NCBI GenBank assembly: GCA_963744745.1
Contig: CAVUVD010000019.1
Location: 427,651-491,650, forward strand
Reading direction: 5' to 3'
From: an uncultured Bacteroidota bacterium
Lineage (GTDB): Bacteria > Bacteroidota > Bacteroidia > Bacteroidales > VadinHA17
Length of the DNA stretch: 64,000 bases
Shown: one piece after another, positions 1 to 64,000 of the stretch
How positions within the stretch are numbered: the first letter of the stretch is position 1
Layout: every line of letters begins with the position of its first letter
Notes under the pieces: model-generated
What the model was told of the DNA's origin: nothing
Databases searched by the model: none
What the model saw: the letters and a program-made list of their open reading frames with translations, nothing else
Position numbers and translations under genes: made by a program

Positions 1-441
1 TTCTTTAAAAGATTTATTCCCGTTACTCATACGATGCGGGAAGACAGGCTTTTTGTCGTTGAAAATCACAGGCTTCATGCAACACCTCTCTTCCTTGTAC
101 TGGTTGTCATAGAATCCTCCGATCTCATTTTTGCCGTCGACAGTATTCCTGCCATACTTGCAATCAGCCAGGACAGGTTCATCGTATACACTTCGAATAT
201 ATTTGCAATCCTTGGTTTAAGATCGTTATACTTTGCTGTTGCAGGGATTATGGACTATTTCAGGTTCCTGAAAATTGGTCTTGCTTTTGTTCTGAGCTTT
301 GTCGGGCTTAAAATGCTGGCTGCCTATTTCCATTTTGAAATACCAATACTGATTTCGCTTGCTGTAATTGTTTCCATTCTGCTTATTTCAATTCTTGCCT
401 CAATAATTATTAAGGAGAACAAAGAGACAGAAGAATCGTAA
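1..441 (+). CDS. TerC family integral membrane protein, C-terminal part (5' end outside window)
   Basis: The frame is open from nt 1 with no stop in 1-33. The translation contains the TerC-type core FAVDSIPAILAISQDRFIVYTSNIFAILGLRSLYF followed by hydrophobic helices. Confidence 0.8.
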   Translation, partial: FFKRFIPVTHTMREDRLFVVENHRLHATPLFLVLVVIESSDLIFAVDSIPAILAISQDRFIVYTSNIFAILGLRSLYFAVAGIMDYFRFLKIGLAFVLSFVGLKMLAAYFHFEIPILISLAVIVSILLISILASIIIKENKETEES

Positions 442-569
442 TTCACCTATTCAGACTCTCGGTACCTGTGTCGATTCTGAAACTCTCGATGCCAGTTTAA
501 TTTTATACGGCGATAATTAAACAATCAATTACGGATCAGGGTTATACATCTGGTCTGAAATAGTTGTTT

Positions 570-1457
570 ATGCGTTTCTACAGGGCTCTCCAGGAAAAAG
601 GGCAGTATTTTATTAAACGGAATCTGAAGGTAGATACTGAAACAGATCTTTTAGAAATTCTTGAAGAATTCAATGGATCGAACAAATCGGAGGTATTGTT
701 CAGGGGACAACCGGAAGCAAAGTACATGCTATACTCATCCCTGCAAAGGCTCTGGATAGACAAAAAGCTTGAGAAACACTATCAATCATATCGACAACTC
801 ATCAATAACCTCATTGATAATAGCAAAAAGTGGAATTCTGGGTTGCTATCGAGATATTTAAAGAATGCAGGGTGGGAGGAGACAGAGCTCAGCATATTGA
901 GCATCATGCAGCATTATGGTGTGCCAACGCCTCTTCTTGATTTCACTTACGACATAGATAAAAGCCTTTATTTTGCAACGCTGAGTATAGACTTTTCGCC
1001 TCCCGGAAGTGAGATCGAAAAGTACTTCTCAATTTATTACATCTTTAAGAATAATCCCGTTTTGATGACAGTTGATGCCGGAAAAGAACCACACGGAGGC
1101 AAAGATCTTAATATCGTTATGAAATCGGATATTACTCTCATTGACAGTGCAGATGAGGTTTACCGGATACAGAACAATCTTAACATTATTAACCAGGAGG
1201 GAGCGTTTATTTTCAACTCCTCTGCAAGCGATCCTCTTGAGAAACACTATTTCAAGCATGTAAGCAGGCTGCAAAGAACATCGGGAAAGGAGTTGCCCCG
1301 TGAGATTGGAGGTTGTATTAATATTAACAAAAGTCTCGCACCTAAAATAAGGGAACTCTTGCAGGAAAAGGGGATAGATAAGTATTCAATGTTTCCTGAC
1401 CTGAATAAGTTGAGATCGGATTGTCTGAATGATGAATGGGCAAAGATAAGTCCCTGA
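570..1457 (+). CDS. FRG domain-containing protein
   Basis: Long ORF. ATG at 570 is preferred over TTG at 564. The VLFRGQ motif near the N-terminus is typical of the FRG domain. Confidence 0.6.
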   Translation: MRFYRALQEKGQYFIKRNLKVDTETDLLEILEEFNGSNKSEVLFRGQPEAKYMLYSSLQRLWIDKKLEKHYQSYRQLINNLIDNSKKWNSGLLSRYLKNAGWEETELSILSIMQHYGVPTPLLDFTYDIDKSLYFATLSIDFSPPGSEIEKYFSIYYIFKNNPVLMTVDAGKEPHGGKDLNIVMKSDITLIDSADEVYRIQNNLNIINQEGAFIFNSSASDPLEKHYFKHVSRLQRTSGKELPREIGGCININKSLAPKIRELLQEKGIDKYSMFPDLNKLRSDCLNDEWAKISP

Positions 1458-1590
1458 GTTTACTCAGTAATTCATTATTGTTTCCAGGTCTCAGAAAGAA
1501 ATCCCCTTTATATTATACGAAACTGAACATGTTTTTGTTATACATATAAACACCTTGGGGCGATTGAGATTGATTCAGAATGAAGAAGGA

Positions 1591-1798
1591 GATCCTTCAT
1601 TTCACAAATCCTTCGCTCAGGCTCAGGATTTGTTGCATTCAGGATGACATGACGGTAGAGTGGTTGGGAATGAAGCGGCTCATTTTAAGTTGATCTCCTT
1701 TCAGGATTGGAAAATACTATGAAATGCGCCGCTTCATTCACTAACATCCTCCTATGAGCATTGTCATCCTGAACGTAGCGAAAGCGGAGTGAAGGATC
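1591..1798. repeat. Nested inverted-repeat (REP/MITE-like) intergenic element
   Basis: Outer arms are gatccttca...ttcaggatgaca (1591-1648) and its inverted partner tgtcatcctgaa...tgaaggatc (1762-1798). The inner 12-bp inverted repeat is gaatgaagcggc (1668-1679) / gccgcttcattc (1728-1739). Confidence 0.6.
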
Positions 1799-1921
1799 TT
1801 AAAGGATTGTGTATGAATTATTTTGAGACAGTTTTCGTCGTTTAAACAATAATGGTTTAAATATTAATTCTTAACCGCCAAACGCATGTAAAAAAAGTAA
1901 TTCAAGAACTATAGGCTGTAA

Positions 1922-2266
1922 ATGATCAGGTTGTATTTACTGTACGGCAAGTCCATAATTGTCACGAATTGTGTATTCTCATTTCTTTTATCATTAATTG
2001 CATTTCCATTAATGCTTAAACCGTTGTTTGAAAATATCGGATTCCCTGCTCCAATATTCATTATACTTGCCATGATTAAAGCATTTACATGGTCGTTTCT
2101 GACGGGAGGATTTCTGATCAGCGTTTTGTTCTTTGAAATCCGGAAGAAGAATGAATACTATTTTTATTACAATATCTCCATTTCAAAACCTTCACTGCTC
2201 TTATCTGCATATATGCTTCATCTGATCTTCATCACACCTTTATTAATAGTATTATTTAATGTCTGA
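1922..2266 (+). CDS. small hydrophobic membrane protein (hypothetical), probably coupled to the downstream ABC ATPase
   Basis: 114-aa ORF with about 3 hydrophobic helices. Its end overlaps the next ORF start by 8 nt. Confidence 0.5.
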   Translation: MIRLYLLYGKSIIVTNCVFSFLLSLIAFPLMLKPLFENIGFPAPIFIILAMIKAFTWSFLTGGFLISVLFFEIRKKNEYYFYYNISISKPSLLLSAYMLHLIFITPLLIVLFNV

Positions 2267-2918
2267 TTTACTCGAAATTGACAGTATCCGCAAAGAGTTC
2301 GGGCTGCGTCAGATTCTGACAGACATTTGCATTATTGTCAGAACCGGGGATATTATTGGGATTCTGGGAAGGAATGGATCAGGAAAGTCAACACTGATGA
2401 AGATTATATTCGGCACCCTTCATACGGATAATAAATTTATAAGATTGAATGGTGTCATCCTTGAGAAACCATATAAGGTAAAAAACTGTATAGGCTACTT
2501 GTATCAGGATGGTTTTCTTCCAAAGAATCTCACTGTAAAACAGGTGTTTGAGCATTATGCAGATAAAATCGAAGTCGCAGGATTTTTCGATGATGAGATA
2601 CTGAATAAAGTACAGGATGTGAAAATAAGAAATCTGTCGGGAGGTGAATCGAGGTACCTTGAGGTTAAGCTGATTCTGAACCTGGAATGCAGCTTCATAC
2701 TACTTGATGAGCCTTTCAATGGTTTATCGCCATTGCATATCGAGATCATAAAAGAAATGATAGTTAAGAAATCAGGGAAGAAGGGAATACTATTAACGGA
2801 TCATGATTACAGGAATGTAATGGATATAACAAACAGAACTTACCTGTTATTTGACGGAGGATTAAAGCAAATCGGGGACAGTGAGGATCTCGTCGGCTGG
2901 GGTTATGTTCCGGGGTAA
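2259..2918 (+). CDS. ABC transporter ATP-binding protein
   Basis: Walker A GRNGSGKST, signature LSGGE and Walker B ILLDEP are all present. Confidence 0.85.
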   Translation: MSDLLEIDSIRKEFGLRQILTDICIIVRTGDIIGILGRNGSGKSTLMKIIFGTLHTDNKFIRLNGVILEKPYKVKNCIGYLYQDGFLPKNLTVKQVFEHYADKIEVAGFFDDEILNKVQDVKIRNLSGGESRYLEVKLILNLECSFILLDEPFNGLSPLHIEIIKEMIVKKSGKKGILLTDHDYRNVMDITNRTYLLFDGGLKQIGDSEDLVGWGYVPG

Positions 2919-2925
2919 TCCTTTG

Positions 2926-2998
<73 letters not shown>

Positions 2999-3093
2999 TT
3001 AAGGCTGCAAAATTAGCATAAATTATTGATAAATGCTTTGGTCACTAAAATCAAGATGATTATCTTTCGTGGCTTTTTAAAAACCAATAGATT

Positions 3094-4065
3094 ATGTTAC
3101 ATTATAGAGAATTAGGGTTAGTGAATTCGAGGGAATTGTTTAAAAATGCCGTAAGAGGAGGTTATGCAATTCCGGCCTTCAATTTTAACAATCTCGAACA
3201 GATGCAGGCTATTATAAGCGCCTGTGTGGAGACCAAATCTCCGGTGATACTGCAGGTATCAAAAGGTGCACGGAAATATGCAAACCAAACCTTACTGCAA
3301 TATCTCGCAAAAGGAGCGGTTGAGTATGCCAAGGAACTTGGACATGCAATACCGATTGTTCTTCACCTCGATCATGGAGATTCATTTGAAACATGTAAAT
3401 CATGTATTGAATCGGGTTTTTCATCAGTTATGATCGACGGATCGCATTTCCCTTATGAGGAAAATATAAGGCTGACCAAACAGGTTGTTGAGTTAGCTCA
3501 TAAACATGATGTTACAGTTGAAGGTGAGCTTGGTGTGCTTGCAGGCATCGAAGATGAGGTTTCTTCTGAACATACTTCATATACAAGACCTGAAGAAGTT
3601 GAGGATTTTGTAAAGAAAACAGGGGTTGATTCACTGGCCATCTCGATCGGAACCTCACATGGCGCTTTTAAATTCAAGGTGAAGCCAGGAGAACTGCCTC
3701 CTCCGCTTCGTTTTGATATTCTTGAAGAATGTGAAAGAAGGATTCCTGGTTTTCCGATTGTACTTCATGGTGCATCTTCAGTGCCGCAGGATATTGTTGA
3801 TGAGATAAATAAGTATGGCGGTAAGATGGAAAACACTGCAGGGGTATCTGAAGAGCAACTCCGCAGGGCAGCTAAATCGGCAGTATGCAAAATCAATATT
3901 GACAGCGATGGTCGTCTGGCAATGACAGCAGCCATCCGTAAAGTTTTTGTTGAGAAGCCGGGTGAATTCGATCCGCGCAACTATCTTGGTCCGGCACGTG
4001 ACAAGCTTAAGGAGCTCTATAAGCACAAGATCGTGAATGTGCTTGGAAGCGCTAACAAGGCATAA
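3094..4065 (+). CDS. fba: class II fructose-1,6-bisphosphate aldolase
   Basis: 323-aa ORF with class II aldolase motifs (ILQVS, LHLDHG, VLHGASS) and typical length. Confidence 0.9.
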   Translation: MLHYRELGLVNSRELFKNAVRGGYAIPAFNFNNLEQMQAIISACVETKSPVILQVSKGARKYANQTLLQYLAKGAVEYAKELGHAIPIVLHLDHGDSFETCKSCIESGFSSVMIDGSHFPYEENIRLTKQVVELAHKHDVTVEGELGVLAGIEDEVSSEHTSYTRPEEVEDFVKKTGVDSLAISIGTSHGAFKFKVKPGELPPPLRFDILEECERRIPGFPIVLHGASSVPQDIVDEINKYGGKMENTAGVSEEQLRRAAKSAVCKINIDSDGRLAMTAAIRKVFVEKPGEFDPRNYLGPARDKLKELYKHKIVNVLGSANKA

Positions 4066-4089
4066 TACCTGAATCCAATTTTTTAATAG

Positions 4090-4117
4090 CACCTCTCTGA
4101 CCGGGAGGTGTTTTTTT
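4090..4117 (+). terminator. rho-independent terminator after fba
   Basis: Hairpin cacctc-tctgaccgg-gaggtg followed by a T7 run. Confidence 0.7.
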
Positions 4118-4126
4118 ATTTCTTGT

Positions 4127-4693
4127 TTAATCTATCATTCTCCCAGTTTCTGACATTATTTTAATATAATCCCTTATGCGATTCATTTCGTCATGATTCC
4201 GGATTATATGATCGTGAAAACGGGTTTGCCACGTAAAATCGGCATGCAATTTCCGGGCATTCACGGATACGGATATTTTGAATCCACGTATTATTGACGC
4301 CAGATTTTTCGATTGCGGACCAAATTTGTTTTTGGTATTATTTTTGGAATGGTTTATCGTAGAGACGCAATGCATTGCGTCTCTACCAGATACGTTCGAT
4401 TTATTATATTCATTTTCCCCGATAATTATTATGGCATGAAAATGATTGGGTATCACAACAAATTCACCCAATTGCAAATTCATATCAGCACGCAATTCGA
4501 TTGTTTTTAACCATTCGGTTTTCGTGATTTCACCTATAGGTGACAATTGCATCTGACCATTAATTATTTCACCAAAAAAATGATTTCGGTTTTTGGTGCA
4601 AATGGTGATGAAATATACACCGCCGGTGTAATCATGAAAATATGCCCGGATTGAAGGTATACGATATTTATTTTGAAATTTTCCGGAATACAC
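4127..4693 (-). CDS. IS200/IS605-type Y1 (RayT-like, REP-associated) tyrosine transposase family protein
   Basis: 188 aa. The N-terminal YFITICTKNR and the HFHAIIII (HUH-type) motif are typical of Y1 transposases. No IS ends were recognised. Confidence 0.7.
   Translation of the reverse strand: MYSGKFQNKYRIPSIRAYFHDYTGGVYFITICTKNRNHFFGEIINGQMQLSPIGEITKTEWLKTIELRADMNLQLGEFVVIPNHFHAIIIIGENEYNKSNVSGRDAMHCVSTINHSKNNTKNKFGPQSKNLASIIRGFKISVSVNARKLHADFTWQTRFHDHIIRNHDEMNRIRDYIKIMSETGRMID
4359..4386. repeat. perfect 28-nt palindrome embedded in the Y1 transposase ORF
   Basis: The sequence is gtagagacgcaatg|cattgcgtctctac. It translates in frame as ...RDAMHCVST.... Confidence 0.9.
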
Positions 4694-4791
4694 TAATAAT
4701 CAATTCAGAATTTGCAGAAACATAAATATAGGAAATTGTTTGAACTGCAAATAGTTTTGGTGATGATAAGATTTAACAAAGCAGAAGTGAG

Positions 4792-4831
4792 GATAAACAA
4801 AAAGCCCTCCTGCGCTAAAGCTACGGAGGGC
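4792..4831 (-). terminator. hairpin plus T-run downstream of the tRNA-like fragment (minus strand)
   Basis: Stem gccctcc (4804-4810) pairs with ggagggc (4825-4831). On the minus strand it is followed by tttttgttt. Confidence 0.5.
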
Positions 4832-4836
4832 GAAGG

Positions 4837-4908
4837 TGGGGGTTGACGGGATCGAACCGCCGACCCTCCCGACTTGTCAGTCGGGATGCTCTGAACCTGC
4901 TGAGATTA
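4837..4908 (-). pseudogene. degenerate tRNA-Val-derived sequence (GAC-like anticodon region)
   Basis: The 3' acceptor strand and T arm are near-identical to the tRNA-Val at 5176-5250. The anticodon arm is aberrant (7-bp stem, 6-nt loop). The D stem has a mismatch. The would-be 5' acceptor strand (aacagct) cannot pair with aaccccc. Confidence 0.6.
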
Positions 4909-4914
4909 GCTGTT

Positions 4915-5136
4915 TCAGTCTTTCTCTGTTTTTCCAGTTTTTAAGTTGTTTTTCCCGGAACAGGCTTCATTCTTAGTCTGAAATGATTCAGAGTAAACAA
5001 GGGTCCATGGTCTTCCCCTTGAGGAAAAACCTTTTGAGATGTTATTATGTTTTCTTAACCTGTCATTCAGATTTGAAGAGAAACCGATATAATACTTATC
5101 GAGTTTTTCCGAGTAGATAATATAGACAAAATACAT
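4915..5136 (-). CDS. small GIY-YIG nuclease family protein
   Basis: The 73-aa ORF starts MYFVYIIYS...KYYIGFSSNLNDRLRKHN, which is the GIY...YIG module. The C-terminal tail looks atypical. Confidence 0.7.
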   Translation of the reverse strand: MYFVYIIYSEKLDKYYIGFSSNLNDRLRKHNNISKGFSSRGRPWTLVYSESFQTKNEACSGKNNLKTGKTEKD

Positions 5137-5175
5137 AAGCGAGAAAGCCCGTAAGAAACGGGCTGTTGATTACTG

Positions 5176-5250
5176 TGGGGGTTGACGGGTTCGAACCGCC
5201 GACCCTCTGCTTGTAAGGCAGATGCTCTGAACCAGCTGAGCTAAACCTCC
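5176..5250 (-). tRNA. tRNA-Val (anticodon TAC)
   Basis: The reverse complement reads GGAGGTT TA GCTC AGCTGGTTC AGAGC A TCTGC CTTACAA GCAGA GGGTC GGCGG TTCGAAC CCGTC AACCCCC A. There is one A-C mismatch in the acceptor stem. Confidence 0.85.
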
Positions 5251-5277
5251 AGGAAAACCGCTTTTGTAAAGCGAGTG

Positions 5278-5285
5278 CAAATATA
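5278..5285 (-). promoter_or_regulatory. Bacteroidota -7 box (TAnnTTTG) upstream of tRNA-Val
   Basis: The minus strand reads TATATTTG about 28 nt upstream of the mature tRNA 5' end. Confidence 0.45.
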
Positions 5286-5678
5286 GACTCAATTTTTATT
5301 TCTGCAAAGGAAAATCAATAATAATGTATTCAAACCGGTAAATTGATCTCTGCACTGAACAGCATCAGAACAGGTGCTCTGATCCTTATTTCAGGTGAAA
5401 ATACCTGTATTTAAGCATAATTTAAAGTTATGTTTGAATGAATTTGTTTCGAACCGAGGAATGTAACACATGGTAAGCAACCAATAACGCCGATCTTGAG
5501 TCTTGAATGAGTACCAAGCGATTGGATGATACAACGTAAAATGTGTCTAAAAATTGCGTATATTCGCTTAAGTATGTCATTGAAATATGGATTTCAATCA
5601 GGAATGATTATGCCATATTTCGATATTGTTTTTCGTACTGAAATTGAGCCTAAAACTGATTAACCGAACCTGATATAT

Positions 5679-8600
5679 ATGGAAAGTCAAAATCCATTAC
5701 CTGGCCAGAATCCATTTTTTTCATTTTGCAGGGGGATCACCAAGAGGAGCTTCTTACTTGTTTTTTTGTTCATTTTGATTGTTGGAGGGAATAAGGTATA
5801 TGCCCAAAAATATTGGGTTGGAGGAGCAAATGGTGCTTTTAGTGTTGCTGCAAACTGGAGTGCAAGTGTTGGCGGGGCAGGTGGAATTGGAATTCCTGTT
5901 GCCGGTGATCAGCTTGTATTTGATGGAACGGACATCGATGATGATCCTGGTTTGCAGACAGATGCGGTTACAGTCACAAATATCAGTACTCTTAGTTTAA
6001 AGTCAATAACTATTTCGAATTCATCAGATGTGACATTTGCTGCTGCTGGTCCCGTTATATTGACATTAGGACCGGCTGTGGCGCCTCCTTCAGATGCACT
6101 GGTGATTTCAGGTTCGACTTTCAATATCAGTTCGAATATTACAATTTCACTTCTGCCAATTGGTAATGCTGTTGTTGACGCTACCGGGACATTTAAATTA
6201 ACAAATGGATCCACTTTCAATATTGATGCAACAGGGGGGGGGAAAGCTGATGTGAATGGAACATTGGAAAACGCCGGCGGCACAATCGTTGCACCTGCCG
6301 GGAAACTGAGATTCAATGCAAATTCTGTTTATAATCATACCCGGGATGGTGGCTCAATACCTGTAGCTACCTGGGATCCGACATCTACAATCAAGGTCAC
6401 TGGGATAGCTGCCACTCAAATCACACCCTTTACAAACGATCAGACTTTTGGTAATTTTATATGGAACTGCCCTCTGCAGAACATCTCCCAGGATATAGTA
6501 GGTAATGCCACCATTACCGTAAACATAAAAGGCAATCTGAATATTATCAGAACTGGTTTCGATGCCCTTTACCTTGTGAACTTTGTTCAGACACCCACCC
6601 TGACTGTCGAAGGAAATCTTGTAATCGGAGACGGGGTGAATAATGCACAGCTATATACAAACGGGAGTACTAACAATACCACTGTTAATATTGGAGGAGA
6701 TCTTACAGTCAATAAAGAAGGAAGATTCCAGGTCCAGATTGGAACCACGACAGTCAATTTCGGAATTAATGGCAAGTCGGCAAATTCAAACTGGGGAGGT
6801 AACGGGACATATACCAATAACGGGATTTCTTATATAATCAGGAACCAGCCTGTTGGAAAGATAGTTAACCTTAATGGCTTCTCTTCAGGTATTATCCTGA
6901 CTGTGGGTGCTGTAACTGTAAATACGGGAGCTACCCTGAATTGCGGAACTCAGATTATAGGTGGTACAGGAGATTTCACTCTTCAGGCAGGAGCCACATT
7001 AGGTTTAGGTCACATTAATGGTATTGATGGGAACATCACAACATCAGGCACCAAAACATATAATGAAACCGGAGCAGGTACCACATTCAATTTCAATTCT
7101 GCAATATCAGGTCAGATTACCGGTTTAAATCTTCCTGCGGCAGTTACAAATCTTACAATAAGTAATGGAGTCGCCAGTGGTGTGGTTTACCTTTCGAAAT
7201 CAACAGTAGTAAACAGCACTCTTACGCTTACTGGCGGTATTCTGGCACTGCAGGGGAATGATCTTACTTTATCTGCAGGAGCTACTTTAGCAGGTAATCC
7301 GCCTTCTGTTACCAATATGGTTGCCCCGGGCATAGGGAAATTTTACAAACATTTTGCTGCTCCTGATCCTACTGCATTTACTTTCCCGATCGGAGACCTC
7401 GATCTGGTTCTTCCGGCATTAAACAATTATTCACCTGTCACACTCGATTTTACTTCTCTTACCGCAGATGGTCTGGTTGGTGTTGGTGTAATTGACGGAG
7501 TACATCCGGAAATGAATACGGGAGGAATACCTCCACATTACCTTTCAAGATACTGGCATTTTGCATCAACACTTCCCGGGAATTATATTTATAATGTAAG
7601 CACATATCTTTATGATGCGGGTGATATAACCGGTACCGAGGCAAATATGAAACTCAGCTTCTGGAACGGGTCGGCATGGTCAATCATTGCAAACAGTACA
7701 GCAGCTGGAAATATTCTGTCTATCCCGGTCGCTTCACCGTTAAGTAATATTTCAGGACCACTAAACGGGAATGTCTTTACCGGTCGTTCAGAAACCTGCA
7801 GCAGTGACACAGAACCTCCTACAATTGTTTGTCCTCCGGATGTTACTGCAAATACTTCAGATGATGGCACAGGTGATTGTGAGACAACAGTAGTTACAGG
7901 CATTCCTACTGTTGCAGATAATTGCGTGGTGGATGATGTAATTGCCCAGATTGGCGGAGTTACAATTAATCCGGTGACTTATAAATTTCCTTCAGGGATC
8001 ACTACTATAACATGGATTGTTACTGATCTTGCAGGTAATAGCGCCAATTGCAATCAGACAATCACGGTTCTGGACGATGAAGATCCGGTGATCACATGTG
8101 TCGATGTTACAAGGAATACATCTGATGACGGCGCTGGAAATTGTACAACAACATCACCGGCAATTCCTGCTAATTCAGATAATTGCATCGGCAGTACTGT
8201 TGCAGCAACAGTTGGAGGAGTGCCCATCGATCCTGGAACCTATTTATTTAGCCTGGGGACCACTTCGGTAACCTGGACAATAACTGATGCTGCAGGAAAC
8301 TCAGCTACCTGCAACCAGCAGGTTACGGTGGTTGATAACGAAGATCCAACAATCACTTGTCCTGTCGATGTAACCGTGCCGATGGCACCGGGAGTATGTA
8401 CTTCAAAAGCTGTTTTAGGCGTACCATTAACATCAGATAATTGCAGTATTGCATCCACAGTCGCACAGGCAGGTGGCATTACTATTGACCCTGCAACATA
8501 TGATTTTCCGGCCGGAACAACTATTGTAACGTGGATTGTTACTGATGGCAGCGGGAGAACTGCAAGTTGTGATCAGGATGTTACTGTAAGCGACGATGAA

Positions 8601-11600
8601 GATCCTATAATAACCTGTCCTGCAGATGTGACTGCCGCAACGTCCGACGACGGGGGGAATAATTGTAGTACAACAGTTGCTCTTGGAGTAGCAGGAGTAA
8701 CTGACAACTGCGCAGGGTTTACTGTGATTGCTCAGGTAGGTGGGGTTACGATAGATCCTGCCACATACCTGTTTCCAACAGGGATTACTGTTGTAACCTG
8801 GATAGCTACGGATGCCGACAGCAATACAGCGACCTGCACTCAGAATGTTACCGTTACTGACGATGAACCCCCTGTCGCAATAAGCAGGAATTACACAGCT
8901 GTGCTTGATGCATTTGGTAATGCCTCAATCACAACTGCTGATGTCAATAATTCATCAACAGACAATTGTGGGATTGTATCAATGACTGCAGTTCCAAATA
9001 CATTCACTATTGCAAACCTGGGACCGAATACAGTGACACTTACAGTTACTGATGCAGCAGGATTATCCGACACTGACGATTGTACTGTTACTGTTACCGG
9101 GGTGCCTCCGACGGCTTACTATTCATACCAGACCGGTACCTGGGATGACCCGAACACATGGACGAGTGATCCGGGAGGTACAACCGGTCCGGGTACCACA
9201 ATTCCAGGCGATAATGATGTGGTTGTGATACTCACAGGCAGAACTGTTACTCTTGATGCTAATGTCCCCTCGACTAATCTTGATCTTACAATCAACAGCG
9301 GAGGCATTCTTGACCTTTCAACATATGCTTTTACTGGTGCAGGAGGATTATCATCACTGGCAGGTGGTGGTATCCTGAAGCTTTCATCACCTGACTTCCC
9401 GGTCGCGGCAACTAATACATTCGTTACAACTGACGGAGGTACCACAGAGTACAACCATAACGGGGAAATGTCATCAGTACAGTCCATTTACTATAATGTT
9501 ATAATCAGAAGTAGTGGTACGGTGACTCAAAAGAATAATGTCACTATAAACGGTAATCTTGAAATCAAGCAAGGGACATTCCGGATAAATGATGCAACAT
9601 CCCAGCGCTTACAGCTCATCATCAATGGTGATGTAACAGTCGAAAATGGCTGCTCAATGACCGTAGGTACGGGTGTCACCAACTCCACAACCAACCCGCG
9701 GGGAATAAATGGAGTAACAGGAGGATTCGTCAACTATTATGAATTACAGTCTCACAGGGTTCAGATATATGGCAATTTCACGAATGACGGTACAGTACGT
9801 TTTACAAATCTGGCTTATCCTGTATACAATTTCTTTCCGCCAATAGCAGCTGGTCCTACGACAGGTTTTGCAACCGTATATTTCAATGGCGCTGCTGATA
9901 AGACATTGCTGTGTAACGGGCAGACTGATTTTTACAACATCGTTGTTGACAAGGGTACCGACCAGACATATAAATTGACCGTTAATTCAGCAGCCTATGG
10001 TAATTTCAGACTTTATGGAGCAAATAATTCAGAGGGAGAAGTAGTTGCCCCTGCAACAGATGCAAATCCATTACTTAAAAAGGCTCTGTGGATCCGCAAT
10101 GGTACGCTTGAATTGACAGGGTTGGTTATTATTCCATCATTAACTGAAGGAGCAACTGCAGGGCCTCCGTCAAGTGATTTTACAATTCCTGCAAATGGGG
10201 CATTGCTGATGAACGGTGGCGGTGTCATAATACTTGTTTCGGCTGATGATTTCAGGGAGGTCAATGGGGCTTATGGAGTCGCAGCGCCAGATAATGGGTC
10301 AATGGGAATTAACACGGGCGGTGGATCCAGTGCACTTTCCGTGATGGGTAAGATTGAGGTAAACGATGGATACCTGTCGACGAGAGAATCATCAGGTATT
10401 CTTTACTGGCCATATGCTTCTGGTCAGTTTATTCTGAACGGAGGATTTGTTGATACGAAACAATTCCATGGAGCAACAGCAAATACCAGTCTTGTATCTT
10501 ACACGCAAACTGGTGGGATGCTGGAAATAAGAGGGCGTTTTAAACGCACGCCAAATACATTTGATATTAATGGAATAAAAAATCCTCCGCTTATAACATC
10601 GAGAGTAGCAAATGGCATATCAGCTGCAGCAGGTTCTTTCAGCATTACAAACAGTGGAGGTGCAACAGCATTCTCCATGTCCAATGGTACCATAAGAATA
10701 CTTGATGTTTGTGGCACCGGCGCTACCCAGCTTGCATTCCAGGTTCTTTGTGCCCCTGCCGGAATTAATGTTACAGGTGGTACCGTTGATATAAGGCCTA
10801 CAACGGGAACCGTGCTGGCTGATGCAAATCACTTTATTAACACTACTGCACCTGTTTACAACCTGAATATTAACAGGCAGCCTGCAGATACTGCTTCGGT
10901 GAGGCTCAATACAAATCCGCTTTCAGTATTGAACAATCTGAACTTAACAAATGGAGTCTTCATTTCAAGTAATCTTAATCTGACAGTCGGCGGGAACTTC
11001 TCACTTGCCGCCGGTACTCAATATAAGCCCTGGACAAATACTACTACCTTCAATGGCACCGGTAATCAGACTCTCACAGCAAATATTGCTGCTCCATTGG
11101 CTTTTAGTAAGCTTACTATTGATAAACCTGCATCGACCTCGTTAGATCTTGCAGGCACTCAACCGGTGATAAATGTAGCCGGCGATTTCAGGCTTGTGGC
11201 GGCCACTCTTAATGATAATGGCAAAACAATAAACCTCGCAAGAAATGCATTCAACTCCGGAGTTCATGCCGGTGCAGGACGCATTGTCATGTCGGGAAAT
11301 GTCGCTCAATCTATTGATGGTAATGGTAATGGCGTATTCCAGAACCTTGAGCTGAATAATGCATCAGCCCCCGTTTCAATGATCGCCAATACAACTGTCA
11401 ATGGAAACCTGACCTTTTCACAGGACCAGGTATTTAATATCCAGACCTTTAACCTGAAGTTAAATGCAAACGCAACTATTGTTAACAGCGGAGCGCTGAG
11501 GTATATAAGATCATCAGGTAATTCAGGTGACGGAGGATTGACAAAAGATTTCACTGTCTCAAATTCTTTTACATTCCCCATTGGTGTAGGTAACTATACA

Positions 11601-14600
11601 CCTGGAAGCATTATTCTCACAGGTTCTCCGACAACAAGGGGGAATATAACTATTGTCCCTGTTAATTTTGAACATCCAAACGTTACGGCTTTCGGCAGGT
11701 CGATTTCTTATTTCTGGCGTACAAAGTCATCAGGCTTTGTGCTTGGTCCTGCCACCGCTACACATGAATATGTTTACGACCAGTCAAATGTCATCACAGG
11801 TGGCGATGTAGCTGAAGATGGCTATGTACCAGGACGTTTTTACCTTCCTACTAATTCATGGACAAAAGGTATTGCCTCTGAAGTCGATGAAAGCTCGAAT
11901 AAAATTGGAGGAGCCGGATCAGGAACTTTCCTCGTAAATACCAATTTCATCGATGGCGATTATACCGCCGGAGATGATGATGCAACAAGTCCTTTCGGAA
12001 CTCCTTCTATCTATTATAGTAGAATAAATGGTGCAGGCACGGGCAGCGGACTCTGGAATGATGTTAGTTCATGGTCAACAGATGGTGTAGCACAGCATAC
12101 CGGGGCGCCTGCAGGTACGGTGCCCGGAGGTTCAGATATTGTGATCATTGGCGGAAGAGATAGTATTTATCTTTCAAATGAAGCATTCCCTCTTCCGAGT
12201 AACATTGATCCACCGGTTACATATTTCCAGCTTGATAAGGCAGTGGTCAATTGTGCTACATTAAGGATCGAAAAAGGATCATGTCTGGATATCCAGAATA
12301 ACCCCGGAAGTAATTTCGGAATGGTACTCTCACACCCGAATGGCAATGGGAACCTGAGAGTCACAACCAGACATCCCATCACTTTTGATACACCTTATAC
12401 ATATGTGTTCCCCGGAGGTGACTTTTCAGATTTTAACGTAAATAACGGTACAACGGAATTCTACGGGATCAATCCTCAGATAAGTACAGTGACTTTCATG
12501 CCGCTGAATGCGAATTCCTATGGTACGGTGATTTTATCACCGTTAAGGGAATCGAATATATCACTGCCAAATATCAATTCAGTCACTATTTATGGAGATC
12601 TTATAACAAGAGGTTCAAACTGGGAATCATGGCTTGCTATGACATGGAATATTGCAGCATATGGTGCAATAGTACCAAAGACTGTGACAGTCAGGGGCGA
12701 TCTGCTTATCCAGGGAGGATCGTTTCTCTTTATGGGTAATGGTAATATTCAGCAGACAATATCTATTGATGGTGATGTGGTCGTTTATCCCGGTGCGGGG
12801 ATTGATATCTGGGCTCCGTCAACAGCAAGCAAAATGGCAATAGGAGGAAGCCTGATCAATAATTCAAATGACATTCCGGGCATAATCGCTCCCTGGGCGG
12901 GAAGCAGGGTAAGGTTTTATGTGACCAATAGCCAGAAAATTGATGTTGAATTCTTTGGTTCCAATAATGCTTTTATTACAAATACCATTCCTGCCGTTGG
13001 TAATGTTCCTTATACGACATTTGGAAAAGTAACGGTGAATAAAGGAAATTCACCAGCTACTACGCTTACCTGTAATGTTGGTGGATTGCTTTCAACAAAT
13101 GGAACACTTGCTTCTCCCAATGACAACTGGCTAACTCTTCAGAATGGTACACTGATATACCAGAGAACCGGAGATTTCAATATTACCGACAGTTCACAAT
13201 TTACAATATCTACTACTGCCGGCTTGACAATCAATACCCCATCGAATGTCTATATTGGGAGTGGCGCAGTGAATAACAATGATCTTATATTGAACGGAAA
13301 ACTGACAATAATAAATGGTAATGTATTTGTCGGAGCTTCTTCAGGAATCAATGTAAATAATAATGATATTGAATATACTTCGAGCGGGGCATCTGCTCTT
13401 GATATACAGGGGGGAACTTTGTTCGTCAACGGTCAGATCAGGAGGAATCCCCTTAATGCTGGCGGAGTTTTGAAATACAGCCAGTCCGGAGGTTCTGTAA
13501 CAATCAACGGGCAGGCTTCAAATGCTACTAACGCAAAACTGGAAGTCCTTAATGCCGGCAGTAATTTCACTATGTCGAATGGTATCCTTACAATAGTAAG
13601 AGGTAATGGAACTCTCATTACACCGTCTACACCATTTGGCGACTTGTACCTGAGGCCACAGACAGGAAGCGTAACAGGAGGTACAATCCTCTTCTCTCAT
13701 GGTGGAACGGGCGAACAGAACTATTTCCTCGATGCAACTATTCCTGTTAATAATTTAACAATATCCGATGCAGCAGGATTGCCTTCAGCCTTGCGGATCC
13801 TTACAAGCCCTCTGGCTGTAAACGGGAATATGACAATTAATGCAAATTGCGTTCTCAATTCAAATAATGTCAATATTACTTTCAGGGGTAATCTTATCAA
13901 TACACCCGGGCTCGCCGGCTATATATATGGCACTAACCTGACAACATTCAATGCCAGGAATAAGCCTCCATTCAACGGCATTCAGACAATTACAGGTATT
14001 ACTGATTTTTACGATCTTAATGTAAAACCCGGCACATCACTCACATTGAGTGATCCTTCAACTATTAACAGGCACCTTGCTATTGACTCAGGAATTTTTG
14101 TTCTTGGCGATAACCCTGTTCACATTAAGGGGAACCTTATTAATAACGCCAGCTACACTGATGATAATAATCCGGGAAGCGGGATAATTCTGGATGGTTC
14201 TGCTCAGCAGCAGATATCAGGAACCGGGGCTTATGCACGATTAACAATCAATAATGCGGCCGGTGCTACACTTGAAAATAGTATTACCCTTTCAGAAGAT
14301 CTCACGATGACTTCGGGGATCTTTGATATAAAGAAATATCTGCTTACTCTTGGGACGAACAGTTTAATACAGGGTGGTCCTTTCAGCGCTGCGAAGATGA
14401 TCAGCTCCGATGGCGTCTTCAGTGATGTTGGTCTCAGGAAGTTCTTCAATGCAGGGGCTATTGATTTCCTGTACCCGATTGGTACTTCAGGAAAGTATAC
14501 TCCGGCACATTTTGTTGCGTCAGCCAGTGCAACAGTCGGATCTTTAAGGGTTAATAATATAAATTCAAGACATCCTGCAGTTCTGGATCCTGCAAAAGTT

Positions 14601-17600
14601 CTTGATTATTACTGGGAGGTACAGAGTTCAGGGCTTACAGGGTTAACAGGTTCTGTTGAGCTGAATTATTATCAGGAGGATGTGGCAGGGGATGAATCAC
14701 TGTACCTTGCTGCAAGACTTTCGATACCAGGTTCAACCTGGGCAACGTACCCGGGAGTTGATCAGGCTGTTAATAAAATAACAACAAATTACGCGGCTTC
14801 TAATAACCTGAGTGGTGAGTACACCGCAGGTCTTATTGAAGCATTTTATGATGATGTTCCCGAGTTTACTTCAAATAAGAATGGTAACTGGACGGATAAG
14901 ACAATATGGACACAAACAGGAGGAGATCTCCTGCCTGAATGCCCTGATGGTGGTCCAAACGGTTTTATTGTTAATATAAATCACGTTGTTGATCTCAATG
15001 CGGATTATTGCTATGCTTACAGGACTACAATAAATAACAGGCTTAATATACCTGCAACTCATTTTGGGCATAACCTGGGTACTGTATATGGAAGCGGCAG
15101 ACTTTATCTTGAGAAGGGTGCATTTCCGGCAGGTGTTTTTACCACTTTCCTTGATTGTACCAATAATGCTACAGTTGAATATGGCGGAAACGGGACATAT
15201 ACAATTGTCGCTGACCTGTTTGACAATATTTCGAACATAATCTTCTCAGGTACAGGAACACGTGTATTACCGAACAAAGATCTCACAATCTGTAACAGGC
15301 TACTCATTGATGGAAGTACCGGAGTTACATTGGATAATAGCGTATTCAACAAGAAGCTCACTATTCTTGGTACTATCGAAAGAACAGGAACAGGTATCTT
15401 CAAGAGCGGTTCCGGAGCTGGTGCTACTGTCACCTTTGCAGGAACGGGATTACAAACGGTTGGAGGAGCAACCAGCCTTGGTAATTTCACAGGTACCAGT
15501 GCATTTAATAATCTTGAGATTAATAATTCTTCCGGTTTAAGGATAGATGATGACGGAGGAGGAGCAATTGAAGTTAAAGGTAACCTTCTGCTTACCGAGG
15601 GCTTGATTAATACAGGCCCGGGAAGGACTTTAACCATTATCAATTCTGGAATGAACTGTGTCATTCCCGCCGGAGGTAAAGCAACATCATTTATTGACGG
15701 ACCCCTGACAAAACGAATTAGTCAGTATGATAGCTTCCTTTATCCTGTTGGTATTGACCTTTCGGGTCTCAGGGTTTTAGGAAACAGAATAAGGATATCT
15801 TCAACTCAGAGCGGTCCGGACTTATGGACAGTTCAGTATAACCGGCCAAATCACGATGATGACCAGTTTACACCGCCATTGCTGGGAGTTAGCTCGCTGG
15901 AGTCCTATACTATAACCTCAGCTGCCGGGAAACAGGCAAAAGTGAGTATCAACTGGTCACCTACGACCGATGTAAATCCTGTCGTTACAGGAGGTATGGG
16001 TAATATCAGGGTAGCCTGGTTTGATACAGGAACCGGTAAGTGGGTAGGAGCAACAACAACATCTGCCGGTGATAATAATAACGGGACTGCAACAACTACT
16101 GATTTGATGACTTTCACAGGTGTTGATGAATATACTCTTGGCTCAATTACAACTCTTATTCCAAGGGCGCAATTCACGCCTACCGGACCGGTCTGTGGAT
16201 CTTCCGGAATACCTGTTACTTTTACAGCACTTGGTGCGATACCTTTTAATTACCAGCTTACATATACTGTAAACGGAGCTGCAAGACCCTCAGTCCCTGT
16301 GACTCCTGCAGATATGCCGTTCATGCTTGATACTGACGGCGATCCGGGCATTTACCAGTTAACAGGATTTACATATAATAATGGTACTGGAACCGGAGTT
16401 GTTGATGCCACAACTGTTACTGTTAATCCTGATCCTACTGTATCTGATGCGGGTGATGATCAGGCACTCTGCGGAACAACTGTTGCTATACTGGACGGGA
16501 ACGATCCTGCCCCGTTTACAGGTCTATGGAGTATTCAGAGTGGTTCAGGAGGAACAATCCTGACCCCGATGAACCGGGCAAGTCAGTTTAATGGACTGAA
16601 CGGATCATCTTATACTCTAAGATGGACCATCAGCAGCGGATCATGCACTTCCTTTGATGATGTTGTTATCAGTTTCCCGATTCAACCCGATGCTCCTGTT
16701 GCTGCTGGCGCTCAGACATTATGTGGCCCCAGCACAATCGAGGATATCGCGGCTACAGCCCCTGTTGGTTGTAACATCGACTGGTATGGGAATGAATTTG
16801 ATATTAGTCCTTTGGCTGCAGGAACATCACTGGTTTCCGGTCTGACATATTGGGCTGAGTCAGTGGGTGGTACTTGCAGAAGTCTTAACAGGACTTCCGT
16901 TACTATCACAATTAATCCTATTCCTAGTCCGGGACTTGTCGGACCACTTTCTGTATGTATTGGCTCCACCGGCAACAGATATGACACTGAAGCAGGAAAG
17001 TCAAATTATGTCTGGACTTTCACAGGTGGAAACAGGACCGCCGGAGGACTCTCAACCGACAGCTTTATAGAAGTCACATGGACCTCTGATCCTGGCACTG
17101 TAAGTATTAATTATACTGAGGGTGGATGTACTGCTGCTGCTCCTTCAACTGTAACTGTAACAGTTAAAGATGAGCCTACAATTACACTCGGAACAGATCC
17201 CTCAGTCTGTCAGGGATCATTAACGACAAATCTTACATATACTGGAACAACAGGATCCCCTAACAGATATTCACTAGTTTATGATGATCCTGCATTCACA
17301 GATAGGATAAATGTTGTTTTAGCTGGTAGTCCTATAGGCCTTAATATTCCTGCAGGTACTCCGGTTGGTGTCTATACAGCTACGCTGACTGTCTGGAATA
17401 ATGTTGATATGTGTATCAGTGGTAGCTACCCCGTCAGTATTACAGTTACGACACTTCCACAAGGTACCCTTACAGCCAACGGACCGTTCTGCGGCACCGG
17501 TGCAGGCATGCTCACCTGGACAGCAACGAGTGGTACAGGTCCATATACAGTGATATACAATGACGGAACAGCCAACCGCACAGCAAACGGAGTTGTGAGT

Positions 17601-18143
17601 GGGGTACCATTTGCAGTGTTCACCACACCGGTCACCTCAACGACAACCTATACGCTTGTATCGGTAGAAGATGCCACGACATGTATAAGAAGTGCAGGGT
17701 TCACAGGAGGCGCAGCCACAATCACCGTCAACCCGCAGCCACAGGGCAGCCTTGCATCCAACGGACCGTTCTGCATCACCGGTGCAGGCATGCTCACCTG
17801 GACAGCAACGAGTGGTACAGGTCCGTACACAGTGATATACAATGACGGAACAGCCGACCGTACAGAAAATGGAGTAGTAAGCGGAACACCGTTTGCAGTG
17901 TTCACCACACCGGTCACCTCAACGACAACCTATACGCTTGTATCGGTAGAAGATGCCACGACATGTATAAGAAGTGCAGGGTTCACAGGAGGCGCAGCCA
18001 CAATCACCGTCAACCCGCAGCCACAGGGCAGCCTTGCATCCAACGGACCGTTCTGCATCACCGGTGCAGGCATGCTCACCTGGACAGCAACGAGTGGTAC
18101 AGGTCCGTACACAGTGATATACAATGACGGAACATACAGCTAA
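5679..18143 (+). CDS. giant cell-surface adhesin (SprB-like), segment 1 of 4 of one disrupted 22.9-kb reading frame
   Basis: 4154-aa ORF with a signal-like N-terminus (FLLVFLFILIVGGNKVYAQ). Four HYR-like modules lie at about 7810-8865 (PPTIVCPPDV, DPVITCVDV, DPTITCPVDV, DPIITCPADV). A very long G/N/T-rich beta-helix-like region follows. Cys-containing Ig-like modules begin at about 16180. The ORF enters the 282-bp repeat array at about 17454 and stops at an aberrant junction at 18138-18143. Confidence 0.85.
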   Translation: MESQNPLPGQNPFFSFCRGITKRSFLLVFLFILIVGGNKVYAQKYWVGGANGAFSVAANWSASVGGAGGIGIPVAGDQLVFDGTDIDDDPGLQTDAVTVTNISTLSLKSITISNSSDVTFAAAGPVILTLGPAVAPPSDALVISGSTFNISSNITISLLPIGNAVVDATGTFKLTNGSTFNIDATGGGKADVNGTLENAGGTIVAPAGKLRFNANSVYNHTRDGGSIPVATWDPTSTIKVTGIAATQITPFTNDQTFGNFIWNCPLQNISQDIVGNATITVNIKGNLNIIRTGFDALYLVNFVQTPTLTVEGNLVIGDGVNNAQLYTNGSTNNTTVNIGGDLTVNKEGRFQVQIGTTTVNFGINGKSANSNWGGNGTYTNNGISYIIRNQPVGKIVNLNGFSSGIILTVGAVTVNTGATLNCGTQIIGGTGDFTLQAGATLGLGHINGIDGNITTSGTKTYNETGAGTTFNFNSAISGQITGLNLPAAVTNLTISNGVASGVVYLSKSTVVNSTLTLTGGILALQGNDLTLSAGATLAGNPPSVTNMVAPGIGKFYKHFAAPDPTAFTFPIGDLDLVLPALNNYSPVTLDFTSLTADGLVGVGVIDGVHPEMNTGGIPPHYLSRYWHFASTLPGNYIYNVSTYLYDAGDITGTEANMKLSFWNGSAWSIIANSTAAGNILSIPVASPLSNISGPLNGNVFTGRSETCSSDTEPPTIVCPPDVTANTSDDGTGDCETTVVTGIPTVADNCVVDDVIAQIGGVTINPVTYKFPSGITTITWIVTDLAGNSANCNQTITVLDDEDPVITCVDVTRNTSDDGAGNCTTTSPAIPANSDNCIGSTVAATVGGVPIDPGTYLFSLGTTSVTWTITDAAGNSATCNQQVTVVDNEDPTITCPVDVTVPMAPGVCTSKAVLGVPLTSDNCSIASTVAQAGGITIDPATYDFPAGTTIVTWIVTDGSGRTASCDQDVTVSDDEDPIITCPADVTAATSDDGGNNCSTTVALGVAGVTDNCAGFTVIAQVGGVTIDPATYLFPTGITVVTWIATDADSNTATCTQNVTVTDDEPPVAISRNYTAVLDAFGNASITTADVNNSSTDNCGIVSMTAVPNTFTIANLGPNTVTLTVTDAAGLSDTDDCTVTVTGVPPTAYYSYQTGTWDDPNTWTSDPGGTTGPGTTIPGDNDVVVILTGRTVTLDANVPSTNLDLTINSGGILDLSTYAFTGAGGLSSLAGGGILKLSSPDFPVAATNTFVTTDGGTTEYNHNGEMSSVQSIYYNVIIRSSGTVTQKNNVTINGNLEIKQGTFRINDATSQRLQLIINGDVTVENGCSMTVGTGVTNSTTNPRGINGVTGGFVNYYELQSHRVQIYGNFTNDGTVRFTNLAYPVYNFFPPIAAGPTTGFATVYFNGAADKTLLCNGQTDFYNIVVDKGTDQTYKLTVNSAAYGNFRLYGANNSEGEVVAPATDANPLLKKALWIRNGTLELTGLVIIPSLTEGATAGPPSSDFTIPANGALLMNGGGVIILVSADDFREVNGAYGVAAPDNGSMGINTGGGSSALSVMGKIEVNDGYLSTRESSGILYWPYASGQFILNGGFVDTKQFHGATANTSLVSYTQTGGMLEIRGRFKRTPNTFDINGIKNPPLITSRVANGISAAAGSFSITNSGGATAFSMSNGTIRILDVCGTGATQLAFQVLCAPAGINVTGGTVDIRPTTGTVLADANHFINTTAPVYNLNINRQPADTASVRLNTNPLSVLNNLNLTNGVFISSNLNLTVGGNFSLAAGTQYKPWTNTTTFNGTGNQTLTANIAAPLAFSKLTIDKPASTSLDLAGTQPVINVAGDFRLVAATLNDNGKTINLARNAFNSGVHAGAGRIVMSGNVAQSIDGNGNGVFQNLELNNASAPVSMIANTTVNGNLTFSQDQVFNIQTFNLKLNANATIVNSGALRYIRSSGNSGDGGLTKDFTVSNSFTFPIGVGNYTPGSIILTGSPTTRGNITIVPVNFEHPNVTAFGRSISYFWRTKSSGFVLGPATATHEYVYDQSNVITGGDVAEDGYVPGRFYLPTNSWTKGIASEVDESSNKIGGAGSGTFLVNTNFIDGDYTAGDDDATSPFGTPSIYYSRINGAGTGSGLWNDVSSWSTDGVAQHTGAPAGTVPGGSDIVIIGGRDSIYLSNEAFPLPSNIDPPVTYFQLDKAVVNCATLRIEKGSCLDIQNNPGSNFGMVLSHPNGNGNLRVTTRHPITFDTPYTYVFPGGDFSDFNVNNGTTEFYGINPQISTVTFMPLNANSYGTVILSPLRESNISLPNINSVTIYGDLITRGSNWESWLAMTWNIAAYGAIVPKTVTVRGDLLIQGGSFLFMGNGNIQQTISIDGDVVVYPGAGIDIWAPSTASKMAIGGSLINNSNDIPGIIAPWAGSRVRFYVTNSQKIDVEFFGSNNAFITNTIPAVGNVPYTTFGKVTVNKGNSPATTLTCNVGGLLSTNGTLASPNDNWLTLQNGTLIYQRTGDFNITDSSQFTISTTAGLTINTPSNVYIGSGAVNNNDLILNGKLTIINGNVFVGASSGINVNNNDIEYTSSGASALDIQGGTLFVNGQIRRNPLNAGGVLKYSQSGGSVTINGQASNATNAKLEVLNAGSNFTMSNGILTIVRGNGTLITPSTPFGDLYLRPQTGSVTGGTILFSHGGTGEQNYFLDATIPVNNLTISDAAGLPSALRILTSPLAVNGNMTINANCVLNSNNVNITFRGNLINTPGLAGYIYGTNLTTFNARNKPPFNGIQTITGITDFYDLNVKPGTSLTLSDPSTINRHLAIDSGIFVLGDNPVHIKGNLINNASYTDDNNPGSGIILDGSAQQQISGTGAYARLTINNAAGATLENSITLSEDLTMTSGIFDIKKYLLTLGTNSLIQGGPFSAAKMISSDGVFSDVGLRKFFNAGAIDFLYPIGTSGKYTPAHFVASASATVGSLRVNNINSRHPAVLDPAKVLDYYWEVQSSGLTGLTGSVELNYYQEDVAGDESLYLAARLSIPGSTWATYPGVDQAVNKITTNYAASNNLSGEYTAGLIEAFYDDVPEFTSNKNGNWTDKTIWTQTGGDLLPECPDGGPNGFIVNINHVVDLNADYCYAYRTTINNRLNIPATHFGHNLGTVYGSGRLYLEKGAFPAGVFTTFLDCTNNATVEYGGNGTYTIVADLFDNISNIIFSGTGTRVLPNKDLTICNRLLIDGSTGVTLDNSVFNKKLTILGTIERTGTGIFKSGSGAGATVTFAGTGLQTVGGATSLGNFTGTSAFNNLEINNSSGLRIDDDGGGAIEVKGNLLLTEGLINTGPGRTLTIINSGMNCVIPAGGKATSFIDGPLTKRISQYDSFLYPVGIDLSGLRVLGNRIRISSTQSGPDLWTVQYNRPNHDDDQFTPPLLGVSSLESYTITSAAGKQAKVSINWSPTTDVNPVVTGGMGNIRVAWFDTGTGKWVGATTTSAGDNNNGTATTTDLMTFTGVDEYTLGSITTLIPRAQFTPTGPVCGSSGIPVTFTALGAIPFNYQLTYTVNGAARPSVPVTPADMPFMLDTDGDPGIYQLTGFTYNNGTGTGVVDATTVTVNPDPTVSDAGDDQALCGTTVAILDGNDPAPFTGLWSIQSGSGGTILTPMNRASQFNGLNGSSYTLRWTISSGSCTSFDDVVISFPIQPDAPVAAGAQTLCGPSTIEDIAATAPVGCNIDWYGNEFDISPLAAGTSLVSGLTYWAESVGGTCRSLNRTSVTITINPIPSPGLVGPLSVCIGSTGNRYDTEAGKSNYVWTFTGGNRTAGGLSTDSFIEVTWTSDPGTVSINYTEGGCTAAAPSTVTVTVKDEPTITLGTDPSVCQGSLTTNLTYTGTTGSPNRYSLVYDDPAFTDRINVVLAGSPIGLNIPAGTPVGVYTATLTVWNNVDMCISGSYPVSITVTTLPQGTLTANGPFCGTGAGMLTWTATSGTGPYTVIYNDGTANRTANGVVSGVPFAVFTTPVTSTTTYTLVSVEDATTCIRSAGFTGGAATITVNPQPQGSLASNGPFCITGAGMLTWTATSGTGPYTVIYNDGTADRTENGVVSGTPFAVFTTPVTSTTTYTLVSVEDATTCIRSAGFTGGAATITVNPQPQGSLASNGPFCITGAGMLTWTATSGTGPYTVIYNDGTYS

Positions 18144-20655
18144 TGGACCGTTCTGCGGCACCGGTGCAGGGATGCTCACCTGGACAGCAACGAGTGGTAC
18201 AGGACCGATACACAGTGATATACAATGACGGAACAGCGGACCGTACAGAGAGTGGAGTAGTAAGCGGAACACCGTTTGCAGTGTTCACCACACCGGTCAC
18301 CTCAACGACAACCTATACGCTTGTATCTGTAGAAGATGCCACGACATGTATAAGAAGTGCAGGGTTCACGGTAGGCGCAGCCACAATCACCGTCAACCCG
18401 CAGCCACAGGGCAGCCTTACATCTAACGGACCGTTCTGCGGCACCGGTGCAGGCATGCTCACCTGGACAGCAACGAGTGGTACAGGTCCGTATACAGTGA
18501 TCTACAATGATGGAACAGCCGACCGTACAGAGAGTGGAGTAGTAAGCGGAACACCGTTTGCAGTGTTCACCACACCGGTCATCTCAACGACAACCTATAC
18601 GCTTGTATCGGTAGAAGATGCCACGACATGTATAAGAAGTGCAGGATTCACAGGAGGCGCAGCCACAATCACAGTCAACCCGCAGCCACAGGGCAGCCTT
18701 GCATCTAACGGACCGTTCTGCGGCACCGGTGCAGGCATGCTCACCTGGACAGCAACGAGTGGTACAGGACCGTACACAGTGATATACAATGACGGAACAG
18801 CGGACCGTACAGAGAGTGGAGTAGTAAGCGGAACACCGTTTGCAGTGTTCACCACACCGGTAACCTCAACGACAACCTATACACTTGTATCGGTAGAAGA
18901 TGCCACGACATGTATAAGAAGTGCAGGATTCACGGGAGGCGCAGCCACAATCACCGTCAACCCTCAGCCACAGGGCAGCCTTACATCTAACGGACCGTTC
19001 TGCGGCACCGGTGCAGGGATGCTCACCTGGACAGCAACGAGTGGTACAGGACCGTACACAGTGATATACAATGATGGAACAGCCGACCGTACAGAGAGTG
19101 GAGTAGTAAGCGGAACACCGTTTGCAGTGTTCACCACACCTGTCACCTCAACGACAACCTATACGCTTGTATCTGTAGAAGATGCCACGACATGTATAAG
19201 AAGTGCAGGGTTCACGGAGGCGCAGCCACAATCACCGTCAATCCTCAGCCACAGGGCAGCCTTACAGCTAACGGACCGTTCTGCGGCACCGGTGCAGGGA
19301 TGCTCACCTGGACAGCAACGAGTGGTACAGGTCCGTATACAGTGATATACAATGACGGAACAGCCGACCGTACAGAGAGTGGAGTAGTAAGCGGAACACC
19401 GTTTGCAGTGTTCACCACACCGGTCACCTCAACGACAACCTATACGCTTGTATCGGTAGAAGATGCCACGACATGTATAAGAAGTGCAGGGTTCACGGTA
19501 GGCGCAGCCACAATCACCGTCAACCCTCAGCCACAGGGCAGCCTTACATCTAACGGACCGTTCTGCGGCGCCGGTGCAGGGATGCTCACCTGGACAGCAA
19601 CGAGTGGTACAGGTCCATATACAGTGATATACAATGATGGAACAGCCGACCGTACAGAAAATGGAGTAGTAAGCGGAACACCGTTTGCAGTGTTCACCAC
19701 ACCGGTCACCTCAACGACAACCTATACGCTTGTATCTGTAGAAGATGCCACGACATGTATAAGAAGTGCAGGGTTCACGGTAGGCGCAGCCACAATTACC
19801 GTCAACCCTCAGCCACAGGGCAGCCTTACATCTAACGGACCGTTCTGCGGCGCCGGGGCAGGGATGCTCACCTGGACAGCAACGAGTGGTACAGGTCCGT
19901 ATACAGTGATATACAATGATGGAACAGCCGACCGTACAGAAAATGGAGTAGTAAGCGGAACACCGTTTGCAGTGTTCACCACACCGGTCACCTCAACGAC
20001 AACCTATACACTTGTATCGGTAGAAGATGCCACGACATGTATAAGAAGTGCAGGGTTCACGGTAGGCGCAGCCACAATCACAGTCAACCCGCAGCCACAG
20101 GGCAGCCTTACAGCCAACGGACCGTTCTGCGGCACCGGTGCAGGGATGCTCACCTGGACAGCAACGAGTGGTACAGGTCCATATACAGTGATATACAATG
20201 ATGGAACAGCCGACCGTACAGAAAATGGAGTAGTAAGCGGAACACCGTTTGCAGTGTTCACCACACCTGTCACCTCAACGACAACCTATACGCTTGTATC
20301 TGTAGAAGATGCCACGACATGTATAAGAAGTGCAGGATTCACGGTAGGCGCAGCCACAATCACCGTCAACCCTCAGCCACAGGGCAGCCTTACAGCCAAC
20401 GGACCGTTCTGCGGCACCGGTGCAGGCATGCTCACCTGGACAGCAACGAGTGGTACAGGTCCATATACAGTGATATACAATGACGGAACAGCGGACCGTA
20501 CAGAGAGTGGAGTAGTAAGCGGAACACCGTTTGCAGTGTTCACCACACCTGTCACCTCAACGACAACCTATACACTTGTATCGGTAGAAGATGCCACGAC
20601 ATGTATAAGAAGTGCAGGGTTCACGGTAGGCGCAGCCACAATAACAGTCAACCCT
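17454..20655 (+). repeat. tandem 282-bp (94-aa) repeat block A: 11 units plus a 100-nt partial unit
   Basis: The unit is QPQGSLTSNGPFCGTGAGMLTWTATSGTGPYTVIYNDGTADRTESGVVSGTPFAVFTTPVTSTTTYTLVSVEDATTCIRSAGFTVGAATITVNP. The length 3202 nt equals 11 x 282 + 100 + 1 - 1. Confidence 0.9.
18143..19345 (+). CDS. giant adhesin, segment 2 (repeat units only)
   Basis: The repeat-unit sequence is in frame from about 18209 (YTVIYNDGTADRT...) to about 19217, where a 1-nt deletion shifts the frame. Confidence 0.6.
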   Translation: MDRSAAPVQGCSPGQQRVVQDRYTVIYNDGTADRTESGVVSGTPFAVFTTPVTSTTTYTLVSVEDATTCIRSAGFTVGAATITVNPQPQGSLTSNGPFCGTGAGMLTWTATSGTGPYTVIYNDGTADRTESGVVSGTPFAVFTTPVISTTTYTLVSVEDATTCIRSAGFTGGAATITVNPQPQGSLASNGPFCGTGAGMLTWTATSGTGPYTVIYNDGTADRTESGVVSGTPFAVFTTPVTSTTTYTLVSVEDATTCIRSAGFTGGAATITVNPQPQGSLTSNGPFCGTGAGMLTWTATSGTGPYTVIYNDGTADRTESGVVSGTPFAVFTTPVTSTTTYTLVSVEDATTCIRSAGFTEAQPQSPSILSHRAALQLTDRSAAPVQGCSPGQQRVVQVRIQ

Positions 20656-21822
20656 CTGCCGACCCAACCTGGAGTTTTTACTGACTCAGATGCAACAGTA
20701 TGCCAGGGTGAAGGTGGTGTATTGTACACAGTTCCGAATGATCTTACTGTAACCTATAGCTGGAGTTACGATGGTGCAGATGCAACAATAAATGGAACCG
20801 GGAATTCGGTAACAGTTGACTTTTCCACGACAGCAACATCGGGTACTCTATCAGTGGCAGCGACAAACGGATGCGGAACAAGCACAGCAAGGACTATTGA
20901 CATCACGGTGAATCCTCTGCCAGCCCAACCTGGAGCATTCACAGCATCAGAGGCATCAGTCTGTCAGGGAGAGAACGGAGTAGAATACACTGTTCCTCTT
21001 GATGCAACTGTATCCTATAACTGGAACTATGACGGTACCGGAGCAACTATTAACGGGAGCAGTAATAGCATAACAGTTGATTTCTCGATAACTGCAACAG
21101 CCGGAACTCTTTCAGTAACAGCCACAAACGGATGTGGCACAAGTTCTGCAAGGACAATAGATATTACAATCAATCCTCTTCCCGCCCAGCCTGGAGCATT
21201 CACAGCATTCACAACACCAGTCTGCCAGGGAGAGAGTGGAGTTATATACACTGTTCCAAATGACCTTGCCGCTTCCGGTTATACATGGTCTTACAGCGGA
21301 ACAGGTGCCATAATAAATGGTACCACCAATTCTGTAACAGTTGACTTCTCAGCAACAGCAACATCTGGAACATTATCAGTCACAGCCGACAATGGTTGTG
21401 GTTCCAGCCTGGCAAGAACAATTGATATCACGGTTAACCCGCAGCCACAGGGGAGCCTTACATCTAACGGACCGTTCTGCGGCACCGGTGCAGGCATGCT
21501 CACCTGGACAGCAACGAGTGGTACAGGTCCGTATACAGTGATATACAATGACGGAACAGCCGACCGTACAGCAAATGGAGTAGTAAGCGGAACACCGTTT
21601 GCAGTGTTCACCACACCGGTCACCTCAACGACAACCTATACGCTGGTATCTGTAGAAGATGCCACGACATGTATAAGAAGTGCAGGGTTCACGGAGGCGC
21701 AGCCACAATCACCGTCAATCCTCAGCCACAGGGCAGCCTTACAGCTAACGGACCGTTCTGCGGCACCGGTGCAGGGATGCTCACCTGGACAGCAACGAGT
21801 GGTACAGGTCCGTATACAGTGA
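19192..21822 (+). CDS. giant adhesin, segment 3 (5 repeat units, 3 PLPxQPG modules, 1 unit)
   Basis: The in-frame repeat sequence runs from about 19218 to about 21694, where the same 1-nt deletion recurs. Confidence 0.6.
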   Translation: MYKKCRVHGGAATITVNPQPQGSLTANGPFCGTGAGMLTWTATSGTGPYTVIYNDGTADRTESGVVSGTPFAVFTTPVTSTTTYTLVSVEDATTCIRSAGFTVGAATITVNPQPQGSLTSNGPFCGAGAGMLTWTATSGTGPYTVIYNDGTADRTENGVVSGTPFAVFTTPVTSTTTYTLVSVEDATTCIRSAGFTVGAATITVNPQPQGSLTSNGPFCGAGAGMLTWTATSGTGPYTVIYNDGTADRTENGVVSGTPFAVFTTPVTSTTTYTLVSVEDATTCIRSAGFTVGAATITVNPQPQGSLTANGPFCGTGAGMLTWTATSGTGPYTVIYNDGTADRTENGVVSGTPFAVFTTPVTSTTTYTLVSVEDATTCIRSAGFTVGAATITVNPQPQGSLTANGPFCGTGAGMLTWTATSGTGPYTVIYNDGTADRTESGVVSGTPFAVFTTPVTSTTTYTLVSVEDATTCIRSAGFTVGAATITVNPLPTQPGVFTDSDATVCQGEGGVLYTVPNDLTVTYSWSYDGADATINGTGNSVTVDFSTTATSGTLSVAATNGCGTSTARTIDITVNPLPAQPGAFTASEASVCQGENGVEYTVPLDATVSYNWNYDGTGATINGSSNSITVDFSITATAGTLSVTATNGCGTSSARTIDITINPLPAQPGAFTAFTTPVCQGESGVIYTVPNDLAASGYTWSYSGTGAIINGTTNSVTVDFSATATSGTLSVTADNGCGSSLARTIDITVNPQPQGSLTSNGPFCGTGAGMLTWTATSGTGPYTVIYNDGTADRTANGVVSGTPFAVFTTPVTSTTTYTLVSVEDATTCIRSAGFTEAQPQSPSILSHRAALQLTDRSAAPVQGCSPGQQRVVQVRIQ
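20656..21441 (+). repeat. three ~87-aa PLP(T/A)QPG...CQGE...NGCG modules, copy 1 of a 786-bp duplicated block
   Basis: Nearly identical to 24261-25046 (offset 3605 nt). I saw only two amino-acid differences (SVAATNGCGTSTAR vs SVEATNGCGTSAAR). Confidence 0.9.
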
Positions 21823-24260
21823 TATACAATGATGGAACAGCCGACCGTACAGAAAATGGAGTAGTAAGCGGAACACCGTTTGCAGTGTTCACCACACCGG
21901 TCACCTCAACGACAACCTATACGCTTGTATCTGTAGAAGATGCCACGACATGTATAAGAAGTGCAGGGTTCACGGTAGGCGCAGCCACAATCACCGTCAA
22001 CCCTCAGCCACAGGGCAGCCTTACAGCTAACGGACCGTTCTGCGGCACCGGTGCAGGCATGCTCACCTGGACAGCAACGAGTGGTACAGGACCATATACA
22101 GTGATATACAATGATGGAACAGCCGACCGTACAGAAAATGGAGTAGTAAGCGGAACACCGTTTGCAGTGTTCACCACACCGGTCACCTCAACGACAACCT
22201 ATACGCTTGTATCGGTAGAAGATGCCACGACATGTATAAGAAGTGCAGGGTTCACGGTAGGCGCAGCCACAATCACCGTCAACCCTCAGCCACAGGGCAG
22301 CCTTACATCTAACGGACCGTTCTGCGGCACCGGTGCAGGCATGCTCACCTGGACAGCAACGAGTGGTACAGGTCCGTATACAGTGATATACAATGACGGA
22401 ACAGCCGACCGTACAGAAAATGGAGTAGTAAGCGGAACACCGTTTGCAGTGTTCACCACACCTGTCACCTCAACGACAACCTATACGCTTGTATCGGTAG
22501 AAGATGCCACGACATGTATAAGAAGTGCAGGATTCACGGTAGGCGCAGCCACAATCACCGTCAACCCTCAGCCACAGGGCAGCCTTACATCTAACGGACC
22601 GTTCTGCGGCACCGGTGCAGGCATGCTCACCTGGACAGCAACGAGTGGTACAGGTCCGTATACAGTGATATACAATGATGGAACAGCCGACCGTACAGAG
22701 AGTGGAGTAGTAAGCGGAACACCGTTTGCAGTGTTCACCACACCGGTCACCTCAACGACAACCTATACGCTTGTATCGGTAGAAGATGCCACGACATGTA
22801 TAAGAAGTGCAGGATTCACAGGAGGCGCAGCCACAATCACCGTCAACCCGCAGCCACAGGGCAGCCTTACATCTAACGGACCGTTCTGCGGCACCGGTGC
22901 AGGCATGCTCACCTGGACAGCAACGAGTGGTACAGGTCCGTATACAGTGATATACAATGACGGAACAGCCGACCGTACAGAGAGTGGAGTAGTAAGCGGA
23001 ACACCGTTTGCAGTGTTCACCACACCGGTAACCTCAACGACAACCTATACGCTTGTATCTGTAGAAGATGCCACGACATGTATAAGAAGTGCAGGGTTCA
23101 CGGTAGGCGCAGCCACAATCACCGTCAACCCTCAGCCACAGGGCAGCCTTACATCTAACGGACCGTTCTGCGGCGCCGGTGCAGGGATGCTCACCTGGAC
23201 AGCAACGAGTGGTACAGGACCATATACAGTGATATACAATGATGGAACAGCCGACCGTACAGAAAATGGAGTAGTAAGCGGAACACCGTTTGCAGTGTTC
23301 ACCACACCGGTCACCTCAACGACAACCTATACGCTTGTATCTGTAGAAGATGCCACGACATGTATAAGAAGTGCAGGGTTCACGGTAGGCGCAGCCACAA
23401 TTACCGTCAACCCTCAGCCACAGGGCAGCCTTACATCTAACGGACCGTTCTGCGGCGCCGGGGCAGGGATGCTCACCTGGACAGCAACGAGTGGTACAGG
23501 TCCGTATACAGTGATATACAATGATGGAACAGCCGACCGTACAGAAAATGGAGTAGTAAGCGGAACACCGTTTGCAGTGTTCACCACACCGGTCACCTCA
23601 ACGACAACCTATACGCTTGTATCTGTAGAAGATGCCACGACATGTATAAGAAGTGCAGGGTTCACGGTAGGCGCAGCCACAATCACCGTCAACCCTCAGC
23701 CACAGGGCAGCCTTACATCTAACGGACCGTTCTGCGGCGCCGGGGCAGGGATGCTCACCTGGACAGCAACGAGTGGTACAGGTCCATATACAGTGATATA
23801 CAATGATGGAACAGCCGACCGTACAGAAAATGGAGTAGTAAGCGGAACACCGTTTGCAGTGTTCACCACACCGGTCACCTCAACGACAACCTATACGCTT
23901 GTATCGGTAGAAGATGCCACGACATGTATAAGAAGTGCAGGATTCACGGTAGGCGCAGCCACAATCACCGTCAACCCTCAGCCACAGGGCAGCCTTACAG
24001 CTAACGGACCGTTCTGCGGCACCGGTGCAGGCATGCTCACCTGGACAGCAACGAGTGGTACAGGTCCATATACAGTGATATACAATGATGGAACAGCGGA
24101 CCGTACAGAGAGTGGAGTAGTAAGCGGAACACCGTTTGCAGTGTTCACCACACCTGTCACCTCAACGACAACCTATACACTTGTATCGGTAGAAGATGCC
24201 ACGACATGTATAAGAAGTGCAGGGTTCACGGTAGGCGCAGCCACAATAACAGTCAACCCT
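21442..24260 (+). repeat. tandem 282-bp repeat block B: 10 units
   Basis: The length 2819 nt equals 10 x 282 - 1. Units are near-identical to those of block A. Confidence 0.9.
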
Positions 24261-27200
24261 CTGCCGACCCAACCTGGAGTTTTTACTGACTCAGATGCAA
24301 CAGTATGCCAGGGTGAAGGTGGTGTATTGTACACAGTTCCGAATGATCTTACTGTAACCTATAGCTGGAGTTACGATGGTGCAGATGCAACAATAAATGG
24401 AACCGGGAATTCGGTAACAGTTGACTTTTCCACGACAGCAACATCGGGTACTCTATCAGTGGAAGCGACCAACGGATGCGGAACAAGTGCAGCAAGGACT
24501 ATTGACATCACGGTGAATCCTCTGCCAGCCCAACCTGGAGCATTCACAGCATCAGAGGCATCAGTCTGTCAGGGAGAGAACGGAGTAGAATACACTGTTC
24601 CTCTTGATGCAACTGTATCCTATAACTGGAACTATGACGGTACCGGAGCAACTATTAACGGGAGCAGTAATAGCATAACAGTTGATTTCTCGATAACTGC
24701 AACAGCCGGAACTCTTTCAGTAACAGCCACAAACGGATGTGGCACAAGTTCTGCAAGGACAATAGATATTACAATCAATCCTCTTCCCGCCCAGCCTGGA
24801 GCATTCACAGCATTCACAACACCAGTCTGCCAGGGAGAGAGTGGAGTTATATACACTGTTCCAAATGACCTTGCCGCTTCCGGTTATACATGGTCTTACA
24901 GCGGAACAGGTGCCATAATAAATGGTACCACCAATTCTGTAACAGTTGACTTCTCAGCAACAGCAACATCTGGAACATTATCAGTCACAGCCGACAATGG
25001 TTGTGGTTCCAGCCTGGCAAGAACAATTGATATCACGGTTAACCCGCAGCCACAGGGGAGCCTTACATCTAACGGACCGTTCTGCGGCACCGGTGCAGGC
25101 ATGCTCACCTGGACAGCAACAAGTGGTACAGGTCCGTATACAGTGATATACAATGACGGAACAGCCGACCGTACAGAAAATGGAGTAGTAAGCGGAACAC
25201 CGTTTGCAGTGTTCACCACACCTGTAACCTCAACAACAACCTATACGCTGGTATCTGTAGAAGATGCCACGACATGTATAAGAAGTGCAGGATTCACAGG
25301 AGGCGCAGCCACAATCACCGTCAATCCTCAGCCACAGGGCAGCCTTACAGCTAACGGACCGTTCTGCGGCACCGGTGCAGGGATGCTCACCTGGACAGCA
25401 ACGAGTGGTACAGGACCGTACACAGTGATATACAATGATGGAACAGCCGACCGTACAGCGAGTGGAGTAGTAAGCGGAACACCGTTTGCAGTGTTCACCA
25501 CACCGGTCACCTCAACGACAACCTATACGCTTGTATCTGTAGAAGATGCCACCACATGCATGAGAAATGCAGGATTCACAGGTGGTACAACCACTATAAC
25601 TGTAAATCAGGAGGTTCAGGGTAGTCTTACATCCAACGGACCGTTCTGCGGCACCGGTGCAGGCATGCTCACCTGGACAGCAACAAGTGGTACAGGACCG
25701 TATACAGTGATATACAATGACGGTACAGCTGATCGCACAGAGAGTGGAGTAGTAAGCGGGACACCATTTGCAGTGTTCACCACACCAGTCGGTTCAACGA
25801 CAACATACACGCTGATATCTGTATCAGATGCCGGATCTTGCTCCAGGAATGCGGGGTTCACGGGAGGCACAGCTACAATCACAGTGAACCCGCAGCCACA
25901 GGGCAGCCTTACAGCCAACGGACCGTTCTGCATCACAGGGGCAGGCATGCTTACCTGGACAGCTACCTCGGGTACAGGACCATTTACAGTTGTATACAAT
26001 GATGGTACAGCCGATCGTACAGAAAATGGAGTGGTAAGCGGAACCCCATTTGCAGTGTTTACAACGCCTGTTGCCTCAACGACAACCTATACACTGGTGT
26101 CAGTAACAGATGAGACCACCACATGCATTAGAAATGCGGGATTCACCGGAAATACAGCCACTATCACGGTAAACACAGTACCAACAGTCACAATAACAGA
26201 TCCCGTTCCAATATGTGCCCCATTGACGGTTGATCTCACAGCACCAGCAGTAACTTCGGGCAGCACTGCAGGTCTTACCTATACATACTGGACTGATGCA
26301 TCAGCTACAATCGTCCTTACAGGTGAGACTGCAGTAGGAGTGACGGGAACGTATTATATAAAAGGCACAGATCCTGCAACAACATGTTATTCCATGCAGC
26401 CTGTAGCAGTAATAATTAATGCTTTACCAACAGTTACAATAACTAATCCGGCATCTGTATGTGATCCATCAACAGTAGATCTTACAGCAGGTGCGGTAAC
26501 CTTAGGCAGCACTGCAGGTCTTACCTATACATATTGGACCGATGCAGCAGCGACCATTGCTCTTGCAGGAGAATCTGCCGTTGCTGTTTCCGGGACATAT
26601 TACATCAAGGGAACTGATCCAGTAACTTCTTGTTTCTCGATCCAGCCTGTTACTGTCACAATCAATCCTCTGCTACCTGTAAGTGTATCAATTACAGCGA
26701 ACAGCAATCCTGTTTGTTCCGGTGCAACTATCCAGTTTACAGCTACTCCAACTAATCAAGGTACTTCTCCTTTATACCAGTGGTTCAATGGAGCTACTCC
26801 TGTTGGCACAAATAGTTCCACATATTCCTATGTCCCGGCTGATGGGGAAAGTATAACTGTAATGCTTACATCGAGTGAAACTTGCCAGAGTGGAGGACCG
26901 GCTACGTCGAATATAATCACAACTGATGTGAATCCGGTAATTAACGTTTCAGCAGTACCCACACACATTCTTTGCAATGGGGCTTCCACAGGCGAGATAA
27001 GCATCACAGTTACCGGAGGTACTGCTCCATATTCATTTGCCTGGACGGGTACCGTAGTTAATCCGACTTCTGAAGATCAAACCGGGCTTACAGCAAGTAA
27101 TTACTCCGTAACAGTTACTGACGCTTCATCATGTAGTGTTTCAGCAAATTCTGTAATTAATCAGCCAACAGCTGTGACAGGTTCAGTAGTGTCACAGAAT

Positions 27201-28613
27201 AACATTATTGTATATGGAGAGACTAATGGCAGTGTTGAAGTGGCAGGATCCGGAGGAACACAACCTTACCAATACAGTTTAGGGTCTGGTGCATTCCAGC
27301 CATCCGGTTCATTCGGCACACTTAGCGCTGGCGATTACACAATAACAATACAGGATGCAAATATGTGTACCAGCCAGGTTTCAGTAACTATAACTCAACC
27401 ATCGGGACCCCTTTCAGGAAGTGTCACAAATCAGACTGCTGTCACCTGTTTCGGCACAAGCACCGGCACCGTTACAGTTGCTGGTTCTGGAGGTTTGGCA
27501 CCGTATATATATTCTTTAGATGGAACCAGCTGGCAGGCATCAGGACTTTTCGAGACACTTGCAAGAGGTACTTATACCGTTATAGTTAAAGATGCTGCAA
27601 ATACTACTGTTAATGTTCCGGTAACAATCTTCTCACCGACAGAGCCGGTAGGTGCAATAATAAGCGCAAAGAGTCCGGTCCTGTGCTTTGGAGGAAATAC
27701 AGGTAGTACAACGATAAGCGGAACAGGAGGAATAGCGCCTTACAGGTATCGTATTGACGGTGGTGATTATCAGACCTCAGATTCGTTTGGTAATCTTATT
27801 GCCGGAACTCATACAGTGACTGTGATTGATACCAAACTCTGTACATTCAATATAGATGTAGTAATTGAAGAGCCTACACGCTTAACAGGCAGTATAACAA
27901 CTCTGAACAATGTCAGTTGTTACGGGGCTGGAGATGCTGAAGTTACCGCTGCAGGATCCGGTGGAGTGAATCCTTATGAATTCAGTTTCAATGGAGGAAC
28001 ATACCAGGCATCAGGTGGTTTCACCGGACTTTTACCTGGAAATCATTCAATTACAATCAGGGATGCTAACCAATGTACAGTAAATGTTCCTGTTATCGTA
28101 ACAGAACCCGATGCTCTTGTGATAACATCGACCGTGACCGATATTTTATGCCCTGATGATCCAAGTGGCTCAATCAGTCTTACTATAACTGGCGGAACTC
28201 AACCATACAATGTTATCTGGGCGGATGGAGTTACCGGAGCTAACAGGACAGGAATCACTGATAGTGAATACAGTGCTGTTGTAACAGATCAGAATGGCTG
28301 CGCAGGATCACTGACCTCTACAGTTGGAGTGATCGGATCAGAAGATTGTCTTGAGATACCTGAGATTATCACCCCGAATGGTGATGGTTATAATGACACA
28401 TGGAAGATCCGGAACATTGATATGTTCCCTGATGCCGAAGTTGTGGTCTTTAACAGGTGGGGAAAAAAGGTGTTCGAATCGAGAAACGTACTTGCTGATC
28501 AATGGGATGGAACGGTCAAGGGGGAACCACTGCCAACTGATTCGTATCATTACATTCTTGATCTTAATAATGGATCAAAAGCAAAAACCGGAATAATTAG
28601 TATTATTAAATAG
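21669..28613 (+). CDS. giant adhesin, segment 4, carrying SprB-type repeats and a T9SS type B C-terminal sorting domain
   Basis: 2314 aa. It contains 9 repeat units, 3 PLPxQPG modules, 4 diverged units and two ~82-aa modules. SprB-type repeats lie at about 26940-28330 (CNGASTGEISITVTGGTAPYSF, CFGTSTGTVTVAGSGGLAPYIY and others). The C-terminus is ITPNGDGYNDTWKIRN..FNRWGKKVFES..WDGT..LPTDSYHYIL. Confidence 0.85.
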   Translation: MYKKCRVHGGAATITVNPQPQGSLTANGPFCGTGAGMLTWTATSGTGPYTVIYNDGTADRTENGVVSGTPFAVFTTPVTSTTTYTLVSVEDATTCIRSAGFTVGAATITVNPQPQGSLTANGPFCGTGAGMLTWTATSGTGPYTVIYNDGTADRTENGVVSGTPFAVFTTPVTSTTTYTLVSVEDATTCIRSAGFTVGAATITVNPQPQGSLTSNGPFCGTGAGMLTWTATSGTGPYTVIYNDGTADRTENGVVSGTPFAVFTTPVTSTTTYTLVSVEDATTCIRSAGFTVGAATITVNPQPQGSLTSNGPFCGTGAGMLTWTATSGTGPYTVIYNDGTADRTESGVVSGTPFAVFTTPVTSTTTYTLVSVEDATTCIRSAGFTGGAATITVNPQPQGSLTSNGPFCGTGAGMLTWTATSGTGPYTVIYNDGTADRTESGVVSGTPFAVFTTPVTSTTTYTLVSVEDATTCIRSAGFTVGAATITVNPQPQGSLTSNGPFCGAGAGMLTWTATSGTGPYTVIYNDGTADRTENGVVSGTPFAVFTTPVTSTTTYTLVSVEDATTCIRSAGFTVGAATITVNPQPQGSLTSNGPFCGAGAGMLTWTATSGTGPYTVIYNDGTADRTENGVVSGTPFAVFTTPVTSTTTYTLVSVEDATTCIRSAGFTVGAATITVNPQPQGSLTSNGPFCGAGAGMLTWTATSGTGPYTVIYNDGTADRTENGVVSGTPFAVFTTPVTSTTTYTLVSVEDATTCIRSAGFTVGAATITVNPQPQGSLTANGPFCGTGAGMLTWTATSGTGPYTVIYNDGTADRTESGVVSGTPFAVFTTPVTSTTTYTLVSVEDATTCIRSAGFTVGAATITVNPLPTQPGVFTDSDATVCQGEGGVLYTVPNDLTVTYSWSYDGADATINGTGNSVTVDFSTTATSGTLSVEATNGCGTSAARTIDITVNPLPAQPGAFTASEASVCQGENGVEYTVPLDATVSYNWNYDGTGATINGSSNSITVDFSITATAGTLSVTATNGCGTSSARTIDITINPLPAQPGAFTAFTTPVCQGESGVIYTVPNDLAASGYTWSYSGTGAIINGTTNSVTVDFSATATSGTLSVTADNGCGSSLARTIDITVNPQPQGSLTSNGPFCGTGAGMLTWTATSGTGPYTVIYNDGTADRTENGVVSGTPFAVFTTPVTSTTTYTLVSVEDATTCIRSAGFTGGAATITVNPQPQGSLTANGPFCGTGAGMLTWTATSGTGPYTVIYNDGTADRTASGVVSGTPFAVFTTPVTSTTTYTLVSVEDATTCMRNAGFTGGTTTITVNQEVQGSLTSNGPFCGTGAGMLTWTATSGTGPYTVIYNDGTADRTESGVVSGTPFAVFTTPVGSTTTYTLISVSDAGSCSRNAGFTGGTATITVNPQPQGSLTANGPFCITGAGMLTWTATSGTGPFTVVYNDGTADRTENGVVSGTPFAVFTTPVASTTTYTLVSVTDETTTCIRNAGFTGNTATITVNTVPTVTITDPVPICAPLTVDLTAPAVTSGSTAGLTYTYWTDASATIVLTGETAVGVTGTYYIKGTDPATTCYSMQPVAVIINALPTVTITNPASVCDPSTVDLTAGAVTLGSTAGLTYTYWTDAAATIALAGESAVAVSGTYYIKGTDPVTSCFSIQPVTVTINPLLPVSVSITANSNPVCSGATIQFTATPTNQGTSPLYQWFNGATPVGTNSSTYSYVPADGESITVMLTSSETCQSGGPATSNIITTDVNPVINVSAVPTHILCNGASTGEISITVTGGTAPYSFAWTGTVVNPTSEDQTGLTASNYSVTVTDASSCSVSANSVINQPTAVTGSVVSQNNIIVYGETNGSVEVAGSGGTQPYQYSLGSGAFQPSGSFGTLSAGDYTITIQDANMCTSQVSVTITQPSGPLSGSVTNQTAVTCFGTSTGTVTVAGSGGLAPYIYSLDGTSWQASGLFETLARGTYTVIVKDAANTTVNVPVTIFSPTEPVGAIISAKSPVLCFGGNTGSTTISGTGGIAPYRYRIDGGDYQTSDSFGNLIAGTHTVTVIDTKLCTFNIDVVIEEPTRLTGSITTLNNVSCYGAGDAEVTAAGSGGVNPYEFSFNGGTYQASGGFTGLLPGNHSITIRDANQCTVNVPVIVTEPDALVITSTVTDILCPDDPSGSISLTITGGTQPYNVIWADGVTGANRTGITDSEYSAVVTDQNGCAGSLTSTVGVIGSEDCLEIPEIITPNGDGYNDTWKIRNIDMFPDAEVVVFNRWGKKVFESRNVLADQWDGTVKGEPLPTDSYHYILDLNNGSKAKTGIISIIK
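24261..25046 (+). repeat. three PLPxQPG modules, copy 2
   Basis: See 20656-21441. Confidence 0.9.
25047..26177 (+). repeat. tandem repeat block C: 4 units, progressively diverged
   Basis: Same 94-aa unit with visible divergence (NQEVQGSL, PVGSTTTYTLISVSDAGSCSRNAG, PFTVVYNDG). One unit has an extra codon (DETTTC). Confidence 0.85.
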
Positions 28614-28634
28614 TAATATTGAAGACGATATAAT

Positions 28635-29633
28635 ATGAGATATATAAGGAAGTTACTGCCGGCAGCAATCTTCTGTATCATATCTGGCACAGTGTTCTCA
28701 CAACAAGTGCCAATGTACAGCCAATATATTATGAACGGGTTTCTTGTAAATCCCTCATTTGCCGGCCGTGATGGTTATACGTCGATTAATCTCACGGTGA
28801 GGCAACAATGGTTGGGAATGGATGGCGCGCCTGGAACATTTGCGGCCAGCTTTCAGACACGTTTATTGAGGAATAGTTATATTTCGAAGTCAACTTCAGT
28901 CAGGAAGAATATAGTAAAACCAACACGCGGCAGCAAGGTTGGTCTTGGCGGTTATGTTTTCAATGATCAGAATGGGGCAATGCGAAGAACGGGTTTTCAT
29001 GGCGCCTATGCATATCATATCCAGATGGGCCAGACAGGAGGTTATCCTAATGATCTTGCCCTTGGATTGTCACTCTCAGCATACCAGTTCTCGGTCAATA
29101 CTGAAGGTAGAATATATGACCCGGATGATCCATTGCTCAATACATACGACAGGAGGGTCTTTATACCTGATTTCAATTTTGGCGCAAGTTTCACAACCGC
29201 ACGGTACTATGCAGGTATAGCAATGACCAACCTTTTCAGGGGTGGCCTGTTTTTTGCCGATTCTGCAAATAGTAAAACAGAGCTGGGTAATTTCTATATC
29301 ACAGGAGGGATGAAATTCCCGATCACGGCGGATTGGGTTTTGGAGCCTGCAGCTTATATCCGGGCGTCTGATATGCTGTTCAAATCACTTCAGATGGACC
29401 TCACTGCAAGGATGTTCTATAAGGAAGACTACTGGGCCGGGCTTTCATTCCGGACCGCCAATGCAATAATATTAATGGGAGGATTAAAATATGACAGATT
29501 CTATTTCGCGTATGCCAGTGATTTTGCTCTTACCGACATAAGAAAAGCGCGTACACTCGGGACTCACGAGATAACACTTGCTGTCAAATTTGGTGAAAGC
29601 GCAAGAAGGTACAGGTGGATCACACCTTTCTGA
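28635..29633 (+). CDS. PorP/SprF family type IX secretion system membrane protein
   Basis: Signal peptide, then QQVPMYSQYIMNGFLVNPSFAG, which is the typical PorP/SprF N-terminus. It lies 21 nt downstream of the type B CTD cargo gene. Confidence 0.85.
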   Translation: MRYIRKLLPAAIFCIISGTVFSQQVPMYSQYIMNGFLVNPSFAGRDGYTSINLTVRQQWLGMDGAPGTFAASFQTRLLRNSYISKSTSVRKNIVKPTRGSKVGLGGYVFNDQNGAMRRTGFHGAYAYHIQMGQTGGYPNDLALGLSLSAYQFSVNTEGRIYDPDDPLLNTYDRRVFIPDFNFGASFTTARYYAGIAMTNLFRGGLFFADSANSKTELGNFYITGGMKFPITADWVLEPAAYIRASDMLFKSLQMDLTARMFYKEDYWAGLSFRTANAIILMGGLKYDRFYFAYASDFALTDIRKARTLGTHEITLAVKFGESARRYRWITPF

Positions 29634-29728
29634 TTTTTTTTCAACTATCAGTGAAATACTCAGATAATTGATGATTGATAGTAAAATGAGTCATCCTAAA
29701 GAGAGTCATCTTACTCATATACACTTTT

Positions 29729-30781
29729 ATGATGAGGTTTCTATTATTTTTCAGCCTGATAATTACTGTTGTTTCACCTTGTAATTGCCAGAAAACCGGG
29801 CAACCGGGACTACAACTCATGTTCTGGAATGTCGAAAATGCATTTGATATTTTCGATGATCCTGATACTGATGATGACGACTTCTTACCTCAGGGCAGGA
29901 TGAGATGGAATCGGCAACGTTACTGGAAAAAAATCAACGATATATATAAAACAATCATTGCAGCAGGAGAGTGGTCGCCTCCTGACCTGGTAGCTTTCTG
30001 TGAAGTTGAAAACAGAAGAGTTCTGGATGATCTTGTTAAAAACACAAATCTTTCGAGATATGATTATGAAATTATTCATGAAGATTCTCCTGATGAGAGG
30101 GGCATTGACGTCTGCCTGATTTACAGGAAAGAGCGGGTAAACTTAATCTCTCATGAATATATTGTTCCTGACGGTGTAAACCGTAGTGATCTGGGTTCCA
30201 GGACTATCCTTTATGCAGGATTTCAGGCAGTTCATGATACAATTCACCTCTTTTTTAATCACTGGCCATCTAAGAAAGGCGGAGTTTTGGCCGGCGCCGA
30301 TTTACGTATGCAGATTGCCTCTACGGTCGGTAGAAAGGCCGATTCGATACTCAGTTCAAAGGAAGGGAGGGCAAAAATAATCATAGCTGGTGATTTCAAT
30401 TGTACACCCGGAGACAGGGAAATTAATGTTATTACCACAAATGCTGTTCATCATTTTGTGAATCTTACACAATCTGAAGGTAATGGTGAAAAAGGAACTT
30501 ACAGGTTCAGGGGAATTTGGGAGATACTCGATCAGGTAATCGTATCAGAATATTTCATTAAGAGTAAAGAAGGGCTCAGTGTAAACCGGAAATCTGTAAG
30601 GATATTTGATCCTGATTTCCTTCTTACAAATGATCCAAATTATCCTGGGCTGTCGCCGTACTCAATGTACCGCGGCTTACGCTACCAGGGAGGTGTCAGC
30701 GATCATCTTCCTCTTGTTGTTGACTGTTGGGTACCGAATCAGGTTCTGCAGGATGAAGTCCCAATTCCATCCCCTTTTTAA
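29729..30781 (+). CDS. endonuclease/exonuclease/phosphatase (EEP) family protein
   Basis: Signal-like N-terminus. Motifs MFWNVENAF, DLVAFCEVEN and C-terminal GGVSDHLPLVVD. Confidence 0.75.
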   Translation: MMRFLLFFSLIITVVSPCNCQKTGQPGLQLMFWNVENAFDIFDDPDTDDDDFLPQGRMRWNRQRYWKKINDIYKTIIAAGEWSPPDLVAFCEVENRRVLDDLVKNTNLSRYDYEIIHEDSPDERGIDVCLIYRKERVNLISHEYIVPDGVNRSDLGSRTILYAGFQAVHDTIHLFFNHWPSKKGGVLAGADLRMQIASTVGRKADSILSSKEGRAKIIIAGDFNCTPGDREINVITTNAVHHFVNLTQSEGNGEKGTYRFRGIWEILDQVIVSEYFIKSKEGLSVNRKSVRIFDPDFLLTNDPNYPGLSPYSMYRGLRYQGGVSDHLPLVVDCWVPNQVLQDEVPIPSPF

Positions 30782-32156
30782 TCATAAGTTCACGTGCAGC
30801 TTTGTATTCGTTTGGGATTAACCCGTCAAGAATTGCTTCACGGATTGCATTTTTTATTATGCCTACTTTTTTGCCGGGGTTTATTCCGAATGTCCTGATG
30901 ATTTCTCCTCCGTCGACCGGTGGTTGAAAATTCCTGACTGCATCTTTTTCCTCGATCTCCTTCAGCTTATACCTTACAAGCCTGAAATTCTCAAGATGTT
31001 TTGACTTTTTAGTTTCATTTTTTGAGGTGATATCGGCCTCACACAATAACATCAGATCATCGATATCGTCTCCAGCCTCAAAAAGAAGTCTCCTTACAGC
31101 TGAATCAGTAACAACTTCCTGTGAGAGTGCAATGGGTCTCAGATGAAGATCGACTATCTTCTGTACATATTTCATCCTGTCATTAAGAGGAAGACGCATT
31201 CTTTTAAAAATATCCGGTACCATTTTTGCCCCGAGATATTCATGACCGTGGAAAGACCATCCGGTTTCAGGGATGTATTTTTTGGTAGCAGGCTTGGCAA
31301 TATCATGAAGAAGCGCAGCCCATCGGAGCCAGAGATTATCTGACTTTTTGCTTATATTGTCGAGCACCTTTACCGAATGGATAAAATTATCTTTATGGGC
31401 TTTCCCCTCCTTCTTTTCGACTCCTTTCAGATTATCCAGTTCAGGAAAGATCAATCTGAGCAGTCCTGATTTCTCGAGAAGTATAATACCTTTTGAGGGA
31501 TGTTCGCTCATAATGATCTTGTTCAGCTCAGTAACTATTCTTTCCTTAGATACAATACTGATCCTTTCGGCATTCCTGATTATTGAATTGAATGTCGCTT
31601 CTTCAATATTGAAATTAAGCTGAGTAGCGAAACGGACAGCCCTCATCATTCTCAATGGATCATCAGTGAAAGTGCGATCAGGATCCAGCGGAGTCCTTAT
31701 GATCTTGTTCTTAATATCCTCCATTCCGCCGAATGGATCAAGAAATTTACCGAATGTGTTGGCATTGATACTTATGGCTAGTGTATTGATAGTGAAGTCT
31801 CTCCGTTCCAGATCGTCCTGCAATGTTCCATTTTCCACAACAGGTTTTCTCGATCCCCTGCTATAAGATTCCTTCCTTGCACCAACAAACTCAATTTCGT
31901 ATTCATCGAAACGGAACATAGCAGTTCCGAAATTCCTGAACGTGCATACCTTAATCTTTTTATCGATGTTTTTCGCTATCTTTTTTGCTATTTCGATCCC
32001 GTTCCCAATGACAACAATATCAATATCTTTTTCAGAATGATTTCTTTTAAGGATACAATCGCGCACCCAACCACCAATAACAAAAGCCTCAATGTTTTCT
32101 GAGGTAATACTCCGGCTCAGAAGATCAAATATTCTATCATCAAGGCATCTAATCAT
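30696..32156 (-). CDS. CCA tRNA nucleotidyltransferase / poly(A) polymerase family protein with HD domain
   Basis: GGWVRDCILKR...DIDIVV nucleotidyltransferase head, and HD region LLHDIAKP. ATG at 32156 is preferred over the upstream TTG at 32180. Confidence 0.8.
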   Translation of the reverse strand: MIRCLDDRIFDLLSRSITSENIEAFVIGGWVRDCILKRNHSEKDIDIVVIGNGIEIAKKIAKNIDKKIKVCTFRNFGTAMFRFDEYEIEFVGARKESYSRGSRKPVVENGTLQDDLERRDFTINTLAISINANTFGKFLDPFGGMEDIKNKIIRTPLDPDRTFTDDPLRMMRAVRFATQLNFNIEEATFNSIIRNAERISIVSKERIVTELNKIIMSEHPSKGIILLEKSGLLRLIFPELDNLKGVEKKEGKAHKDNFIHSVKVLDNISKKSDNLWLRWAALLHDIAKPATKKYIPETGWSFHGHEYLGAKMVPDIFKRMRLPLNDRMKYVQKIVDLHLRPIALSQEVVTDSAVRRLLFEAGDDIDDLMLLCEADITSKNETKKSKHLENFRLVRYKLKEIEEKDAVRNFQPPVDGGEIIRTFGINPGKKVGIIKNAIREAILDGLIPNEYKAARELMIKKGMELGLHPAEPDSVPNSQQQEEDDR

Positions 32157-32280
32157 CAGAAATAACTTTAGGAGTGACAAAGTTAAGATTAATAGTTAAT
32201 TTCAGACAGGCCGCAAACAGTTGATGCGGTCACTTTTAAACATTAGCCGTTATATAGTGTTTATACCATAAAAAACTTCA

Positions 32281-32640
32281 ATGGTAGAACGGATTACAAA
32301 AAAGACCTTTCTGGATAAAATTTTTAACTACGAGAAGAGTACCGAATGGAAATTTCAGGGAGACAAACCATGTATAATAGATTTTTATGCTGACTGGTGT
32401 GGTCCGTGCAAAATGGTTTCTCCTGTTCTTGACGAACTGGCCAGGGATTATACAGGAAAGCTTGATATTTATAAAGTTGATACTGAAGAAGAAACAGAGC
32501 TTGCTTCCGCATTCGGAATAAGGAGCATCCCTTCAATATTATTCATTCCACTTGAGGGTCAGCCCCAGATGGCGATGGGAGCATTGCCAAAAGAAATATT
32601 TGAAAAAGCCTTCAAAGATGTACTTGGTGTAGAAAAATAG
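32281..32640 (+). CDS. trxA: thioredoxin
   Basis: 119 aa with the WCGPCK active site. Confidence 0.85.
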   Translation: MVERITKKTFLDKIFNYEKSTEWKFQGDKPCIIDFYADWCGPCKMVSPVLDELARDYTGKLDIYKVDTEEETELASAFGIRSIPSILFIPLEGQPQMAMGALPKEIFEKAFKDVLGVEK

Positions 32641-32791
32641 GCTGTTCGTCAAAAAAAACCAGCAGTTGAAAAGAATTCACATCGAAATCGAAACAAAAAT
32701 TCAGCTCTTTGCGTTTAACTATATAGAAGGTAGTAACAAATAGTTACAGATTTTTTTTCATGGATTTAGGTTTAGGGTAGTAAAGGAGTAG

Positions 32792-32820
32792 ATCAGGACT
32801 GCGGTCCTGATTTACTTTTT
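32792..32820. terminator. hairpin between convergent trx and xseB
   Basis: Hairpin atcaggac-tgcg-gtcctgat followed on the plus strand by ttacttttt. Confidence 0.4.
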
Positions 32821-33016
32821 ATGATAAGTCCCTGAAAAGACTGTTAATTTCCTCTTCGGTGGTTTTGAGTTTTTTCTGGCATTGTCTGATAAGGTCGGTA
32901 GCTGTTTTGACTTCATCCGACAATTTGTCTAAATCCAGTTCCCCTGACTCGATGTTCCTGATGATCTCTTCAATTTTAGACATCGCTTCATTGAAAGAAA
33001 ATTCTTTTTTATTCAT
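32819..33016 (-). CDS. xseB: exodeoxyribonuclease VII small subunit
   Basis: 65-aa helical protein (FNEAMSKIEEIIRNIESGELDLD) immediately downstream of xseA. Confidence 0.85.
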   Translation of the reverse strand: MNKKEFSFNEAMSKIEEIIRNIESGELDLDKLSDEVKTATDLIRQCQKKLKTTEEEINSLFRDLS

Positions 33017-33032
33017 ATCAGAAGGTGTTAGT

Positions 33033-34436
33033 TTATATCATTTCAGACGGATTCTCATCTGATTCATCATTCTCAATAATACTGCTTTTAACCATTCCAT
33101 TAATAAACCTGGTGTCAATGGTATCACCGGGAGTAAGAAGATCTTTTGTCTTTATCACACTCCCATTAAGATAAGTCATTGTAAAGCCTCTTCTCAGAAC
33201 GTTTTCAGGATTAAGCAATTCTATGTTTTTTTCAAATAATTCAAGGTTTGAGGTTTTTTTCTGAATCATTCTGTTTGTTCCGGCTTTCAATGTAAGACCA
33301 TACTTCTCCAAAGATGCTTTTTTCCCCGAAAAGAACGTATTAATTCCTGCAATCAGCCTTGATGTCTGCTTTACAGGAACATGACCTGTGGTTCTGATAT
33401 ATTCACCTCCGAGGCTGACAATTCTTAAAATACTTTCTGACAAATGGTCCCTGATTCCGGAGAGCAGTACCCTTGAAAGTGGGAGCAACCTTGCGCCTGA
33501 AGTTCCAAGCCGTGTACTGTTTTTTTCTATAATGTTCCGGGTTCTTTCCCTGATCTCCGACAGCATTTCATCAAGCCTGTTCTCTATCACTGCCATATGA
33601 TTTATAATGAAATCCGCAACTGCTGTAGGAGTTTTTAACGCCTCACTGGCGACCATGTCAGCAACCGACATATCCTTCTCATGTCCGATACCGGTAAGAA
33701 CCGGCAGCGGGAACTGTGTTATGTGGTACGCTATGTTGTAGTTATCGAACCAGCTCAGATCCACCTGTGATCCTCCTCCTCTGATTATGACTGCGATATC
33801 AAAATATTCCTGGTTTACAGCTATCCTGTTGAGTGCATTTATTATTCCCTGCTCGGTATCACTTCCCTGCACGGGGCTTTCGAATAAATGTGTGTAGAAG
33901 ATATATCCCTGGTCATTGCTTGTCAGCTGATTCATAAAATCAGTGTACCCTGCAGCTGAAGAGGACGAAATGACAGCTATTCTCTGCATCGAGAAAGGCA
34001 GGCCCAGTTCTTTATTCATTGAAAACACACCTTCCTGTTCGAGCTGATTTATTATCAGCTGGCGCTTCATTGCATGCTCCCCGACAGTATAAGCAGGATC
34101 AATATCACAGATCACCAGGCTAAGGCCATAAAGCTCATGGTATTCAATCTTGACCCGGACAAGAACTTTCAGGCCTTCATGGAGAGACTCTCCGGTCACA
34201 TTCCTGAAATATGAAGCAAGAAAACCATAACGCCTGCACCAGATGATCGCCTTTACACGAGCCCTGATGTTCTTATCATCCTTATGTTTTTCTATTAATT
34301 CAAGATAACAATGACCGGCATAGTTCTCTTTTAATTCGGAAATTTCTGCAATGACCCAATACATTTCCGGAAGGGATATATAAAGAGAGTCCCTTATAAG
34401 CAGCTGTAATTCGGAAAGGGTCATTTTTTCAGACAT
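33033..34436 (-). CDS. xseA: exodeoxyribonuclease VII large subunit
   Basis: 467 aa. OB-fold N-terminus (TLSELQLLIRD...YWVIAEISE...GHCYLELIE) and the IIRGGGS motif. Confidence 0.9.
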   Translation of the reverse strand: MSEKMTLSELQLLIRDSLYISLPEMYWVIAEISELKENYAGHCYLELIEKHKDDKNIRARVKAIIWCRRYGFLASYFRNVTGESLHEGLKVLVRVKIEYHELYGLSLVICDIDPAYTVGEHAMKRQLIINQLEQEGVFSMNKELGLPFSMQRIAVISSSSAAGYTDFMNQLTSNDQGYIFYTHLFESPVQGSDTEQGIINALNRIAVNQEYFDIAVIIRGGGSQVDLSWFDNYNIAYHITQFPLPVLTGIGHEKDMSVADMVASEALKTPTAVADFIINHMAVIENRLDEMLSEIRERTRNIIEKNSTRLGTSGARLLPLSRVLLSGIRDHLSESILRIVSLGGEYIRTTGHVPVKQTSRLIAGINTFFSGKKASLEKYGLTLKAGTNRMIQKKTSNLELFEKNIELLNPENVLRRGFTMTYLNGSVIKTKDLLTPGDTIDTRFINGMVKSSIIENDESDENPSEMI

Positions 34437-36071
34437 CTATTCTCTGATTTTCAGGACTTTCCCGGTATGTGTACCCGATTCATTCATTAATTTGATGATA
34501 TACATACCCTGTTCACGGTTCTGAAGCACATCAATTGTGATTATTCTGCCGGTGAATGATGGGAAAAGATTTCTATAAACGAGCTTCCCGGTAATTGTGA
34601 AAATTTCGAGTGTGAAGGTACCCGGGATATCTTTGAATATAATATCAAATTTACCGGTTGTTGGATTTGGATGAACTGATATCCCTTCAGCTGGTATGAC
34701 CGGGAATTGGTTCTGAAGTCTCTGAAGGACAACGTGCATATCAGGAATGCCATAGCCATAAAGAGGATCAGGGTTTGTAAACCTGTCAGATCCTTCATGT
34801 AGCGCTTTTATAATGGCATAGTTAGTAGCCTGCGGTACTGCCTGTATCAGGCAGGCTGTCATGCCGCTGATAACCGGGCAGGAGAATGAAGTGCCGTTCG
34901 CCCTGGAAATATACCCCACAATTGACTGAAGAGGAACCTGCACCCCCATTGCTGAAACATCAGGTTTGATTCTGCCATCGGCAGCCGGACCTAATGATGA
35001 AAATGCAGAGATATTTTTGTTCTCATCAACTGCTCCGACAGCAACAACACTATCACCATCGGAAGGACAGATTATTTTCTGCCAGGTGTTGTCCCGTTCG
35101 TTTCCTGCACTGTTAATGACAAGTATCCCTTTTGAAGCGGCTATATCTGCAGCTCTTGTTACAAATGCGGTATTCCCGTCCAGGTCCTGATGCTTGTAAT
35201 CCATTGAAGGATCATCGAATTGATAATATCCAAGTGATGAAGAAATTATATCTGCCCCTGCACTGTCGGCATATTCTGCCCCTGCGACCCAGAAATCCTC
35301 CTCACAGGGAAATTCTGAATCCACATCCTCAGTCTTTAAAAGGATGTATTTTGCAGAAGGAGCTGTACCTGCAATGTAACCTGGCATCGTACCCGCAAGA
35401 ATTGACAAGACCGCAGTTCCATGATTATTTGAGCTATATACAGAACTTGTATTATTGATAAAACTCCTTGTTGAAATTATACCATTCCTTGATCTAAGGC
35501 TATTTAGTGATTCAATTTTATCGGCGGAGCTGAATCCACCATCAAGCACTGCTATAATCACATTTTCTCCTTTATAACCGGAACTATGCAGTGACTGACC
35601 GTTCAACATCGTTAAAGGTCTGTCGAAGGGAGCCTGGTATATCTGTGAAGTCTTAAGATCAAGTTTGTTTCTGAATCGGCTTTTGACTCCGGGTGTTTTC
35701 ACAATCCTGGCTTCCGATACAAATGCCAGGTTTGTTATACTGCCTAGTTCGGGAGTGCCTGTAACTTTAAAGAGGGCTGTATTCATCCACCTTGAGGTGC
35801 AATGTTGCCTGAATCCTAAAGATTTAATCGCTGAAAGATATGTCTCATTAACCGGAAGATCTCTGTTGTCGAGAGAATTCAATCCTGCTTTTTGTCTTCT
35901 CGCAATTGCCTTTTCTGAAAACAGATCAGCGGCATTATAGACAGGATGATCTCCTTTGTCTCTGAAGTAAACCCTTATAAAATACTCCTGTCCTGAGATT
36001 TCGGCTGCAAGCGGAAATAAAAGGATAAATGCAAGAATGCACAACCTGTAGGATCGAATGGAAGTTTTCAT
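34437..36071 (-). CDS. S8 family serine peptidase with T9SS type A C-terminal sorting domain
   Basis: Catalytic D/H/S contexts are AVLDGGF, NHGTAV and NGTSFSCP. The C-terminus is VHPNPTTGKFDI...GMYIIKLMN...GKVLKI. ATG at 36071 overlaps the upstream stop (TAATG). Confidence 0.85.
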   Translation of the reverse strand: MKTSIRSYRLCILAFILLFPLAAEISGQEYFIRVYFRDKGDHPVYNAADLFSEKAIARRQKAGLNSLDNRDLPVNETYLSAIKSLGFRQHCTSRWMNTALFKVTGTPELGSITNLAFVSEARIVKTPGVKSRFRNKLDLKTSQIYQAPFDRPLTMLNGQSLHSSGYKGENVIIAVLDGGFSSADKIESLNSLRSRNGIISTRSFINNTSSVYSSNNHGTAVLSILAGTMPGYIAGTAPSAKYILLKTEDVDSEFPCEEDFWVAGAEYADSAGADIISSSLGYYQFDDPSMDYKHQDLDGNTAFVTRAADIAASKGILVINSAGNERDNTWQKIICPSDGDSVVAVGAVDENKNISAFSSLGPAADGRIKPDVSAMGVQVPLQSIVGYISRANGTSFSCPVISGMTACLIQAVPQATNYAIIKALHEGSDRFTNPDPLYGYGIPDMHVVLQRLQNQFPVIPAEGISVHPNPTTGKFDIIFKDIPGTFTLEIFTITGKLVYRNLFPSFTGRIITIDVLQNREQGMYIIKLMNESGTHTGKVLKIRE

Positions 36072-36847
36072 TACCACATTTCGCCGGTTAATTCAGGATC
36101 AGGAATTTTGCCTTTTTGTTTTTCGAGTGAATCGATGTAATTTGAAGCATCAGCATCCATTTGACGGTTATCCGGAACACCCCTGACATACTGTAGGTTG
36201 TACCTTACTGAACCATCTTCATTAAATACTGTCCAGGAACCATCGCGTACATCATCCTTATAATTTCCGGAATACATTTTGTTACCGTTTTCAAACCATG
36301 CCTCAAAAGGCCCATTCAGCTTTCCTTTTGTATAAGCTGATTTTGTGTAAGGGGCACCATTCTCATAGAATTGTTCACGATTTCCATGTTTCACATCATT
36401 GCTATACATCGTGCGGTCTCCAACGGTACTGTCAGGATAGTAACTCAGGGAAATTCCATTCCTGCGATCGGCTTCGAATAATTGTTCGCACACAAGATAA
36501 CCCTTATCGGGGGAGAAGAACTGCCATTTTCCTTCCTTTTTCTGATCGATATATTTACCCTTTGAAGCAACTTTACCATCCTGGTAAAATAATGTAGCAT
36601 CAGCCTCTCTTCCGTCATCACTGAATACAAGAACTGATTTCAGTTTTCCGTTTTCGTAAAATCTTCTGAATTCTCCTACAGGATGGCCGTCTTTGAATAC
36701 CCCGTCATACATTTTTGTGCCGTCGGGATAATTCCTGATCCAATGCCCTTGTTTCAGGCCGTTCCTGTCGGTCTGATTCAACTGGGCATCAACCTTGTAA
36801 CAGGAGATAATGAAAAGCAGAAGGATTGCTATTCTTTTCAGATACAT
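36071..36847 (-). CDS. MORN-repeat-variant / YwqK-like protein
   Basis: Signal peptide and repeated G.W..(F/Y)YENGK-type motifs. Confidence 0.7.
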   Translation of the reverse strand: MYLKRIAILLLFIISCYKVDAQLNQTDRNGLKQGHWIRNYPDGTKMYDGVFKDGHPVGEFRRFYENGKLKSVLVFSDDGREADATLFYQDGKVASKGKYIDQKKEGKWQFFSPDKGYLVCEQLFEADRRNGISLSYYPDSTVGDRTMYSNDVKHGNREQFYENGAPYTKSAYTKGKLNGPFEAWFENGNKMYSGNYKDDVRDGSWTVFNEDGSVRYNLQYVRGVPDNRQMDADASNYIDSLEKQKGKIPDPELTGEMW

Positions 36848-36871
36848 TTAGTCTACAATTGAACACAAAAA

Positions 36872-36904
36872 TACAAAAAAAAGAGGTTGGATTAATCCAA
36901 CCTC
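36872..36904 (-). terminator. rho-independent terminator after dnaK
   Basis: The minus strand reads gaggttgg-attaa-tccaacctc followed by a T8 run. Confidence 0.75.
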
Positions 36905-36924
36905 AATTCTGGTTGAAAGCAGTA

Positions 36925-38839
36925 TTACTTAACTTCTTCGAAATCCACATCTGTGACTTCATCATTACCTGATTTTCCGGTTCCCGGTCCGGGTTGTCCC
37001 TGACCGCCTGCTTGTGATGACTGCTGTCCTGAAGCCTGGGTGTTCCTGTACATCTCTTCAGATGCTGTTTGCCAGACTGAATTTAGTTCAGCAAGAGCAG
37101 AATCAATGGAATTGATATCCTGTGACTTATGGGCTTCCTTGAGTTTTCCAAGGGCTGCTTCAATAGAAGATTTCTTATCAGCGGGGATTTTGTCACCGAA
37201 TTCTTTGAGCTGCTTTTCAGTTGTGAATATCATACTATCGGCAGCGTTTATTTTTTCAACTCTTTCCCTTGCTTTTTTATCGGCTTCCTCGTTTGCTTTT
37301 GCCTCATCTCTCATTCTCCTGATTTCAGAGTCGCTCAATCCTGAAGATGCTTCAATTCTGATTCTCTGTTCTTTTCCTGTGCCCCTGTCTTTTGCAGCAA
37401 CATGCAGGATACCGTTTGCATCGATATCGAAAGTTACCTCAATCTGCGGCACGCCTCTGGGGGCTGGTGGTATTCCATCGAGATGGAACCGGCCGATCGT
37501 TTTGTTTCCTGCAGCCATAGGCCTTTCACCTTGTAAAACATGGATTTCAACTGAAGGCTGGGTGTCGGCAGCAGTGGTAAATACCTCTGTTTTCTTGGTA
37601 GGAATTGTGGTGTTTGCTTCAATGAGTCTGGTCATTACACCTCCCATTGTTTCAATACCCAGTGAAAGAGGTGTTACATCGAGCAGAAGTACGTCCTTTA
37701 CTTCACCGGTCAGCACACCACCCTGGATAGCAGCGCCAACAGCAACAACCTCATCCGGGTTGACACCTTTGGAAGGAACACGACCAAAGAATTTTTCGAC
37801 AAGCTGCTGGATTGCCGGGATACGTGTTGAACCACCAACAAGCAAAACCTCATCTATATCGCTCACTGACAGACCTGAATCCCTCAGTGCAAGCTTACAT
37901 GGTTCGATACAAGCCTGTATAAGTTTATCACAGATTTTTTCAAAATGAGCTCTTGTCAGAGTTTTTACAAGGTGTTTTGGAATTCCGTCCACAGGCATGA
38001 TGTATGGAAGATTTATTTCAGTCTGTGTTGAGCTGGAAAGTTCTATCTTGGCTTTTTCGGCTAGCCTCCTTGAGACGCTGCAGAGCCATAGGATCTTTTC
38101 TGAGATCAACGCCTTCCTCCCTGAGGAATTCTTCTGCAAGCCAGTCAATTATCATATGATCGAAGTCGTCACCTCCAAGGTGAGTGTCTCCATTGGTTGA
38201 TTTTACTTCAAATACACCGTCGCCAAGTTCAAGTATTGATATATCGAAGGTTCCTCCTCCGAGGTCGAATACAGCTATCTTGAGATCTTTGTTTTTCTTG
38301 TCGAGACCATAAGCCAGAGAAGCCGCAGTAGGTTCATTAATTATCCTCTTTACATTAAGACCTGCAATTTCTCCTGCTTCCTTAGTGGCCTGGCGCTGAG
38401 AATCGCTGAAATATGCCGGGACTGTAATCACGGCTTCGGTAACCTCCTGACCTAGGTAATCTTCGGCTGTTTTTTTCATTTTCTGAAGGATCATGGCAGA
38501 AATCTCCTGGGGCGAATACATTCTGTCATTTATCTTTACCCTCGGTGTATTATTGTCCCCTTTCGCAACATTGTAGGTAACTCTTTTTATTTCTTTCTGC
38601 ACCTTATCATATGTTTCACCCATGAACCTTTTGATTGAATAGACGGTATTTCTGGCATTGGTTATGGCCTGCCGTTTCGCAGGGTCACCAACTTTTCGTT
38701 CACCGTTATCAATAAAAGCAACGATGGATGGAGTTGTTCTTTTACCCTCACTGTTAGGGATGACGACTGGCTCGTTACCCTCCATAACTGCTACACATGA
38801 ATTGGTCGTTCCCAGATCGATTCCAATAATTTTTCCCAT
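36925..38839 (-). CDS. dnaK: molecular chaperone DnaK, reading frame broken by an apparent 1-nt insertion near 38062
   Basis: Two overlapping ORFs (38018-38884 and 36925-38148) together give a full DnaK. The N-terminal part starts [14 protein letters not shown] and reaches MALQRLKEA. The C-terminal part resumes at [21 protein letters not shown]. Start ATG is at 38839. Confidence 0.9.
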
Positions 38840-39037
38840 GATTTTATATTTTAAAAAATTTTCATTTTCATTCTGGTTAATCAATCATTATGCCATTAAA
38901 TCAAATCTGGCAATTCAGGTAATTATGACATTTGAGAGAGGCCGTCCAACTTTGTTTAATCTTAAATGAATGACAAAAAGACAGTATAATCTTAGCTCCT
39001 GACAGTCATCAGAATTTCATGTTACGGAACTATTGAG

Positions 39038-39045
39038 TAACTTTG
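39038..39045 (+). promoter_or_regulatory. candidate -7 box TAACTTTG upstream of panB
   Basis: Matches TAnnTTTG, 23 nt upstream of the ATG at 39068. Confidence 0.4.
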
Positions 39046-39067
39046 TAAGACACAATCTTTGATAATC

Positions 39068-39883
39068 ATGTCCGTACATCAGTCTGTTAAACGTGTGACA
39101 ACCCATGTCCTTCACGAAATGAAGCTCAAAGGGGAGAAGATAGCAATGCTGACTGCCTATGACTACTCAATTGCCCGGATACTTGATGAAGCAGGAATTG
39201 ATGTCATTCTTGTTGGAGATTCGGCATCAAATGTAATGGCCGGGTATGATACGACCCTGCCAATTACTCTCGATAATATGATTTATCATGCTGCATCTGT
39301 TGTACGTGCTGTCAAGAGAGCGCTTGTTGTGGTTGATCTACCTTTTGGCACATACCAGGGTAATTCAAAGGAAGCTCTTGTTTCTTCAATAAGGATAATG
39401 AAGGAAACAGGAGCTGCTGCTGTTAAGCTGGAAGGTGGCTCACAGGTGGTGGAGTCTGTTGAAAGAATACTTTCCGCAGGTATTCCTGTTATGGGGCATC
39501 TCGGTCTGACACCTCAGGCGATACATAAATTCGGAACGTATGTTGTGAGGGCCAGAGAGGAGGAAGAAGCCAGGAAGCTTATGGAGGATGCAAAATTACT
39601 TGAACAGACAGGCTGTTTTGCACTTGTTCTCGAGAAAATTCCTGCAAGGCTTGCTGAAGAGGTAACCTCGGGTATAAAGATACCTGTAATCGGAATTGGT
39701 GCAGGCCCTAAAACTGATGGGCAGGTACTGGTACTGCATGACATGCTTGGCATAAATAAGGAGTTTTCACCCCGGTTCCTGAGGCGATACCATAATTTAT
39801 ATGATGAGATAAAAGGAGCTGTCCAGAATTATATCCATGATGTGAGATCACAGGATTTTCCCAACGAGAAAGAACAGTATTGA
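39068..39883 (+). CDS. panB: 3-methyl-2-oxobutanoate hydroxymethyltransferase
   Basis: Motifs LTAYDY and [21 protein letters not shown], with typical length. Confidence 0.9.
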
Positions 39884-39884
39884 A

Positions 39885-40559
39885 ATGGCCGAGATCCTGT
39901 ACGAAGACAATCATCTGATAGCTGTCTATAAGAAATCTTCCGATCTTGCCCAGAGTGACAGGACCGGGGATATCCCTCTTGAAGAAGAGGTCAAAAAGTA
40001 TATTGCAGTAAAATACAAGAAAAAGGGAGAAGTTTTCCTGGGTGTTGTGCACAGGCTTGACCGGCCTGTCAGCGGGGTAATGGTTTTTGCCAGAACCTCT
40101 AAGGCGCTGGAGAGAATGAATGAAATGTTCCGTGAAGGCAAAATAAAAAAGACATATCTCGCCATTGTGAAGGAACGACCGCCTGAAGATGAAGCCACTA
40201 TTGTTCATTACCTTAAAAAGAATGAAAAACAAAACAAGACTTTTGTATATGATGAAGAGGTAAAAGGATCAAAAATGGCAAGTCTTACTTACAGGCTTAA
40301 GGGACGATCCGAAAAATATTATCTCATTGAAATAGACCTTCATACCGGAAGACACCATCAGATCAGGGCTCAAATGGCTAAAATAGGGTGTCCTGTGAAA
40401 GGTGACCTCAAATATGGTTTTCCAAGATCAAATGAGGACGGTGGAATCAGCCTCTTTGCACAGAAAATAGAGTTCATGCATCCTGTCAGGAAAGAGCCTG
40501 TCAAAATAACTGCCCACTTTCCGGAAGGTGATATCTGGCATATATTCAGCGCTATATAA
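39885..40559 (+). CDS. RluA family pseudouridine synthase
   Basis: HRLDRPVSG catalytic motif and TGRHHQIR motif. Confidence 0.8.
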   Translation: MAEILYEDNHLIAVYKKSSDLAQSDRTGDIPLEEEVKKYIAVKYKKKGEVFLGVVHRLDRPVSGVMVFARTSKALERMNEMFREGKIKKTYLAIVKERPPEDEATIVHYLKKNEKQNKTFVYDEEVKGSKMASLTYRLKGRSEKYYLIEIDLHTGRHHQIRAQMAKIGCPVKGDLKYGFPRSNEDGGISLFAQKIEFMHPVRKEPVKITAHFPEGDIWHIFSAI

Positions 40560-40649
40560 AAACTTATTTGTTTTTAAAGTTTAGTGCCGATTCAGTTAAG
40601 GAAAAGTTAAATTTTGTAAGGGATCGGGTTAAACACTTATTTTTGCAGC

Positions 40650-42278
40650 ATGAAAAGGCTAAGATTCACGATTTTAGTGGGGATGATGCTGCTTTCGGTG
40701 GTTGGCATCATATGGGTTCAGATTATATGGATACGTGATGCCGTCAGAATACAGAATAACAGCTTTAATAACCGGGTTGCAATAAGCCTTATTGGAGCCA
40801 GGGACAATATTGAGTTTTCCAGAAAGATGAATTTTCTGAATAATGAACTTCAGAATGATCCGGTTATGTACCAGGGAAATTCGGAAGGGATGGAATTTAT
40901 GATAGAAAGTTATTCAGCTCAGGATGGCGAAATAAGCCTGAATATCACAAACCAGACAATAACAGGGGATTCAGACACGGCAGAGATTACAACAAGAAAT
41001 CAGTCGTATTACTCCGATGGAGATACAACTATATCATCTGATTCGGTTTCATATATAATGAGAACGCCTGATGGTAAAAACAAGCTAAAAGTTGTTCCTT
41101 CGAGTGAATACAATACAGATCCCGGTCCCGGGTACATAAGACAAAACGATTTCGTGAACTGGTTGAGAAAACGTGCAAATGAGTTCCAGAATCTCAGTGA
41201 TCAGATGATCTCAGAAATCTATCAATGGGAGAAAACTCTCGAGCTTGATCCGGGTGAAATCTCAAACGCACTTAAAAGATCTCTCGCATTCAGTGAAATC
41301 GAAACTCCTTATGAATTTGCGATTATCAGGAATGGTACCGTACAGGAAGGTACCTACAGGAATGCCAAAGCAAAAGATTTCCTTGAAAGTAAATATAAGG
41401 TATGGCTATTCCCGGATAATATTGTAAATCAGGATATACTGCTCTCGGTGGTCTTCCCTGAAAAAACGAATTATGTGATGGGCTCAATGATGTGGATACT
41501 TGGAGGATCGATGCTCTTTTCGCTTTTTATACTTGCTACTTTTGCGTTTAGTCTGTATTTCATCATTACTACCAAGAAAGTCTCGGAAATGAAATCGGAT
41601 TTTCTTAATAATATGACTCATGAATTCAAAACTCCCATAGCAACCATATCTCTTGCCGCTGATACAATTACGAATGCTAAAGTTATAAGAGATGAAGCAA
41701 GCGTCCGTCATTTCGTGGGTATGATCAAGAAAGAGAACAGCAGGATGAACAAGAAAGTTGAAACAATCCTTCAGATTGCTTCTCTTGACAAGAAGGAAAT
41801 TGATTTCAGGTTTGAAAACATCTCAATGCATACTATCATCGGACATGCTGTTGAGACAATTGATATACAGGTTCAGCAACGGAACGGCAGAATTATTCTC
41901 AACCTTGACGCTCATGAACCCGTTATTTGCGGTGATAGTGAGCATCTTACAAATCTTGTCAACAATTTTCTTGATAATGCGTTGAAATATTCGCCGGAGA
42001 CACCCGAAATAACTGTCTCGACCAAAAATACAGATAAGGGATTATTGTTGAGCATTGAGGATAAAGGTATAGGAATGACCAAGGCTGTTCAGAGTAAGAT
42101 ATTCGAGAGATTCTACAGGCAGGCCTCGGGTAATGTGCATGATGTGAAAGGATTTGGTCTGGGTCTGAATTATGCCCGGGCAATAATCGATGCACATAAA
42201 GGGAATGTAACAGTATCAAGTGAACCGGGAAAAGGTACAAGATTCGACATTTTTTTACCCTTTAATTGTGAAAACTGA
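40650..42278 (+). CDS. sensor histidine kinase
   Basis: N-terminal TM, second TM at about aa 280-305, H box SDFLNNMTHEFKTPI, N and G boxes (DNALKYS, GFGLGLNYA). Confidence 0.85.
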   Translation: MKRLRFTILVGMMLLSVVGIIWVQIIWIRDAVRIQNNSFNNRVAISLIGARDNIEFSRKMNFLNNELQNDPVMYQGNSEGMEFMIESYSAQDGEISLNITNQTITGDSDTAEITTRNQSYYSDGDTTISSDSVSYIMRTPDGKNKLKVVPSSEYNTDPGPGYIRQNDFVNWLRKRANEFQNLSDQMISEIYQWEKTLELDPGEISNALKRSLAFSEIETPYEFAIIRNGTVQEGTYRNAKAKDFLESKYKVWLFPDNIVNQDILLSVVFPEKTNYVMGSMMWILGGSMLFSLFILATFAFSLYFIITTKKVSEMKSDFLNNMTHEFKTPIATISLAADTITNAKVIRDEASVRHFVGMIKKENSRMNKKVETILQIASLDKKEIDFRFENISMHTIIGHAVETIDIQVQQRNGRIILNLDAHEPVICGDSEHLTNLVNNFLDNALKYSPETPEITVSTKNTDKGLLLSIEDKGIGMTKAVQSKIFERFYRQASGNVHDVKGFGLGLNYARAIIDAHKGNVTVSSEPGKGTRFDIFLPFNCEN

Positions 42279-42280
42279 TT

Positions 42281-42982
42281 ATGAGCAACAAGGCAGCAAG
42301 GATTTTTCTGGTTGAGGATGATCTCAGCTTTGGATCTGTTCTGAAATCCTACCTCGAAATTAATGATTATGTAGTTGAATGGGTTGACGATGGCAAATAT
42401 GCCATGGATCATTTCAGAAAAGGAAGTTTCAATATCTGCATACTTGATATTATGCTTCCTCATGTCGATGGTTTCACAATTGCCCAGGAAATAAGAAAAA
42501 TAAACACCGATATTCCTATTATCTTTCTTACGGCCAAGAAGATGAAGGATGATGTTCTTAAAGGATATGATGTTGGAGCAGACGATTATATTACCAAACC
42601 TTTCGATACAGATATTCTGCTGGCAAAGATCAGGGCTATCCTTTCACGCCGTGACACACAGAACGGGGAAAAGGATATTTATGAAATTGGTAAATTTATT
42701 TTTAACTCAAAGCTTCGTACACTGACTATAGGAACTGATGAGAAGAAGCTGTCACCGAAAGAGGCTCAATTGCTGGAACTCCTTGCAATCAATCCGAATG
42801 AGCTTATCAGCAGGGAGCTTGCTTTGAAGAAGATCTGGGGCTCGGATGATTATTTTACAGCCAGGAGCATGGATGTTTATATAACCAAGCTCAGGAAGTT
42901 CCTTTCAGAAGATCCTGATCTTAACATTAAAAATATACATGGTGCAGGATTTCAGCTGATTGTCAGGGATGAACAATCCTGA
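42281..42982 (+). CDS. OmpR-family response regulator transcription factor
   Basis: Receiver domain (ILDIMLP, LTAK) plus a winged-helix C-terminus. Starts 2 nt after the kinase stop. Confidence 0.85.
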   Translation: MSNKAARIFLVEDDLSFGSVLKSYLEINDYVVEWVDDGKYAMDHFRKGSFNICILDIMLPHVDGFTIAQEIRKINTDIPIIFLTAKKMKDDVLKGYDVGADDYITKPFDTDILLAKIRAILSRRDTQNGEKDIYEIGKFIFNSKLRTLTIGTDEKKLSPKEAQLLELLAINPNELISRELALKKIWGSDDYFTARSMDVYITKLRKFLSEDPDLNIKNIHGAGFQLIVRDEQS

Positions 42983-43457
42983 GATTGTCCTTATTGAACT
43001 GAAGTGGTAAAAGATCACCTATACTATTGATAACCAGTGTTCGTTTACTGCCTGAAAGAATTATTCTTATCTCTTTCCCATTTCTTGATTCTTCCTCTGC
43101 GATTACCTGCCGGCACATGCCGCATGGTGATACATAATCATCTGAATTACCGTCGCTGGTAAAGGCTGCAATAGCAATGGCCAGGGGTTTATCTTCCGGG
43201 AAGTTTGTAACACAATTTGCAAGAGCATTCCGTTCGGCGCAAACACCTGATGGATAAGCGGCATTTTCCACATTGGCCCCTTTTACTATTTGCCCTCCCT
43301 CGAGTCTTACAGCTGCTCCGACCATGAATTTGGAATATGGTGCATATGCATGAAGCGATGCTTCCTTTGCAGCCTCAATAAGTTCCCTGTCCTCTGAGGT
43401 TAACTCATCAATATTATCGTATTCGGTATAATAAACAGATATATTGCGGGTTTTCAT
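42963..43457 (-). CDS. cdd: cytidine deaminase
   Basis: Zinc motifs CAERNAL and PCGMCRQ. Confidence 0.85.
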   Translation of the reverse strand: MKTRNISVYYTEYDNIDELTSEDRELIEAAKEASLHAYAPYSKFMVGAAVRLEGGQIVKGANVENAAYPSGVCAERNALANCVTNFPEDKPLAIAIAAFTSDGNSDDYVSPCGMCRQVIAEEESRNGKEIRIILSGSKRTLVINSIGDLLPLQFNKDNLRIVHP

Positions 43458-43601
43458 CCGTTATTTTTTATGATTTAAAAATGCGCGATGAACCATCGCA
43501 TGAAAATAATTTCATACCGGAATTATATAAATACATGCGGATTTCATAATACAAAAATACTCTTTTAGTTTTCGTTATACCCTGAGTTCTGCCTTTTTTT
43601 C

Positions 43602-43609
43602 TATTTTTG
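43602..43609 (+). promoter_or_regulatory. candidate -7 box TATTTTTG
   Basis: Matches TAnnTTTG, 18 nt upstream of the ATG at 43627. Confidence 0.35.
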
Positions 43610-43626
43610 CCTCAAACCGCTGACCA

Positions 43627-44631
43627 ATGCTAAAGAAAAACCCCTTTGCATTTCTAATGATTATTACACTTCTATTATTTTCCTGCAGAGCATCCAGAAT
43701 TTCAAATACAACAGGTACACCTGGTCCGGATATGAGAGTTATTTCAACGGGCAATGCTGAACTTGATTATATTAATACTTATAAGGATATCGCAATAAGC
43801 GAAATGAAACGCACCGGTGTTCCTGCCAGCATAACCCTGGCGCAGGGCATTATTGAATCAAACAGCGGGCGAAGTGAAATAGCCAGAAGGGGTAATAATC
43901 ATTTCGGCATCAAGTGCCATAACTGGCAGGGAGCAGTGATCTACCACGATGATGACAGGAAAAATGATTGTTTCAGAAAATATAATAATCCGGAGCATTC
44001 GTTCAGGGATCATTCCGATTTTATTAAGAACGGCACCAGGTATGCCTTCCTGTTTGACCTGCCACATACTGATTACAAAGGTTGGGCGAGAGGATTGAAA
44101 AAAGCCGGATATGCAACAAATCCGGATTATGCTAATATGCTGATTAGTAAAATAGAAGAGGAAAACCTTATGATTTACGATAAAGGTTTCACAACAGACA
44201 TAACGAGAATTCAGAAAGAAGCTGATGATGAGGTCGTAACAGCATCATTATCAGATGAAGGTATAATCAGAAAAGCTCCCAGGATACTGGAAAACAATCG
44301 TATAGAATATATCATAGCCAGGCCCGGTGATACACGGGAGAACCTTGAAAAGGAATTCAACCTGCTGAGATGGGAACTTCCCAGGTACAACGACCTTGAT
44401 GACGGATTCTCGCTGACGCCCGGACAAATACTGTATCTGCAGCCTAAAAGGGATAAGGCAGCAGCCGGGAATGAAAACTACGTTATGCGTGAAGGTGATA
44501 CAATGTATGATATCTCACAGAAATTCGGGATTAAGCTCAGAAATCTCTATGAAATGAACAGAATGGACATGGGGACTGAACCGGATCCGGGAACTAAATT
44601 ATGGTTAAGGAGTTTGAAGCCGGTCAGCTAG
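43627..44631 (+). CDS. glucosaminidase-domain peptidoglycan hydrolase with C-terminal LysM repeats
   Basis: LAQGIIESNSGRS...NNHFGIK glucosaminidase motif and two LysM-like segments near the C-terminus. Confidence 0.75.
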   Translation: MLKKNPFAFLMIITLLLFSCRASRISNTTGTPGPDMRVISTGNAELDYINTYKDIAISEMKRTGVPASITLAQGIIESNSGRSEIARRGNNHFGIKCHNWQGAVIYHDDDRKNDCFRKYNNPEHSFRDHSDFIKNGTRYAFLFDLPHTDYKGWARGLKKAGYATNPDYANMLISKIEEENLMIYDKGFTTDITRIQKEADDEVVTASLSDEGIIRKAPRILENNRIEYIIARPGDTRENLEKEFNLLRWELPRYNDLDDGFSLTPGQILYLQPKRDKAAAGNENYVMREGDTMYDISQKFGIKLRNLYEMNRMDMGTEPDPGTKLWLRSLKPVS

Positions 44632-45590
44632 ATAATAATTGCATATTTATCTATTCTGAAACCCCTCAGAAATTCCGAAGCATTCATTCTCTTTCTTCCT
44701 TCGGGCTGGAGGCGGCAGATGTTCAGAAATCCCTCCCTGCATGCTGCTTTCAGAATCTTCCTCCCGTCTGAAAGGTAGGTGCCGGGTTCATAATTATGTT
44801 TTGTAAATTCAGGATAGCTTTCAAAGATTTTGAATGAGATCTGATCATTGTCGTTACGGAATAATGCTTTTGCACAAGGAGATGGAGACAAACCCCTGAC
44901 AAAGTTATGCAGGTACAATGGCTCTTTGTTCCAGTCTATGTTGCAGAATTCCGTACTTATTTTGGGTGCCGGGTTCAGCTTTTCACCAGGACCTATAAAT
45001 TCAGACTGTGGTTTAGTTTTGAGACTGCCGTCAGCAATGCCTGCAAGAGTCCGGATGACAAGTCTTGCTCCCTGTTTCATTAATCTGTCATGCAGATCAC
45101 CGGCATTTTCGAATGAAAAAATTGGTGCTTCTTCCCTCATGAGAATATTACCGGTATCAATCTTATCATCAATGAAGAAAGTAGTAAGACCTGTTGTTGT
45201 CTCGCCATTGATAATAGCATGGTTAATCGGTGCTGCTCCCCTGTATTGTGGCAGTAGCGATGCATGAAGGTTGATAGTGCCGATCGACGGAATACTCCAG
45301 ATGGATTCAGGAAGCATCCTGAAAGCGACAACAATGAAAACATCCGGATTAAGACTTTTGATCTGAGCAATAAACGACGGGTCTTTCAGATTTGCCGGTT
45401 GCATAATAGGAAGAAGGTTGAATTCTGCAAATTCCTTAACTGCCGGTTTTGTAACCTTTCTTCCTCTTCCGGCCGGTTTGTCGGGTGCAGTAACCACACC
45501 AACCACATTGAAACCATTTATAAGCAGGGCACCTAAAGTAGCAACGGCAAACTCAGTTGTCCCCATAAAAACAATTCTGAGAGATTTCAT
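44628..45590 (-). CDS. fmt: methionyl-tRNA formyltransferase
   Basis: IVFMGTTEFAV N-terminus, HASLLPQYRGAAPI motif, 320 aa. Confidence 0.9.
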   Translation of the reverse strand: MKSLRIVFMGTTEFAVATLGALLINGFNVVGVVTAPDKPAGRGRKVTKPAVKEFAEFNLLPIMQPANLKDPSFIAQIKSLNPDVFIVVAFRMLPESIWSIPSIGTINLHASLLPQYRGAAPINHAIINGETTTGLTTFFIDDKIDTGNILMREEAPIFSFENAGDLHDRLMKQGARLVIRTLAGIADGSLKTKPQSEFIGPGEKLNPAPKISTEFCNIDWNKEPLYLHNFVRGLSPSPCAKALFRNDNDQISFKIFESYPEFTKHNYEPGTYLSDGRKILKAACREGFLNICRLQPEGRKRMNASEFLRGFRIDKYAIII

Positions 45591-45622
45591 AGTTTCATAG
45601 TTGGTAAGGCTTTACAGCAAAG

Positions 45623-46870
45623 TTATTCTAAATTCTTATCCTTAACAATATGTTTATAGCAAGTAAGGTTATGTCCCATCTTGTTTGCTTTTGTCTCCAG
45701 GTAAAACTTATTATACTGGTTTGCCTCAATAACCAGGGGGATAGTTTCAACTATCTGAATTCCGTATCCCTCAAGTCCCACTCTTTTTACAGGGTTATTT
45801 GAAATGAGTCGGACTTTGCCGAGCCCTAACTCCCGCATTATGCTTGCTCCGACCCCATAATCCCTTTCATCTTCTCCAAATCCAAGCTTAATATTTGCCT
45901 GCACAGTATCCATACCCTCATCCTGAAGTTTATAAGCCTTGATTTTATTAAGCAATCCGATGCCACGGCCTTCCTGGCTCAGGTAAATTACGACACCCTT
46001 ACCTTCGGCTTCCACCATTTCCATTGCCTTATGCAGCTGGGGACCGCAATCGCACCTGAGTGAACCAAAAATGTCACCGGTAAAGCACGATGAGTGAAGT
46101 CTTACAAGAACAGGTTCATCCTTTGTCCAGGAACCTTTAACCAGAGCACCATGTTCCAGTCCATTGCTGATCTGCCTGAAAGGAATGAATTCAAAACTTC
46201 CTTTTTCAGTAGGGAGGTTTACTCTTTCACCTTTTTCAATTATTGAATCCCGGTCAAGTTTATACTTTATAAGATCCCTGATAGTAACTATTTTGATACC
46301 GAAATTCTCACTAATCATCTGCAGGTCATCCATTCGTGCCATCGTGCCATCATCATTCATTATCTCGACAAGAGCACCCCCGGGCTGAAGGCCTGCAAAG
46401 CGTGTAAGATCAACAACCGCCTCTGTGTGACCTGCTCTTCTGAGAACTCCCTTTGCTTTTGCTTTAAGCGGGAAAATATGTCCTGGTCTGCCAAGATCAG
46501 TTGGTTTTGTTTCAGGATCAACAAGAGCCTTTATTGTCAGAGCACGGTCTCTTGCAGATACTCCGGTAGTTGTTTCTTCTGATAACAGGTCCACGGTAAC
46601 TGTGAACTGAGTTTCATGCAGAGATGTATTATTGCCTACCATGAGGTTCAGATCCAGCTCTTCGCATCTCTCTTCAGGCAATGCCGCACAGATAAGTCCG
46701 CGTCCATGTTTTGCCATAAAATTTACTATTTCAGGTGTAATCAGCTCGGCCGCACAAATAAAATCCCCTTCATTTTCCCTGTCTTCATCATCGACTACAA
46801 TCAGAAGTTTACCTTTCCTGATATCTTCAATTGCTTCTTCAATTGCATTCAATTTGTATTTTTTGTTCAT
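45623..46870 (-). CDS. ribBA: bifunctional 3,4-dihydroxy-2-butanone-4-phosphate synthase / GTP cyclohydrolase II
   Basis: [12 protein letters not shown] (DHBP synthase) and [18 protein letters not shown] (GCH II). Confidence 0.9.
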
Positions 46871-46881
46871 TTCTGGATTAT

Positions 46882-48375
46882 TTAATCTGTAACCGTCTCC
46901 CGCGATCCACCATTTATGAATGACCGGAACATAAAATTTCTGATTTTTCTAAGAAAGTTGAGATAAGTATCAATATTCAGAATAACTGAATCGGTTGTTG
47001 CTTTGTACGTCAGGAATACTCCTACAGGCATGAGTATGTAAGATGCAGCCCACATACCGGCGATAGTGCTGACGACATTTTCCTCTACCAGTTTTTGCGC
47101 TGAGATGGAGATCACGTAATAGATAACAAAAAAGAAAATCGAAATAACAGCAGGAGTGCCCAGACCTCCTTTCCTTATTATTGCACCGAGCGGTGCGCCA
47201 ATGAAGAAAAAGACCAGGCAGGCTAAAGATAGAGTTAGTTTTTTATGCCATTCAACCTCATACCTTTTAATATTCCTGATATCATAATAGATCGATTCAT
47301 TCTGTTGTGTGAGATAAAGTTCAGCATCCTTCAGGTTTTCAATCGCCTTCGTAATTACTGTTCTTTTGTCAACTACCGGAAGCGCTTGCAGAAGTTCATC
47401 TGCATTAAAGTTCTCAACTTTTCTGGCTGTATCTCCGGAATAATCAGTAAGTGCATAATTTCGTTGAAAGTTCTTTTCATAAAGAATTTTTGTATTGTTA
47501 AACTCAGTAAGCTGATTTTCGATTTTTTCCGTATATCTCTGGTTTAATGAATCAACAATATATGTGAGTTCAGAAATATTTTTGGTTTCAGCTCTCCCTT
47601 TAAACATGCCGTCGCTGCGTTCCAGATCAAAGCCCGTCAAAGGAATAACAACTGTTCGCAGCTTAAAATAATCTTTTCTTGAAGGGTAAGATCTGTAATT
47701 TATACCTGCCTTTTTTTCCTCGAGCTCATTAAATGAATATCCATTATAGAGTATCATGATGAGGCCTGTTTCATCGTCAGTCAGTTTCATATAACCTGAA
47801 TCGGCCGTCAGTACCGCCACATTTCCTCTTCGGTCAGTGTGGTCATAAATAATGAGGTCGTCCATTCTGCCTGTCTCAGGGTCCTTCTTTGTCACTTTAA
47901 TGCTGAAATCGGGAACTCCATTATAGAATGTACCGGCCTGAATATTAATATCGGGTTTTTTACGGCGGATATCCCAGAGCAGTGATCTTGCTTTCTCTGT
48001 AGCATATGGCAGAACATTATTTGAGAAGAAGAATGATACAAGTGAAAGAAAGCAGAGCAGAAAAATGAGCGGCCTCATAATTCTTTGAAGAGGTATTCCT
48101 GATGCTTTTAATGCTGTCAGTTCACTGAATTCCCCCATATTACCGAACGTCATAAGTGATGCCAGCAGGATGGCAAGCGGCAATGCCATTGGTACGAATG
48201 TCATTGCAAAATGATAGATAAGCTCTGCAAGTACTCTGAGCTCCAACCCTTTTCCGGCCAGTTCATCGATGTACATCCATAAGAATTGAAGAATCAGGAT
48301 GATAAGCACGATGAAAAAGGTAAGTACCAGAGGGCCGACGAATGACTTTAAAACAAATTTATCCAGCTTCTTCAA
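46882..48375 (-). CDS. LptF/LptG (YjgP/YjgQ) family permease
   Basis: N-terminus [20 protein letters not shown]. Topology is three N-terminal TMs, a large loop, then C-terminal TMs. Confidence 0.75.
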
Positions 48376-48575
48376 AGTATATCCTTAATTTGAAGTGCAA
48401 AACTACTTGATTTTTATCAAAAATCATATTGTCAATTTTCGTGCCCGATTGTTTAGGTTTGCTAATGACTATGAGATGTCATACCTTAGGGAGAACTTTA
48501 GTTAATTTGTAAAAATGTATGTTTCCTGGAATAATGGTTTTAAACCTTTTGACATTTAAAAAACATTTACAAAAA

Positions 48576-49205
48576 ATGGAATCAAAAACTACCTTCCTTA
48601 TCCTTATTACTGTTTTTATTGCTTGTTCAGCATATTCACAGTCTGACATTAAGGTTACAGGTTCAGTGAAAAATCCTGACAATACTACTGTCAGAGGTGT
48701 TTCCATTTTCGTTGATGATGTCAACACAGGAAAGCAAACTAATTCGAAAGGCACCTATAAAGTAACCATACCAGGAAATGCAAAAAAAATCAGTGTTCTA
48801 TCCAAATCAGGACAGGTGGCTGAAATGGACATTGATGGTAAAACAGAAATAAATTTCATTTTGCCTGCCGCAGAAGAGGAGAATAAATCAGTAAATGAAA
48901 ACAGGAAAGAAGTGAAAAGAGCCGATACCAGTCTTGATAATACAACTTATAGTGATGTATATGAAATGATAAGGAGAATGCCAGGGGTAGTTGTGAGAGG
49001 CAGAAAAGTAGAGATAATAGGTATGACTACAACGATGAGCCCAGCTGGAACTGATCCTTTGTTTGTGGTCGACGGCCGGCAGGTAAATAGCATTGATCAT
49101 ATTGTTCCTTCAAGTGTCAAATCGATAGAAATCCTGAAAGGAACAGCTGCAACCATATATGGTGTAAGAGGAGCAAACGGGGTTGTGTCAATAACATTAA
49201 AATAG
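48576..49205 (+). CDS. CarboxypepD_reg-like plus TonB-dependent-receptor plug-like domain protein
   Basis: A signal peptide begins at MESKTTFLILITVFIACSAYSQ, so ATG 48576 is preferred over 48519. The C-terminus is VKSIEILKGTAATIYGVRGANGVVSITLK. Confidence 0.65.
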   Translation: MESKTTFLILITVFIACSAYSQSDIKVTGSVKNPDNTTVRGVSIFVDDVNTGKQTNSKGTYKVTIPGNAKKISVLSKSGQVAEMDIDGKTEINFILPAAEEENKSVNENRKEVKRADTSLDNTTYSDVYEMIRRMPGVVVRGRKVEIIGMTTTMSPAGTDPLFVVDGRQVNSIDHIVPSSVKSIEILKGTAATIYGVRGANGVVSITLK

Positions 49206-49213
49206 TGACAGGT

Positions 49214-50713
49214 TCATTTTGTTCCTGAGGAATTCCTGTAAGGATTTTTAACCAAATATGTGCCGGCCGAAATGAAGTCAATGCCAAATGGAGGCGGAAG
49301 CTCCCCCATATATTGATCAAGCGCATGGAGGTACACCTTGTCATTATGTTTAAGGAGGGTGTCGATACTTAATGTGTCAGTCCAGGTAATAATTATTTTA
49401 TACCATATATCATAAAAAACCTGATCACCATATATTTCCTTAAGTCTTTTAGAATTTGCGTTTCTTGAATTATCGTCTGCTATTTTTAATGCGTAAATGG
49501 GCGAGGTGCTTTTATAAGAAAATATATTTATGCCGTCCTGAGGGTATTCAGTAGTATAGAGACCAGGGATTCTCTTATTAAAATCACTGTTTATGAAAAA
49601 ACACAGAATTATGAAAGGAGTTACAATCGCTGCTTTCCAGAATGAATTAAGTTTAAATAACTTAAGAATAAGAAAGATATTAATTGCAAATGTGGGAAGA
49701 AGAGGAATGAGATAGTAAAAGTGGTATTGATCAAAGAGTTTCAATACCATGAAAATATTAATAAACTGAACGATAAAAAAGATTAACAATATTTTGTAAT
49801 TGATATCAAGTTTTCTTCTGAAGGTTTGTACTAAAAGAACAAATGCTGAGAAAATCATTACAATGCTGATGATAATCTCATTCTTAAGAAAGAAACTCAG
49901 GTTGGTAATAAAATTGTCTATATTGAACATGTCTGAAGAAGACATTTTTAAATACCATGCTATAGTCAGACGGTAAAGACCGGCAACTGGTAATGTAAAG
50001 AGGATGTATGCTAAAAAGCTTGTAAGCACAAATAAAAACTTGTAATGGATTTTCGGTATCAATAGAAATGGCACGAGAATTATTGGTAATATGTTCATTT
50101 TCGTAGCAATGCAAAAACCTGTAACTGCGCCGATTATAACTGGGAACTTATCGATTGTAATTACCCTGTTTCTTTGATAATATATGTTTCTTTCCCCAAA
50201 TGATTTATTGAAATAAAACCTCCACAAGATGAGTATTACGAAAATTGAAATACCTGCCAGAAGGATGGGTTCGGCTGCAAAAGATTCAAACGACCATTGA
50301 GTTACGGTATTCGAGAATGCCGGCACCGATTGAAATAATAAACCATAAATTAATTCATTTGTCATCTTCAGGAAGAATAATCCTGCAAGAAAAAGTATAA
50401 CGCTTATAAGTAGTCCAAAGGATCTGACAACAACCTTGATGTAAAACTGGGGATTTTTTAACACATCATCAGAAAAACTATTCTCTGTATTCCTGAGCAG
50501 ATGTGTTGCCCTCATTATTACTGCTGATATTTCAACAACAGTTGTGCCTTGTGTATATGTCGCTATTTTATCCGGCTGTGTTGTAAGATTTAGTCCATTA
50601 AAAAGATACATGTAATTGGGATCCTGTTCAAATTCTGTTTTATTATTATAATGAACATTGTAAAGGATCAAGAAAGGGATAAGAGTAAGCAGAAAATATT
50701 TCAGATAAGTCAT
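49214..50713 (-). CDS. multi-pass membrane protein, function unknown (possibly GT-C-type glycosyltransferase)
   Basis: 499-aa ORF with 10 or more hydrophobic segments. No diagnostic motif was recognised. Confidence 0.5.
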   Translation of the reverse strand: MTYLKYFLLTLIPFLILYNVHYNNKTEFEQDPNYMYLFNGLNLTTQPDKIATYTQGTTVVEISAVIMRATHLLRNTENSFSDDVLKNPQFYIKVVVRSFGLLISVILFLAGLFFLKMTNELIYGLLFQSVPAFSNTVTQWSFESFAAEPILLAGISIFVILILWRFYFNKSFGERNIYYQRNRVITIDKFPVIIGAVTGFCIATKMNILPIILVPFLLIPKIHYKFLFVLTSFLAYILFTLPVAGLYRLTIAWYLKMSSSDMFNIDNFITNLSFFLKNEIIISIVMIFSAFVLLVQTFRRKLDINYKILLIFFIVQFINIFMVLKLFDQYHFYYLIPLLPTFAINIFLILKLFKLNSFWKAAIVTPFIILCFFINSDFNKRIPGLYTTEYPQDGINIFSYKSTSPIYALKIADDNSRNANSKRLKEIYGDQVFYDIWYKIIITWTDTLSIDTLLKHNDKVYLHALDQYMGELPPPFGIDFISAGTYLVKNPYRNSSGTK

Positions 50714-51072
50714 ATAGTTGTTAGTTATCGGCCAAAAGTAAAAAAATAAATTATATTATTAATGTTTACCTGGGGGTTTTGAAATTTAGTATGATTGTGC
50801 TTTATAAATATCTATTTGGAGCTGCAAAATTGGTTTTTCCGCATCACTGAACGGGGTTCATGATGCTTGAAAACACAAAAAACCCTGCAGTAATGAAACC
50901 ATCGACAGGATTTTCAAAGAAGTGCAATAAAATAGTGTAAGTACTGTAAGCTATCTTACACTTCGCTAACACCCTTACAGTTTTCCGGTTAACAGGGCAG
51001 TAATTTCGTTCCGTTAGAACTTAATTAACGGCCTTGCAAGGCTCATTTACTCACTTTTAAATTATAAGTAAA

Positions 51073-51375
51073 ATGAGCGAAGAATTGATTTATCAAAAAC
51101 TGGATAACATTGAAAAGTTACTGGTAGAACAGTCACTTCTGAAAAAAGAAGTCCTGAATTTTAACGAAACGGCGCTTTATCTTGAAGTGTCTCATTCGCA
51201 CCTGTACAAACTGACCAGTACGGGAGCAATCCCTGCATACAAGCCAAACGGTAAAAAGCTTTACTTCAATCGGAAGGAGCTTGATGTATGGTTGCTCAGT
51301 AACAAACAGGTTTCTACTGATGAAATCGGGCAACAGGCTGATGAATTTCAAATGAAAGCAGGGAGGGCAAGGTAA
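51073..51375 (+). CDS. excisionase-type helix-turn-helix (HTH_17-like) DNA-binding protein of an integrative/mobilizable element
   Basis: LNFNETALYLEVSHSHLYKLTSTGAIPAYKPNGKKLYFNRKELDVWL. Confidence 0.7.
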   Translation: MSEELIYQKLDNIEKLLVEQSLLKKEVLNFNETALYLEVSHSHLYKLTSTGAIPAYKPNGKKLYFNRKELDVWLLSNKQVSTDEIGQQADEFQMKAGRAR

Positions 51376-52158
51376 TGAATGAACTTATTCAACCATTGCT
51401 CACCCTGATGAACGATATCAGGGAAGTTAAAGCATGTATGCAAATTCTAAAGCAAACTCATGCTGAAAAATTCAAAGAAAGCTGGATAGACGCGCAGGAC
51501 GTGATGCTTGCCCTCAACATCAGCAAACGAACTTTACAATCTCTCCGGGATAAAGGCATTTTGCCTTATCAATTATTCCGATGGATTCCGTAAGGCATTC
51601 CATCACGAAACAATCCGGTACTATCGCAAAACGGATCGTGAGTTTGTGGACATTGATTGCCCCCGGCTTTCTGCGGTTCTGTCGGGCACTCCAAAGCAGA
51701 TACAGAACTTGATACCTGAAGTTGAAAACGGATTATTCAGCCGCTTCATATTCTATTACCTGGAAATGTCATCTGTTTGGAAGGATGTATTCGAACGCAA
51801 GGCTGAAAATGGGCTGGATGATTATTTTGGCCGATTTGCACAACAATATTATGAATTGCATAAAATCATGAAATCCACGCTAAATATTGAATTTACCCTT
51901 ACAGTTAGCCAGCAGCAACAATTCAACAATATTTTTGCCCGATGGCAGAACATTTATGAAACGCTTGTGGGACAGGAATACACTGCTACCGTGAGAAGAT
52001 TGGGGCTGATTACTTTTCGTATGGCAATGATTTTTTCGGTATTGAGAATAATGGAAAATGGGGAATTGCCGCTAAAGCTGGTTTGTGAAGAACGTGAGTT
52101 TCAAAATGCTATTTCCATAACTGGAGTATTAATTGTTCATGCGAAGAAAGTATTTTGA
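51375..52158 (+). pseudogene. deletion fusion: second HTH_17-like gene truncated and joined out of frame to the C-terminal part of a DUF3987-like gene
   Basis: Frame 1 reads DAQDVMLALNISKRTLQSLRDKGILPY and then stops (QLFRWIP*). A different frame continues YSDGFRKAFHHETIRYYRKTDREFVDIDCPRLSAVLSGTPKQ...GLFSRFIFYY. The junction is near 51570. Confidence 0.55.
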
Positions 52159-52434
52159 AAAAAGGATTAATCCACAGGGATAAACACGATTGTTATTTTA
52201 AATTTCCCAATGAGGAAATTAAGGATTTAGGGGATTCATAGGAAGATATCCCCTGTTTCCTCAAAATCCTTAATATCCTTACTAATACAAATAAATATTT
52301 CTATACCCTGTTTTTCCTGATTTCACTATGCTTTTAATCAGGCTGAAATAACAACATAAATATTGAATTTAATATGATAAATATTTTGCGATAATCACCG
52401 AAAAAAGGTATCTTTCGCAAACATTTACTCTCTT

Positions 52435-53250
52435 ATGGATATACAAAAAGAAATACGGATACTTACCTGGATTGAACTTCTTCAATCAAAAGGAGCCTTC
52501 GCATTTTCTATTGAATCTGCAAAATCTGAATTACCCGGATATACCGAAATTGCCTTAAAAAGAGCTTTAAGCCGTTTATCTGAAAAAGGCAAAATTATTT
52601 CTATATATAAAGGGTATTACCTCATACTTCCTCCCCAATACTCAATTAAAGGTATTTTACCACCTGTATTGTTTTTAGATGCTTTTTTCAAATTTCTCAA
52701 CAGGCCGTACTATGTTTCTCTTATAAATGCTGCTGCATTTCATGGTGCATCGCACCAGCAACCACAGGAATATTTTGTTATGACCAGCTTTCCTGCAATG
52801 CGGGCTACCCAAAAAAAAGGATTAAAAATCAATTATGTAAGCATCGATAAAATTCCGGAAAAGCTCCTTGAAAAACGCAAAACCGAAGCAGGATACCTTA
52901 CCATTTCAAATCCTGCGCTTACAGCAACCGACCTTGTACAGTTCGAAAAAAGGATTGGAGGTTTAAACCGTGCTGCAACAATATTAAATGAATTGATGGA
53001 AGTTCTTAAACCTTCCAATTTTAACAATGATATTCTGACTCACGCTGCTGTTACTACGCTTCAGCGTTTGGGTTATCTGCTGGAATTTATCTGTTTAAAC
53101 AGTGGACTATCGAACGCCTTATTTAAAAAAATGGAACAACAAAGGCTCAGGTTATTTCGGATTCCGCTAAAAGCATCTGGGCAAGCAAACGGATTTTCTT
53201 CTGACAATCGTTGGAAGGTAATTGTAAACACTGAAATTGATATTGAATAA
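52435..53250 (+). CDS. abiEi: AbiEi family type IV toxin-antitoxin antitoxin
   Basis: 271-aa ORF with a winged-helix-like N-terminus. Its stop overlaps the start of the AbiEii-type ORF (ATAATGA at 53247-53253), the classic abiE arrangement. Confidence 0.7.
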   Translation: MDIQKEIRILTWIELLQSKGAFAFSIESAKSELPGYTEIALKRALSRLSEKGKIISIYKGYYLILPPQYSIKGILPPVLFLDAFFKFLNRPYYVSLINAAAFHGASHQQPQEYFVMTSFPAMRATQKKGLKINYVSIDKIPEKLLEKRKTEAGYLTISNPALTATDLVQFEKRIGGLNRAATILNELMEVLKPSNFNNDILTHAAVTTLQRLGYLLEFICLNSGLSNALFKKMEQQRLRLFRIPLKASGQANGFSSDNRWKVIVNTEIDIE

Positions 53251-54041
53251 TGATTCCACAAGCATACATAACGGAATGGAGCCAACAAGTACCCTGGCAA
53301 ACAAACGAGCAGGTTGAACAAGACCTTGTGATTTGCCGTGCATTGGTAGAATTGTTTTCCGATGATTGGTTAGCTGAAAACCTTGCATTCAGGGGAGGAA
53401 CTGCTTTGCATAAGCTATTTCTCAGCCCTCAGCAACGATATTCTGAAGATATTGACCTGGTACAAATCACAGCTGAACCATTTGGACCGATAGTCGACAG
53501 AATAAGAGAAAGGCTTGTATTTTTGGGAGAACCTAAGCGAAGTCCTAAAGCCCATAACTTTACATTGTACTTTCAGTTTGAATCTGAATTTCCACCCACG
53601 GTTAATCTCCGGTTGAAAGTTGAAACCAATACAAGGGAACATTTTACGGTAAGTGATTTGGTAAAAGTACCTTTCGAAGTTAATTCTTCATGGTTTACGG
53701 GTAATTGCGAACTTACCACTTATGCATTAGAAGAATTATTGGGCACCAAACTGCGGGCGTTATACCAACGCAAAAAGGGAAGAGATTTGTATGATTTATA
53801 TAATGCCCTTTCCCGCAATTCCAAACTTGATATAGATTTGCTTTTAAACTGCTACCGCGAATACATGAAGTTTTCGGTTGACAATCCGCCAAGCCAAAGG
53901 GAATTTATTTTAAACATGGAATCGAAAATAAATGACCCTGAGTTTTCGGGCGATACAACAGCAATACTGCGACAAGGGCAGGAATATGAGCCATTGGCAG
54001 CTTACGAATTGATTAAAACAGAATTAATTGAGAAAATATAG
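53250..54041 (+). CDS. abiEii: AbiEii/AbiGii family nucleotidyltransferase toxin
   Basis: FRGGTALHKLF...RYSEDIDL motif block typical of DUF1814/AbiEii. Confidence 0.8.
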   Translation: MIPQAYITEWSQQVPWQTNEQVEQDLVICRALVELFSDDWLAENLAFRGGTALHKLFLSPQQRYSEDIDLVQITAEPFGPIVDRIRERLVFLGEPKRSPKAHNFTLYFQFESEFPPTVNLRLKVETNTREHFTVSDLVKVPFEVNSSWFTGNCELTTYALEELLGTKLRALYQRKKGRDLYDLYNALSRNSKLDIDLLLNCYREYMKFSVDNPPSQREFILNMESKINDPEFSGDTTAILRQGQEYEPLAAYELIKTELIEKI

Positions 54042-54093
54042 CTATACAAAAGACATTTTAAAAAGATATACAAAACATATTAAGTAAATAATA

Positions 54094-56205
54094 ATGGCAA
54101 TTAAAAAATCTGAATTATACAGTTCGCTTTGGGCAAGTTGCGATGAATTAAGAGGCGGTATGGATCCGAGCCAGTACAAGGATTATGTGTTGGTTTTATT
54201 GTTTTTAAAGTATGTTTCCGACAAATATGCGAACGATCCCGATGCTATCATTGAAATTCCCGCAGGTGGAAGTTTCAAAGATATGATAGCACTGAAGCAC
54301 CAAAAAGATATTGGTGATAAAATGAATACCATCATAGGAGAATTGGCAAAAGCCAATGACCTGGTTGGGGTAATTGATGTTGCCGACTTTAACGATGACG
54401 AAAAGCTTGGAAAAGGCAAGGAAATGGTCGACAAACTTACCAACCTGATTTCCATTTTTCAGAACCCTGCATTAGATTTCAGTAAAAACCGGGCTGAAGG
54501 CGATGATATTCTGGGCGATGCTTTTGAATACCTGATGAAAAACTTTGCCACAGAAAGTGGTAAGAGTAAAGGACAATTCTATACCCCCAGTGAAGTAAGC
54601 CGTGTAATTGCAAAAGTATTAGGTATACACAATGCCACAAACAAAACTACTTTTTATGACCCCACTTGTGGTTCTGGTTCATTGTTGCTTAAAGCAGTGG
54701 ATGAAGCAGATGGTAAAGGTACAATTTACGGTCAGGAAAAAGATGTGGCAACCGCTGCCCTTGCGCGTATGAATATGATTTTACACGGTCAGGAAGCCAT
54801 TGAAATCCACCGTGGACAAAGCACACTCTCCGACCCGTTTTTTAAAGACGCTAACGGCTATTTAAAAACATTTGACTTTGTAGTTGCCAATCCCCCTTTT
54901 TCATCTAAAAACTGGACTTCCGGATTTAATCCACAGGAAGATATTTATGAGCGTTTTGAATTAGATGTAGAAGAAAGCCAAAAGACCGGGGAAAAATTAT
55001 TTAAAACGCCACCTGAAAAAAACGGCGATTTTGCTTTTCTGCTGCATATAATTAAATCACTAAAGAGCACAGGAAAAGGCGCCTGCATACTTCCTCACGG
55101 TGTATTGTTCCGTGGAAATGCCGAAGCTGCTATTCGAAAAAGTATCATTGAAAGGGGTTATATTAAAGGAATTATCGGTTTACCTGCCAACCTGTTTTAT
55201 GGCACAGGTATTCCTGCCTGCATTATTGTAATCGACAAAGAAGGCGCCGATAAAAGGAAACATCTTTTTATGATTGATGCCGGGAAAGGCTATATCAAAG
55301 ACGGCAACAAAAACCGCTTACGCGAACAGGATATTCATAAGATTGTGGATGTATTTAACAAGCAGATACCAATCCCAGGATTCAGCCGATTGGTCAGCAT
55401 CGAAGAAATTAGCGACCCTAAAAATGACTACAACCTCAATATCCCACGCTACATTGATAATCAGGAAACAGAAGATATACAAGACATTGAAGCACATTTA
55501 TTAGGTGATATTCCGAATGTTGATATTGAGGCTTTGAATGAATATTGGGAAGTATATAAAACATTGAAAGGTGAATTGTTTTCTGCCAGCAAACGAGCCA
55601 ATTACAGCCAGTTAAAAATAAGCAAAGACCTCATAAGGCAAACAATATTCAACCATCCTGAATTCGTGACTTTTAGCCAGAAAATGGATGCTCTGTTTAC
55701 TGATTGGAAAACCCGTAACACCAAAACATTAAAATCATTAACAATAGGCATTAAGCCAAAACAAATTATATACAAGGTGTCGGAAGATGTTTTGAAAGCA
55801 TACACCGATAAGCCGTTGATGGACAAATACGATGTGTACCAGCATTTAATGAATTACTGGGCTGAGACCATGCAGGATGATTGCTATTTAATAGCTGCCG
55901 ATGGTTGGAAAGCCGAACTTAGCATTATAAAGCAAACTAAAACCGCTACCGTTTGGGATTGCGACCTTGTACCAAAAACATTGGTGATGAACCGCTATTT
56001 CTTAACAGAGAAAAAAGCCGTTGAACAATTGGAGGCAGAGAAAGAAGGTATTGCTGCACAAATTGCTGAAATGGAAGAAGAACATAACACAGAAGACGGA
56101 TATTTTTCTGAATTAGATAAACTAAACAAAGCCAATGTACAAAAACGTTTAAAAGAATTGCTGGCAACGCAGTCAAAAAACAAAATAACTGAAATATCTA
56201 GTTGA
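54094..56205 (+). CDS. hsdM: type I restriction-modification system methyltransferase subunit (HsdM-like N6-adenine MTase), orphan
   Basis: Motif I YDPTCGSGSLLL and motif IV VVANPPFS. It has a long coiled-coil C-terminal extension. No hsdS or hsdR is present in the window. Confidence 0.8.
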   Translation: MAIKKSELYSSLWASCDELRGGMDPSQYKDYVLVLLFLKYVSDKYANDPDAIIEIPAGGSFKDMIALKHQKDIGDKMNTIIGELAKANDLVGVIDVADFNDDEKLGKGKEMVDKLTNLISIFQNPALDFSKNRAEGDDILGDAFEYLMKNFATESGKSKGQFYTPSEVSRVIAKVLGIHNATNKTTFYDPTCGSGSLLLKAVDEADGKGTIYGQEKDVATAALARMNMILHGQEAIEIHRGQSTLSDPFFKDANGYLKTFDFVVANPPFSSKNWTSGFNPQEDIYERFELDVEESQKTGEKLFKTPPEKNGDFAFLLHIIKSLKSTGKGACILPHGVLFRGNAEAAIRKSIIERGYIKGIIGLPANLFYGTGIPACIIVIDKEGADKRKHLFMIDAGKGYIKDGNKNRLREQDIHKIVDVFNKQIPIPGFSRLVSIEEISDPKNDYNLNIPRYIDNQETEDIQDIEAHLLGDIPNVDIEALNEYWEVYKTLKGELFSASKRANYSQLKISKDLIRQTIFNHPEFVTFSQKMDALFTDWKTRNTKTLKSLTIGIKPKQIIYKVSEDVLKAYTDKPLMDKYDVYQHLMNYWAETMQDDCYLIAADGWKAELSIIKQTKTATVWDCDLVPKTLVMNRYFLTEKKAVEQLEAEKEGIAAQIAEMEEEHNTEDGYFSELDKLNKANVQKRLKELLATQSKNKITEISS

Positions 56206-56210
56206 AGCCA

Positions 56211-56711
56211 TCACCAATACTTTTCCTTGTTTCTGACTTCCCGTCCACGTTTTTTCGGAGCAGATTTTTCTTCTTCATTTTGTTCAGTGTCAACGACCTC
56301 AAAAAAACCTTCATCCAGTTCTACAATCTTATCCAACTTGTACCTACTATCCCTGGATCCCATGGTTACTCTCAGCTTCTGCATCATAAACCAAATGGGT
56401 TCATAAAATTTATGTCCTATCTGCCTTTGAAGCTCTTTCGCTGAGAAAGTCTTTTTTGTCCCTGTTAACAAATGAATTGCAATAAACCAGTATCTGAATG
56501 GAAGATTACTTGCCTGCATTACTGTTCCACTTCTTAAGGTTGTTCTGGTCTTGCATTTCTTGCATTGATACTGCTCGATGGTTTGTAACCAATAGTGATC
56601 AGTACCACCACATTTTCTACAGATGACTCCTTGTTCATCCCGGAATTCCTTAAATTTGATCCTGCATGAGGATTCATCAGGAAATGACTCGATAAATTTG
56701 ATTAGATTCAC
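56211..56711 (-). mobile_element. IS1595-family transposase fragment (N-terminal zinc-ribbon/HTH part only)
   Basis: CRKCGG...YQCKKCKTRTTLRSGTVMQASNLPFRYWFIAIHLL...SAKELQRQ. It ends after VELDEGFF, and the DDE domain is missing. Confidence 0.7.
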
Positions 56712-56730
56712 GTCAATATTTTTCTTATAA

Positions 56731-57339
56731 TATAATCAATTATTCATCATTCCCGACACCCATATAAAGAAATTCGGCGAACAGGAGCATTATTATACGT
56801 CGTTTGTAAATCAACCTGATAGTTTCTTTCCGGTTACCAAAAAAAGTAAACCTATATATAGAAAGGAAACCAATGAAGAAGGTGAAGAAATTTATGTAAA
56901 AGTTGATGGTTCAGCATTTTGTGTTTCTATCTTAAAAAGATATTACAATTCCCTCATACATGCATATTTCAAAGACCTGAATTATATGGTTAAACCTAAC
57001 TTCATTGACGATACCGAAATATGGATTACAGGCCTGCGAAGCACTAACGAATATAATTTTTATGAAAAATTTACCGTAAAAGTACAAATTGCAAAAGTAA
57101 CCAGGCAGCCAGAGCCTTTGATAACCTATGCCGGACAATCGAAGGTTTTTAAAAAAAGCATTGCCGATTTTATTGATCTAGTTTCTCCGAAATGTTTAAA
57201 TTGGGTGATTTTCAGTAATAATTTGTACAAATTTGATGAGCTGCCCGAGGAAGCGAGGCGAAATTATGAAAATGTATTTCCGGTATGGAATTTCGATTTT
57301 AGAAATGCCCTGCGCCAGGAAACGGTATTGACCGACTGA
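56731..57339 (+). pseudogene. open frame without start codon; possible N-terminal fragment of a prokaryotic Argonaute
   Basis: The frame is open from 56731, but the first ATG is at 56986. It lies 19 nt from the divergent IS1595 fragment. The assignment rests on context with the next ORF and weak recollection of pAgo N-domains. Confidence 0.3.
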
Positions 57340-57359
57340 TCATACACTTTTTCAAGAAC

Positions 57360-57833
57360 ATGAATAGCAAAGAATTCGATCCTATCGAAGAAGGTTTAAA
57401 AGAAATGGGATTGAATATTCCGGTTTTCATTTTGTCAATCAACAAAACAGAATCGCATGATATTGTGGCTTTTGATAACAACTGGTCAAAACTAATGCCC
57501 GCGAGCGGCACATACATAAACCTTGGGCATAATAGGTTCTTACTCTTTAACAACACCCGGTACAATGATGATACTTCCAGGGATATTGACGGGTTTCCGT
57601 TCCCGATCAAATTAAGCATAACCTGTACTGATCCGGAATTAACGGATGATACCAAAATCATAAGAGAATTAATAGACCAGGTTTACCAGTTCAGCCGTAT
57701 GTTATGGAAATCCGTGAGGCAGCAGAACCTGCCGGTTACCATCAAATATCCGGAAATGGTAGCCGAGATATTCCCGTATTTCGTCGGCAACGAAATACCT
57801 GATTTCGGGAAGGATAATTTGTGGTTTTTGTGA
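57360..57833 (+). pseudogene. C-terminal PIWI-domain fragment of a prokaryotic Argonaute
   Basis: At 157 aa it is far too short for a pAgo. GTYINLGHNRFLLFNNTRY...GFPFPIKLSI...IIRELIDQVYQFSRMLWKSVRQQNLPVTIKYPEMVAE resembles the end of PIWI domains (the ...LP.T..Y....A pattern). Confidence 0.5.
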
Positions 57834-57911
57834 GATAGTTTAAATTTTCTTTCAGGTTTATTTGGAGCAATTTTTTTATTTTCTTATTTAGAATGTTTTT
57901 TTAAGGATTTA

Positions 57912-58826
57912 ATGCTAGTTAAACAATTTCCAAATATAAAAAACATCGAGTGTACAAGTCGTTGTAATTTAAATTGCCCAATCTGTGTGCTAAAAACCAG
58001 AGATTCAGGCGATATAGATTTCAATCTTCTTTTGAAAATATTGGAGAAAAATTGTGATTTTATGGTAGGTCAGAAAATTTGGTTACATTATAGAGGTGAA
58101 CCATTTTTAAATAAAAACATTTTTCAAATCATAAATTTATTTGATAAGTTTAAAATTAAAAGCAGATTATCCACAAATGGCATACTCCTATTAAACCAAA
58201 ATATTAAAAAAATTTTAGATTCAAAATTAGAAATGATGGTCATTTCAATGATAACAAATAATCCAGTCTATTATAAAAAGCTTCGTGGTGCAGATTTATA
58301 TTATTCAATCTTGAAGAAAGTGGAAAATTTGATTCTAATGAAGAAAACATTAAACTCTCAGTTAGATATTCAGGTAATGGGATTGGATTATGGTCAATCA
58401 AAAAACGAAATAAATGAATTTATTGATTATTTCCATAATTTAGGAGTATGTGTCGGAATTCATAAATATAGTACAAGACTTCAGGAATCAAGATATAAAC
58501 CTTTTGATATTAAAGAAGTAGTTCGCCAACCCTGTCATTGGCCATTTAATAATACAGTAATACTTTATAATGGCGATATTACAACATGTTATTTTGATTT
58601 GAATGGCCGTGGCGTTATAGATAACTTGAAAAACTATAATTATTCAATACTTGATCTATGGAATAGCACTAAATACAAACATATAAGAGCTAATCACCTT
58701 AAATATAAATTCAAAGGTCATTGTGAACATTGTACTGATTGGATCTATAATAATTCAAATTCGAAACTTGAAGTAATTAGAATGATGACAATCTATCCTT
58801 TAAAAGGTATACCATATGATACATAA
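57912..58826 (+). CDS. radical SAM enzyme with partial SPASM/twitch-like C-terminal Cys cluster
   Basis: CNLNCPIC (CxxxCxxC) near the N-terminus. C-terminal CHWPFNNTVILYNGDITTCYFD...CEHCTDW. Confidence 0.75.
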   Translation: MLVKQFPNIKNIECTSRCNLNCPICVLKTRDSGDIDFNLLLKILEKNCDFMVGQKIWLHYRGEPFLNKNIFQIINLFDKFKIKSRLSTNGILLLNQNIKKILDSKLEMMVISMITNNPVYYKKLRGADLYYSILKKVENLILMKKTLNSQLDIQVMGLDYGQSKNEINEFIDYFHNLGVCVGIHKYSTRLQESRYKPFDIKEVVRQPCHWPFNNTVILYNGDITTCYFDLNGRGVIDNLKNYNYSILDLWNSTKYKHIRANHLKYKFKGHCEHCTDWIYNNSNSKLEVIRMMTIYPLKGIPYDT

Positions 58827-58848
58827 CATTATATAATAATCCATATCA

Positions 58849-59595
58849 ATGAACAATAATAAGGAATATGCTATTGTGACTGGTGCTTCATCAGGCATTG
58901 GTGAAGCAATTGCAAAATATTTAACCAGTAAAAAAGTTATAGTTTTTGGTTTAGATATTCAAGAAGGAAAAGAAAAAGGAATCAGATTCTTGAAATGCGA
59001 TGTTAGTAAAGAAAATGAAGTTACTAATTCTCTCGCCTTAATTGAAAAAGAAACAAATCAAATAAAATATTTAGTTAACGTTGTTGGTATATTATCAGTA
59101 GGTGGGGTATCTTATATTAAAGACCAAAATATTACATATTGGAATACAATTTTAAATATTAATTTGACAAGTATTTTAATAATGATAAAAAATGTTCTAC
59201 CTTTTTTAATAAGATCGCATGAAGCAAGTGTCGTAAATATTTCATCTGACCAATCATTCAAAGGATTAAAAGGAGCTGCACCCTACAGTGTTTCAAAAGC
59301 AGGTGTGAACGCCCTTACAAAAATAGCAGCTCTTGAATTATCAGAATTTGGAATCAGAGTGAATGCAGTAGCCCCTGGAACAGTTAAAACCAATTTTCTA
59401 CAATCAGTCATAAATGATACTGATAAAATTACTAGTATGTATAGAAATGCAGACAAAAAACTGCCTTTTGGTTTAATAGAACCAAATGATGTTGCGGCTT
59501 TAGTAGATTTTTTATTATCTAATAGATCAAAAAGAATCACTGGCGAAGTCATACTGATTGATAGCGGACAGATTTTAAATTCCATTTCATTATAA
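58849..59595 (+). CDS. short-chain dehydrogenase/reductase (SDR) family oxidoreductase
   Basis: TGASSGIG cofactor motif, NVVG, and the catalytic S...YSVSK. Confidence 0.85.
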   Translation: MNNNKEYAIVTGASSGIGEAIAKYLTSKKVIVFGLDIQEGKEKGIRFLKCDVSKENEVTNSLALIEKETNQIKYLVNVVGILSVGGVSYIKDQNITYWNTILNINLTSILIMIKNVLPFLIRSHEASVVNISSDQSFKGLKGAAPYSVSKAGVNALTKIAALELSEFGIRVNAVAPGTVKTNFLQSVINDTDKITSMYRNADKKLPFGLIEPNDVAALVDFLLSNRSKRITGEVILIDSGQILNSISL

Positions 59596-59609
59596 TCTAT
59601 ATAATCAGA

Positions 59610-60785
59610 ATGAACTCATTAAATTTTGATCCAGAAACTCTATCTCTTGAATTAGCTACTTCAAACGGGAATAATTGGATACTAAATCCACCTATCCAAC
59701 AGAAAATGAATCAATTAATAACTAAGTACCGGATCGAAACAACATTTTTATGTAATCTATCATGTGAATACTGTATTATTTTTAAGAATAATGTTACCTC
59801 TAAGATAACAAATATGAGTCTGGAAGTAATTAATAAACTCATATCACAATTTAATCAAGAAGTTAATAAAAATGGAACTCTTTATCTTTTTGGCGCCGAA
59901 CCATTATTGAATTGGAATGTCATTAAATATGCAGTGGAGAATTGTTTGGGCCGTAAAGTAATATTTACCAATGGGCTTTTATTGTCTGAAAATAAGATAA
60001 AGTTATTTAAAGAAAATGAAGTTACTATTATGATTTCTCTTGATGGGTATAAACCAGAGCATAATGTGTATCGTTTTAAAAATAAATCGAAAGAGTTATT
60101 AAAGGATATTTTGAAAAAGATTGAATTGTTAAAAAGAAATAACTGTAATTTCATTTTGTGTTCTCTGGTGAATAAGTATAACATTGAAGACTTATACAGT
60201 ATTACGAGTTATTTTTTTAATAATCTGGCTATTGAAAATTATAGTTTTTCATACCCACATTATACTTTGGTTAACTCTGAGACAAATAATTTTGATATTT
60301 CAAAATATACAAACCAAATTTGTGGTTTATTAGAACTTACAAAAAAAGAAAAAATTTATATTCATCAATTAGCCGATGTTTTACATACATTATTAACCAG
60401 ACAACCAAAACATTATTCTTGTGGTGTTGGCACATGTCAGAGAACATTTTACCCAGATGGCTCAGAGACTGTCTGTACAAAATTAGATCAAATACCCTGT
60501 TTTTCAATTAAGACTTTTTTAGAAAAAACATTACCCGATAACAATTTAAATTGCAGCCATTGTTCCGCAAGGAAAATATGTGGTGGTGGATGCCCTTTTG
60601 ACGCTGCTATTCATCCTAATAAAATAGGTGTTGATTCAAGGATATGTTTTTATAAGAAGGAGCTATTAATGTTCATTTTAAAAGACATGGAAAAAGAGTT
60701 GAGTGACACAACCGAGCTAGAAATTAAAAGCAAAATGGAAAACTATTTAGAGATATCACATACTAATTGGGATAAATTATGTTGA
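59610..60785 (+). CDS. radical SAM/SPASM domain protein (anSME / peptide-maturase-like)
   Basis: CNLSCEYC motif. SPASM-type YSCGVGTCQRTFYPDGSETVC and CSHCSARKICGGGCPFDA. Confidence 0.8.
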   Translation: MNSLNFDPETLSLELATSNGNNWILNPPIQQKMNQLITKYRIETTFLCNLSCEYCIIFKNNVTSKITNMSLEVINKLISQFNQEVNKNGTLYLFGAEPLLNWNVIKYAVENCLGRKVIFTNGLLLSENKIKLFKENEVTIMISLDGYKPEHNVYRFKNKSKELLKDILKKIELLKRNNCNFILCSLVNKYNIEDLYSITSYFFNNLAIENYSFSYPHYTLVNSETNNFDISKYTNQICGLLELTKKEKIYIHQLADVLHTLLTRQPKHYSCGVGTCQRTFYPDGSETVCTKLDQIPCFSIKTFLEKTLPDNNLNCSHCSARKICGGGCPFDAAIHPNKIGVDSRICFYKKELLMFILKDMEKELSDTTELEIKSKMENYLEISHTNWDKLC

Positions 60786-61699
60786 AAAAAGTGAGAAATA
60801 ACACATCTAATAACAATTTAGATCCCTGGAATAACTTACTGAATCCTATAAATTCTAGTTATCTATTAAATAACCTTGAAATATTTGATAAGGACCCAAA
60901 TCAGAATATAATATTTGGATATAAGAAAATCTCACTATTTCCCAAAGAAAAATTATTGTTGTTTTTAGGTACAGATGTTTCTGGAGATTTGCATTTAGGC
61001 CATTTATCACTTCTTTTAATCGCAAAAGCATTAGAAAATATTTGGAATGGTGAATTAATTGTGTCTTTAAATGAAATTGAAAGTTTGACATCCAGAGATA
61101 TGCCTATAAAAGAACTTTTCGCGAATAAAAACTCTATTATTAAAGAATTGATTGCTTTAAATGTTAAATACCATAGCAGGTTAGATGATAACTTAGTCGT
61201 CTTATTATCAACACATCTTCTCAATTTAATAATAAACAAAGATATTATTGATTTCAAATATTATTATAGTAAACGATTAAACATACGAGACATACAAAGT
61301 TTGTGCGTCATGTTAGTTACTCCAATAATTATTTCATATCATAATGATTCAAAAAAAATAATGGCCATATACGGTAAAGATGAAATGTCTCATTTATGCT
61401 TAATTTATGATTTGTATAATTCACCTTGGTTTAAAGAAATCATATATAATGTAGCTGGAATTAACTGTCCTACCATAGGATTTATGATTGTCAATCTGAT
61501 TCCAGGTTTAGATAGTAAAAGAAAAATGAGTAAAACTTTACCCGAAAATTCAATTCTAATCAAAAACATTTCTAAAGGACATTCAATAACAATTCCCATT
61601 CAATTATATTTAAAACAAGTCATACAACTCGTTTCATCCATAAATGAAGAAATACAATTAAACGAAATGTATTTAAAATTAAGACAACTTCTAGACTAA
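60779..61699 (+). CDS. class Ic aminoacyl-tRNA-synthetase-like protein (TyrRS/TrpRS-type paralog)
   Basis: GTDVSGDLHLGHL (HIGH-type), GKDEMSH (GxDQ-like) and PGLDSKRKMSKT (KMSKS-type). At 306 aa it is similar in size to minimal archaeal-type TyrRS. The start overlaps the upstream stop (ATGTTGA). Confidence 0.65.
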   Translation: MLKKVRNNTSNNNLDPWNNLLNPINSSYLLNNLEIFDKDPNQNIIFGYKKISLFPKEKLLLFLGTDVSGDLHLGHLSLLLIAKALENIWNGELIVSLNEIESLTSRDMPIKELFANKNSIIKELIALNVKYHSRLDDNLVVLLSTHLLNLIINKDIIDFKYYYSKRLNIRDIQSLCVMLVTPIIISYHNDSKKIMAIYGKDEMSHLCLIYDLYNSPWFKEIIYNVAGINCPTIGFMIVNLIPGLDSKRKMSKTLPENSILIKNISKGHSITIPIQLYLKQVIQLVSSINEEIQLNEMYLKLRQLLD

Positions 61700-61706
61700 A
61701 CAAAAT

Positions 61707-62828
61707 ATGAAATATTTTGATGTTATTTTTTCAAACAACTTTAACTTAAATCTTTTAGATAGCTTTAATGAGTTATTGAAAAATCAATTAAGAAATGAAA
61801 ATAATTTTCTTAAAAGTATTTCTAGTTCAATAAAGAATCTCAAGAACGATTTAACAGATGTACTGTCTTCTTATAGTATCTCTTTTGGATTTAACATTAC
61901 ATCAAGTATAATCTTGGTGCTTGAGAAACTTCCAAAATATATTGTGATTACAAATAAAGAGTTTCCGCCCATTATCTCACAAGTATTCCATTCAAACAAA
62001 CAAATTACAGGAATTCTTGATATTCAAAACATGAATTATGAAGAACTATTCAATATTGATAACATTGATGAAATAATTTTTTTGATAAGCCATATATCCT
62101 ATATTGATGGAGAAGATATTCTTGATAATTTTTTAAACTCTGTTACCAATATTAAGCAATTGAGGACAAAAAAAATACATATCATTATAGATGGAGCTCA
62201 TTCTATTTGCAATAATTTTATTGTAAGCGATATCCCGGAATTGCATAAAAAATTATCAGCTGTCGTTAACATTGAAAGTTTTACTTATGTCTTTGATTTC
62301 CACAAATGGGTTCAAGGTTTTTTTGGTCTCTCTGTTATCATTTCTAGTCGTAAGACAATTTGTAATTCTTTAAATCATATTTTTCCTAACACCTTAAATT
62401 TTGATGATTATTATATTAGGTTCCATCCTCCGGTCTCAGTATCTTTTAATCCTTTATTGATATACTGGAAGCTAAATATAGACAATTTCAGCTTCCGTTT
62501 ATTTGATGGCAATCAAATTAAAAGGAATAATAGTTTAAAATCAGTCTTTATCTCTTCTTATAAAAACAATTCGGAGATACAATTGATACTAAACAGTAAC
62601 AATTTAATTTCATTAAATTCTGCAAATCCTGAATATCTTTATAAATATTTATTAAATAATAATATACAAACTCATTTAATAGGAGGTAGAACAATCGATA
62701 CAAATTGTAGAATTCAAATTATTAGTAACAATGTAAGATTAGCATTTTCTTCTATTTTAATTGATAATGAAGATATTAATTATTTGACTACTAAACTAAA
62801 ACAATACAAATATGAAGAAAAGGCATAA
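61707..62828 (+). CDS. class V-like (cysteine desulfurase / aminotransferase fold) PLP-dependent enzyme
   Basis: IIDGAHS and FDFHKW...FFGLSV resemble the DGAQS / SxHKxxGPxGxG PLP-lysine region. The sequence is very AT-biased and divergent. Confidence 0.5.
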   Translation: MKYFDVIFSNNFNLNLLDSFNELLKNQLRNENNFLKSISSSIKNLKNDLTDVLSSYSISFGFNITSSIILVLEKLPKYIVITNKEFPPIISQVFHSNKQITGILDIQNMNYEELFNIDNIDEIIFLISHISYIDGEDILDNFLNSVTNIKQLRTKKIHIIIDGAHSICNNFIVSDIPELHKKLSAVVNIESFTYVFDFHKWVQGFFGLSVIISSRKTICNSLNHIFPNTLNFDDYYIRFHPPVSVSFNPLLIYWKLNIDNFSFRLFDGNQIKRNNSLKSVFISSYKNNSEIQLILNSNNLISLNSANPEYLYKYLLNNNIQTHLIGGRTIDTNCRIQIISNNVRLAFSSILIDNEDINYLTTKLKQYKYEEKA

Positions 62829-63588
62829 AGTTGTTACAAAACTATTTGACATATCATTTAAAAAAAACAAAAATGAGCAAATATTTTGGAAAGAGATATT
62901 TCAAAATAAAATTAATATCTATAACAAAAATGGTATATCTGATTGGGATATCAGAGCAAGTAAGAGATATTATCAAATTTTATTATGCGATATTAAGGAA
63001 TTACTTGAAATTAAAAATTTTAATGGTATAAGAAGTTTAGAATTAGGCTGTGGAACCAGTATACTCTCTTTGCTAATGGCATCTGAAGGAGCGACTGTTT
63101 ATTTATTAGATCAATTACAGGAAGCATTAGACTATAGCAAAATATTGGAAAATCAAATTTCGAAAAGCCTTAATTTTACAGGAAAAGTTAATTATATTAA
63201 TGCAAATTTATTTGAAATAGAAGATTTAAAAAAAACATTCATAGATTTTGATATTGTTCATAATATTGGAGTTATTGAAGAACATAGTCCTACTGAAGCT
63301 CAAAGTATAATTGAAATTATGAAGAAAATTGCAAATAAATATGTAATCGTAGGTGTACCAAATTTCTTCAATCCTTATCTTCTAAGTTTTTGGTTTAAAA
63401 ACGGAAAAGCAAACGAACTTTATTACAGTAGGGGATCTCTTTGCAGACTGATGAAGAGATTAGAACTTAGAGAAACAAAAGTAGTTACAACTTCATACTT
63501 ATATCCGTTTAAGAAATTTACACGTTTAGAAAAATTTACTGCTAATATTGGATTTGGATTTCTTCACTTAGCTGTAGCTACGATTTAA
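62812..63588 (+). CDS. class I SAM-dependent methyltransferase
   Basis: Motif I is SLELGCGTSILSL, followed by an acidic LLD. The start overlaps the upstream ORF by 17 nt. Confidence 0.75.
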   Translation: MKKRHKVVTKLFDISFKKNKNEQIFWKEIFQNKINIYNKNGISDWDIRASKRYYQILLCDIKELLEIKNFNGIRSLELGCGTSILSLLMASEGATVYLLDQLQEALDYSKILENQISKSLNFTGKVNYINANLFEIEDLKKTFIDFDIVHNIGVIEEHSPTEAQSIIEIMKKIANKYVIVGVPNFFNPYLLSFWFKNGKANELYYSRGSLCRLMKRLELRETKVVTTSYLYPFKKFTRLEKFTANIGFGFLHLAVATI

Positions 63589-63604
63589 AAAAAATTATTA
63601 GCCT

Positions 63605-64000
63605 ATGTTAATAAACGAACTTTGTCGTTTCAGGCCTCCAACTAGAGGTAGACTTTTAATTTGGGAAATTACCAATAATTGTAATTTATTATGTAAACAT
63701 TGTTGTAATTCCAGCAATAATCAAATAAATAAGAAAGAATTAAGTATTGATATTATTTCATCTATTATACCCGAAATAATTAAATTAAATATTCGTGAAA
63801 TTTACTTTACGGGAGGAGAACCTCTAGTTAGAAAAGATTTTTATAATATTTTATCATTATTTAAAGGTCTTTCTATAGATACCTTTTTTGCTACAAATGG
63901 GACATTATTTGATATTGAGAAAGTTAAAAAAATAAATAACCTCAATATAAAACAGGTCACAATTAGTCTTGATAGTCATTTCCCATCAATTCATAATAAC
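63605..64000 (+). CDS. radical SAM enzyme (third in operon), 3' end outside window
   Basis: This frame is not in the supplied ORF track because it has no stop. My own translation from the ATG at 63605 is MLINELCRFRPPTRGRLLIWEITNNCNLLCKHCC...IYFTGGEPLVRKDF...ATNGTL...ISLDS. Confidence 0.75.
   Translation, partial: MLINELCRFRPPTRGRLLIWEITNNCNLLCKHCCNSSNNQINKKELSIDIISSIIPEIIKLNIREIYFTGGEPLVRKDFYNILSLFKGLSIDTFFATNGTLFDIEKVKKINNLNIKQVTISLDSHFPSIHNN

Follow-up and report, generated by a model that had tools for sequence, protein, structure and literature searches.

A giant, probably intact type B T9SS adhesin gene and its PorP/SprF-family partner in an uncultured freshwater-sediment Bacteroidales bacterium

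The window, a 64-kb stretch of DNA from an uncultured freshwater-sediment Bacteroidales bacterium, contains four open reading frames arranged head-to-tail and followed by a gene of the PorP/SprF family: ORF1 (5679-18143, 4154 aa, frame 0), ORF2 (18143-19345, 400 aa, frame 2), ORF3 (19192-21822, 876 aa, frame 1) and ORF4 (21669-28613, 2314 aa, frame 0). A hidden segment of 24 codons in frame 1 (18136-18207) sits between ORF1 and ORF2. Stitching the ORFs by the register of a 94-aa repeat unit gave a product of 7,645 aa with zero stop codons, in agreement with the sequence-only reading, which had put the read-through at about 7640 codons. An uninterrupted frame was not found in the given assembly, where four lesions fall between 18134 and 21694; the frame breaks already noticed are present there, but the hidden segment raises their count from three to four. 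Open frames of 12.4 kb and 7 kb together with a 25-copy array far exceed a chance origin. The features of the locus are as follows.

5679..28613, plus strand: whole giant adhesin gene, a 7,645-codon read-through with single-ORF orthologues
5679..5804, plus strand: signal-peptide-like N-terminus (by eye and AF2)
5805..7778, plus strand: first G/N/T-rich region, a run of short beta-strands, beta-solenoid-like in the AF2 model
7779..9098, plus strand: about five HYR-like modules, repeating every ~87 aa (Pfam HYR, self-comparison)
9126..16178, plus strand: second G/N/T-rich region, ~2,350 aa with weak internal repeats (self-comparison, sequence)
16356..17450, plus strand: Cys-containing Ig-like modules of the Ig_7 type (Pfam, sequence)
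17451..26174, plus strand: array of the 94-aa unit, 25 full copies and one partial (self-comparison, register)
18134..18135, plus strand: lesion a, a 100-nt partial unit duplication joining unit position 122 to 23 (frame 0 to 1)
18208..18208, plus strand: lesion b, an extra A in GGACCG[A]TACACAG (frame 1 to 2)
19216..19217, plus strand: lesion c, one base missing in TTCACGG-AGGCGC (frame 2 to 1)
20653..21438, plus strand: first PKD_6 triplet, inside the array (Pfam, sequence)
21693..21694, plus strand: lesion d, the same deletion as lesion c (frame 1 to 0)
24258..25043, plus strand: second PKD_6 triplet, nearly identical to the first (sequence)
26175..26945, plus strand: three more Cys-containing Ig-like modules, after the array (sequence)
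26940..28340, plus strand: six SprB-type repeats, each with GGxxPY (Pfam SprB, motif positions)
28350..28610, plus strand: T9SS type B C-terminal sorting domain, CTD (TIGR04131, CHU_C)
28635..29633, plus strand: PorP/SprF-family outer-membrane carrier/anchor gene, 332 aa (TIGR03519, PF11751)
29613..29641, plus strand: small hairpin and T-run closing the PorP gene (consensus scan, sequence)

Domains were assigned by HMM search, in which the matches to HYR, Ig_7, PKD_6, SprB (six repeats), CHU_C/TIGR04131 and PorP_SprF/TIGR03519 all exceeded the curated cut-offs, bearing out the HYR, SprB, type B CTD and PorP/SprF assignments that had been made without database searches. The N-terminus carries a putative Sec signal peptide, with a long n-region, hydrophobic SFLLVFLFILIVGG and then VYA/QK discerned by eye, and an AF2 helix at residues 13-38. 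It is followed by the first G/N/T-rich region, whose AF2 model displayed regular short strands at medium confidence (pLDDT 74.5) and whose top fold matches in the PDB were nearly all beta-helix proteins at non-significant values (E at least 0.2). One distant homologue of this region is annotated as an autotransporter-associated beta strand repeat (PATR) protein; a Pfam profile search gave no PATR match in the window protein. The HYR-like modules (aa 701-1140; Pfam HYR 56 bits, three stretches) are 45-55 % identical to each other by self-comparison. The second G/N/T-rich region is the best-conserved part of the protein in orthologues, with 55-61 % identity to its counterparts in three related MAGs (L012, L026 and L028), and the Ig_7 match lies at ORF1 aa 3670-3747. 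Within the array, the second PKD_6 triplet is part of a higher-order repeat of 3,605/3,606 nt. Downstream, SprB (PF13573) matched with 90.5 bits in six stretches, in which GGxxPY recurs every ~78 aa, and the extreme C-terminus (ORF4 aa 2229-2312 of 2314) matched TIGR04131 with 73.8 bits (cut-off 35) and CHU_C (PF13585) with 84.7 bits (cut-off 27). The previously proposed order of HYR, Ig-like Cys modules, 25 units, SprB repeats and type B CTD was retained, with two amendments: about 650 aa of G/N/T-rich sequence precede the HYR modules, and the PKD_6 triplets interrupt the array.

The repeat unit (282 nt, 94 aa) is present in 25 full copies, the number given earlier, plus one partial copy of 41 aa, and most copies are 96-97 % identical. 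The array runs as two units, the partial unit and nine units, three PKD_6 modules, ten units, three further PKD_6 modules and four units. The sequence-only reading could not name the unit; structure prediction now confidently assigns it an Ig-like beta-sandwich fold (pLDDT 97). The family to which it belongs is widespread, has divergent members matching Ig-like_POM152 and is related to that Pfam domain and to Ig_7. The likeness of the unit to these 'CHU_C-associated' domains lies in the best solved-structure match of the model, the Pom152 Ig-like repeat 5tvz (E = 4.7e-3, TM 0.53), and in its relatives, since 16 of 45 unit-family members match Ig-like_POM152 (PF24312; best E 1.8e-9) and four of the 45 match Ig_7, whereas for the unit of the window itself a search at E up to 1 gave no Pfam match. 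For homologues of the unit, an exhaustive search of representatives proved informative, a word-indexed search with a single unit having returned five fragments only. The unit carries a conserved Cys14...Cys78 pair, and its subfamily (PLPQGSLTANGPFC...YNDG...TTTYTLVSV), which lacks a model of its own, is tightly conserved at 60-80 % identity across unrelated proteins; in other proteins the unit is found alongside Ig_7, PKD_6 and CHU_C. The analysis thereby identifies a widespread, strongly conserved, predicted Ig-like module that current Pfam models miss. Unit copy number estimated by short-read depth was ~11x in run X1 (one collapsed contig) and 30-70x summed in runs X2 and X3, and these estimates were discarded because they disagree between runs.

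The PorP/SprF gene begins 21 nt downstream of the adhesin frame, as had been reported, and its product matches TIGR03519 with 214.7 bits (cut-off 90.55; profile positions 10-292 of 292) and PF11751 with E = 1.5e-61 (positions 2-272 of 273). Orthologous PorP genes occur in at least 80 Bacteroidales MAG species at 64-87 % identity, and at nearly all of those loci a long ORF ends just upstream of PorP; the pairing of CTD cargo and PorP is conserved in 80 MAG loci, whereas the 94-aa array was not found at the orthologous loci of the 80 related MAGs. L012, L026 and L028 each have a single unbroken ORF, at least 9.9 kb long and ending just before PorP, in which a stretch homologous to ORF1 aa 1436-3932 (55-61 %) shares the frame with an ORF4 C-terminus homologue that includes SprB repeats and CHU_C. 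Orthologue proteins in the database are contig-truncated, at most 1,573 aa. Split ORFs comparable to those of the window also occur in other long-read MAG orthologues and are concentrated in long-read assemblies. The 64-kb window contains no core T9SS or gliding genes; a T9SS type A cargo within it, an S8 peptidase (34440-36077) whose Por_Secre_tail is of type A, lends indirect support to a T9SS in the host.

All four frame lesions fall within 3.6 kb of the 282-nt array. The 187-nt context of lesion c is identical to that of lesion d, which a real mutation copied by recombination would equally give. A 100-nt partial duplication such as lesion a is atypical for a single-base consensus error. 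Read evidence was drawn from Logan short-read contigs only, and no such contig, repeats being collapsed in them, carries any of the four lesions. No contig crosses the lesion a junction (18134/18135), and the extra A of lesion b is absent from the X1 and X3 contigs placed at 18208. In X1, X2 and X3, three runs that contain the locus, all contigs across 19215-19217 have one base more than the assembly, an A, a G or a T; these correspond to the three intact unit variants, and no crossing short-read contig shows the deletion allele of lesion c. Because Logan contigs drop rare variants and collapse repeats, the absence of the lesion alleles falls short of proof. Contigs at 18135-18208 could derive from other units. 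Contigs of X2, X3 and X4 with a normal unit start before 18135 were considered as a disproof of lesion a and rejected, given that they carry one mismatch and fit the units at 19241, 21718 and 25324 equally. Programmed ribosomal frameshifting was also rejected: none of the lesion sites has a slippery heptamer, and the lesions differ in kind (a 100-nt duplication, one +1 insertion and two -1 deletions).

The dnaK gene of the window provides an internal control for assembly quality, its frame being broken at 38062 by one surplus base. This base is missing from short-read contigs assembled from a near-identical population: the X1 contig shows no other difference, and contigs of X2 lack the base too. 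It is the sole indel in 20 kb of unique sequence; ORF1 and X1 differ over 12 kb by zero indels and two SNPs. The dnaK indel is a demonstrable error of the same assembly. Within the array, 31 of the 43 variable nucleotide columns among units are at codon position 3 in the unit register, and pairwise codon differences comprise 1,431 synonymous and 480 non-synonymous changes, units in the 'wrong' frame included. Because of the dnaK indel, the lack of the deletion in short-read contigs, the predominantly synonymous character of unit variation and the single-ORF relatives, the four lesions are probably consensus errors of the long-read metagenome assembly inside a near-identical array, and the cell probably carries the gene intact. 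That the four ORFs are one gene, as first proposed, is upheld by the single-ORF orthologues, the confinement of the breaks to the near-identical array and the dnaK error. For the full reading, namely that 5679-28613 is one giant (~7,600-aa) cell-surface adhesin gene of an uncultured freshwater-sediment Bacteroidales bacterium, probably intact and likelier static than gliding, we estimate a probability of roughly 0.7.

It is conceivable, though unlikely, that the lesions are real and mark a very recently inactivated pseudogene from which ORF1 alone is made; its product lacks the CTD and would therefore be neither secreted nor anchored. The given assembly does show four lesions, lesion a is not a single-base error but a structural junction, and the common surroundings of lesions c and d are expected if a deletion spread by unequal recombination or gene conversion. 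Against this, the unit register is stop-free throughout the downstream part, the SprB/CTD portion is fully intact, synonymous changes dominate unit variation, the deletion allele is missing from every crossing short-read contig in three runs, and the essential dnaK gene has a proven-type indel in the same assembly. Where a giant repeat gene of a long-read MAG looks like a pseudogene, a housekeeping control, here the frameshifted dnaK, should be checked before interpretation.

Real lesions would also form part of a more speculative and rather improbable proposal, in which SprB repeats, type B CTD and cysteine-free PorP constitute a clade-wide static platform (at least 80 MAG species of uncultured sediment Bacteroidales) whose passengers are swapped and expanded from one species to the next. 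In the lineage of the window, an 8.7-kb array of a Pom152-like Ig unit that has no model would have been inserted, and array rearrangement would switch off or vary the adhesin.

The sequence-only reading had also raised a role in gliding. Were the window protein a true orthologue of SprB, its SprF-like partner would draw it along the helical GldJKN track and make it a mobile gliding adhesin; we regard this as very unlikely. The locus does resemble Flavobacterium johnsoniae SprB/SprF in several respects: both are giant repetitive cell-surface proteins with a Sec signal peptide (putative here), their SprB repeats adjoin a TIGR04131 type B CTD, and a PorP/SprF-family gene lies directly downstream, the same arrangement as in sprB-sprF (PMC9143113). 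[quoted passage not shown] By contrast, the only cysteine of the window partner is residue 14, in the signal peptide, which leaves the mature protein cysteine-free; inspection found no Cys-X-Cys in its C-tail, which ends KFGESARRYRWITPF, and the 18 orthologues inspected have this same tail without cysteine. The F. johnsoniae operon is laid out as sprC-sprD-sprB-sprF, whereas sprC and sprD were not found upstream of the window adhesin gene, where tRNA-Val (5175-5250, minus strand), an unrelated 188-aa ORF (minus strand) and a class II FBP aldolase are located instead. Moreover, the window protein has only six SprB repeats, and its passenger, mostly beta-solenoid-like sequence, HYR, PKD_6 and the 94-aa Ig-like array, is largely unrelated to SprB. 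These observations do not support a gliding role.

Type B cargo is bound by its PorP-like protein for anchorage (PMC9143113), and type B pairs may be either track-coupled or static (PMC12618676). Having no cysteines in its C-tail, the partner barrel is without the residues by which SprF is tied to the moving GldK track; the window protein, a SprB-like type B adhesin, is therefore probably anchored statically rather than gliding. The motif on which this turns is a single one and has been characterised only in F. johnsoniae. In the static pairs Fjoh_3952/Fjoh_3951 of F. johnsoniae and PG1035/PorP(/PorE) of Porphyromonas gingivalis, cargo is secreted by, and stays on, a dedicated PorP-like barrel off the gliding track (PMC12618676, PMC9143113); the same behaviour is predicted for the window adhesin from its cysteine-free partner, although the cargos of these pairs are much smaller. 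A cysteine-free carrier tail may offer a simple candidate sequence criterion to distinguish track-coupled, SprF-like carriers from probably static ones.

The breaks might instead act as a biological on/off switch, if the array recombined or slipped so often that in-frame and out-of-frame alleles were both present in the population. Every lesion does lie in the recombination-prone array, the short-read contigs have in-frame variants only and the assembly has out-of-frame ones, and split ORFs recur at orthologous loci of other MAGs. Such phase variation nevertheless seems highly improbable: no lesion is in a simple-sequence tract or a homopolymer longer than 3 nt, recombination by unit length would preserve the frame, 282 being divisible by 3, and both the concentration of split ORFs in long-read assemblies and the dnaK control point to consensus error. 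Four independent genes merely sharing domain types can be dismissed: although mechanical calling yields four ORFs with an in-frame start codon each, ORF2, ORF3 and ORF4 begin mid-unit without a signal peptide, ORF1, ORF2 and ORF3 lack a CTD, the ORF overlaps coincide exactly with shifts of the repeat register, and the orthologues are single ORFs.

Under the reading of one intact, statically anchored adhesin, family knowledge suggests the following course. The Sec signal peptide would deliver the protein to the periplasm, and the cognate PorP/SprF-family beta-barrel would carry it out of the translocon and retain it on the outer membrane. The two beta-solenoid-like G/N/T-rich regions and the HYR modules may form the distal, probably ligand-binding part, which would be projected from the cell by a long stalk of ~25 near-identical Ig-like units, two PKD_6 triplets and six SprB repeats. 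The locus is a further, well-documented example of an already known kind: a giant type B adhesin of the T9SS, encoded together with its cognate PorP-like carrier by an uncultured clade of sediment Bacteroidales.

Dozens of near-identical tandem Ig-like domains of ~100 aa likewise form the stalk of MpIBP, the ice-binding adhesin of Marinomonas primoryensis, and of Salmonella SiiE. These proteins are secreted by the type I route and have Ca-binding BIg domains, whereas the window protein would be a T9SS substrate and its unit has the conserved Cys14...Cys78. Fold matches of the unit model include 4kdv, 2yn3 and 2yn5, all weak (TM about 0.5, E at least 0.07).

No RNA runs containing the locus were found, and an Rfam scan of the window returned two tRNAs and no other RNA elements. 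The collapsed PKD contig has a short-read depth of ~2.6x single-copy. The hairpin and T-run that close the PorP gene possibly represent the operon terminator.

Four head-to-tail open reading frames (ORFs) and the gene that follows them make up a giant adhesin locus, with coordinates that reproduce the four-ORF map of the earlier sequence-only reading:

5679-18143, + strand: ORF1, 4154 aa, frame 0
18143-19345, + strand: ORF2, 400 aa, frame 2
19192-21822, + strand: ORF3, 876 aa, frame 1
21669-28613, + strand: ORF4, 2314 aa, frame 0
28635-29633, + strand: PorP/SprF-like gene, 332 aa, beginning 21 nt past the ORF4 stop

Joined by the reading frame common to the copies of a 94-aa tandem unit (the unit register), the ORF1-ORF4 segments read through as a 7,645-aa product with zero stop codons, containing the 25 full units counted previously and one 41-aa partial unit. 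The joined product is laid out as follows:

aa 1-42: signal-peptide-like N-terminus
aa ~43-700: first G/N/T-rich region
aa 701-1140: about five HYR-like modules, 87 aa each
aa ~1150-3500: second G/N/T-rich region, with weak repeats inside
aa ~3560-3924: Ig-like modules with Cys
aa 3925-6833: unit array, in the order 2 units, the partial unit, 9 units, 3 PKD_6, 10 units, 3 PKD_6, 4 units
aa ~6834-7088: three more Ig-like modules
aa ~7089-7555: six SprB-type repeats, 78 aa each
[quoted passage not shown]

Domain names were taken from HMM scans, in which every match lay above the curated cut-off. These scans identified HYR (3 stretches) and Ig_7 in ORF1, Ig_7 and PKD_6 (3 stretches of the latter each) in ORF3 and ORF4, six SprB repeat stretches, a CHU_C/TIGR04131 match covering the final 85 residues, and PorP_SprF/TIGR03519 in the downstream gene, bearing out the HYR, SprB, CTD and PorP/SprF assignments made from the sequence.

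The proposal that the ORFs represent one gene is supported by comparison with other genomes. Bacteroidales MAGs of 80 or more species encode PorP orthologues with 64-87% identity, and nearly all of these loci carry a long ORF terminating just upstream of PorP; short-read MAG contigs usually reach only 2-3 kb upstream of PorP, a pattern expected of repeat-rich genes. At three loci (L012, L026 and L028), one ORF spanning 9.9 kb or more without interruption encodes, in the same frame, homologues of ORF1 aa 1436-3932 (55-61% identity) and of the C-terminal part of ORF4 (46-49%, including SprB repeats and CHU_C), indicating that ORF1 and ORF4 are parts of one gene. The N-terminal 700 aa have only distant relatives (≤39% identity), so the passenger differs from species to species, in contrast to the conserved CTD and PorP. 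The 94-aa unit was absent from all 80 PorP-orthologue loci, and the 8.7-kb unit array is a lineage-specific expansion. The contig with the closest PorP (87%; L003, JBLNAO010000098.1) comes from a bin labelled Chloroflexota; given that PorP/T9SS is characteristic of Bacteroidota, the contig was probably misbinned or mislabelled.

The 282-nt unit was placed from 17449 to ~26170 by Tandem Repeats Finder together with an ungapped scan, with most copies 94-97% identical, a higher-order period of 3,605/3,606 nt and exact matches as long as 631 nt. The frame breaks noted previously are present, but alignment of the units resolved four lesions rather than three:

18134/18135: lesion a, unit position 122 fused to unit position 23, duplicating part of a unit (100 nt; frame 0 to 1)
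18208: lesion b, an additional A (frame 1 to 2)
~19216: lesion c, 1 base absent, TTCACGG-AGGCGC (frame 2 to 1)
~21693: lesion d, base absent as in lesion c, within a 187-nt stretch identical to that around lesion c (frame 1 to 0)

Together they amount to a net +99 nt, and this accounts for the shared frame of the outermost segments, ORF1 and ORF4, that had been observed. All four fall in a 3.6-kb stretch where the array is most repetitive, and none occurs in 12.4 kb of ORF1 or 7 kb of ORF4.

Several observations suggest that these lesions are most likely assembly errors. The window, which derives from a freshwater-sediment metagenome assembly, was compared against Logan contigs of three short-read runs containing the locus (X1, X2 and X3). 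The X1 population is nearly identical, with 2 SNPs and 0 indels across 12 kb of ORF1. As a useful control, dnaK (Hsp70; 36928-38884, minus strand) is split into two overlapping ORFs covering Hsp70 profile positions 1-263 and 258-598, caused by one additional base at 38062 (GAGGCT[A]GCCGAA). This base is absent from the X2 contigs and the otherwise identical X1 contigs, and is the only indel, beside 31 SNPs, in 20 kb of unique sequence compared with X1. dnaK, an essential gene, is thus split by an indel introduced in assembly, which shows that the assembly contains consensus indel errors. At 19215-19217, all crossing contigs from X1, X2 and X3 have an additional A, G or T, corresponding to three intact unit variants, and the deletion of lesions c and d was seen in none of them. 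Contigs placed at 18208 were without the additional A of lesion b, and no short-read contig spans the lesion a junction; because contigs at these sites may come from other units, and contigs lose rare variants, this evidence against lesions a and b being real is suggestive rather than conclusive. In the unit register, 31 of 43 variable columns fall at codon position 3, and pairwise codon differences between units, including those currently in the 'wrong' frame, comprise 1,431 synonymous and 480 non-synonymous changes. Orthologous adhesin genes at L015, L021, L027, L037, L042, L045 and L049 are likewise divided into two to four abutting ORFs in differing frames, mostly in long-read assemblies, and frame breaks in this gene class appear to arise repeatedly from assembly.

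The 94-aa unit, which the sequence-only reading could not name, matched no Pfam model. An exhaustive search recovered it from 558 representative proteins with 1 to ~34 copies each, single copies often being 60-80% identical; sampled proteins also contain Ig_7, PKD_6, CHU_C and PATR, and include other T9SS cargo with 8-13-unit arrays. Its consensus is PxPQGSLxxNGxxC...GTGPxTxxYNDG...TTTYTLVSVTDAxxC...ATITVN, with Cys14 invariant and Cys78 almost so. AlphaFold2 modelled a single unit as a seven-strand beta-sandwich (pLDDT 97), for which the best match among solved structures was 5tvz, the Ig-like repeat of Pom152 (E = 4.7e-3, TM 0.53); generic FN3, BIg and PKD domains came next, those of MpIBP and SiiE among them. 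Family members matched PF24312 Ig-like_POM152 (16/45) or Ig_7 (4/45). These matches place the unit in that superfamily as an Ig-like module, within a subfamily without its own Pfam model, and recognition of this widespread but not yet modelled unit is a useful by-product. As to the G/N/T-rich regions, residues 1-700 were modelled by AlphaFold2 at pLDDT 74.5 with regularly spaced strands of 3-6 residues, and the top PDB matches were nearly all right-handed beta-helices (Ag43, EspP, Hbp, tailspikes, PL6 lyases), none significant (E ≥0.2), making the description 'beta-helix-like' plausible but not established.

A dedicated PorP/SprF-like carrier collects a type B CTD substrate from the T9SS translocon, and the two remain bound on the surface (PMC9143113); the carrier gene usually adjoins that of its substrate (PMC12618676). 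The adhesin locus fits this cargo/carrier pattern, and the TIGR04131 and TIGR03519 matches support the pairing proposed earlier; the PorP gene ends in a small hairpin and T-run. An S8 subtilase with a type A sorting domain (Por_Secre_tail; 34440-36077, minus strand) provides independent evidence for T9SS use by the organism. A gliding role, also proposed, was not supported. In SprF, a C-tail Cys-X-Cys motif, which forms a disulfide with GldK, is required for gliding and dispensable for export (PMC12635249), whereas the partner PorP has only one Cys, within its signal peptide, and its tail (...KFGESARRYRWITPF), like those of the orthologues inspected, is cysteine-free. Upstream of the adhesin gene lie tRNA-Val and unrelated genes rather than sprC/sprD. 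From the tail and this gene order, we infer an adhesin that is statically anchored rather than gliding, resembling type B pairs that stay off the gliding track (PMC12618676); a cysteine-free carrier tail may mark non-gliding type B pairs. Reasoning from giant repeat adhesins, we would expect the Ig-like, PKD and SprB modules to serve as a stalk and the more distal portion, beta-solenoid and HYR, to be the binding end.

Elsewhere in the window, 17 of the 31 SNPs relative to X1 fall within 2.3 kb (45287-47622, the ribBA/lptF-lptG region), which suggests a recombination tract between strains. At 48389 and 48432 the X1 contigs part from the window sequence, a structural difference between populations, and a TonB-dependent receptor ORF (48519-49205, 228 aa) terminates after its CarboxypepD_reg and Plug domains; 48389-49205 resembles the border of an inserted island. 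From ~49200 to 64000, GC is low (37% down to 26%), and this stretch has the appearance of a mobile or defence island, with these contents:

within ~49200-64000: two HTH_17 (excisionase-like) ORFs
within ~49200-64000: DUF3987 ORF lacking its N-terminal part (only profile positions 168-362)
within ~49200-64000: IS1595-type zinc-ribbon fragment
52435-54041: AbiEi/AbiEii toxin-antitoxin pair
54094-56205: type I HsdM methylase
57912-63588: radical-SAM/SPASM, SDR and methyltransferase cluster

Upstream of the adhesin locus, beside tRNA-Lys, an FRG-domain protein (564-1457) and a lone ABC-type ATPase (2259-2918), the latter also with a weak AAA_21/AbiEii-like match, may form a small defence-like pair.

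Follow-up and report, generated by a model that had tools for sequence, protein, structure and literature searches.

Biosynthetic logic that joins a PLP C-S lyase to a methyltransferase is known from LmbF/LmbG, EgtE and GliI, and GluQRS exemplifies an enzyme with aminoacyl-tRNA synthetase (aaRS) catalytic signatures and no anticodon domain. aaRS-like enzymes also serve small-molecule pathways, including SbzA, AcmF and cyclodipeptide synthases (PMC12945691) as well as the MetRS-like FuzG (PMC13149037). The window analysed here, a stretch of 64,000 nucleotides, ends within a laterally acquired operon of ten genes (p1 to p10) and about 9.8 kb in a Bacteroidota chromosome. Its ten families comprise three radical-SAM/SPASM enzymes, a short-chain dehydrogenase/reductase (SDR), a TrpRS-like protein, a class-V PLP enzyme, a methyltransferase, a PNP/MTAN-like nucleosidase, a CysRS and an ATP-grasp ligase. 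On a slight balance of probability, this island is an undescribed specialised-metabolite operon of cysteine or Cys-tRNA chemistry, with a small sulfur-containing product, and not a polysaccharide, RiPP or recognised defence locus.

Composition, boundaries and setting of the island

Seven same-strand ORFs lie in the window (57912-58826, 58849-59595, 59610-60785, 60779-61699, 61707-62828, 62812-63588 and 63605 to the window end), and the spacings of exactly 22, 14, -7, 7, -17 and 16 nt given in the initial annotation, together with all motifs it quoted, were recovered from the ORFs and their translations. Contig L001, which is 99.8% identical to window positions 57705-64000 (window position = L001 position + 57704) and has the same junction between the pAgo remnant and the island, completes p7 and then adds p8, p9 and p10, extending the island to its full length. 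The island interior is covered independently by contig L002, also at 99.8% identity. Over the whole operon the spacings range from -17 to +22 nt, save for one gap of 105 nt.

The G+C content breaks at about 57.9 kb, from 42.6% (0.426 over window positions 1-57833) to 26.9% (0.269 over 57912-64000), and is back to 0.44 at the right edge, at about L001 position 10000. The drop noticed earlier is therefore real, but its baseline of 45-50% was wrong: the contrast is one of about 27% with 37-44%, because the immediate neighbourhood at 48-57.8 kb has a G+C of only 0.37, and the lowest value among the upstream 6-kb windows is 0.363. GC3 is 0.16-0.24 in all ten island genes, CysRS included, compared with 0.29-0.40 for RibBA, LptFG, HsdM and AbiE. 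The left edge is an AT-rich leader of 78 nt (57834..57911, + strand) that separates the stop of the pAgo remnant from p1. Over the identical L001 stretch no Rfam family reached its gathering score and no tRNA was found, and promoter-like sites in the leader were not enriched relative to shuffles. No flanking repeats longer than 10 nt were found around the island. The neighbours named in the initial annotation, AbiEi/AbiEii, HsdM and a short pAgo of which the C-terminal PIWI part remains (AfPiwi, E 1.5e-10), are all present, together with an IS1595 fragment. Uniformly low G+C and GC3 at a site patched together from remnants of mobile elements and defence genes therefore support the proposed horizontal acquisition.

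The position directly behind AbiE, HsdM and the short-pAgo remnant was also the sole basis on which an anti-phage role had been put forward. Such a system, in which a modified nucleoside, nucleotide or aminoacyl-nucleotide would block replication or translation of the phage on the model of prokaryotic viperins, is improbable. The combination of radical SAM and nucleotide-handling enzymes recalls viperin-kinase logic, and after the relative on contig L010 come a TGS protein, a protein with weak TIR likeness and a serine recombinase; however, this is the sole defence-like case among the relatives, and no recognisable defence genes neighbour the clusters on L032, L011-L016 and L004-L009, so that the adjacency is not conserved. 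PADLOC yielded only generic radical-SAM cross-hits to viperin models (29-59 bits), the NCBIfam viperin model scored 27-55 bits (cut-off 180), and searches of viral contigs and plasmids returned no close relatives. A set of ten biosynthetic genes that includes a CysRS of housekeeping type moreover departs from known defence architectures. The absence of a named system agrees with the NCBIfam equivalog cut-offs, none of which was reached except that for CysRS. The island likewise matches neither a known RiPP nor another known biosynthetic gene cluster, identities that had been entertained for it. None of the ten genes encodes a glycosyltransferase, an NRPS/PKS or a precursor peptide; glycosyltransferases, whose presence beyond position 64000 had been considered, are missing from L001 as well.

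The island as a mosaic of two modules

The complete ten-gene set occurs in one lineage only. Island genes are nevertheless found together on other contigs (L032, L010, L011, L004-L009 and L033), which settles the earlier question of co-occurrence, and the island is a mosaic of two modules. Module A consists of p4 (TrpRS-like), p5 (class-V PLP enzyme) and p6 (methyltransferase), and module B of the NirJ/AhbD-like p7 and the nucleosidase-fold p8, to which some clusters add p1, p3 and p2. Homologues of p2, p3, p7 and p8 are present on L010, and those of p1, p3, p7 and p8 on L011-L016. The divergent contig L032 (G+C 43%), of whose type a second contig exists, carries orthologues of six of the ten genes in a different order (identities of 35% for p4, 37% for p5, 39% for p6, 41% for p7, 39% for p8 and 42% for CysRS) plus an SDR fragment. 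The p4/p5 pair was found on ten further contigs in eight distinct versions, with p4 orthologues adjoining p5-like genes in either order on L004-L009, L032, L033 and L034 and once directly behind SepCysS. Orthologues of p6 (30-48%) follow or flank this pair on L004, L007, L008, L032 and L033.

The assignment of p1, p3 and p7 as radical SAM enzymes is upheld by Pfam (PF04055, E 3e-8 to 3e-19). The first, p1 (304 aa; 57912..58826, + strand; Radical_SAM E 3e-8), has a SPASM/twitch domain (SPASM E 3e-10); its top NCBIfam models are spiro-SPASM (77.8 bits, cut-off 250) and a tungsten-cofactor maturase (72.9 bits, cut-off 380), and its homologue in the L011 cluster is 31% identical. In p3 (391 aa; 59610..60785, + strand; Radical_SAM E 2e-16) the full canonical 7-Cys SPASM goes unreported by the Pfam SPASM model, and CX3CX2C and the seven further cysteines are kept in the relatives P0008 and P0009. 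SPASM domains had been assigned to these two enzymes, and both assignments hold, the former by Pfam and the latter by its conserved cysteines. Homologues of p3 are 40% identical in the L010 cluster and 36% in the L011-L016 clusters. The NirJ/AhbD-like p7 (311 aa in full; Radical_SAM E 3e-19), whose N-terminal 132 aa lie at 63605..64000 on the + strand, shows a SPASM domain (E 5e-8) once completed from L001 (5901-6836). All three score best against peptide or tetrapyrrole maturases and not against small-molecule enzymes.

These scores bear on a RiPP cluster, in which the three radical SAM/SPASM enzymes, the methyltransferase and the ATP-grasp ligase p10 (L001 8966-9967; MptN-like, E 6e-8) would mature a ribosomal peptide encoded elsewhere. 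The top families of p3 are the peptide maturases PapB (ranthipeptide maturase; 85.8 bits, cut-off 340), CcpM, YhhB and DynA, p7 matches WgkB, SkfB and StsB, and p10 weakly matches ATP-grasp RiPP maturases; however, the maturase scores of p3, p7 and p10 fall 4- to 10-fold under the equivalog cut-offs. The intergenic gaps hold no ORF of at least 12 aa, neither edge has a precursor-like ORF, and about 45 residues precede the cluster motif of p3, probably too few to form a typical RiPP recognition element. With related clusters that hold sugar, nucleotide and amino-acid enzymes and not peptides, proteases or transporters, such a cluster is very improbable.

Module A is recurrently linked to enzymes that make Cys-tRNA(Cys)

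p4 (306 aa; 60779..61699, + strand) is a truncated class-Ic TrpRS/TyrRS-like paralogue that keeps HLGH and KMSKT, and it lacks a full anticodon-binding domain since 53 residues remain past KMSKT. Its aaRS-like identity is borne out by Pfam tRNA-synt_1b (23.4 bits, barely over the cut-off of 21.1) and by TrpRS as its top NCBIfam family, with the trpS equivalog at 20 bits against a cut-off of 176.75. The p4 family profile matches the eukaryote/archaeal-type TrpRS 3foc (E 1e-3) across the HIGH and KMSKS regions, and the AF2 model has a pLDDT of 35. Apart from this TrpRS-like fold nothing indicates the aromatic-amino-acid-derived product suggested in the initial annotation. A word-indexed search of 5.8 billion proteins gave a single relative of p4, and none turned up when GTDB representatives and JGI metagenomes were scanned by pattern.

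p5 (373 aa; 61707..62828, + strand) is a divergent member of the cystine C-S lyase/cysteine desulfurase group within the fold-type I, class-V PLP enzymes. The protein alone has no match in Pfam or NCBIfam, and its call as a PLP enzyme is sustained by a 12-member family profile with matches to C-DES 1elq (E 2e-15) and, at about 1e-8, to PvdN and SufS/CsdB; among solved structures its nearest relatives are cystine C-S lyase and SufS. Foldseek on the AF2 model (pLDDT 58) agrees, the 50 best matches listed being without exception PLP enzymes of fold-type I. Asp162 and Lys200-Trp201 are invariant in the family and a conserved persulfide cysteine is absent. The family is rare, with 14 representatives at E<=1e-3 among 1.84 billion protein clusters. 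p6 (258 aa; 62812..63588, + strand) is a class I SAM-dependent methyltransferase, as first called (Methyltransf_31, PF13847, E 5e-8), that is UbiG-like in NCBIfam (38.5 bits against a cut-off of 103), and its predicted methyl acceptor could be O, N, C or S.

Module A is recurrently linked to an enzyme making Cys-tRNA(Cys), in three contexts: the island and L032 carry CysRS, and on L033 the p5-like gene overlaps at its start with the C-terminus of SepCysS (TIGR02539, E 7e-50). The island CysRS, p9 (L001 7460-8860), is full-length (TIGR00435, 393.6 bits, over the cut-off of 340). The cysteine/Cys-tRNA signal follows from these three contexts and from the place of p5 in the C-S lyase/desulfurase group; the sulfur chemistry itself is suggested only by the p5 family and the CysRS link.

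The same linkage, with its translational coupling to SepCysS, is consistent with a core that acts on tRNA, where p4-p6 would convert Cys-tRNA(Cys), as SepCysS, SepSecS and SelA act on tRNA-bound substrates, or carry out a GluQRS-like modification of tRNA(Cys), giving a non-canonical aminoacyl-tRNA or a tRNA-dependent sulfur donor. The aaRS signatures of p4 without an anticodon domain are in keeping with this, as is the Foldseek comparison of the p5 model, in which SepSecS ranks first and SepCysS is also listed; on a model of this pLDDT, however, these ranks lie within noise (E 3e-9 to 2e-7 over many PLP families), and hhalign did not relate the SepCysS fragment specifically to the p5 family. 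Neither the island nor L032-L034 contains a tRNA gene, and an on-tRNA conversion would not be expected to involve three radical SAM enzymes, an ATP-grasp ligase and an SDR, leaving a tRNA-directed core quite unlikely.

Alternatively, the island may make an aaRS inhibitor, for instance a cysteinyl-adenylate mimic or a nucleoside-built cysteine antimetabolite, with CysRS as a putative drug-insensitive immunity copy comparable to those of the mupirocin, indolmycin, albomycin and SB-203208 clusters. We regard this as unlikely, albeit with some points in its favour. A full-length, apparently functional CysRS was co-transferred with the island, since it has the island composition, and CysRS adjoins the L032 cluster too; alongside module B lie genes for nucleosidase, kinase, phosphatase and phosphoribosyltransferase enzymes; and resistance-gene logic is documented for altemicidin/SB-203208 (PMC13518217). 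A full TyrRS also heads the L010 cluster, but it shares the composition of its surroundings and could be housekeeping. SepCysS, the partner on L033, is implausible as an inhibitor target or immunity gene, and a full-text literature search combining cysteinyl-tRNA synthetase, self-resistance and biosynthetic gene cluster returned no paper.

A predicted route to a cysteine-derived metabolite

In the preferred reading of a cysteine-derived metabolite, the island CysRS would supply activated cysteine, as Cys-tRNA or Cys-AMP, and p4, with both ATP-binding signatures and without an anticodon-binding domain, would couple the amino acid to a non-canonical acceptor, either by adenylation, like MshC and the MetRS-like hydrazine synthetases, or by aminoacyl-tRNA use, like SbzA, AcmF and cyclodipeptide synthases. 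The SPASM radical SAM enzymes may then form C-S or C-C bonds on the p4-made conjugate, and p5 may cut the cysteine C-S bond so that the sulfur stays on the scaffold, after which p6 would methylate the product. An amide-linked residue would probably be attached by p10.

An adenosyl or ribosyl moiety may be processed by p8 and p2, the substrate being either the by-products 5'-deoxyadenosine/SAH or an adenosylated intermediate, on the model of the MqnE/MqnB and HpnH/HpnG pairs. The SDR call for p2 (248 aa; 58849..59595, + strand) is secure (adh_short_C2, E 4e-46), and its top NCBIfam families, aldose and glucose 1-dehydrogenase, are under cut-off; a homologue of 38% identity is present in the L010 cluster, and the SDR fragment of L032 lies at the contig end. 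p8 (L001 6820-7443) is a PNP/MTAN-like nucleosidase, and p8-like genes have sugar or nucleotide enzymes alongside in every case: PfkB and a CobC-like phosphatase on L011, a TrpD-like phosphoribosyltransferase, a HAD nucleotidase fusion and an SDR on L010, and a lactonase-like protein, a sugar-acid dehydratase-like protein and an HpcH aldolase on L032.

Extent and enzyme content of the low-G+C island

The G+C content of the window drops from 0.426 at positions 1-57833 to 0.269 at 57912-64000, the minimum among the upstream 6-kb windows being 0.363. This upholds the sharp break in composition described in the initial annotation, while the host lines chosen there for comparison overstated the host value; the adjoining 48-57.8 kb have a G+C content of 0.37. 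GC3 values are 0.16-0.24 in the island genes and 0.29-0.40 in RibBA, LptFG, HsdM and AbiE. The seven ORFs reported for the island, with spacings of 22, 14, -7, 7, -17 and 16 nt, are exact, and all of the quoted motifs were found in the translations. The families proposed from these motifs also agree with the family searches: three radical SAM enzymes (p1, p3 and p7, numbered by gene order), an SDR (p2), a TrpRS-like protein with HLGH and KMSKT (p4) and a class I methyltransferase (p6); p5 is a class-V PLP enzyme.

To extend the window, exact records of the island proteins were looked up. As a result, p4 was found to be recorded on two more, near-identical contigs, L001 and L002, and no exact record was found for p6. 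Contig L001 (11.1 kb) matches window 57705-64000 at 99.8% identity and continues beyond the window end. There it carries the remainder of p7, which is a radical SAM/SPASM enzyme resembling NirJ/AhbD, followed by p8 (207 aa, with a PNP/MTAN/AMP-nucleosidase fold), p9 (a complete CysRS, with a probable ATG start 16 nt past the p8 stop) and p10 (an MptN-like ATP-grasp ligase, E 6e-8). The G+C content is back to 0.44 about 30 nt beyond p10, which gives the island a length of about 9.8 kb and ten co-directional genes. No glycosyltransferase, NRPS, PKS, transporter or protease was found in the island, no Rfam family in L001 or the related contigs L004-L009, and no tRNA in L001, L004, L007-L009 or L032-L034. 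Att-like direct or inverted repeats longer than 10 nt were not found at the island edges, and counts of promoter- and terminator-like sites are not above those in shuffled sequences. A capsule or O-antigen locus, with glycosyltransferases past position 64000, had been named initially as a competing reading. It was rejected, since the L001 continuation holds no glycosyltransferase and consists of radical SAM, nucleosidase-like, CysRS and ATP-grasp genes and then non-coding DNA of host-like G+C content.

All three radical SAM enzymes belong to the radical SAM/SPASM-twitch group, having the CX3CX2C motif and C-terminal auxiliary-cluster cysteines. Pfam Radical_SAM matches p1, p3 and p7, SPASM matches p1 (E 3e-10) and full-length p7 (E 5e-8), and p3 has a seven-cysteine SPASM region that is kept in its relatives. 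A RiPP cluster of the ranthipeptide/sactipeptide type (PapB family), a known RiPP being another competing reading named at the outset, was rejected as well: the operon gaps and edges contain no non-overlapping ORF of at least 12 aa, and thus no precursor peptide gene, and p3 scores 85.8 bits against rSAM_PapB (cut-off 340), with other peptide-maturase models further below.

The p9 protein scores 393.6 bits against TIGR00435, above the cut-off of 340, aligns end to end with the Borrelia CysRS 3sp1 (E 2e-97) and contains CGPTVY, HIGN, WHIECS and KMSKS; its CysS_C and DALR_2 matches are weak and below Pfam cut-offs. It is predicted to be a cysteine-tRNA ligase. The GC3 of p9 is 0.20, against 0.37-0.40 in host housekeeping genes, suggesting, on 64 kb of host genome, that it is an extra CysRS copy in the host. 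For the nucleosidase-like p8, PNP, AMP nucleosidase, MTAN and aminodeoxyfutalosine nucleosidase are matches of about equal quality, with E-values between 3e-6 and 1e-4 (8.5e-5 for the last), and its relatives reach 19-28 bits with the HpnG model, whose cut-off is 187. MqnE and HpnH are absent among the 25 best radical-SAM matches listed, and no island protein has an equivalog-level match to MqnB/MqnE or HpnG/HpnH.

The p4 protein has a class-Ic synthetase core that lies just above the Pfam tRNA-synt_1b threshold, and its best NCBIfam matches are TrpRS; at 20 bits against trpS TIGR00233 (cut-off 176.75), it does not reach the equivalog level. HLGH (residues 72-75) and KMSKT (249-253) are invariant in its relatives and aligned to the TrpRS HIGH/KMSKS motifs, and in the family profile the stretches around both motifs align with the eukaryote/archaeal-type TrpRS (3foc, E 1e-3). 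Bacterial TrpRS has roughly 130 residues after KMSKS; only 53 residues follow KMSKT in p4, which therefore lacks a full anticodon-binding domain. An AF2 model of p4 from two sequences was unusable (pLDDT 35). A word-indexed search of 5.8 billion proteins gave one relative, P0002, on a 1.4-kb contig (L003) with uninformative flanks, and pattern scans found none in 185,579 species genomes (GTDB species representatives) or in JGI metagenomes. A 334-aa TrpRS-like protein on contig L010, considered as a p4 orthologue, is a remote homologue only (hhalign probability 75%) and was set aside as an analogue.

The sequence of p5 has no Pfam or NCBIfam match. The profile of its 12-member family matches the cystine C-S lyase C-DES (E 2e-15), with PvdN and SufS/CsdB next (about 1e-8). 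Asp162 and Lys200-Trp201 of the PLP site are invariant in the 12 members and correspond to the aligned motifs of C-DES and SufS, giving p5 the pyridine-nitrogen Asp and Schiff-base Lys of a fold-type I PLP site. Moreover, Foldseek with the AF2 model of p5 (pLDDT 58) returned fold-type I PLP enzymes only, among the 50 matches listed, and distant family members have a precomputed Pfam Aminotran_5 match. No persulfide cysteine is conserved in the family in the loop preceding the C-terminal VRL(C/A)F segment, where p5 has Ala, which fits a C-DES/Egt2-type lyase better than a SufS/IscS-type desulfurase. The candidate that p5 is a SepCysS duplicate was rejected (hhalign probability 0.4%). An exhaustive HMMER search found 14 representatives of the p5 family among 1.84 billion clusters, and pattern scans found none in GTDB representatives and three short contigs in JGI metagenomes. 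The p4 and p5 families are both very rare.

Recurrence of the modules and the link to cysteine

Co-occurrence of the genes in other genomes, the test put forward in the initial annotation, was borne out, as both the p4-p5 pair and p7-p8 recur on other contigs. The p4 and p5 genes are adjacent, in either order, in L004-L009, L032, L033 and L034, with a stop/start overlap in L033 and L034, and p6 lies behind or flanks them in L004, L007, L008, L032 and L033. Contig L032 (14.4 kb, 43% G+C) carries orthologues of p4 (35%), p5 (37%), p6 (39%), p7 (41%), p8 (39%) and CysRS (42%; TIGR00435, 461 bits), as well as an SDR fragment. It further encodes two dioxygenases of the PhyH type, an enolase-superfamily protein resembling sugar-acid dehydratases, a TPP enzyme, an HpcH aldolase and an amidohydrolase resembling lactonases, and its gene order is also present on a second contig (JGI). 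Module B (p7 and p8, in some clusters with p1, p3 and p2) occurs without module A (p4, p5 and p6) in two settings. In L010, homologues of p3, p7, p8 and p2 are accompanied by TyrRS, a further TrpRS-like protein, a phosphoribosyltransferase resembling TrpD and a fusion of nucleotidase and radical SAM; in L011-L016, homologues of p7, p1, p3 and p8 stand with a CobC-like phosphatase and a PfkB kinase. As each module recurs elsewhere, the island is a fusion of two recurrent modules, the complete ten-gene set being found in this lineage only. p8 is kept with p7 in all four cluster types (window, L010, L011 and L032), always accompanied by sugar/nucleotide-handling enzymes, the kinds of which differ between clusters. 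Plasmids and viral contigs gave generic radical SAM matches only (23-34% identity) and none for p5.

Some of these relatives show features of their own. Two stretches of L032, 4107-5881 and 7944-14169, are of note. The two PhyH-type Fe/2-oxoglutarate dioxygenases stand in place of the radical SAM genes p1 and p3 and may be an oxygen-dependent replacement of them. Taken together, the genes of this contig for the lactonase-like protein, the sugar-acid dehydratase-like protein, the HpcH aldolase and the SDR resemble a non-phosphorylative sugar oxidation route, which could degrade 5-deoxyribose freed by the nucleosidase. In L011, convergent genes on the minus strand (13747-20822) adjoin module B and encode three methyltransferases (one of 504 aa and CMAS-like), a HAD hydrolase, a 355-aa protein without a match and a split TPP decarboxylase (169 + 190 aa) that resembles phosphonopyruvate/sulfopyruvate decarboxylases. 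Upstream of the p4-p5-p6 trio of L007, positions 1-570 are GC-richer and have no credible ORF, Rfam match or tRNA; the trio seems to open a transcription unit of its own, without preceding radical SAM genes.

The neighbours of the island named in the initial annotation, AbiEi/AbiEii, HsdM and a short-pAgo PIWI C-terminus, are all present, with an IS1595 fragment among them. The anti-phage role suggested on that basis draws its support from position alone, and adjacency to defence genes is not conserved: L032, L011-L016 and L004-L009 have no defence-type neighbours, and only the window and, weakly, L010 (TIR-like, E 0.005) have any, in a small sample of short contigs. Within the island, the PADLOC pVip matches reach just 29-59 bits and reflect a generic radical-SAM core, the methyltransferase has a weak mad2 match, and the NCBIfam model viperin_w_prok, whose cut-off is 180, gives scores of 27.2 and 54.6 bits. 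The island is therefore not supported as a defence system.

Four distinct contexts show several kb around p4-p5, and an enzyme that makes Cys-tRNA(Cys) adjoins the pair in three of them. CysRS lies within the operon in the island and is divergent, three genes away, in L032, and in L033 the p5-like gene starts inside the end of a SepCysS gene (C-terminus; TIGR02539, E 7e-50); the fourth context, a JGI contig of the L032 type, ends at the point where L032 has CysRS. This linkage, together with the placement of p5 in the C-S lyase/desulfurase group, points to cysteine or Cys-tRNA as the probable pathway input. The repeated association with CysRS or SepCysS turns an orphan cluster into a specific, testable question. 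In L033 (1-2477; ENA ERZ27275847, G+C 0.27), the C-terminal 125 aa of SepCysS are visible, the overlap with the p5-like gene is 4 nt, and a p4-like 306-aa synthetase paralogue comes next, with a p6-like methyltransferase convergent on it. A TrpRS-like neighbour or L033-type neighbourhood is not mentioned in the SepCysS survey PMC5424206.

Candidate pathway and comparison with known systems

The island is more coherent than the initial annotation could show. It is an undescribed radical SAM biosynthetic cluster with an aaRS paralogue, two near-orphan families and a reproducible link to Cys-tRNA enzymes; no paper describing its gene set was found in the literature. A specialised-metabolite pathway is the most economical model. 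Cysteine would be activated by p9, and p4 would place an amino acid on a non-tRNA acceptor or take an aminoacyl-tRNA as its substrate. The SPASM enzymes would form C-S or C-C bonds, p5 would trim the cysteine and leave its sulfur behind, p6 would methylate the product and p10 would add an amide. p8 might clear 5'-deoxyadenosine and SAH or, in the manner of MqnB and HpnG, de-adenylate an intermediate that carries an adenosyl group. If true, this model implies uncharacterised biosynthetic logic in four parts, namely a synthetase-derived ligase, an orphan PLP family, radical SAM/SPASM enzymes working on a non-peptide and a dedicated cysteine-activating enzyme, and p4 would be a class-Ic addition to the short list of natural-product aaRS-like enzymes. 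The ten-gene operon is compact, expressible and from a Bacteroidota host, and may yield a new sulfur-containing antimetabolite, possibly targeting CysRS, or a new extra-translational use of Cys-tRNA.

MshC is one precedent for the role proposed for p4. Further precedents are SbzA, AcmF and the cyclodipeptide synthases (PMC12945691) and the MetRS-like FuzG (PMC13149037). Like SbzA (IleRS-like, SB-203208), AcmF (AlaRS-like, ascamycin), MshC (CysRS-like) and FuzG (a MetRS-like hydrazine synthetase), p4 is a synthetase catalytic core located away from translation, inside a biosynthetic operon. It shares class Ic with the cyclodipeptide synthases (TyrRS/TrpRS-like fold), and, as in the SB-203208 cluster, a genuine aaRS is encoded in the same cluster. 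Unlike the cyclodipeptide synthases, which have lost HIGH and KMSKS, p4 retains both, and it is TrpRS-like, not IleRS-, AlaRS-, MetRS- or CysRS-like. p4 also differs from the natural-product enzymes in being always paired with a class-V PLP enzyme, without a GNAT, PEARL, NRPS or cupin partner, and it has no detectable sequence relationship with the SbzA, AcmF, cyclodipeptide synthase, MshC or FuzG families beyond the superfamily.

The logic of a PLP C-S lyase followed by a methyltransferase is known from lincomycin, ergothioneine and gliotoxin. As with LmbF/LmbG (lincomycin), EgtE (ergothioneine), OvoB (ovothiol) and GliI plus S-methylation (gliotoxin), a class-V or related PLP gene of the C-S lyase group stands beside a SAM methyltransferase gene in the island, and a cysteine source is implicated, as in cysteine-adduct sulfur installation. 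Unlike in those systems, the C-S bond would be formed by a radical SAM/SPASM enzyme rather than by a sulfoxide synthase or a glutathione or mycothiol transferase, and cysteine would apparently arrive via CysRS. p5 has no family-level match to the LmbF/EgtE/OvoB/GliI-type lyases, C-DES being its best solved relative. The conserved association of the radical SAM p7 with the small PNP/MTAN-fold p8, accompanied by ribose-type-sugar enzymes, resembles MqnE/MqnB of the futalosine pathway and HpnH/HpnG of the hopanoid side chain. Unlike MqnE and HpnH, p7 is NirJ/AhbD-like with a SPASM/twitch domain, menaquinone and hopanoid genes are absent, and p8, unlike MqnB and HpnG, possibly does no more than clear 5'-deoxyadenosine and SAH.

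The co-transfer of a complete, extra-looking aaRS with biosynthetic genes is reminiscent of mupirocin (IleRS), indolmycin (TrpRS), albomycin (SerRS) and borrelidin (ThrRS). A cluster making a CysRS inhibitor, with CysRS as its immunity gene, is a plausible sub-case of the specialised-metabolite model. Unlike in those self-resistance clusters, the aaRS here is CysRS, and one relative (L033) has SepCysS instead, a poor fit to immunity logic that weakens this sub-case; a search of the literature in full text found no paper in which CysRS is connected with a self-resistance BGC.

The island also shares with SepRS/SepCysS and SelA/SepSecS the combination of a synthetase-type enzyme and a fold-type I PLP enzyme, the pair being physically linked to SepCysS or CysRS. 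An unrecognised tRNA-dependent pathway with Cys-tRNA(Cys) as substrate, formed by the conserved core of p4, p5 and p6 near CysRS or SepCysS, is on balance unlikely. Such a pathway might convert cysteine to a new residue while on the tRNA, parallel to SepCysS/SepSecS chemistry, or a class-Ic aaRS-derived transferase might hand cysteine to a scaffold built by the radical SAM enzymes. The latter, if true, would represent a new aminoacyl-tRNA-using enzyme class between true synthetases and cyclodipeptide synthases. Unlike in these tRNA-dependent systems, p4 is class I without an anticodon-binding domain, p5 has no specific SepCysS similarity, and the island has no dedicated tRNA gene and many extra tailoring enzymes.

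Other features of the window and its relatives

Immediately past the island, L001 10000-11149 (about window 67.7-68.9 kb) comprises about 1.1 kb of host-like G+C content (0.44) without a convincing ORF, Rfam family or tRNA, and a strong terminator-like hairpin at 11000-11030 closes the stretch. On the other side, in window 56211-57833, the short-pAgo gene is left as two ORFs (56986-57339 and 57360-57833), the second of which matches the AfPiwi PIWI C-terminus (E 1.5e-10), and a 166-aa IS1595-type zinc-ribbon transposase fragment lies just upstream on the opposite strand. The short pAgo appears to have been inactivated through insertion and frameshift. Window 51073-56205 encodes an excisionase-like HTH protein and a truncated DUF3987 protein, then AbiEi/AbiEii and an HsdM methylase, with no hsdS or hsdR between HsdM and the IS fragment; it looks like Bacteroidota mobile-element remnants plus an incomplete type I R-M system.

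Downstream of the radical SAM cluster of L010, positions 9717-12842 encode a TGS-domain protein (344 aa, opposite strand), a protein of 232 aa whose CAP12/Pycsar TIR-like match is weak (E 0.005) and a protein of 265 aa without a match, followed by a large serine recombinase. This region could be a small defence or mobile module in its own right.

The host belongs to Bacteroidota, and the window holds giant genes of the CHU_C/T9SS and SprB-repeat kinds. In window 5679-28613, the plus strand has four very large ORFs (4154, 400, 876 and 2314 aa), the last three overlapping mutually by about 150 nt. They encode repeats of the HYR, PKD, Ig_7 and SprB types, along with a CHU_C signal for type IX secretion. 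The G+C content at 18-26 kb is 0.50-0.54, with a strong A-over-T skew of 0.19-0.25. The four ORFs look like one giant gliding/adhesin gene broken by frameshifts or assembly-collapsed repeats.

What the first reader, a model, noticed from the sequence alone, without database searches (positions are those of the whole stretch)
60779..61699. Stand-alone TyrRS/TrpRS-like class Ic synthetase paralog embedded between radical-SAM and PLP genes
**Seen in the sequence**
- The 306-aa ORF keeps the catalytic signatures in the canonical order: GTDVSGDLHLGHL, GKDEMSH and PGLDSKRKMSKT.
- The rest of the sequence is very diverged and AT-biased.
- Its start overlaps the stop of the SPASM enzyme gene.

**Established knowledge**
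- aaRS paralogs inside gene clusters can act as amino-acid ligases onto non-tRNA acceptors (for example MshC, or GluQRS on tRNA queuosine).
- They can supply aminoacyl-tRNA for tRNA-dependent biosynthesis.
- They can be self-resistance copies in clusters that make aaRS inhibitors.

**Inference**
- This protein probably activates an aromatic amino acid for the pathway.
- I cannot tell by eye whether it still binds tRNA.
Basis: partly seen in the sequence, partly recalled or inferred. Interest (0 to 1): 0.75.

Follow-up and report, generated by a model that had tools for sequence, protein, structure and literature searches.

The report
Truncated TrpRS-like enzyme linked to CysRS
This gene encodes a rare, shortened copy of a tryptophan-tRNA-charging enzyme that keeps its ATP-using active site but has lost the part that reads the tRNA anticodon; it sits in an imported ten-gene chemistry cassette and is repeatedly found beside a full cysteine-tRNA synthetase, so it most likely attaches an amino acid to something other than its usual tRNA.

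Summary
Window 60779-61699(+) is a 306-aa ORF with all three quoted motifs. Its ATG overlaps the stop of the upstream radical-SAM gene.

- **Fold:** profile and structure searches place it in class Ic, nearest archaeal/eukaryotic-type TrpRS.
- **Not a normal synthetase:** only 53 residues follow KMSKT, against 98-132 in real TrpRS/TyrRS. It scores 20 bits against a trpS cut-off of 177.
- **Rarity:** about 15 relatives exist among 1.84 billion protein representatives.
- **Island:** it lies in a 27% GC, roughly 9.8-kb island inside a 43% GC Bacteroidota genome.
- **Conserved neighbours:** in unrelated contigs the relatives recur with orthologous partners. These are a fold-type-I PLP enzyme directly downstream, a SAM methyltransferase, a NirJ-like radical-SAM/SPASM enzyme and a PNP-like protein.
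- **New link:** a full-length, canonical CysRS lies next to or inside the cluster in 5 of 7 distinct contexts with readable flanks.

Best reading: an ATP-dependent amino-acid-activating ligase in an uncharacterised amino-acid-tailoring cassette coupled to cysteine, Cys-tRNA or CysRS. The amino acid, the acceptor and the product are unknown, and an aromatic substrate is not supported. This is a new variant of the known kind "aaRS-like biosynthetic paralog".

The parts
60779..61699 (+). 306-aa TrpRS-derived aaRS-like protein (P0001): N-terminal extension, Rossmann catalytic domain and a short C-terminal helical stub
   Evidence: ORF. Pfam PF00579 scores 23.4 bits, above the 21.1 cut-off. hhalign to TrpRS gives 97.8% probability, E 1e-12. 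AF2 pLDDT is 89.7. Foldseek top hits are TrpRS.
60968..61006 (+). HIGH-region motif GTDVSGDLHLGHL (residues 64-76; HLGH = 72-75)
   Evidence: G64, G69, H72, L73, G74 and H75 are invariant or nearly invariant in the family. The motif aligns to HVGH 170-173 of human TrpRS.
61373..61393 (+). GKDEMSH (residues 199-205), the equivalent of the class Ic GxDQ motif
   Evidence: G199 and D201 are invariant; E202 and H205 are nearly invariant. The motif aligns to AIDQ 310-313 of human TrpRS and to GPDE of archaeal-type TrpRS.
61502..61537 (+). PGLDSKRKMSKT (residues 242-253); KMSKT loop at nt 61523-61537
   Evidence: K249, M250, S251 and K252 are invariant in the 11-member family alignment. The loop aligns to KMSAS/KMSKS of TrpRS.
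61538..61696 (+). C-terminal stub of 53 residues (short helices) in place of the 98-132-residue anticodon-binding domain
   Evidence: DSSP on the model shows helices 261-266, 272-288, 290-294 and 296-305. Residues after KMSKS number 52-60 in all family members, against 98-132 in the reference TrpRS/TyrRS.
57912..58826 (+). Radical-SAM/SPASM enzyme (304 aa), first gene of the low-GC cassette
   Evidence: Pfam Radical_SAM and SPASM. NCBIfam gives only distant hits.
58849..59595 (+). Short-chain dehydrogenase/reductase (248 aa)
   Evidence: Pfam adh_short_C2 E 4e-46.
59610..60785 (+). Radical-SAM enzyme with a Cys-rich SPASM-type C-terminus (391 aa); its stop overlaps the aaRS-like start
   Evidence: Pfam Radical_SAM E 2e-16. 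Best NCBIfam hit is PapB-type rSAM/SPASM at 85.8 bits, far below the cut-off. Overlap shown.
61707..62828 (+). Fold-type-I PLP-dependent enzyme (373 aa) of an unnamed family; directly follows the aaRS-like gene in six independent clusters
   Evidence: No Pfam, NCBIfam or PDB sequence hit. AF2 pLDDT 75.7, pTM 0.83. Foldseek finds SufS, SepSecS, HisC, SPL and others at E about 1e-9. D162, K200 and R344 are invariant and no Cys is invariant. Synteny.
62812..63588 (+). Class I SAM-dependent methyltransferase (258 aa), orthologous across the clusters
   Evidence: Pfam Methyltransf_31/23. It is 37-52% identical to the methyltransferases beside the relatives in L007, L009, L010 and L014.
63605..64000 (+). 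5' part of a third radical-SAM/SPASM gene (311 aa, NirJ/AhbD-like) that runs off the window. In the near-identical contig L002 it is followed by a PNP-like protein (207 aa), a full CysRS and an ATP-grasp-like protein (333 aa).
   Evidence: L002 equals window 57705 onward, with 13 mismatches in 6296 nt. Gene list; Pfam; NCBIfam NirJ2 at 133 bits and cysS at 378.6 bits against a 340 cut-off.
57900..64000 (.). Low-GC (25-33%) island carrying the cassette. It continues about 3.7 kb beyond the window end, for roughly 9.8 kb and 10 genes in total.
   Evidence: Composition profiles. GC is 0.269 in the island and 0.426 in the rest of the window.

Best explanation
The gene encodes a TrpRS-derived, catalytic-domain-only 'aaRS-like' enzyme. 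It keeps the class I ATP site (HLGH, GxDE, KMSK) and the Glu that holds the substrate's alpha-ammonium group. I therefore infer that it still makes an aminoacyl-adenylate from ATP and an alpha-amino acid.

It has lost about half of the C-terminal anticodon-binding domain. It therefore cannot select a tRNA by its anticodon and most likely passes the activated amino acid to a non-canonical acceptor.

It works inside a conserved, horizontally mobile cassette: aaRS-like, then a fold-type-I PLP enzyme, a SAM methyltransferase, a NirJ-like radical-SAM/SPASM enzyme and a PNP-like nucleosidase or phosphorylase, plus variable oxidative tailoring genes. This cassette builds or tailors an unusual amino-acid-derived metabolite. 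A full-length CysRS is genetically coupled to it. I infer that cysteine chemistry is involved in one of three ways: Cys or Cys-tRNA(Cys) is the partner substrate, the product is a cysteine or Cys-AMP analogue, or the CysRS is the dedicated or immune copy.

Shown: the fold, the motifs, the truncation, the rarity, the foreign origin and the conserved synteny. Inferred: adenylation activity, a non-tRNA acceptor and the role of CysRS. Unknown: the amino acid and the product.
For: **Fold and motifs**
- Class Ic fold, nearest archaeal/eukaryotic-type TrpRS: Pfam, PDB phmmer hits are TrpRS only, hhalign 97.8% with E 1e-12, Foldseek E 6e-10.
- The family HMM scores archaeal-type TrpRS above bacterial TrpRS above TyrRS.
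- In the 11-member alignment K249, M250, S251, K252, G199, D201 and E101 are invariant, and H72, G74 and H75 are nearly invariant.
- E101 aligns with E199 of human TrpRS.

**Truncation**
- Only 52-60 residues follow KMSKS in every member, against 98-132 in genuine enzymes.
- The model shows only four short helices there.

**Not a housekeeping enzyme**
- trpS equivalog score is 20 bits against a 176.75 cut-off.
- There are 18 hits among 1.84e9 representatives.
- Scans of 185,579 species genomes and of JGI metagenomes found only one Saccharibacteria MAG and one contig.
- The low-GC island has sharp borders and sits beside mobile and defence genes in a Bacteroidota host.

**Conserved cassette**
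- The PLP gene is directly downstream in the window, L009, L010, L014, L018 and a JGI contig.
- Orthologous methyltransferase (37-52% identity), rSAM/SPASM (39-46%) and PNP-like protein (27-39%) recur across clusters spanning 27-62% GC.

**CysRS linkage**
- CysRS is linked in L002, L004, L007/L008, L009 and L010/L011.
- The CysRS is canonical: cysS equivalog 378.6 bits against a 340 cut-off, MshC 161 against 485. All motifs and the C-terminal domain are present.

**Precedent**
- Pairs of a genuine aaRS copy and an aaRS-like enzyme are known in biosynthetic clusters: AcmD/AcmF and SbzA (PMC12945691).
Against: - No biochemical evidence exists. The substrate pocket cannot be read from sequence and I had no model coordinates to inspect.
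- Keeping HIGH and KMSKS does not prove adenylation, because SbzA keeps aaRS features yet uses pre-made Ile-tRNA.
- Some relatives sit among housekeeping genes with no biosynthetic neighbours. P0007 lies between smpB and ftsH. P0005 lies between infB and rpsO with only CysRS and the methyltransferase. P0003 has only CysRS. This fits a translation- or tRNA-related role at least as well as a metabolite pathway.
- The CysRS belongs to a different aaRS family from the paralog, unlike the AcmD/AcmF and SbzA precedents.
- CysRS adjacency could partly reflect shared descent of the sampled loci.
Confidence: 0.55

Rival explanations
1. Aminoacyl-tRNA-dependent transferase. The protein does not activate an amino acid itself. 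It binds Cys-tRNA(Cys) made by the linked CysRS through its acceptor end and transfers the cysteinyl group to a small-molecule acceptor built by the PLP, methyltransferase, radical-SAM and PNP-like enzymes. The acceptor could be nucleoside-like. AcmF, SbzA and cyclodipeptide synthases work this way. The CysRS copy would then double as supplier and self-resistance enzyme.
For: - A full CysRS is linked in 5 of 7 distinct contexts with readable flanks.
- A more distant clade of the same superfamily sits beside genuine TrpRS genes: L005 and L015. This echoes the AcmD/AcmF arrangement (PMC12945691).
- Class Ic catalytic domains are the scaffold of the tRNA-dependent cyclodipeptide synthases (PMC9437257).
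- The PNP-like gene and radical-SAM genes are compatible with nucleoside chemistry.
Against: - HLGH and KMSK are strictly kept in the main family. Cyclodipeptide synthases lost both motifs.
- In the known cases the transferase derives from the same aaRS family as the tRNA it uses. Here a TrpRS derivative would have to handle Cys-tRNA.
- The minimal contexts (CysRS plus aaRS-like, with or without the methyltransferase) carry no genes to make an acceptor.
Confidence: 0.2
2. tRNA-directed enzyme. It still acts on tRNA but without reading the anticodon. One option is charging a tRNA (for example tRNA-Cys) with a precursor or non-canonical amino acid that the adjacent PLP enzyme converts on the tRNA, as in SepRS/SepCysS, SelA or SepSecS, or as PylS works with pylBCD. 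The other option is aminoacylating a modified base, as GluQRS does.
For: - The architecture (catalytic domain only, about 300 aa) mirrors GluQRS (PMC9437257).
- The gene directly downstream and tightly spaced encodes a fold-type-I PLP enzyme. Its Foldseek hits include SepSecS at rank 2 with E 1e-9.
- Relatives lie among translation genes: nusA-infB-CysRS, rpsO-pnp, smpB and ftsH.
- The window cassette's mix of radical-SAM, ATP-grasp-like and dehydrogenase genes loosely recalls pylBCD.
Against: - No tRNA gene lies in or beside any of the clusters and there is no Rfam hit.
- The SepSecS hit is not distinguishable from dozens of other fold-type-I enzymes.
- The PLP enzyme keeps the invariant Arg344 at the position where fold-type-I enzymes usually bind a free alpha-carboxylate (the functional reading is inference).
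- The family is far too rare for a general translation function.
- Many members lack the PLP partner.
Confidence: 0.12
3. An ordinary or spare synthetase: a diverged but functional TrpRS or TyrRS, acting as a housekeeping, stress or antibiotic-resistant copy.
For: It has a class Ic fold and intact catalytic motifs. Resistant TrpRS copies exist in indolmycin producers (PMC9437257).
Against: - trpS equivalog score is 20 bits against 176.75.
- The C-terminal domain is half the size of even the minimal M. jannaschii TyrRS.
- The gene lies in a foreign island in a Bacteroidota genome.
- Only 18 hits exist in 1.84e9 representatives.
- Indole-contacting positions are not kept.
Confidence: 0.03
4. A catalytically dead scaffold or regulatory subunit, for example a partner of CysRS or of the PLP enzyme.
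For: It is tightly spaced with the PLP gene. It recurs next to CysRS.
Against: Invariance is concentrated exactly in the ATP- and amino-acid-binding motifs across homologs of about 30% identity. That argues for retained catalysis.
Confidence: 0.05

Closest known systems
Archaeal/eukaryotic-type tryptophanyl-tRNA synthetase (class Ic; e.g. human, P. horikoshii, A. pernix TrpRS)
   Same: Same Rossmann catalytic fold and an N-terminal extension before strand 1. HxGH, GxD(Q/E) and KMSKS lie in the same order, and the Glu equivalent to E199 is kept. These enzymes are the best sequence and structure matches.
   Different: Only 53 residues follow KMSKS, against 116-124 in the archaeal-type TrpRSs found here (L015, P0020) and 128-132 in the bacterial ones. 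A family-specific insertion of about 12 residues follows the LYxxxWF helix. Family-specific invariant residues include N98, E99, R106, H132, R134 and M178. The trpS equivalog score is far below its cut-off.
GluQRS (YadB), a truncated GluRS paralog that glutamylates queuosine in tRNA-Asp
   Same: A class I synthetase of about 300 aa reduced to its catalytic domain. It has no anticodon-binding domain and keeps its adenylation motifs (PMC9437257).
   Different: GluQRS derives from GluRS, not TrpRS. GluQRS is not described in that review as part of a PLP / methyltransferase / radical-SAM cassette. An action on tRNA is untested for the present protein.
AcmF/AcmD (ascamycin) and SbzA (SB-203208): aaRS-like transferases paired with a genuine aaRS copy in a biosynthetic cluster
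   Same: An aaRS-like enzyme and a full-length aaRS copy are encoded together in a specialised cluster. The full copy supplies aa-tRNA and/or confers self-resistance (PMC12945691).
   Different: In those systems the aaRS-like enzyme and the aaRS copy belong to the same family (Ala/Ala, Ile/Ile). Here a TrpRS derivative is paired with CysRS. The cluster content differs as well.
MshC (CysRS paralog, cysteine:GlcN-Ins ligase of mycothiol synthesis)
   Same: A class I aaRS paralog that adenylates an amino acid and ligates it to a non-tRNA acceptor. It also involves cysteine chemistry (PMC9437257).
   Different: MshC derives from CysRS. The CysRS linked here is a true cysS equivalog, not MshC: 378.6 bits against a 340 cut-off, versus 161 against 485.
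Cyclodipeptide synthases (AlbC family)
   Same: Stand-alone catalytic domain structurally related to TyrRS/TrpRS, with no C-terminal tRNA-binding domain, used in natural-product clusters (PMC9437257).
   Different: By general knowledge, cyclodipeptide synthases have lost HIGH and KMSKS and do not use ATP. This family keeps both motifs strictly. No cyclodipeptide synthase appears among the top 50 Foldseek hits.
SepRS/SepCysS and PylS/pylBCD (an aaRS encoded with amino-acid-making or tRNA-dependent PLP/radical-SAM enzymes)
   Same: An aaRS-type gene sits beside a fold-type-I PLP enzyme (SepCysS-like logic). It also sits beside radical-SAM, ATP-grasp-like and dehydrogenase genes (pylBCD-like logic).
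   Different: There is no dedicated tRNA gene. The synthetase class differs. There is no specific similarity of the PLP enzyme to SepCysS or SepSecS beyond the shared fold.

Membership tests
Class Ic aaRS catalytic domain (Pfam PF00579, tRNA-synt_1b) | Profile score at or above the curated gathering threshold | tested here: met
   23.4 bits against a 21.1 cut-off, E 4.4e-5. No single matched stretch reaches the reporting E-value on its own; the best-scoring stretch covers residues 195-262. hhalign of the family against a TrpRS alignment gives 97.8% probability over residues 57-263.
Class Ic aaRS catalytic domain (Pfam PF00579, tRNA-synt_1b) | Rossmann fold with HIGH and KMSKS signature motifs in canonical order | tested here: met
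   HLGH lies at 72-75 and KMSKT at 249-253; KMSK is invariant and HLGH nearly invariant in the family. The AF2 model (pLDDT 89.7) matches TrpRS/TyrRS structures at E 6e-10 to 1e-7 and TM 0.45-0.59.
Bona fide tryptophan--tRNA ligase (NCBIfam TIGR00233 / NF008927) | Equivalog-level profile score | tested here: not met
   TIGR00233 scores 20.0 bits against a 176.75 cut-off. NF008927 scores 21.6 bits against 478.
Bona fide tryptophan--tRNA ligase (NCBIfam TIGR00233 / NF008927) | C-terminal helical anticodon-binding domain (about 100-130 residues after KMSKS) | tested here: not met
   53 residues follow KMSKT (52-60 across the family), against 116-132 in TrpRS references and 98 in M. jannaschii TyrRS. 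The model shows only four short helices there.
Bona fide tryptophan--tRNA ligase (NCBIfam TIGR00233 / NF008927) | Tryptophan-recognising pocket residues | tested here: inconclusive
   Y159 becomes F62, Q194 becomes S96, Q284 (human) / M129 (B. stearothermophilus) is M178, and E199 is kept as E101. The genuine archaeal-type TrpRSs in L015 and P0020 also differ from human TrpRS at Y159 and Q194, so these positions do not discriminate.
Bona fide tryptophan--tRNA ligase (NCBIfam TIGR00233 / NF008927) | Charges tRNA-Trp with tryptophan | not testable with these tools
   This needs an aminoacylation assay.
Tyrosine--tRNA ligase | Closer similarity to TyrRS than to TrpRS | tested here: not met
   PDB phmmer returns only TrpRS. 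The family HMM scores M. jannaschii TyrRS lowest, at 9.7 bits. TyrRS structures rank below TrpRS in Foldseek.
Cyclodipeptide synthase | Class Ic-like fold that has lost the ATP-binding HIGH and KMSKS motifs | tested here: not met
   Both motifs are retained and essentially invariant.
aaRS-like biosynthetic enzyme paired with a genuine aaRS copy (AcmF/AcmD, SbzA type) | Co-location with a full-length aaRS gene inside a specialised cluster | tested here: met
   A full CysRS lies inside the same low-GC island and beside relatives in four further contexts.
aaRS-like biosynthetic enzyme paired with a genuine aaRS copy (AcmF/AcmD, SbzA type) | The aaRS-like enzyme derives from the same aaRS family as the co-located copy and uses its aa-tRNA | tested here: not met
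   The paralog derives from TrpRS while the partner is CysRS. Use of aa-tRNA is not testable here.
GluQRS-type truncated class I aaRS acting on a tRNA base | Catalytic-domain-only architecture without an anticodon-binding domain | tested here: met
   This is an architectural resemblance only, because the protein is not homologous to the GluRS branch (one search shows no tRNA-synt_1c hit).
GluQRS-type truncated class I aaRS acting on a tRNA base | Aminoacylates a modified nucleoside in tRNA | not testable with these tools
   This needs tRNA mass spectrometry or an in vitro assay.
Linked gene: cysteine--tRNA ligase (TIGR00435), as opposed to MshC | Equivalog score, zinc and HIGH/KMSKS motifs, C-terminal anticodon-binding domain | tested here: met
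   cysS scores 378.6 bits against a 340 cut-off; MshC scores 161 against 485. The motifs CGPTVY, HIGN, GWHIEC, HHxxE and KMSKS and the CysS_C domain are present. The best PDB match is Borrelia CysRS 3sp1 at E 8e-95.

The most novel reading that the evidence does not exclude
The truncated TrpRS-like enzyme still acts on tRNA. With the adjacent PLP enzyme, and in concert with the linked CysRS, it would form a previously unknown tRNA-dependent route. One version charges a tRNA such as tRNA-Cys, without reading the anticodon, with a precursor or non-canonical amino acid made by the radical-SAM, methyltransferase and PLP enzymes. This would be a class I analogue of SepRS/SepCysS or of the PylS/pylBCD logic. 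The other version is a GluQRS-like aminoacylation of a tRNA base. Either would be a new way of altering decoding or of making an amino acid on tRNA, spread by horizontal transfer.
Probability: 0.1. Interest if true: 0.92.

Novelty: new variant of a known kind. Interest (0 to 1): 0.7.

Why it matters
A 2022 review of duplicated synthetases lists no paralog function for TrpRS or TyrRS; it treats cyclodipeptide synthases only as structural relatives (PMC9437257). This family would be the first TrpRS-derived 'aaRS-like' enzyme that keeps its adenylation machinery while shedding anticodon recognition.

The family comes with a defined, transferable five-gene core plus a CysRS, which can be expressed and assayed directly. 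Working out its chemistry could reveal any of the following:
- a new amino-acid ligation or tRNA-dependent reaction;
- a new cysteine-related metabolite or CysRS-directed inhibitor (a text search found no paper discussing a CysRS self-resistance gene in a cluster);
- a compact class Ic scaffold useful for engineering.

It also shows that CysRS adjacency can serve as a genome-mining handle for these cassettes.

Tried and rejected
- **Narrow collection scans:** a two-sequence alignment found nothing in the species-genome or JGI metagenome collections. An 11-sequence alignment was too diverse to search with. A five-sequence alignment found only one Saccharibacteria MAG and one metagenome contig.
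- **Word-index searches:** the single-protein search returned one relative besides the query itself. The profile search saturated at 8000 candidates and missed the close relatives. The exhaustive representative search was needed to find them.
- **PLP neighbour by sequence:** Pfam, NCBIfam and a PDB profile search gave nothing meaningful. Only the fold search classified it.
- **Cysteine desulfurase reading of the PLP enzyme:** considered because SufS is the top hit. Rejected as unsupported, because no Cys is invariant in the family.
- **Anti-phage defence system:** considered because the island adjoins AbiE, HsdM and an Argonaute remnant. PADLOC gives only generic radical-SAM similarity to viperins, weaker than the NirJ/AhbD hits, and nothing for the aaRS-like, PLP, PNP-like or CysRS proteins. 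Not supported.
- **RiPP pathway:** considered because of the SPASM enzymes. The genes are tightly packed and no conserved small ORF was found in the intergenic regions of five loci. No support.
- **MshC-type ligase for the linked CysRS:** rejected.
- **tRNA or structured RNA in the clusters:** none found.
- **Promoter and terminator scan:** at background level and uninformative.
- **PNP-like and methyltransferase proteins against PDB sequences:** no informative hits.
- **Substrate pocket:** it could not be read, because model coordinates are not exposed and the diagnostic positions vary among genuine archaeal-type TrpRSs.

Full report
**1. The observation**

Window 60779-61699(+) is an ATG-initiated ORF of 306 aa. 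It contains the three quoted motifs in canonical class I order:
- GTDVSGDLHLGHL, residues 64-76;
- GKDEMSH, residues 199-205;
- PGLDSKRKMSKT, residues 242-253.

Its ATG overlaps the TGA of the upstream radical-SAM gene by 7 nt (ATGTTGA). The next gene starts 7 nt after its stop. The cluster is 26.9% GC, against 42.6% for the rest of the window.

**2. It is a real class Ic fold, closest to archaeal/eukaryotic-type TrpRS**

- Pfam tRNA-synt_1b scores 23.4 bits against a curated cut-off of 21.1.
- phmmer against PDB sequences returns only TrpRS chains, led by human TrpRS at E about 0.01, with an alignment running from HIGH through KMSKS.
- A profile of 11 family members aligns to a TrpRS alignment with 97.8% probability and E 1.1e-12.
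- An AlphaFold2 model built on the family alignment is confident, with pLDDT 89.7 and pTM 0.87.
- Its best Foldseek PDB matches are Plasmodium, Aeropyrum, human, Giardia and Pyrococcus TrpRS at E 6e-10 to 1e-8. TyrRS structures follow just behind.
- The family HMM scores archaeal-type TrpRS above bacterial TrpRS, and both above M. jannaschii TyrRS.

**3. It is not a normal synthetase**

- The trpS equivalog models give 20-22 bits against cut-offs of 177 and 478.
- Only 53 residues follow KMSKT, and 52-60 in every family member. Genuine TrpRSs have 116-132 and the minimal M. jannaschii TyrRS has 98.
- In the model this tail consists of four short helices. The anticodon-binding domain is therefore reduced to a stub throughout the family.
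- The catalytic signatures are the most conserved part. In the 11-member alignment E101, G199, D201, K249, M250, S251 and K252 are invariant, and H72, G74 and H75 are nearly invariant.
- E101 aligns with E199 of human TrpRS. From my recollection of the human TrpRS-Trp structures, that residue holds the substrate's alpha-ammonium group.
- Positions that contact the indole in human or Bacillus TrpRS are F62 (for Y159), S96 (for Q194) and M178 (for Q284 in human, M129 in Bacillus).
- Genuine archaeal-type TrpRSs recovered here also differ from human TrpRS at two of these positions. The substrate therefore cannot be called. An aromatic substrate is neither supported nor excluded.
- The family has its own invariant polar residues (N98, E99, R106, H132, R134, D171) and an insertion of about 12 residues.

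**4. The family is extremely rare**

- The exhaustive search of 1.84 billion representatives found 18 proteins at E <= 1e-3. Thirteen of these are at E <= 1e-10, and most are about 300 aa.
- Scans of 185,579 species genomes found one Candidatus Saccharibacteria MAG.
- Scans of JGI metagenomes found one contig.
- A more distant clade (P0016-P0019) has degenerate motifs (HLGT or HLGG, KMGK) and lies beside genuine TrpRS genes. This suggests the whole group arose by duplication of an archaeal-type TrpRS.

**5. Genomic setting in the window**

- The host is a Bacteroidota bacterium, shown by PorP/SprF and a T9SS sorting domain.
- The region at 51-57.8 kb carries mobile and defence genes: an HTH_17 excisionase-like protein, DUF3987, AbiEi/AbiEii, HsdM, an IS1595-type fragment and a weak Piwi remnant.
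- At about 57.9 kb the GC content drops to 25-33%.
- A near-identical contig, L002, has 13 mismatches over 6.3 kb. It shows that the low-GC block continues beyond the window for about 3.7 kb and then ends sharply at 43-46% GC.
- The island holds ten co-directional, tightly packed genes:

| Order | Gene product | Size (aa) |
|---|---|---|
| 1 | rSAM/SPASM | 304 |
| 2 | SDR | 248 |
| 3 | rSAM/SPASM | 391 |
| 4 | aaRS-like | 306 |
| 5 | unnamed protein (PLP enzyme, see section 6) | 373 |
| 6 | SAM methyltransferase | 258 |
| 7 | rSAM/SPASM, NirJ/AhbD-like | 311 |
| 8 | PNP_UDP_1-like | 207 |
| 9 | CysRS | about 446-490 |
| 10 | ATP-grasp-like | 333 |

**6. The downstream neighbour**

- The 373-aa protein has no Pfam, NCBIfam or PDB sequence match and belongs to another tiny family of 8 clusters.
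- Its AF2 model (pLDDT 75.7, pTM 0.83) matches fold-type-I PLP enzymes: SufS, SepSecS, HisC, sphingosine-phosphate lyase, decarboxylases and others, all at E about 1e-9.
- The family keeps D162 (in DGAH), K200 (in F-D-x-x-K-W) and R344, but no invariant Cys.
- I read these as the pyridine-N Asp, the Schiff-base Lys and the carboxylate-binding Arg. That reading is an inference from the general fold-type-I pattern.
A persulfide-forming desulfurase is not.

**7. Conserved synteny elsewhere**

| Locus (relative) | Arrangement |
|---|---|
| L009 (P0006) | CysRS divergent, aaRS-like, PLP, methyltransferase |
| L010/L011 (P0008) | CysRS divergent, rSAM/SPASM, PhyH x2, aaRS-like, PLP, enolase-superfamily dehydratase, ThDP enzyme, PNP-like, methyltransferase, HpcH aldolase, lactonase-like |
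| JGI contig (P0009) | PhyH x2, aaRS-like, PLP, MR_MLE, ThDP, PNP-like, HpcH, SDR |
| L014 (62% GC) | aaRS-like C-terminus, PLP, methyltransferase, rSAM/SPASM, PNP-like, PhyH |
| L018 | aaRS-like, PLP |
| L007/L008 (P0005) | CysRS divergent, aaRS-like, methyltransferase, inserted between infB and a DHH gene/rpsO/pnp |
| L004 (P0003) | CysRS directly upstream, nothing else |
| L016/L017 (P0007) | between smpB and ftsH, no partners |
| L012 (Saccharibacteria MAG) | next to tmk, glyA and dut; possibly degraded |

- The methyltransferases are 37-52% identical across clusters. The rSAM-311 orthologs are 39-46% identical. The PNP-like proteins are 27-39% identical.
- The conserved core is therefore aaRS-like, PLP enzyme, methyltransferase, rSAM/SPASM and PNP-like protein. 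The oxidative tailoring genes vary: extra radical-SAM enzymes here, Fe/2-oxoglutarate-type PhyH enzymes elsewhere.
- The most persistent partner is a CysRS, present in 5 of 7 distinct contexts with readable flanks.

**8. The linked CysRS is canonical**

- The cysS equivalog scores 378.6 bits against a 340 cut-off. MshC scores 161 against 485.
- All zinc, HIGH and KMSKS motifs and the C-terminal domain are present.
- The best PDB match is Borrelia CysRS at E 8e-95, which shares the same insertion and the DHI..HHxNE variant.
- In the window's organism this CysRS lies inside the foreign island. It is therefore most likely a second, cassette-dedicated copy. This is an inference, because the rest of the genome was not available.

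**9. Mechanism**

*Shown:*
- a TrpRS-derived catalytic domain with intact ATP and alpha-amine binding residues and no full anticodon-binding domain;
- membership of a conserved, mobile cassette rich in SAM-using enzymes;
- genetic coupling to CysRS.

*Inferred (best explanation, confidence about 0.55):*
- The enzyme forms an aminoacyl-adenylate and ligates the amino acid to a non-canonical acceptor within an amino-acid-tailoring pathway.
- Cysteine, Cys-tRNA or CysRS is involved, as partner substrate or as target and immunity.
- The PNP-like protein, the SDR, and in L010 the lactonase, dehydratase and aldolase genes could handle adenosine-derived by-products or a sugar moiety. This is a weak inference from family names.

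*Rivals:*
- a Cys-tRNA-dependent transferase like AcmF or SbzA (0.2; precedent in PMC12945691);
- a tRNA-directed enzyme, either SepRS/PylS-like charging or GluQRS-like base aminoacylation (0.12);
- a dead scaffold (0.05);
- an ordinary or resistant TrpRS/TyrRS (0.03).

The housekeeping contexts of some relatives are the main reason the tRNA-directed reading stays alive.

**10. Comparison with known systems and novelty**

- aaRS-like paralogs in metabolism are a known kind. Examples are MshC, GluQRS, aa:carrier-protein ligases, AcmF, SbzA, MetRS-like hydrazine synthetases and cyclodipeptide synthases (PMC9437257; PMC12945691; PMC13149037).
- The review table lists no paralog function for TrpRS or TyrRS.
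- Literature searches found nothing on this family or on a CysRS self-resistance gene in a cluster.
- I file it as a new variant of a known kind. It is a TrpRS-derived, motif-retaining, anticodon-domain-less enzyme tied to a new PLP family and to CysRS.
- It is not a member of bona fide TrpRS, TyrRS or the cyclodipeptide synthases, because defining features were tested and not met.

**11. Verdict**

The general idea of a biosynthetic aaRS paralog is supported. The specific inference of aromatic amino acid activation is not. The notable additions are the truncation, the extreme rarity, the foreign origin, the conserved five-gene core and the CysRS coupling. Interest is 0.7.

Noticed in passing
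L002:7388-8860 (about 1.1 kb beyond the window's 3' end; window-equivalent about 65.1-66.6 kb): A second synthetase gene, a full-length canonical CysRS, lies inside the same low-GC island. It sits downstream of a PNP-like gene and upstream of an ATP-grasp-like gene with a weak MptN match.
   Followed up: yes
window 5679-28613 (+), then 28635-29633: A run of giant ORFs of 4154, 400, 876 and 2314 aa, partly overlapping and possibly one frameshifted gene. They carry PKD-like and Ig-like CHU_C domains. The stretch at 18-26 kb has 50-54% GC and strong AT skew. A PorP/SprF gene follows directly, so this looks like a giant type IX secretion adhesin locus.
   Followed up: partly
window 51073-57833: A mobile and defence stretch lies immediately upstream of the low-GC cassette. 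It holds an HTH_17 excisionase-like gene, DUF3987, an AbiEi/AbiEii toxin-antitoxin pair, a type I HsdM methylase with no adjacent HsdR/HsdS seen, an IS1595-type zinc-ribbon fragment and two short ORFs (56986-57339 and 57360-57833). The second short ORF has a weak Piwi hit (E 0.029), so it may be a decayed Argonaute.
   Followed up: partly
L015:3759-6726: A genuine archaeal-type TrpRS (376 aa) lies two genes from a truncated paralog (P0016, 282 aa, motifs HLGT and KMGKS), with an alcohol dehydrogenase between them. This looks like an evolutionary intermediate between TrpRS and the family studied here.
   Followed up: partly
L005:2183-12272: A distant relative (P0018) sits in a different cluster. 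That cluster holds a Glycos_transf_3 enzyme, an AMP-binding enzyme, a LuxC-type reductase, RibD_C, the aaRS-like gene, a methyltransferase, an APH-type kinase, an unknown 414-aa protein, a bacterial-type TrpRS (345 aa) and a HAD phosphatase. This is another case of an aaRS-like gene, a methyltransferase and a genuine aaRS together.
   Followed up: no
L010:7944-14169: The aerobic-type variant of the cassette carries an enolase-superfamily acid-sugar dehydratase, a ThDP enzyme (5-guanidino-2-oxopentanoate decarboxylase-like), an HpaI/GarL-type aldolase and a fuconolactonase-like amidohydrolase. The set resembles a non-phosphorylative deoxy-sugar acid route, possibly for a ribose-derived moiety or SAM by-products.
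   Followed up: no
L016:2128-4929 and L007:6886-12841: In two contigs made up largely of housekeeping genes (L016/L017 and L007/L008; taxon not determined) the aaRS-like gene takes positions that, from my recollection of common bacterial gene order, tRNA- and ribosome-maturation genes often occupy. One position is directly upstream of ftsH, where tilS often lies. The other is between infB and rpsO, where rbfA and truB often lie. This may be coincidence or a hint of a tRNA-related role.
   Followed up: no
L012:5014-6030: A reverse transcriptase (RVT_1) gene lies about 1.8 kb downstream of the possibly degraded aaRS-like gene in the Saccharibacteria MAG.
   Followed up: no
window 49214-50713 (-): A 499-aa multi-pass membrane protein with no Pfam hit lies just before the mobile region. 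By eye it resembles ArnT/PMT-type glycosyltransferases.
   Followed up: no
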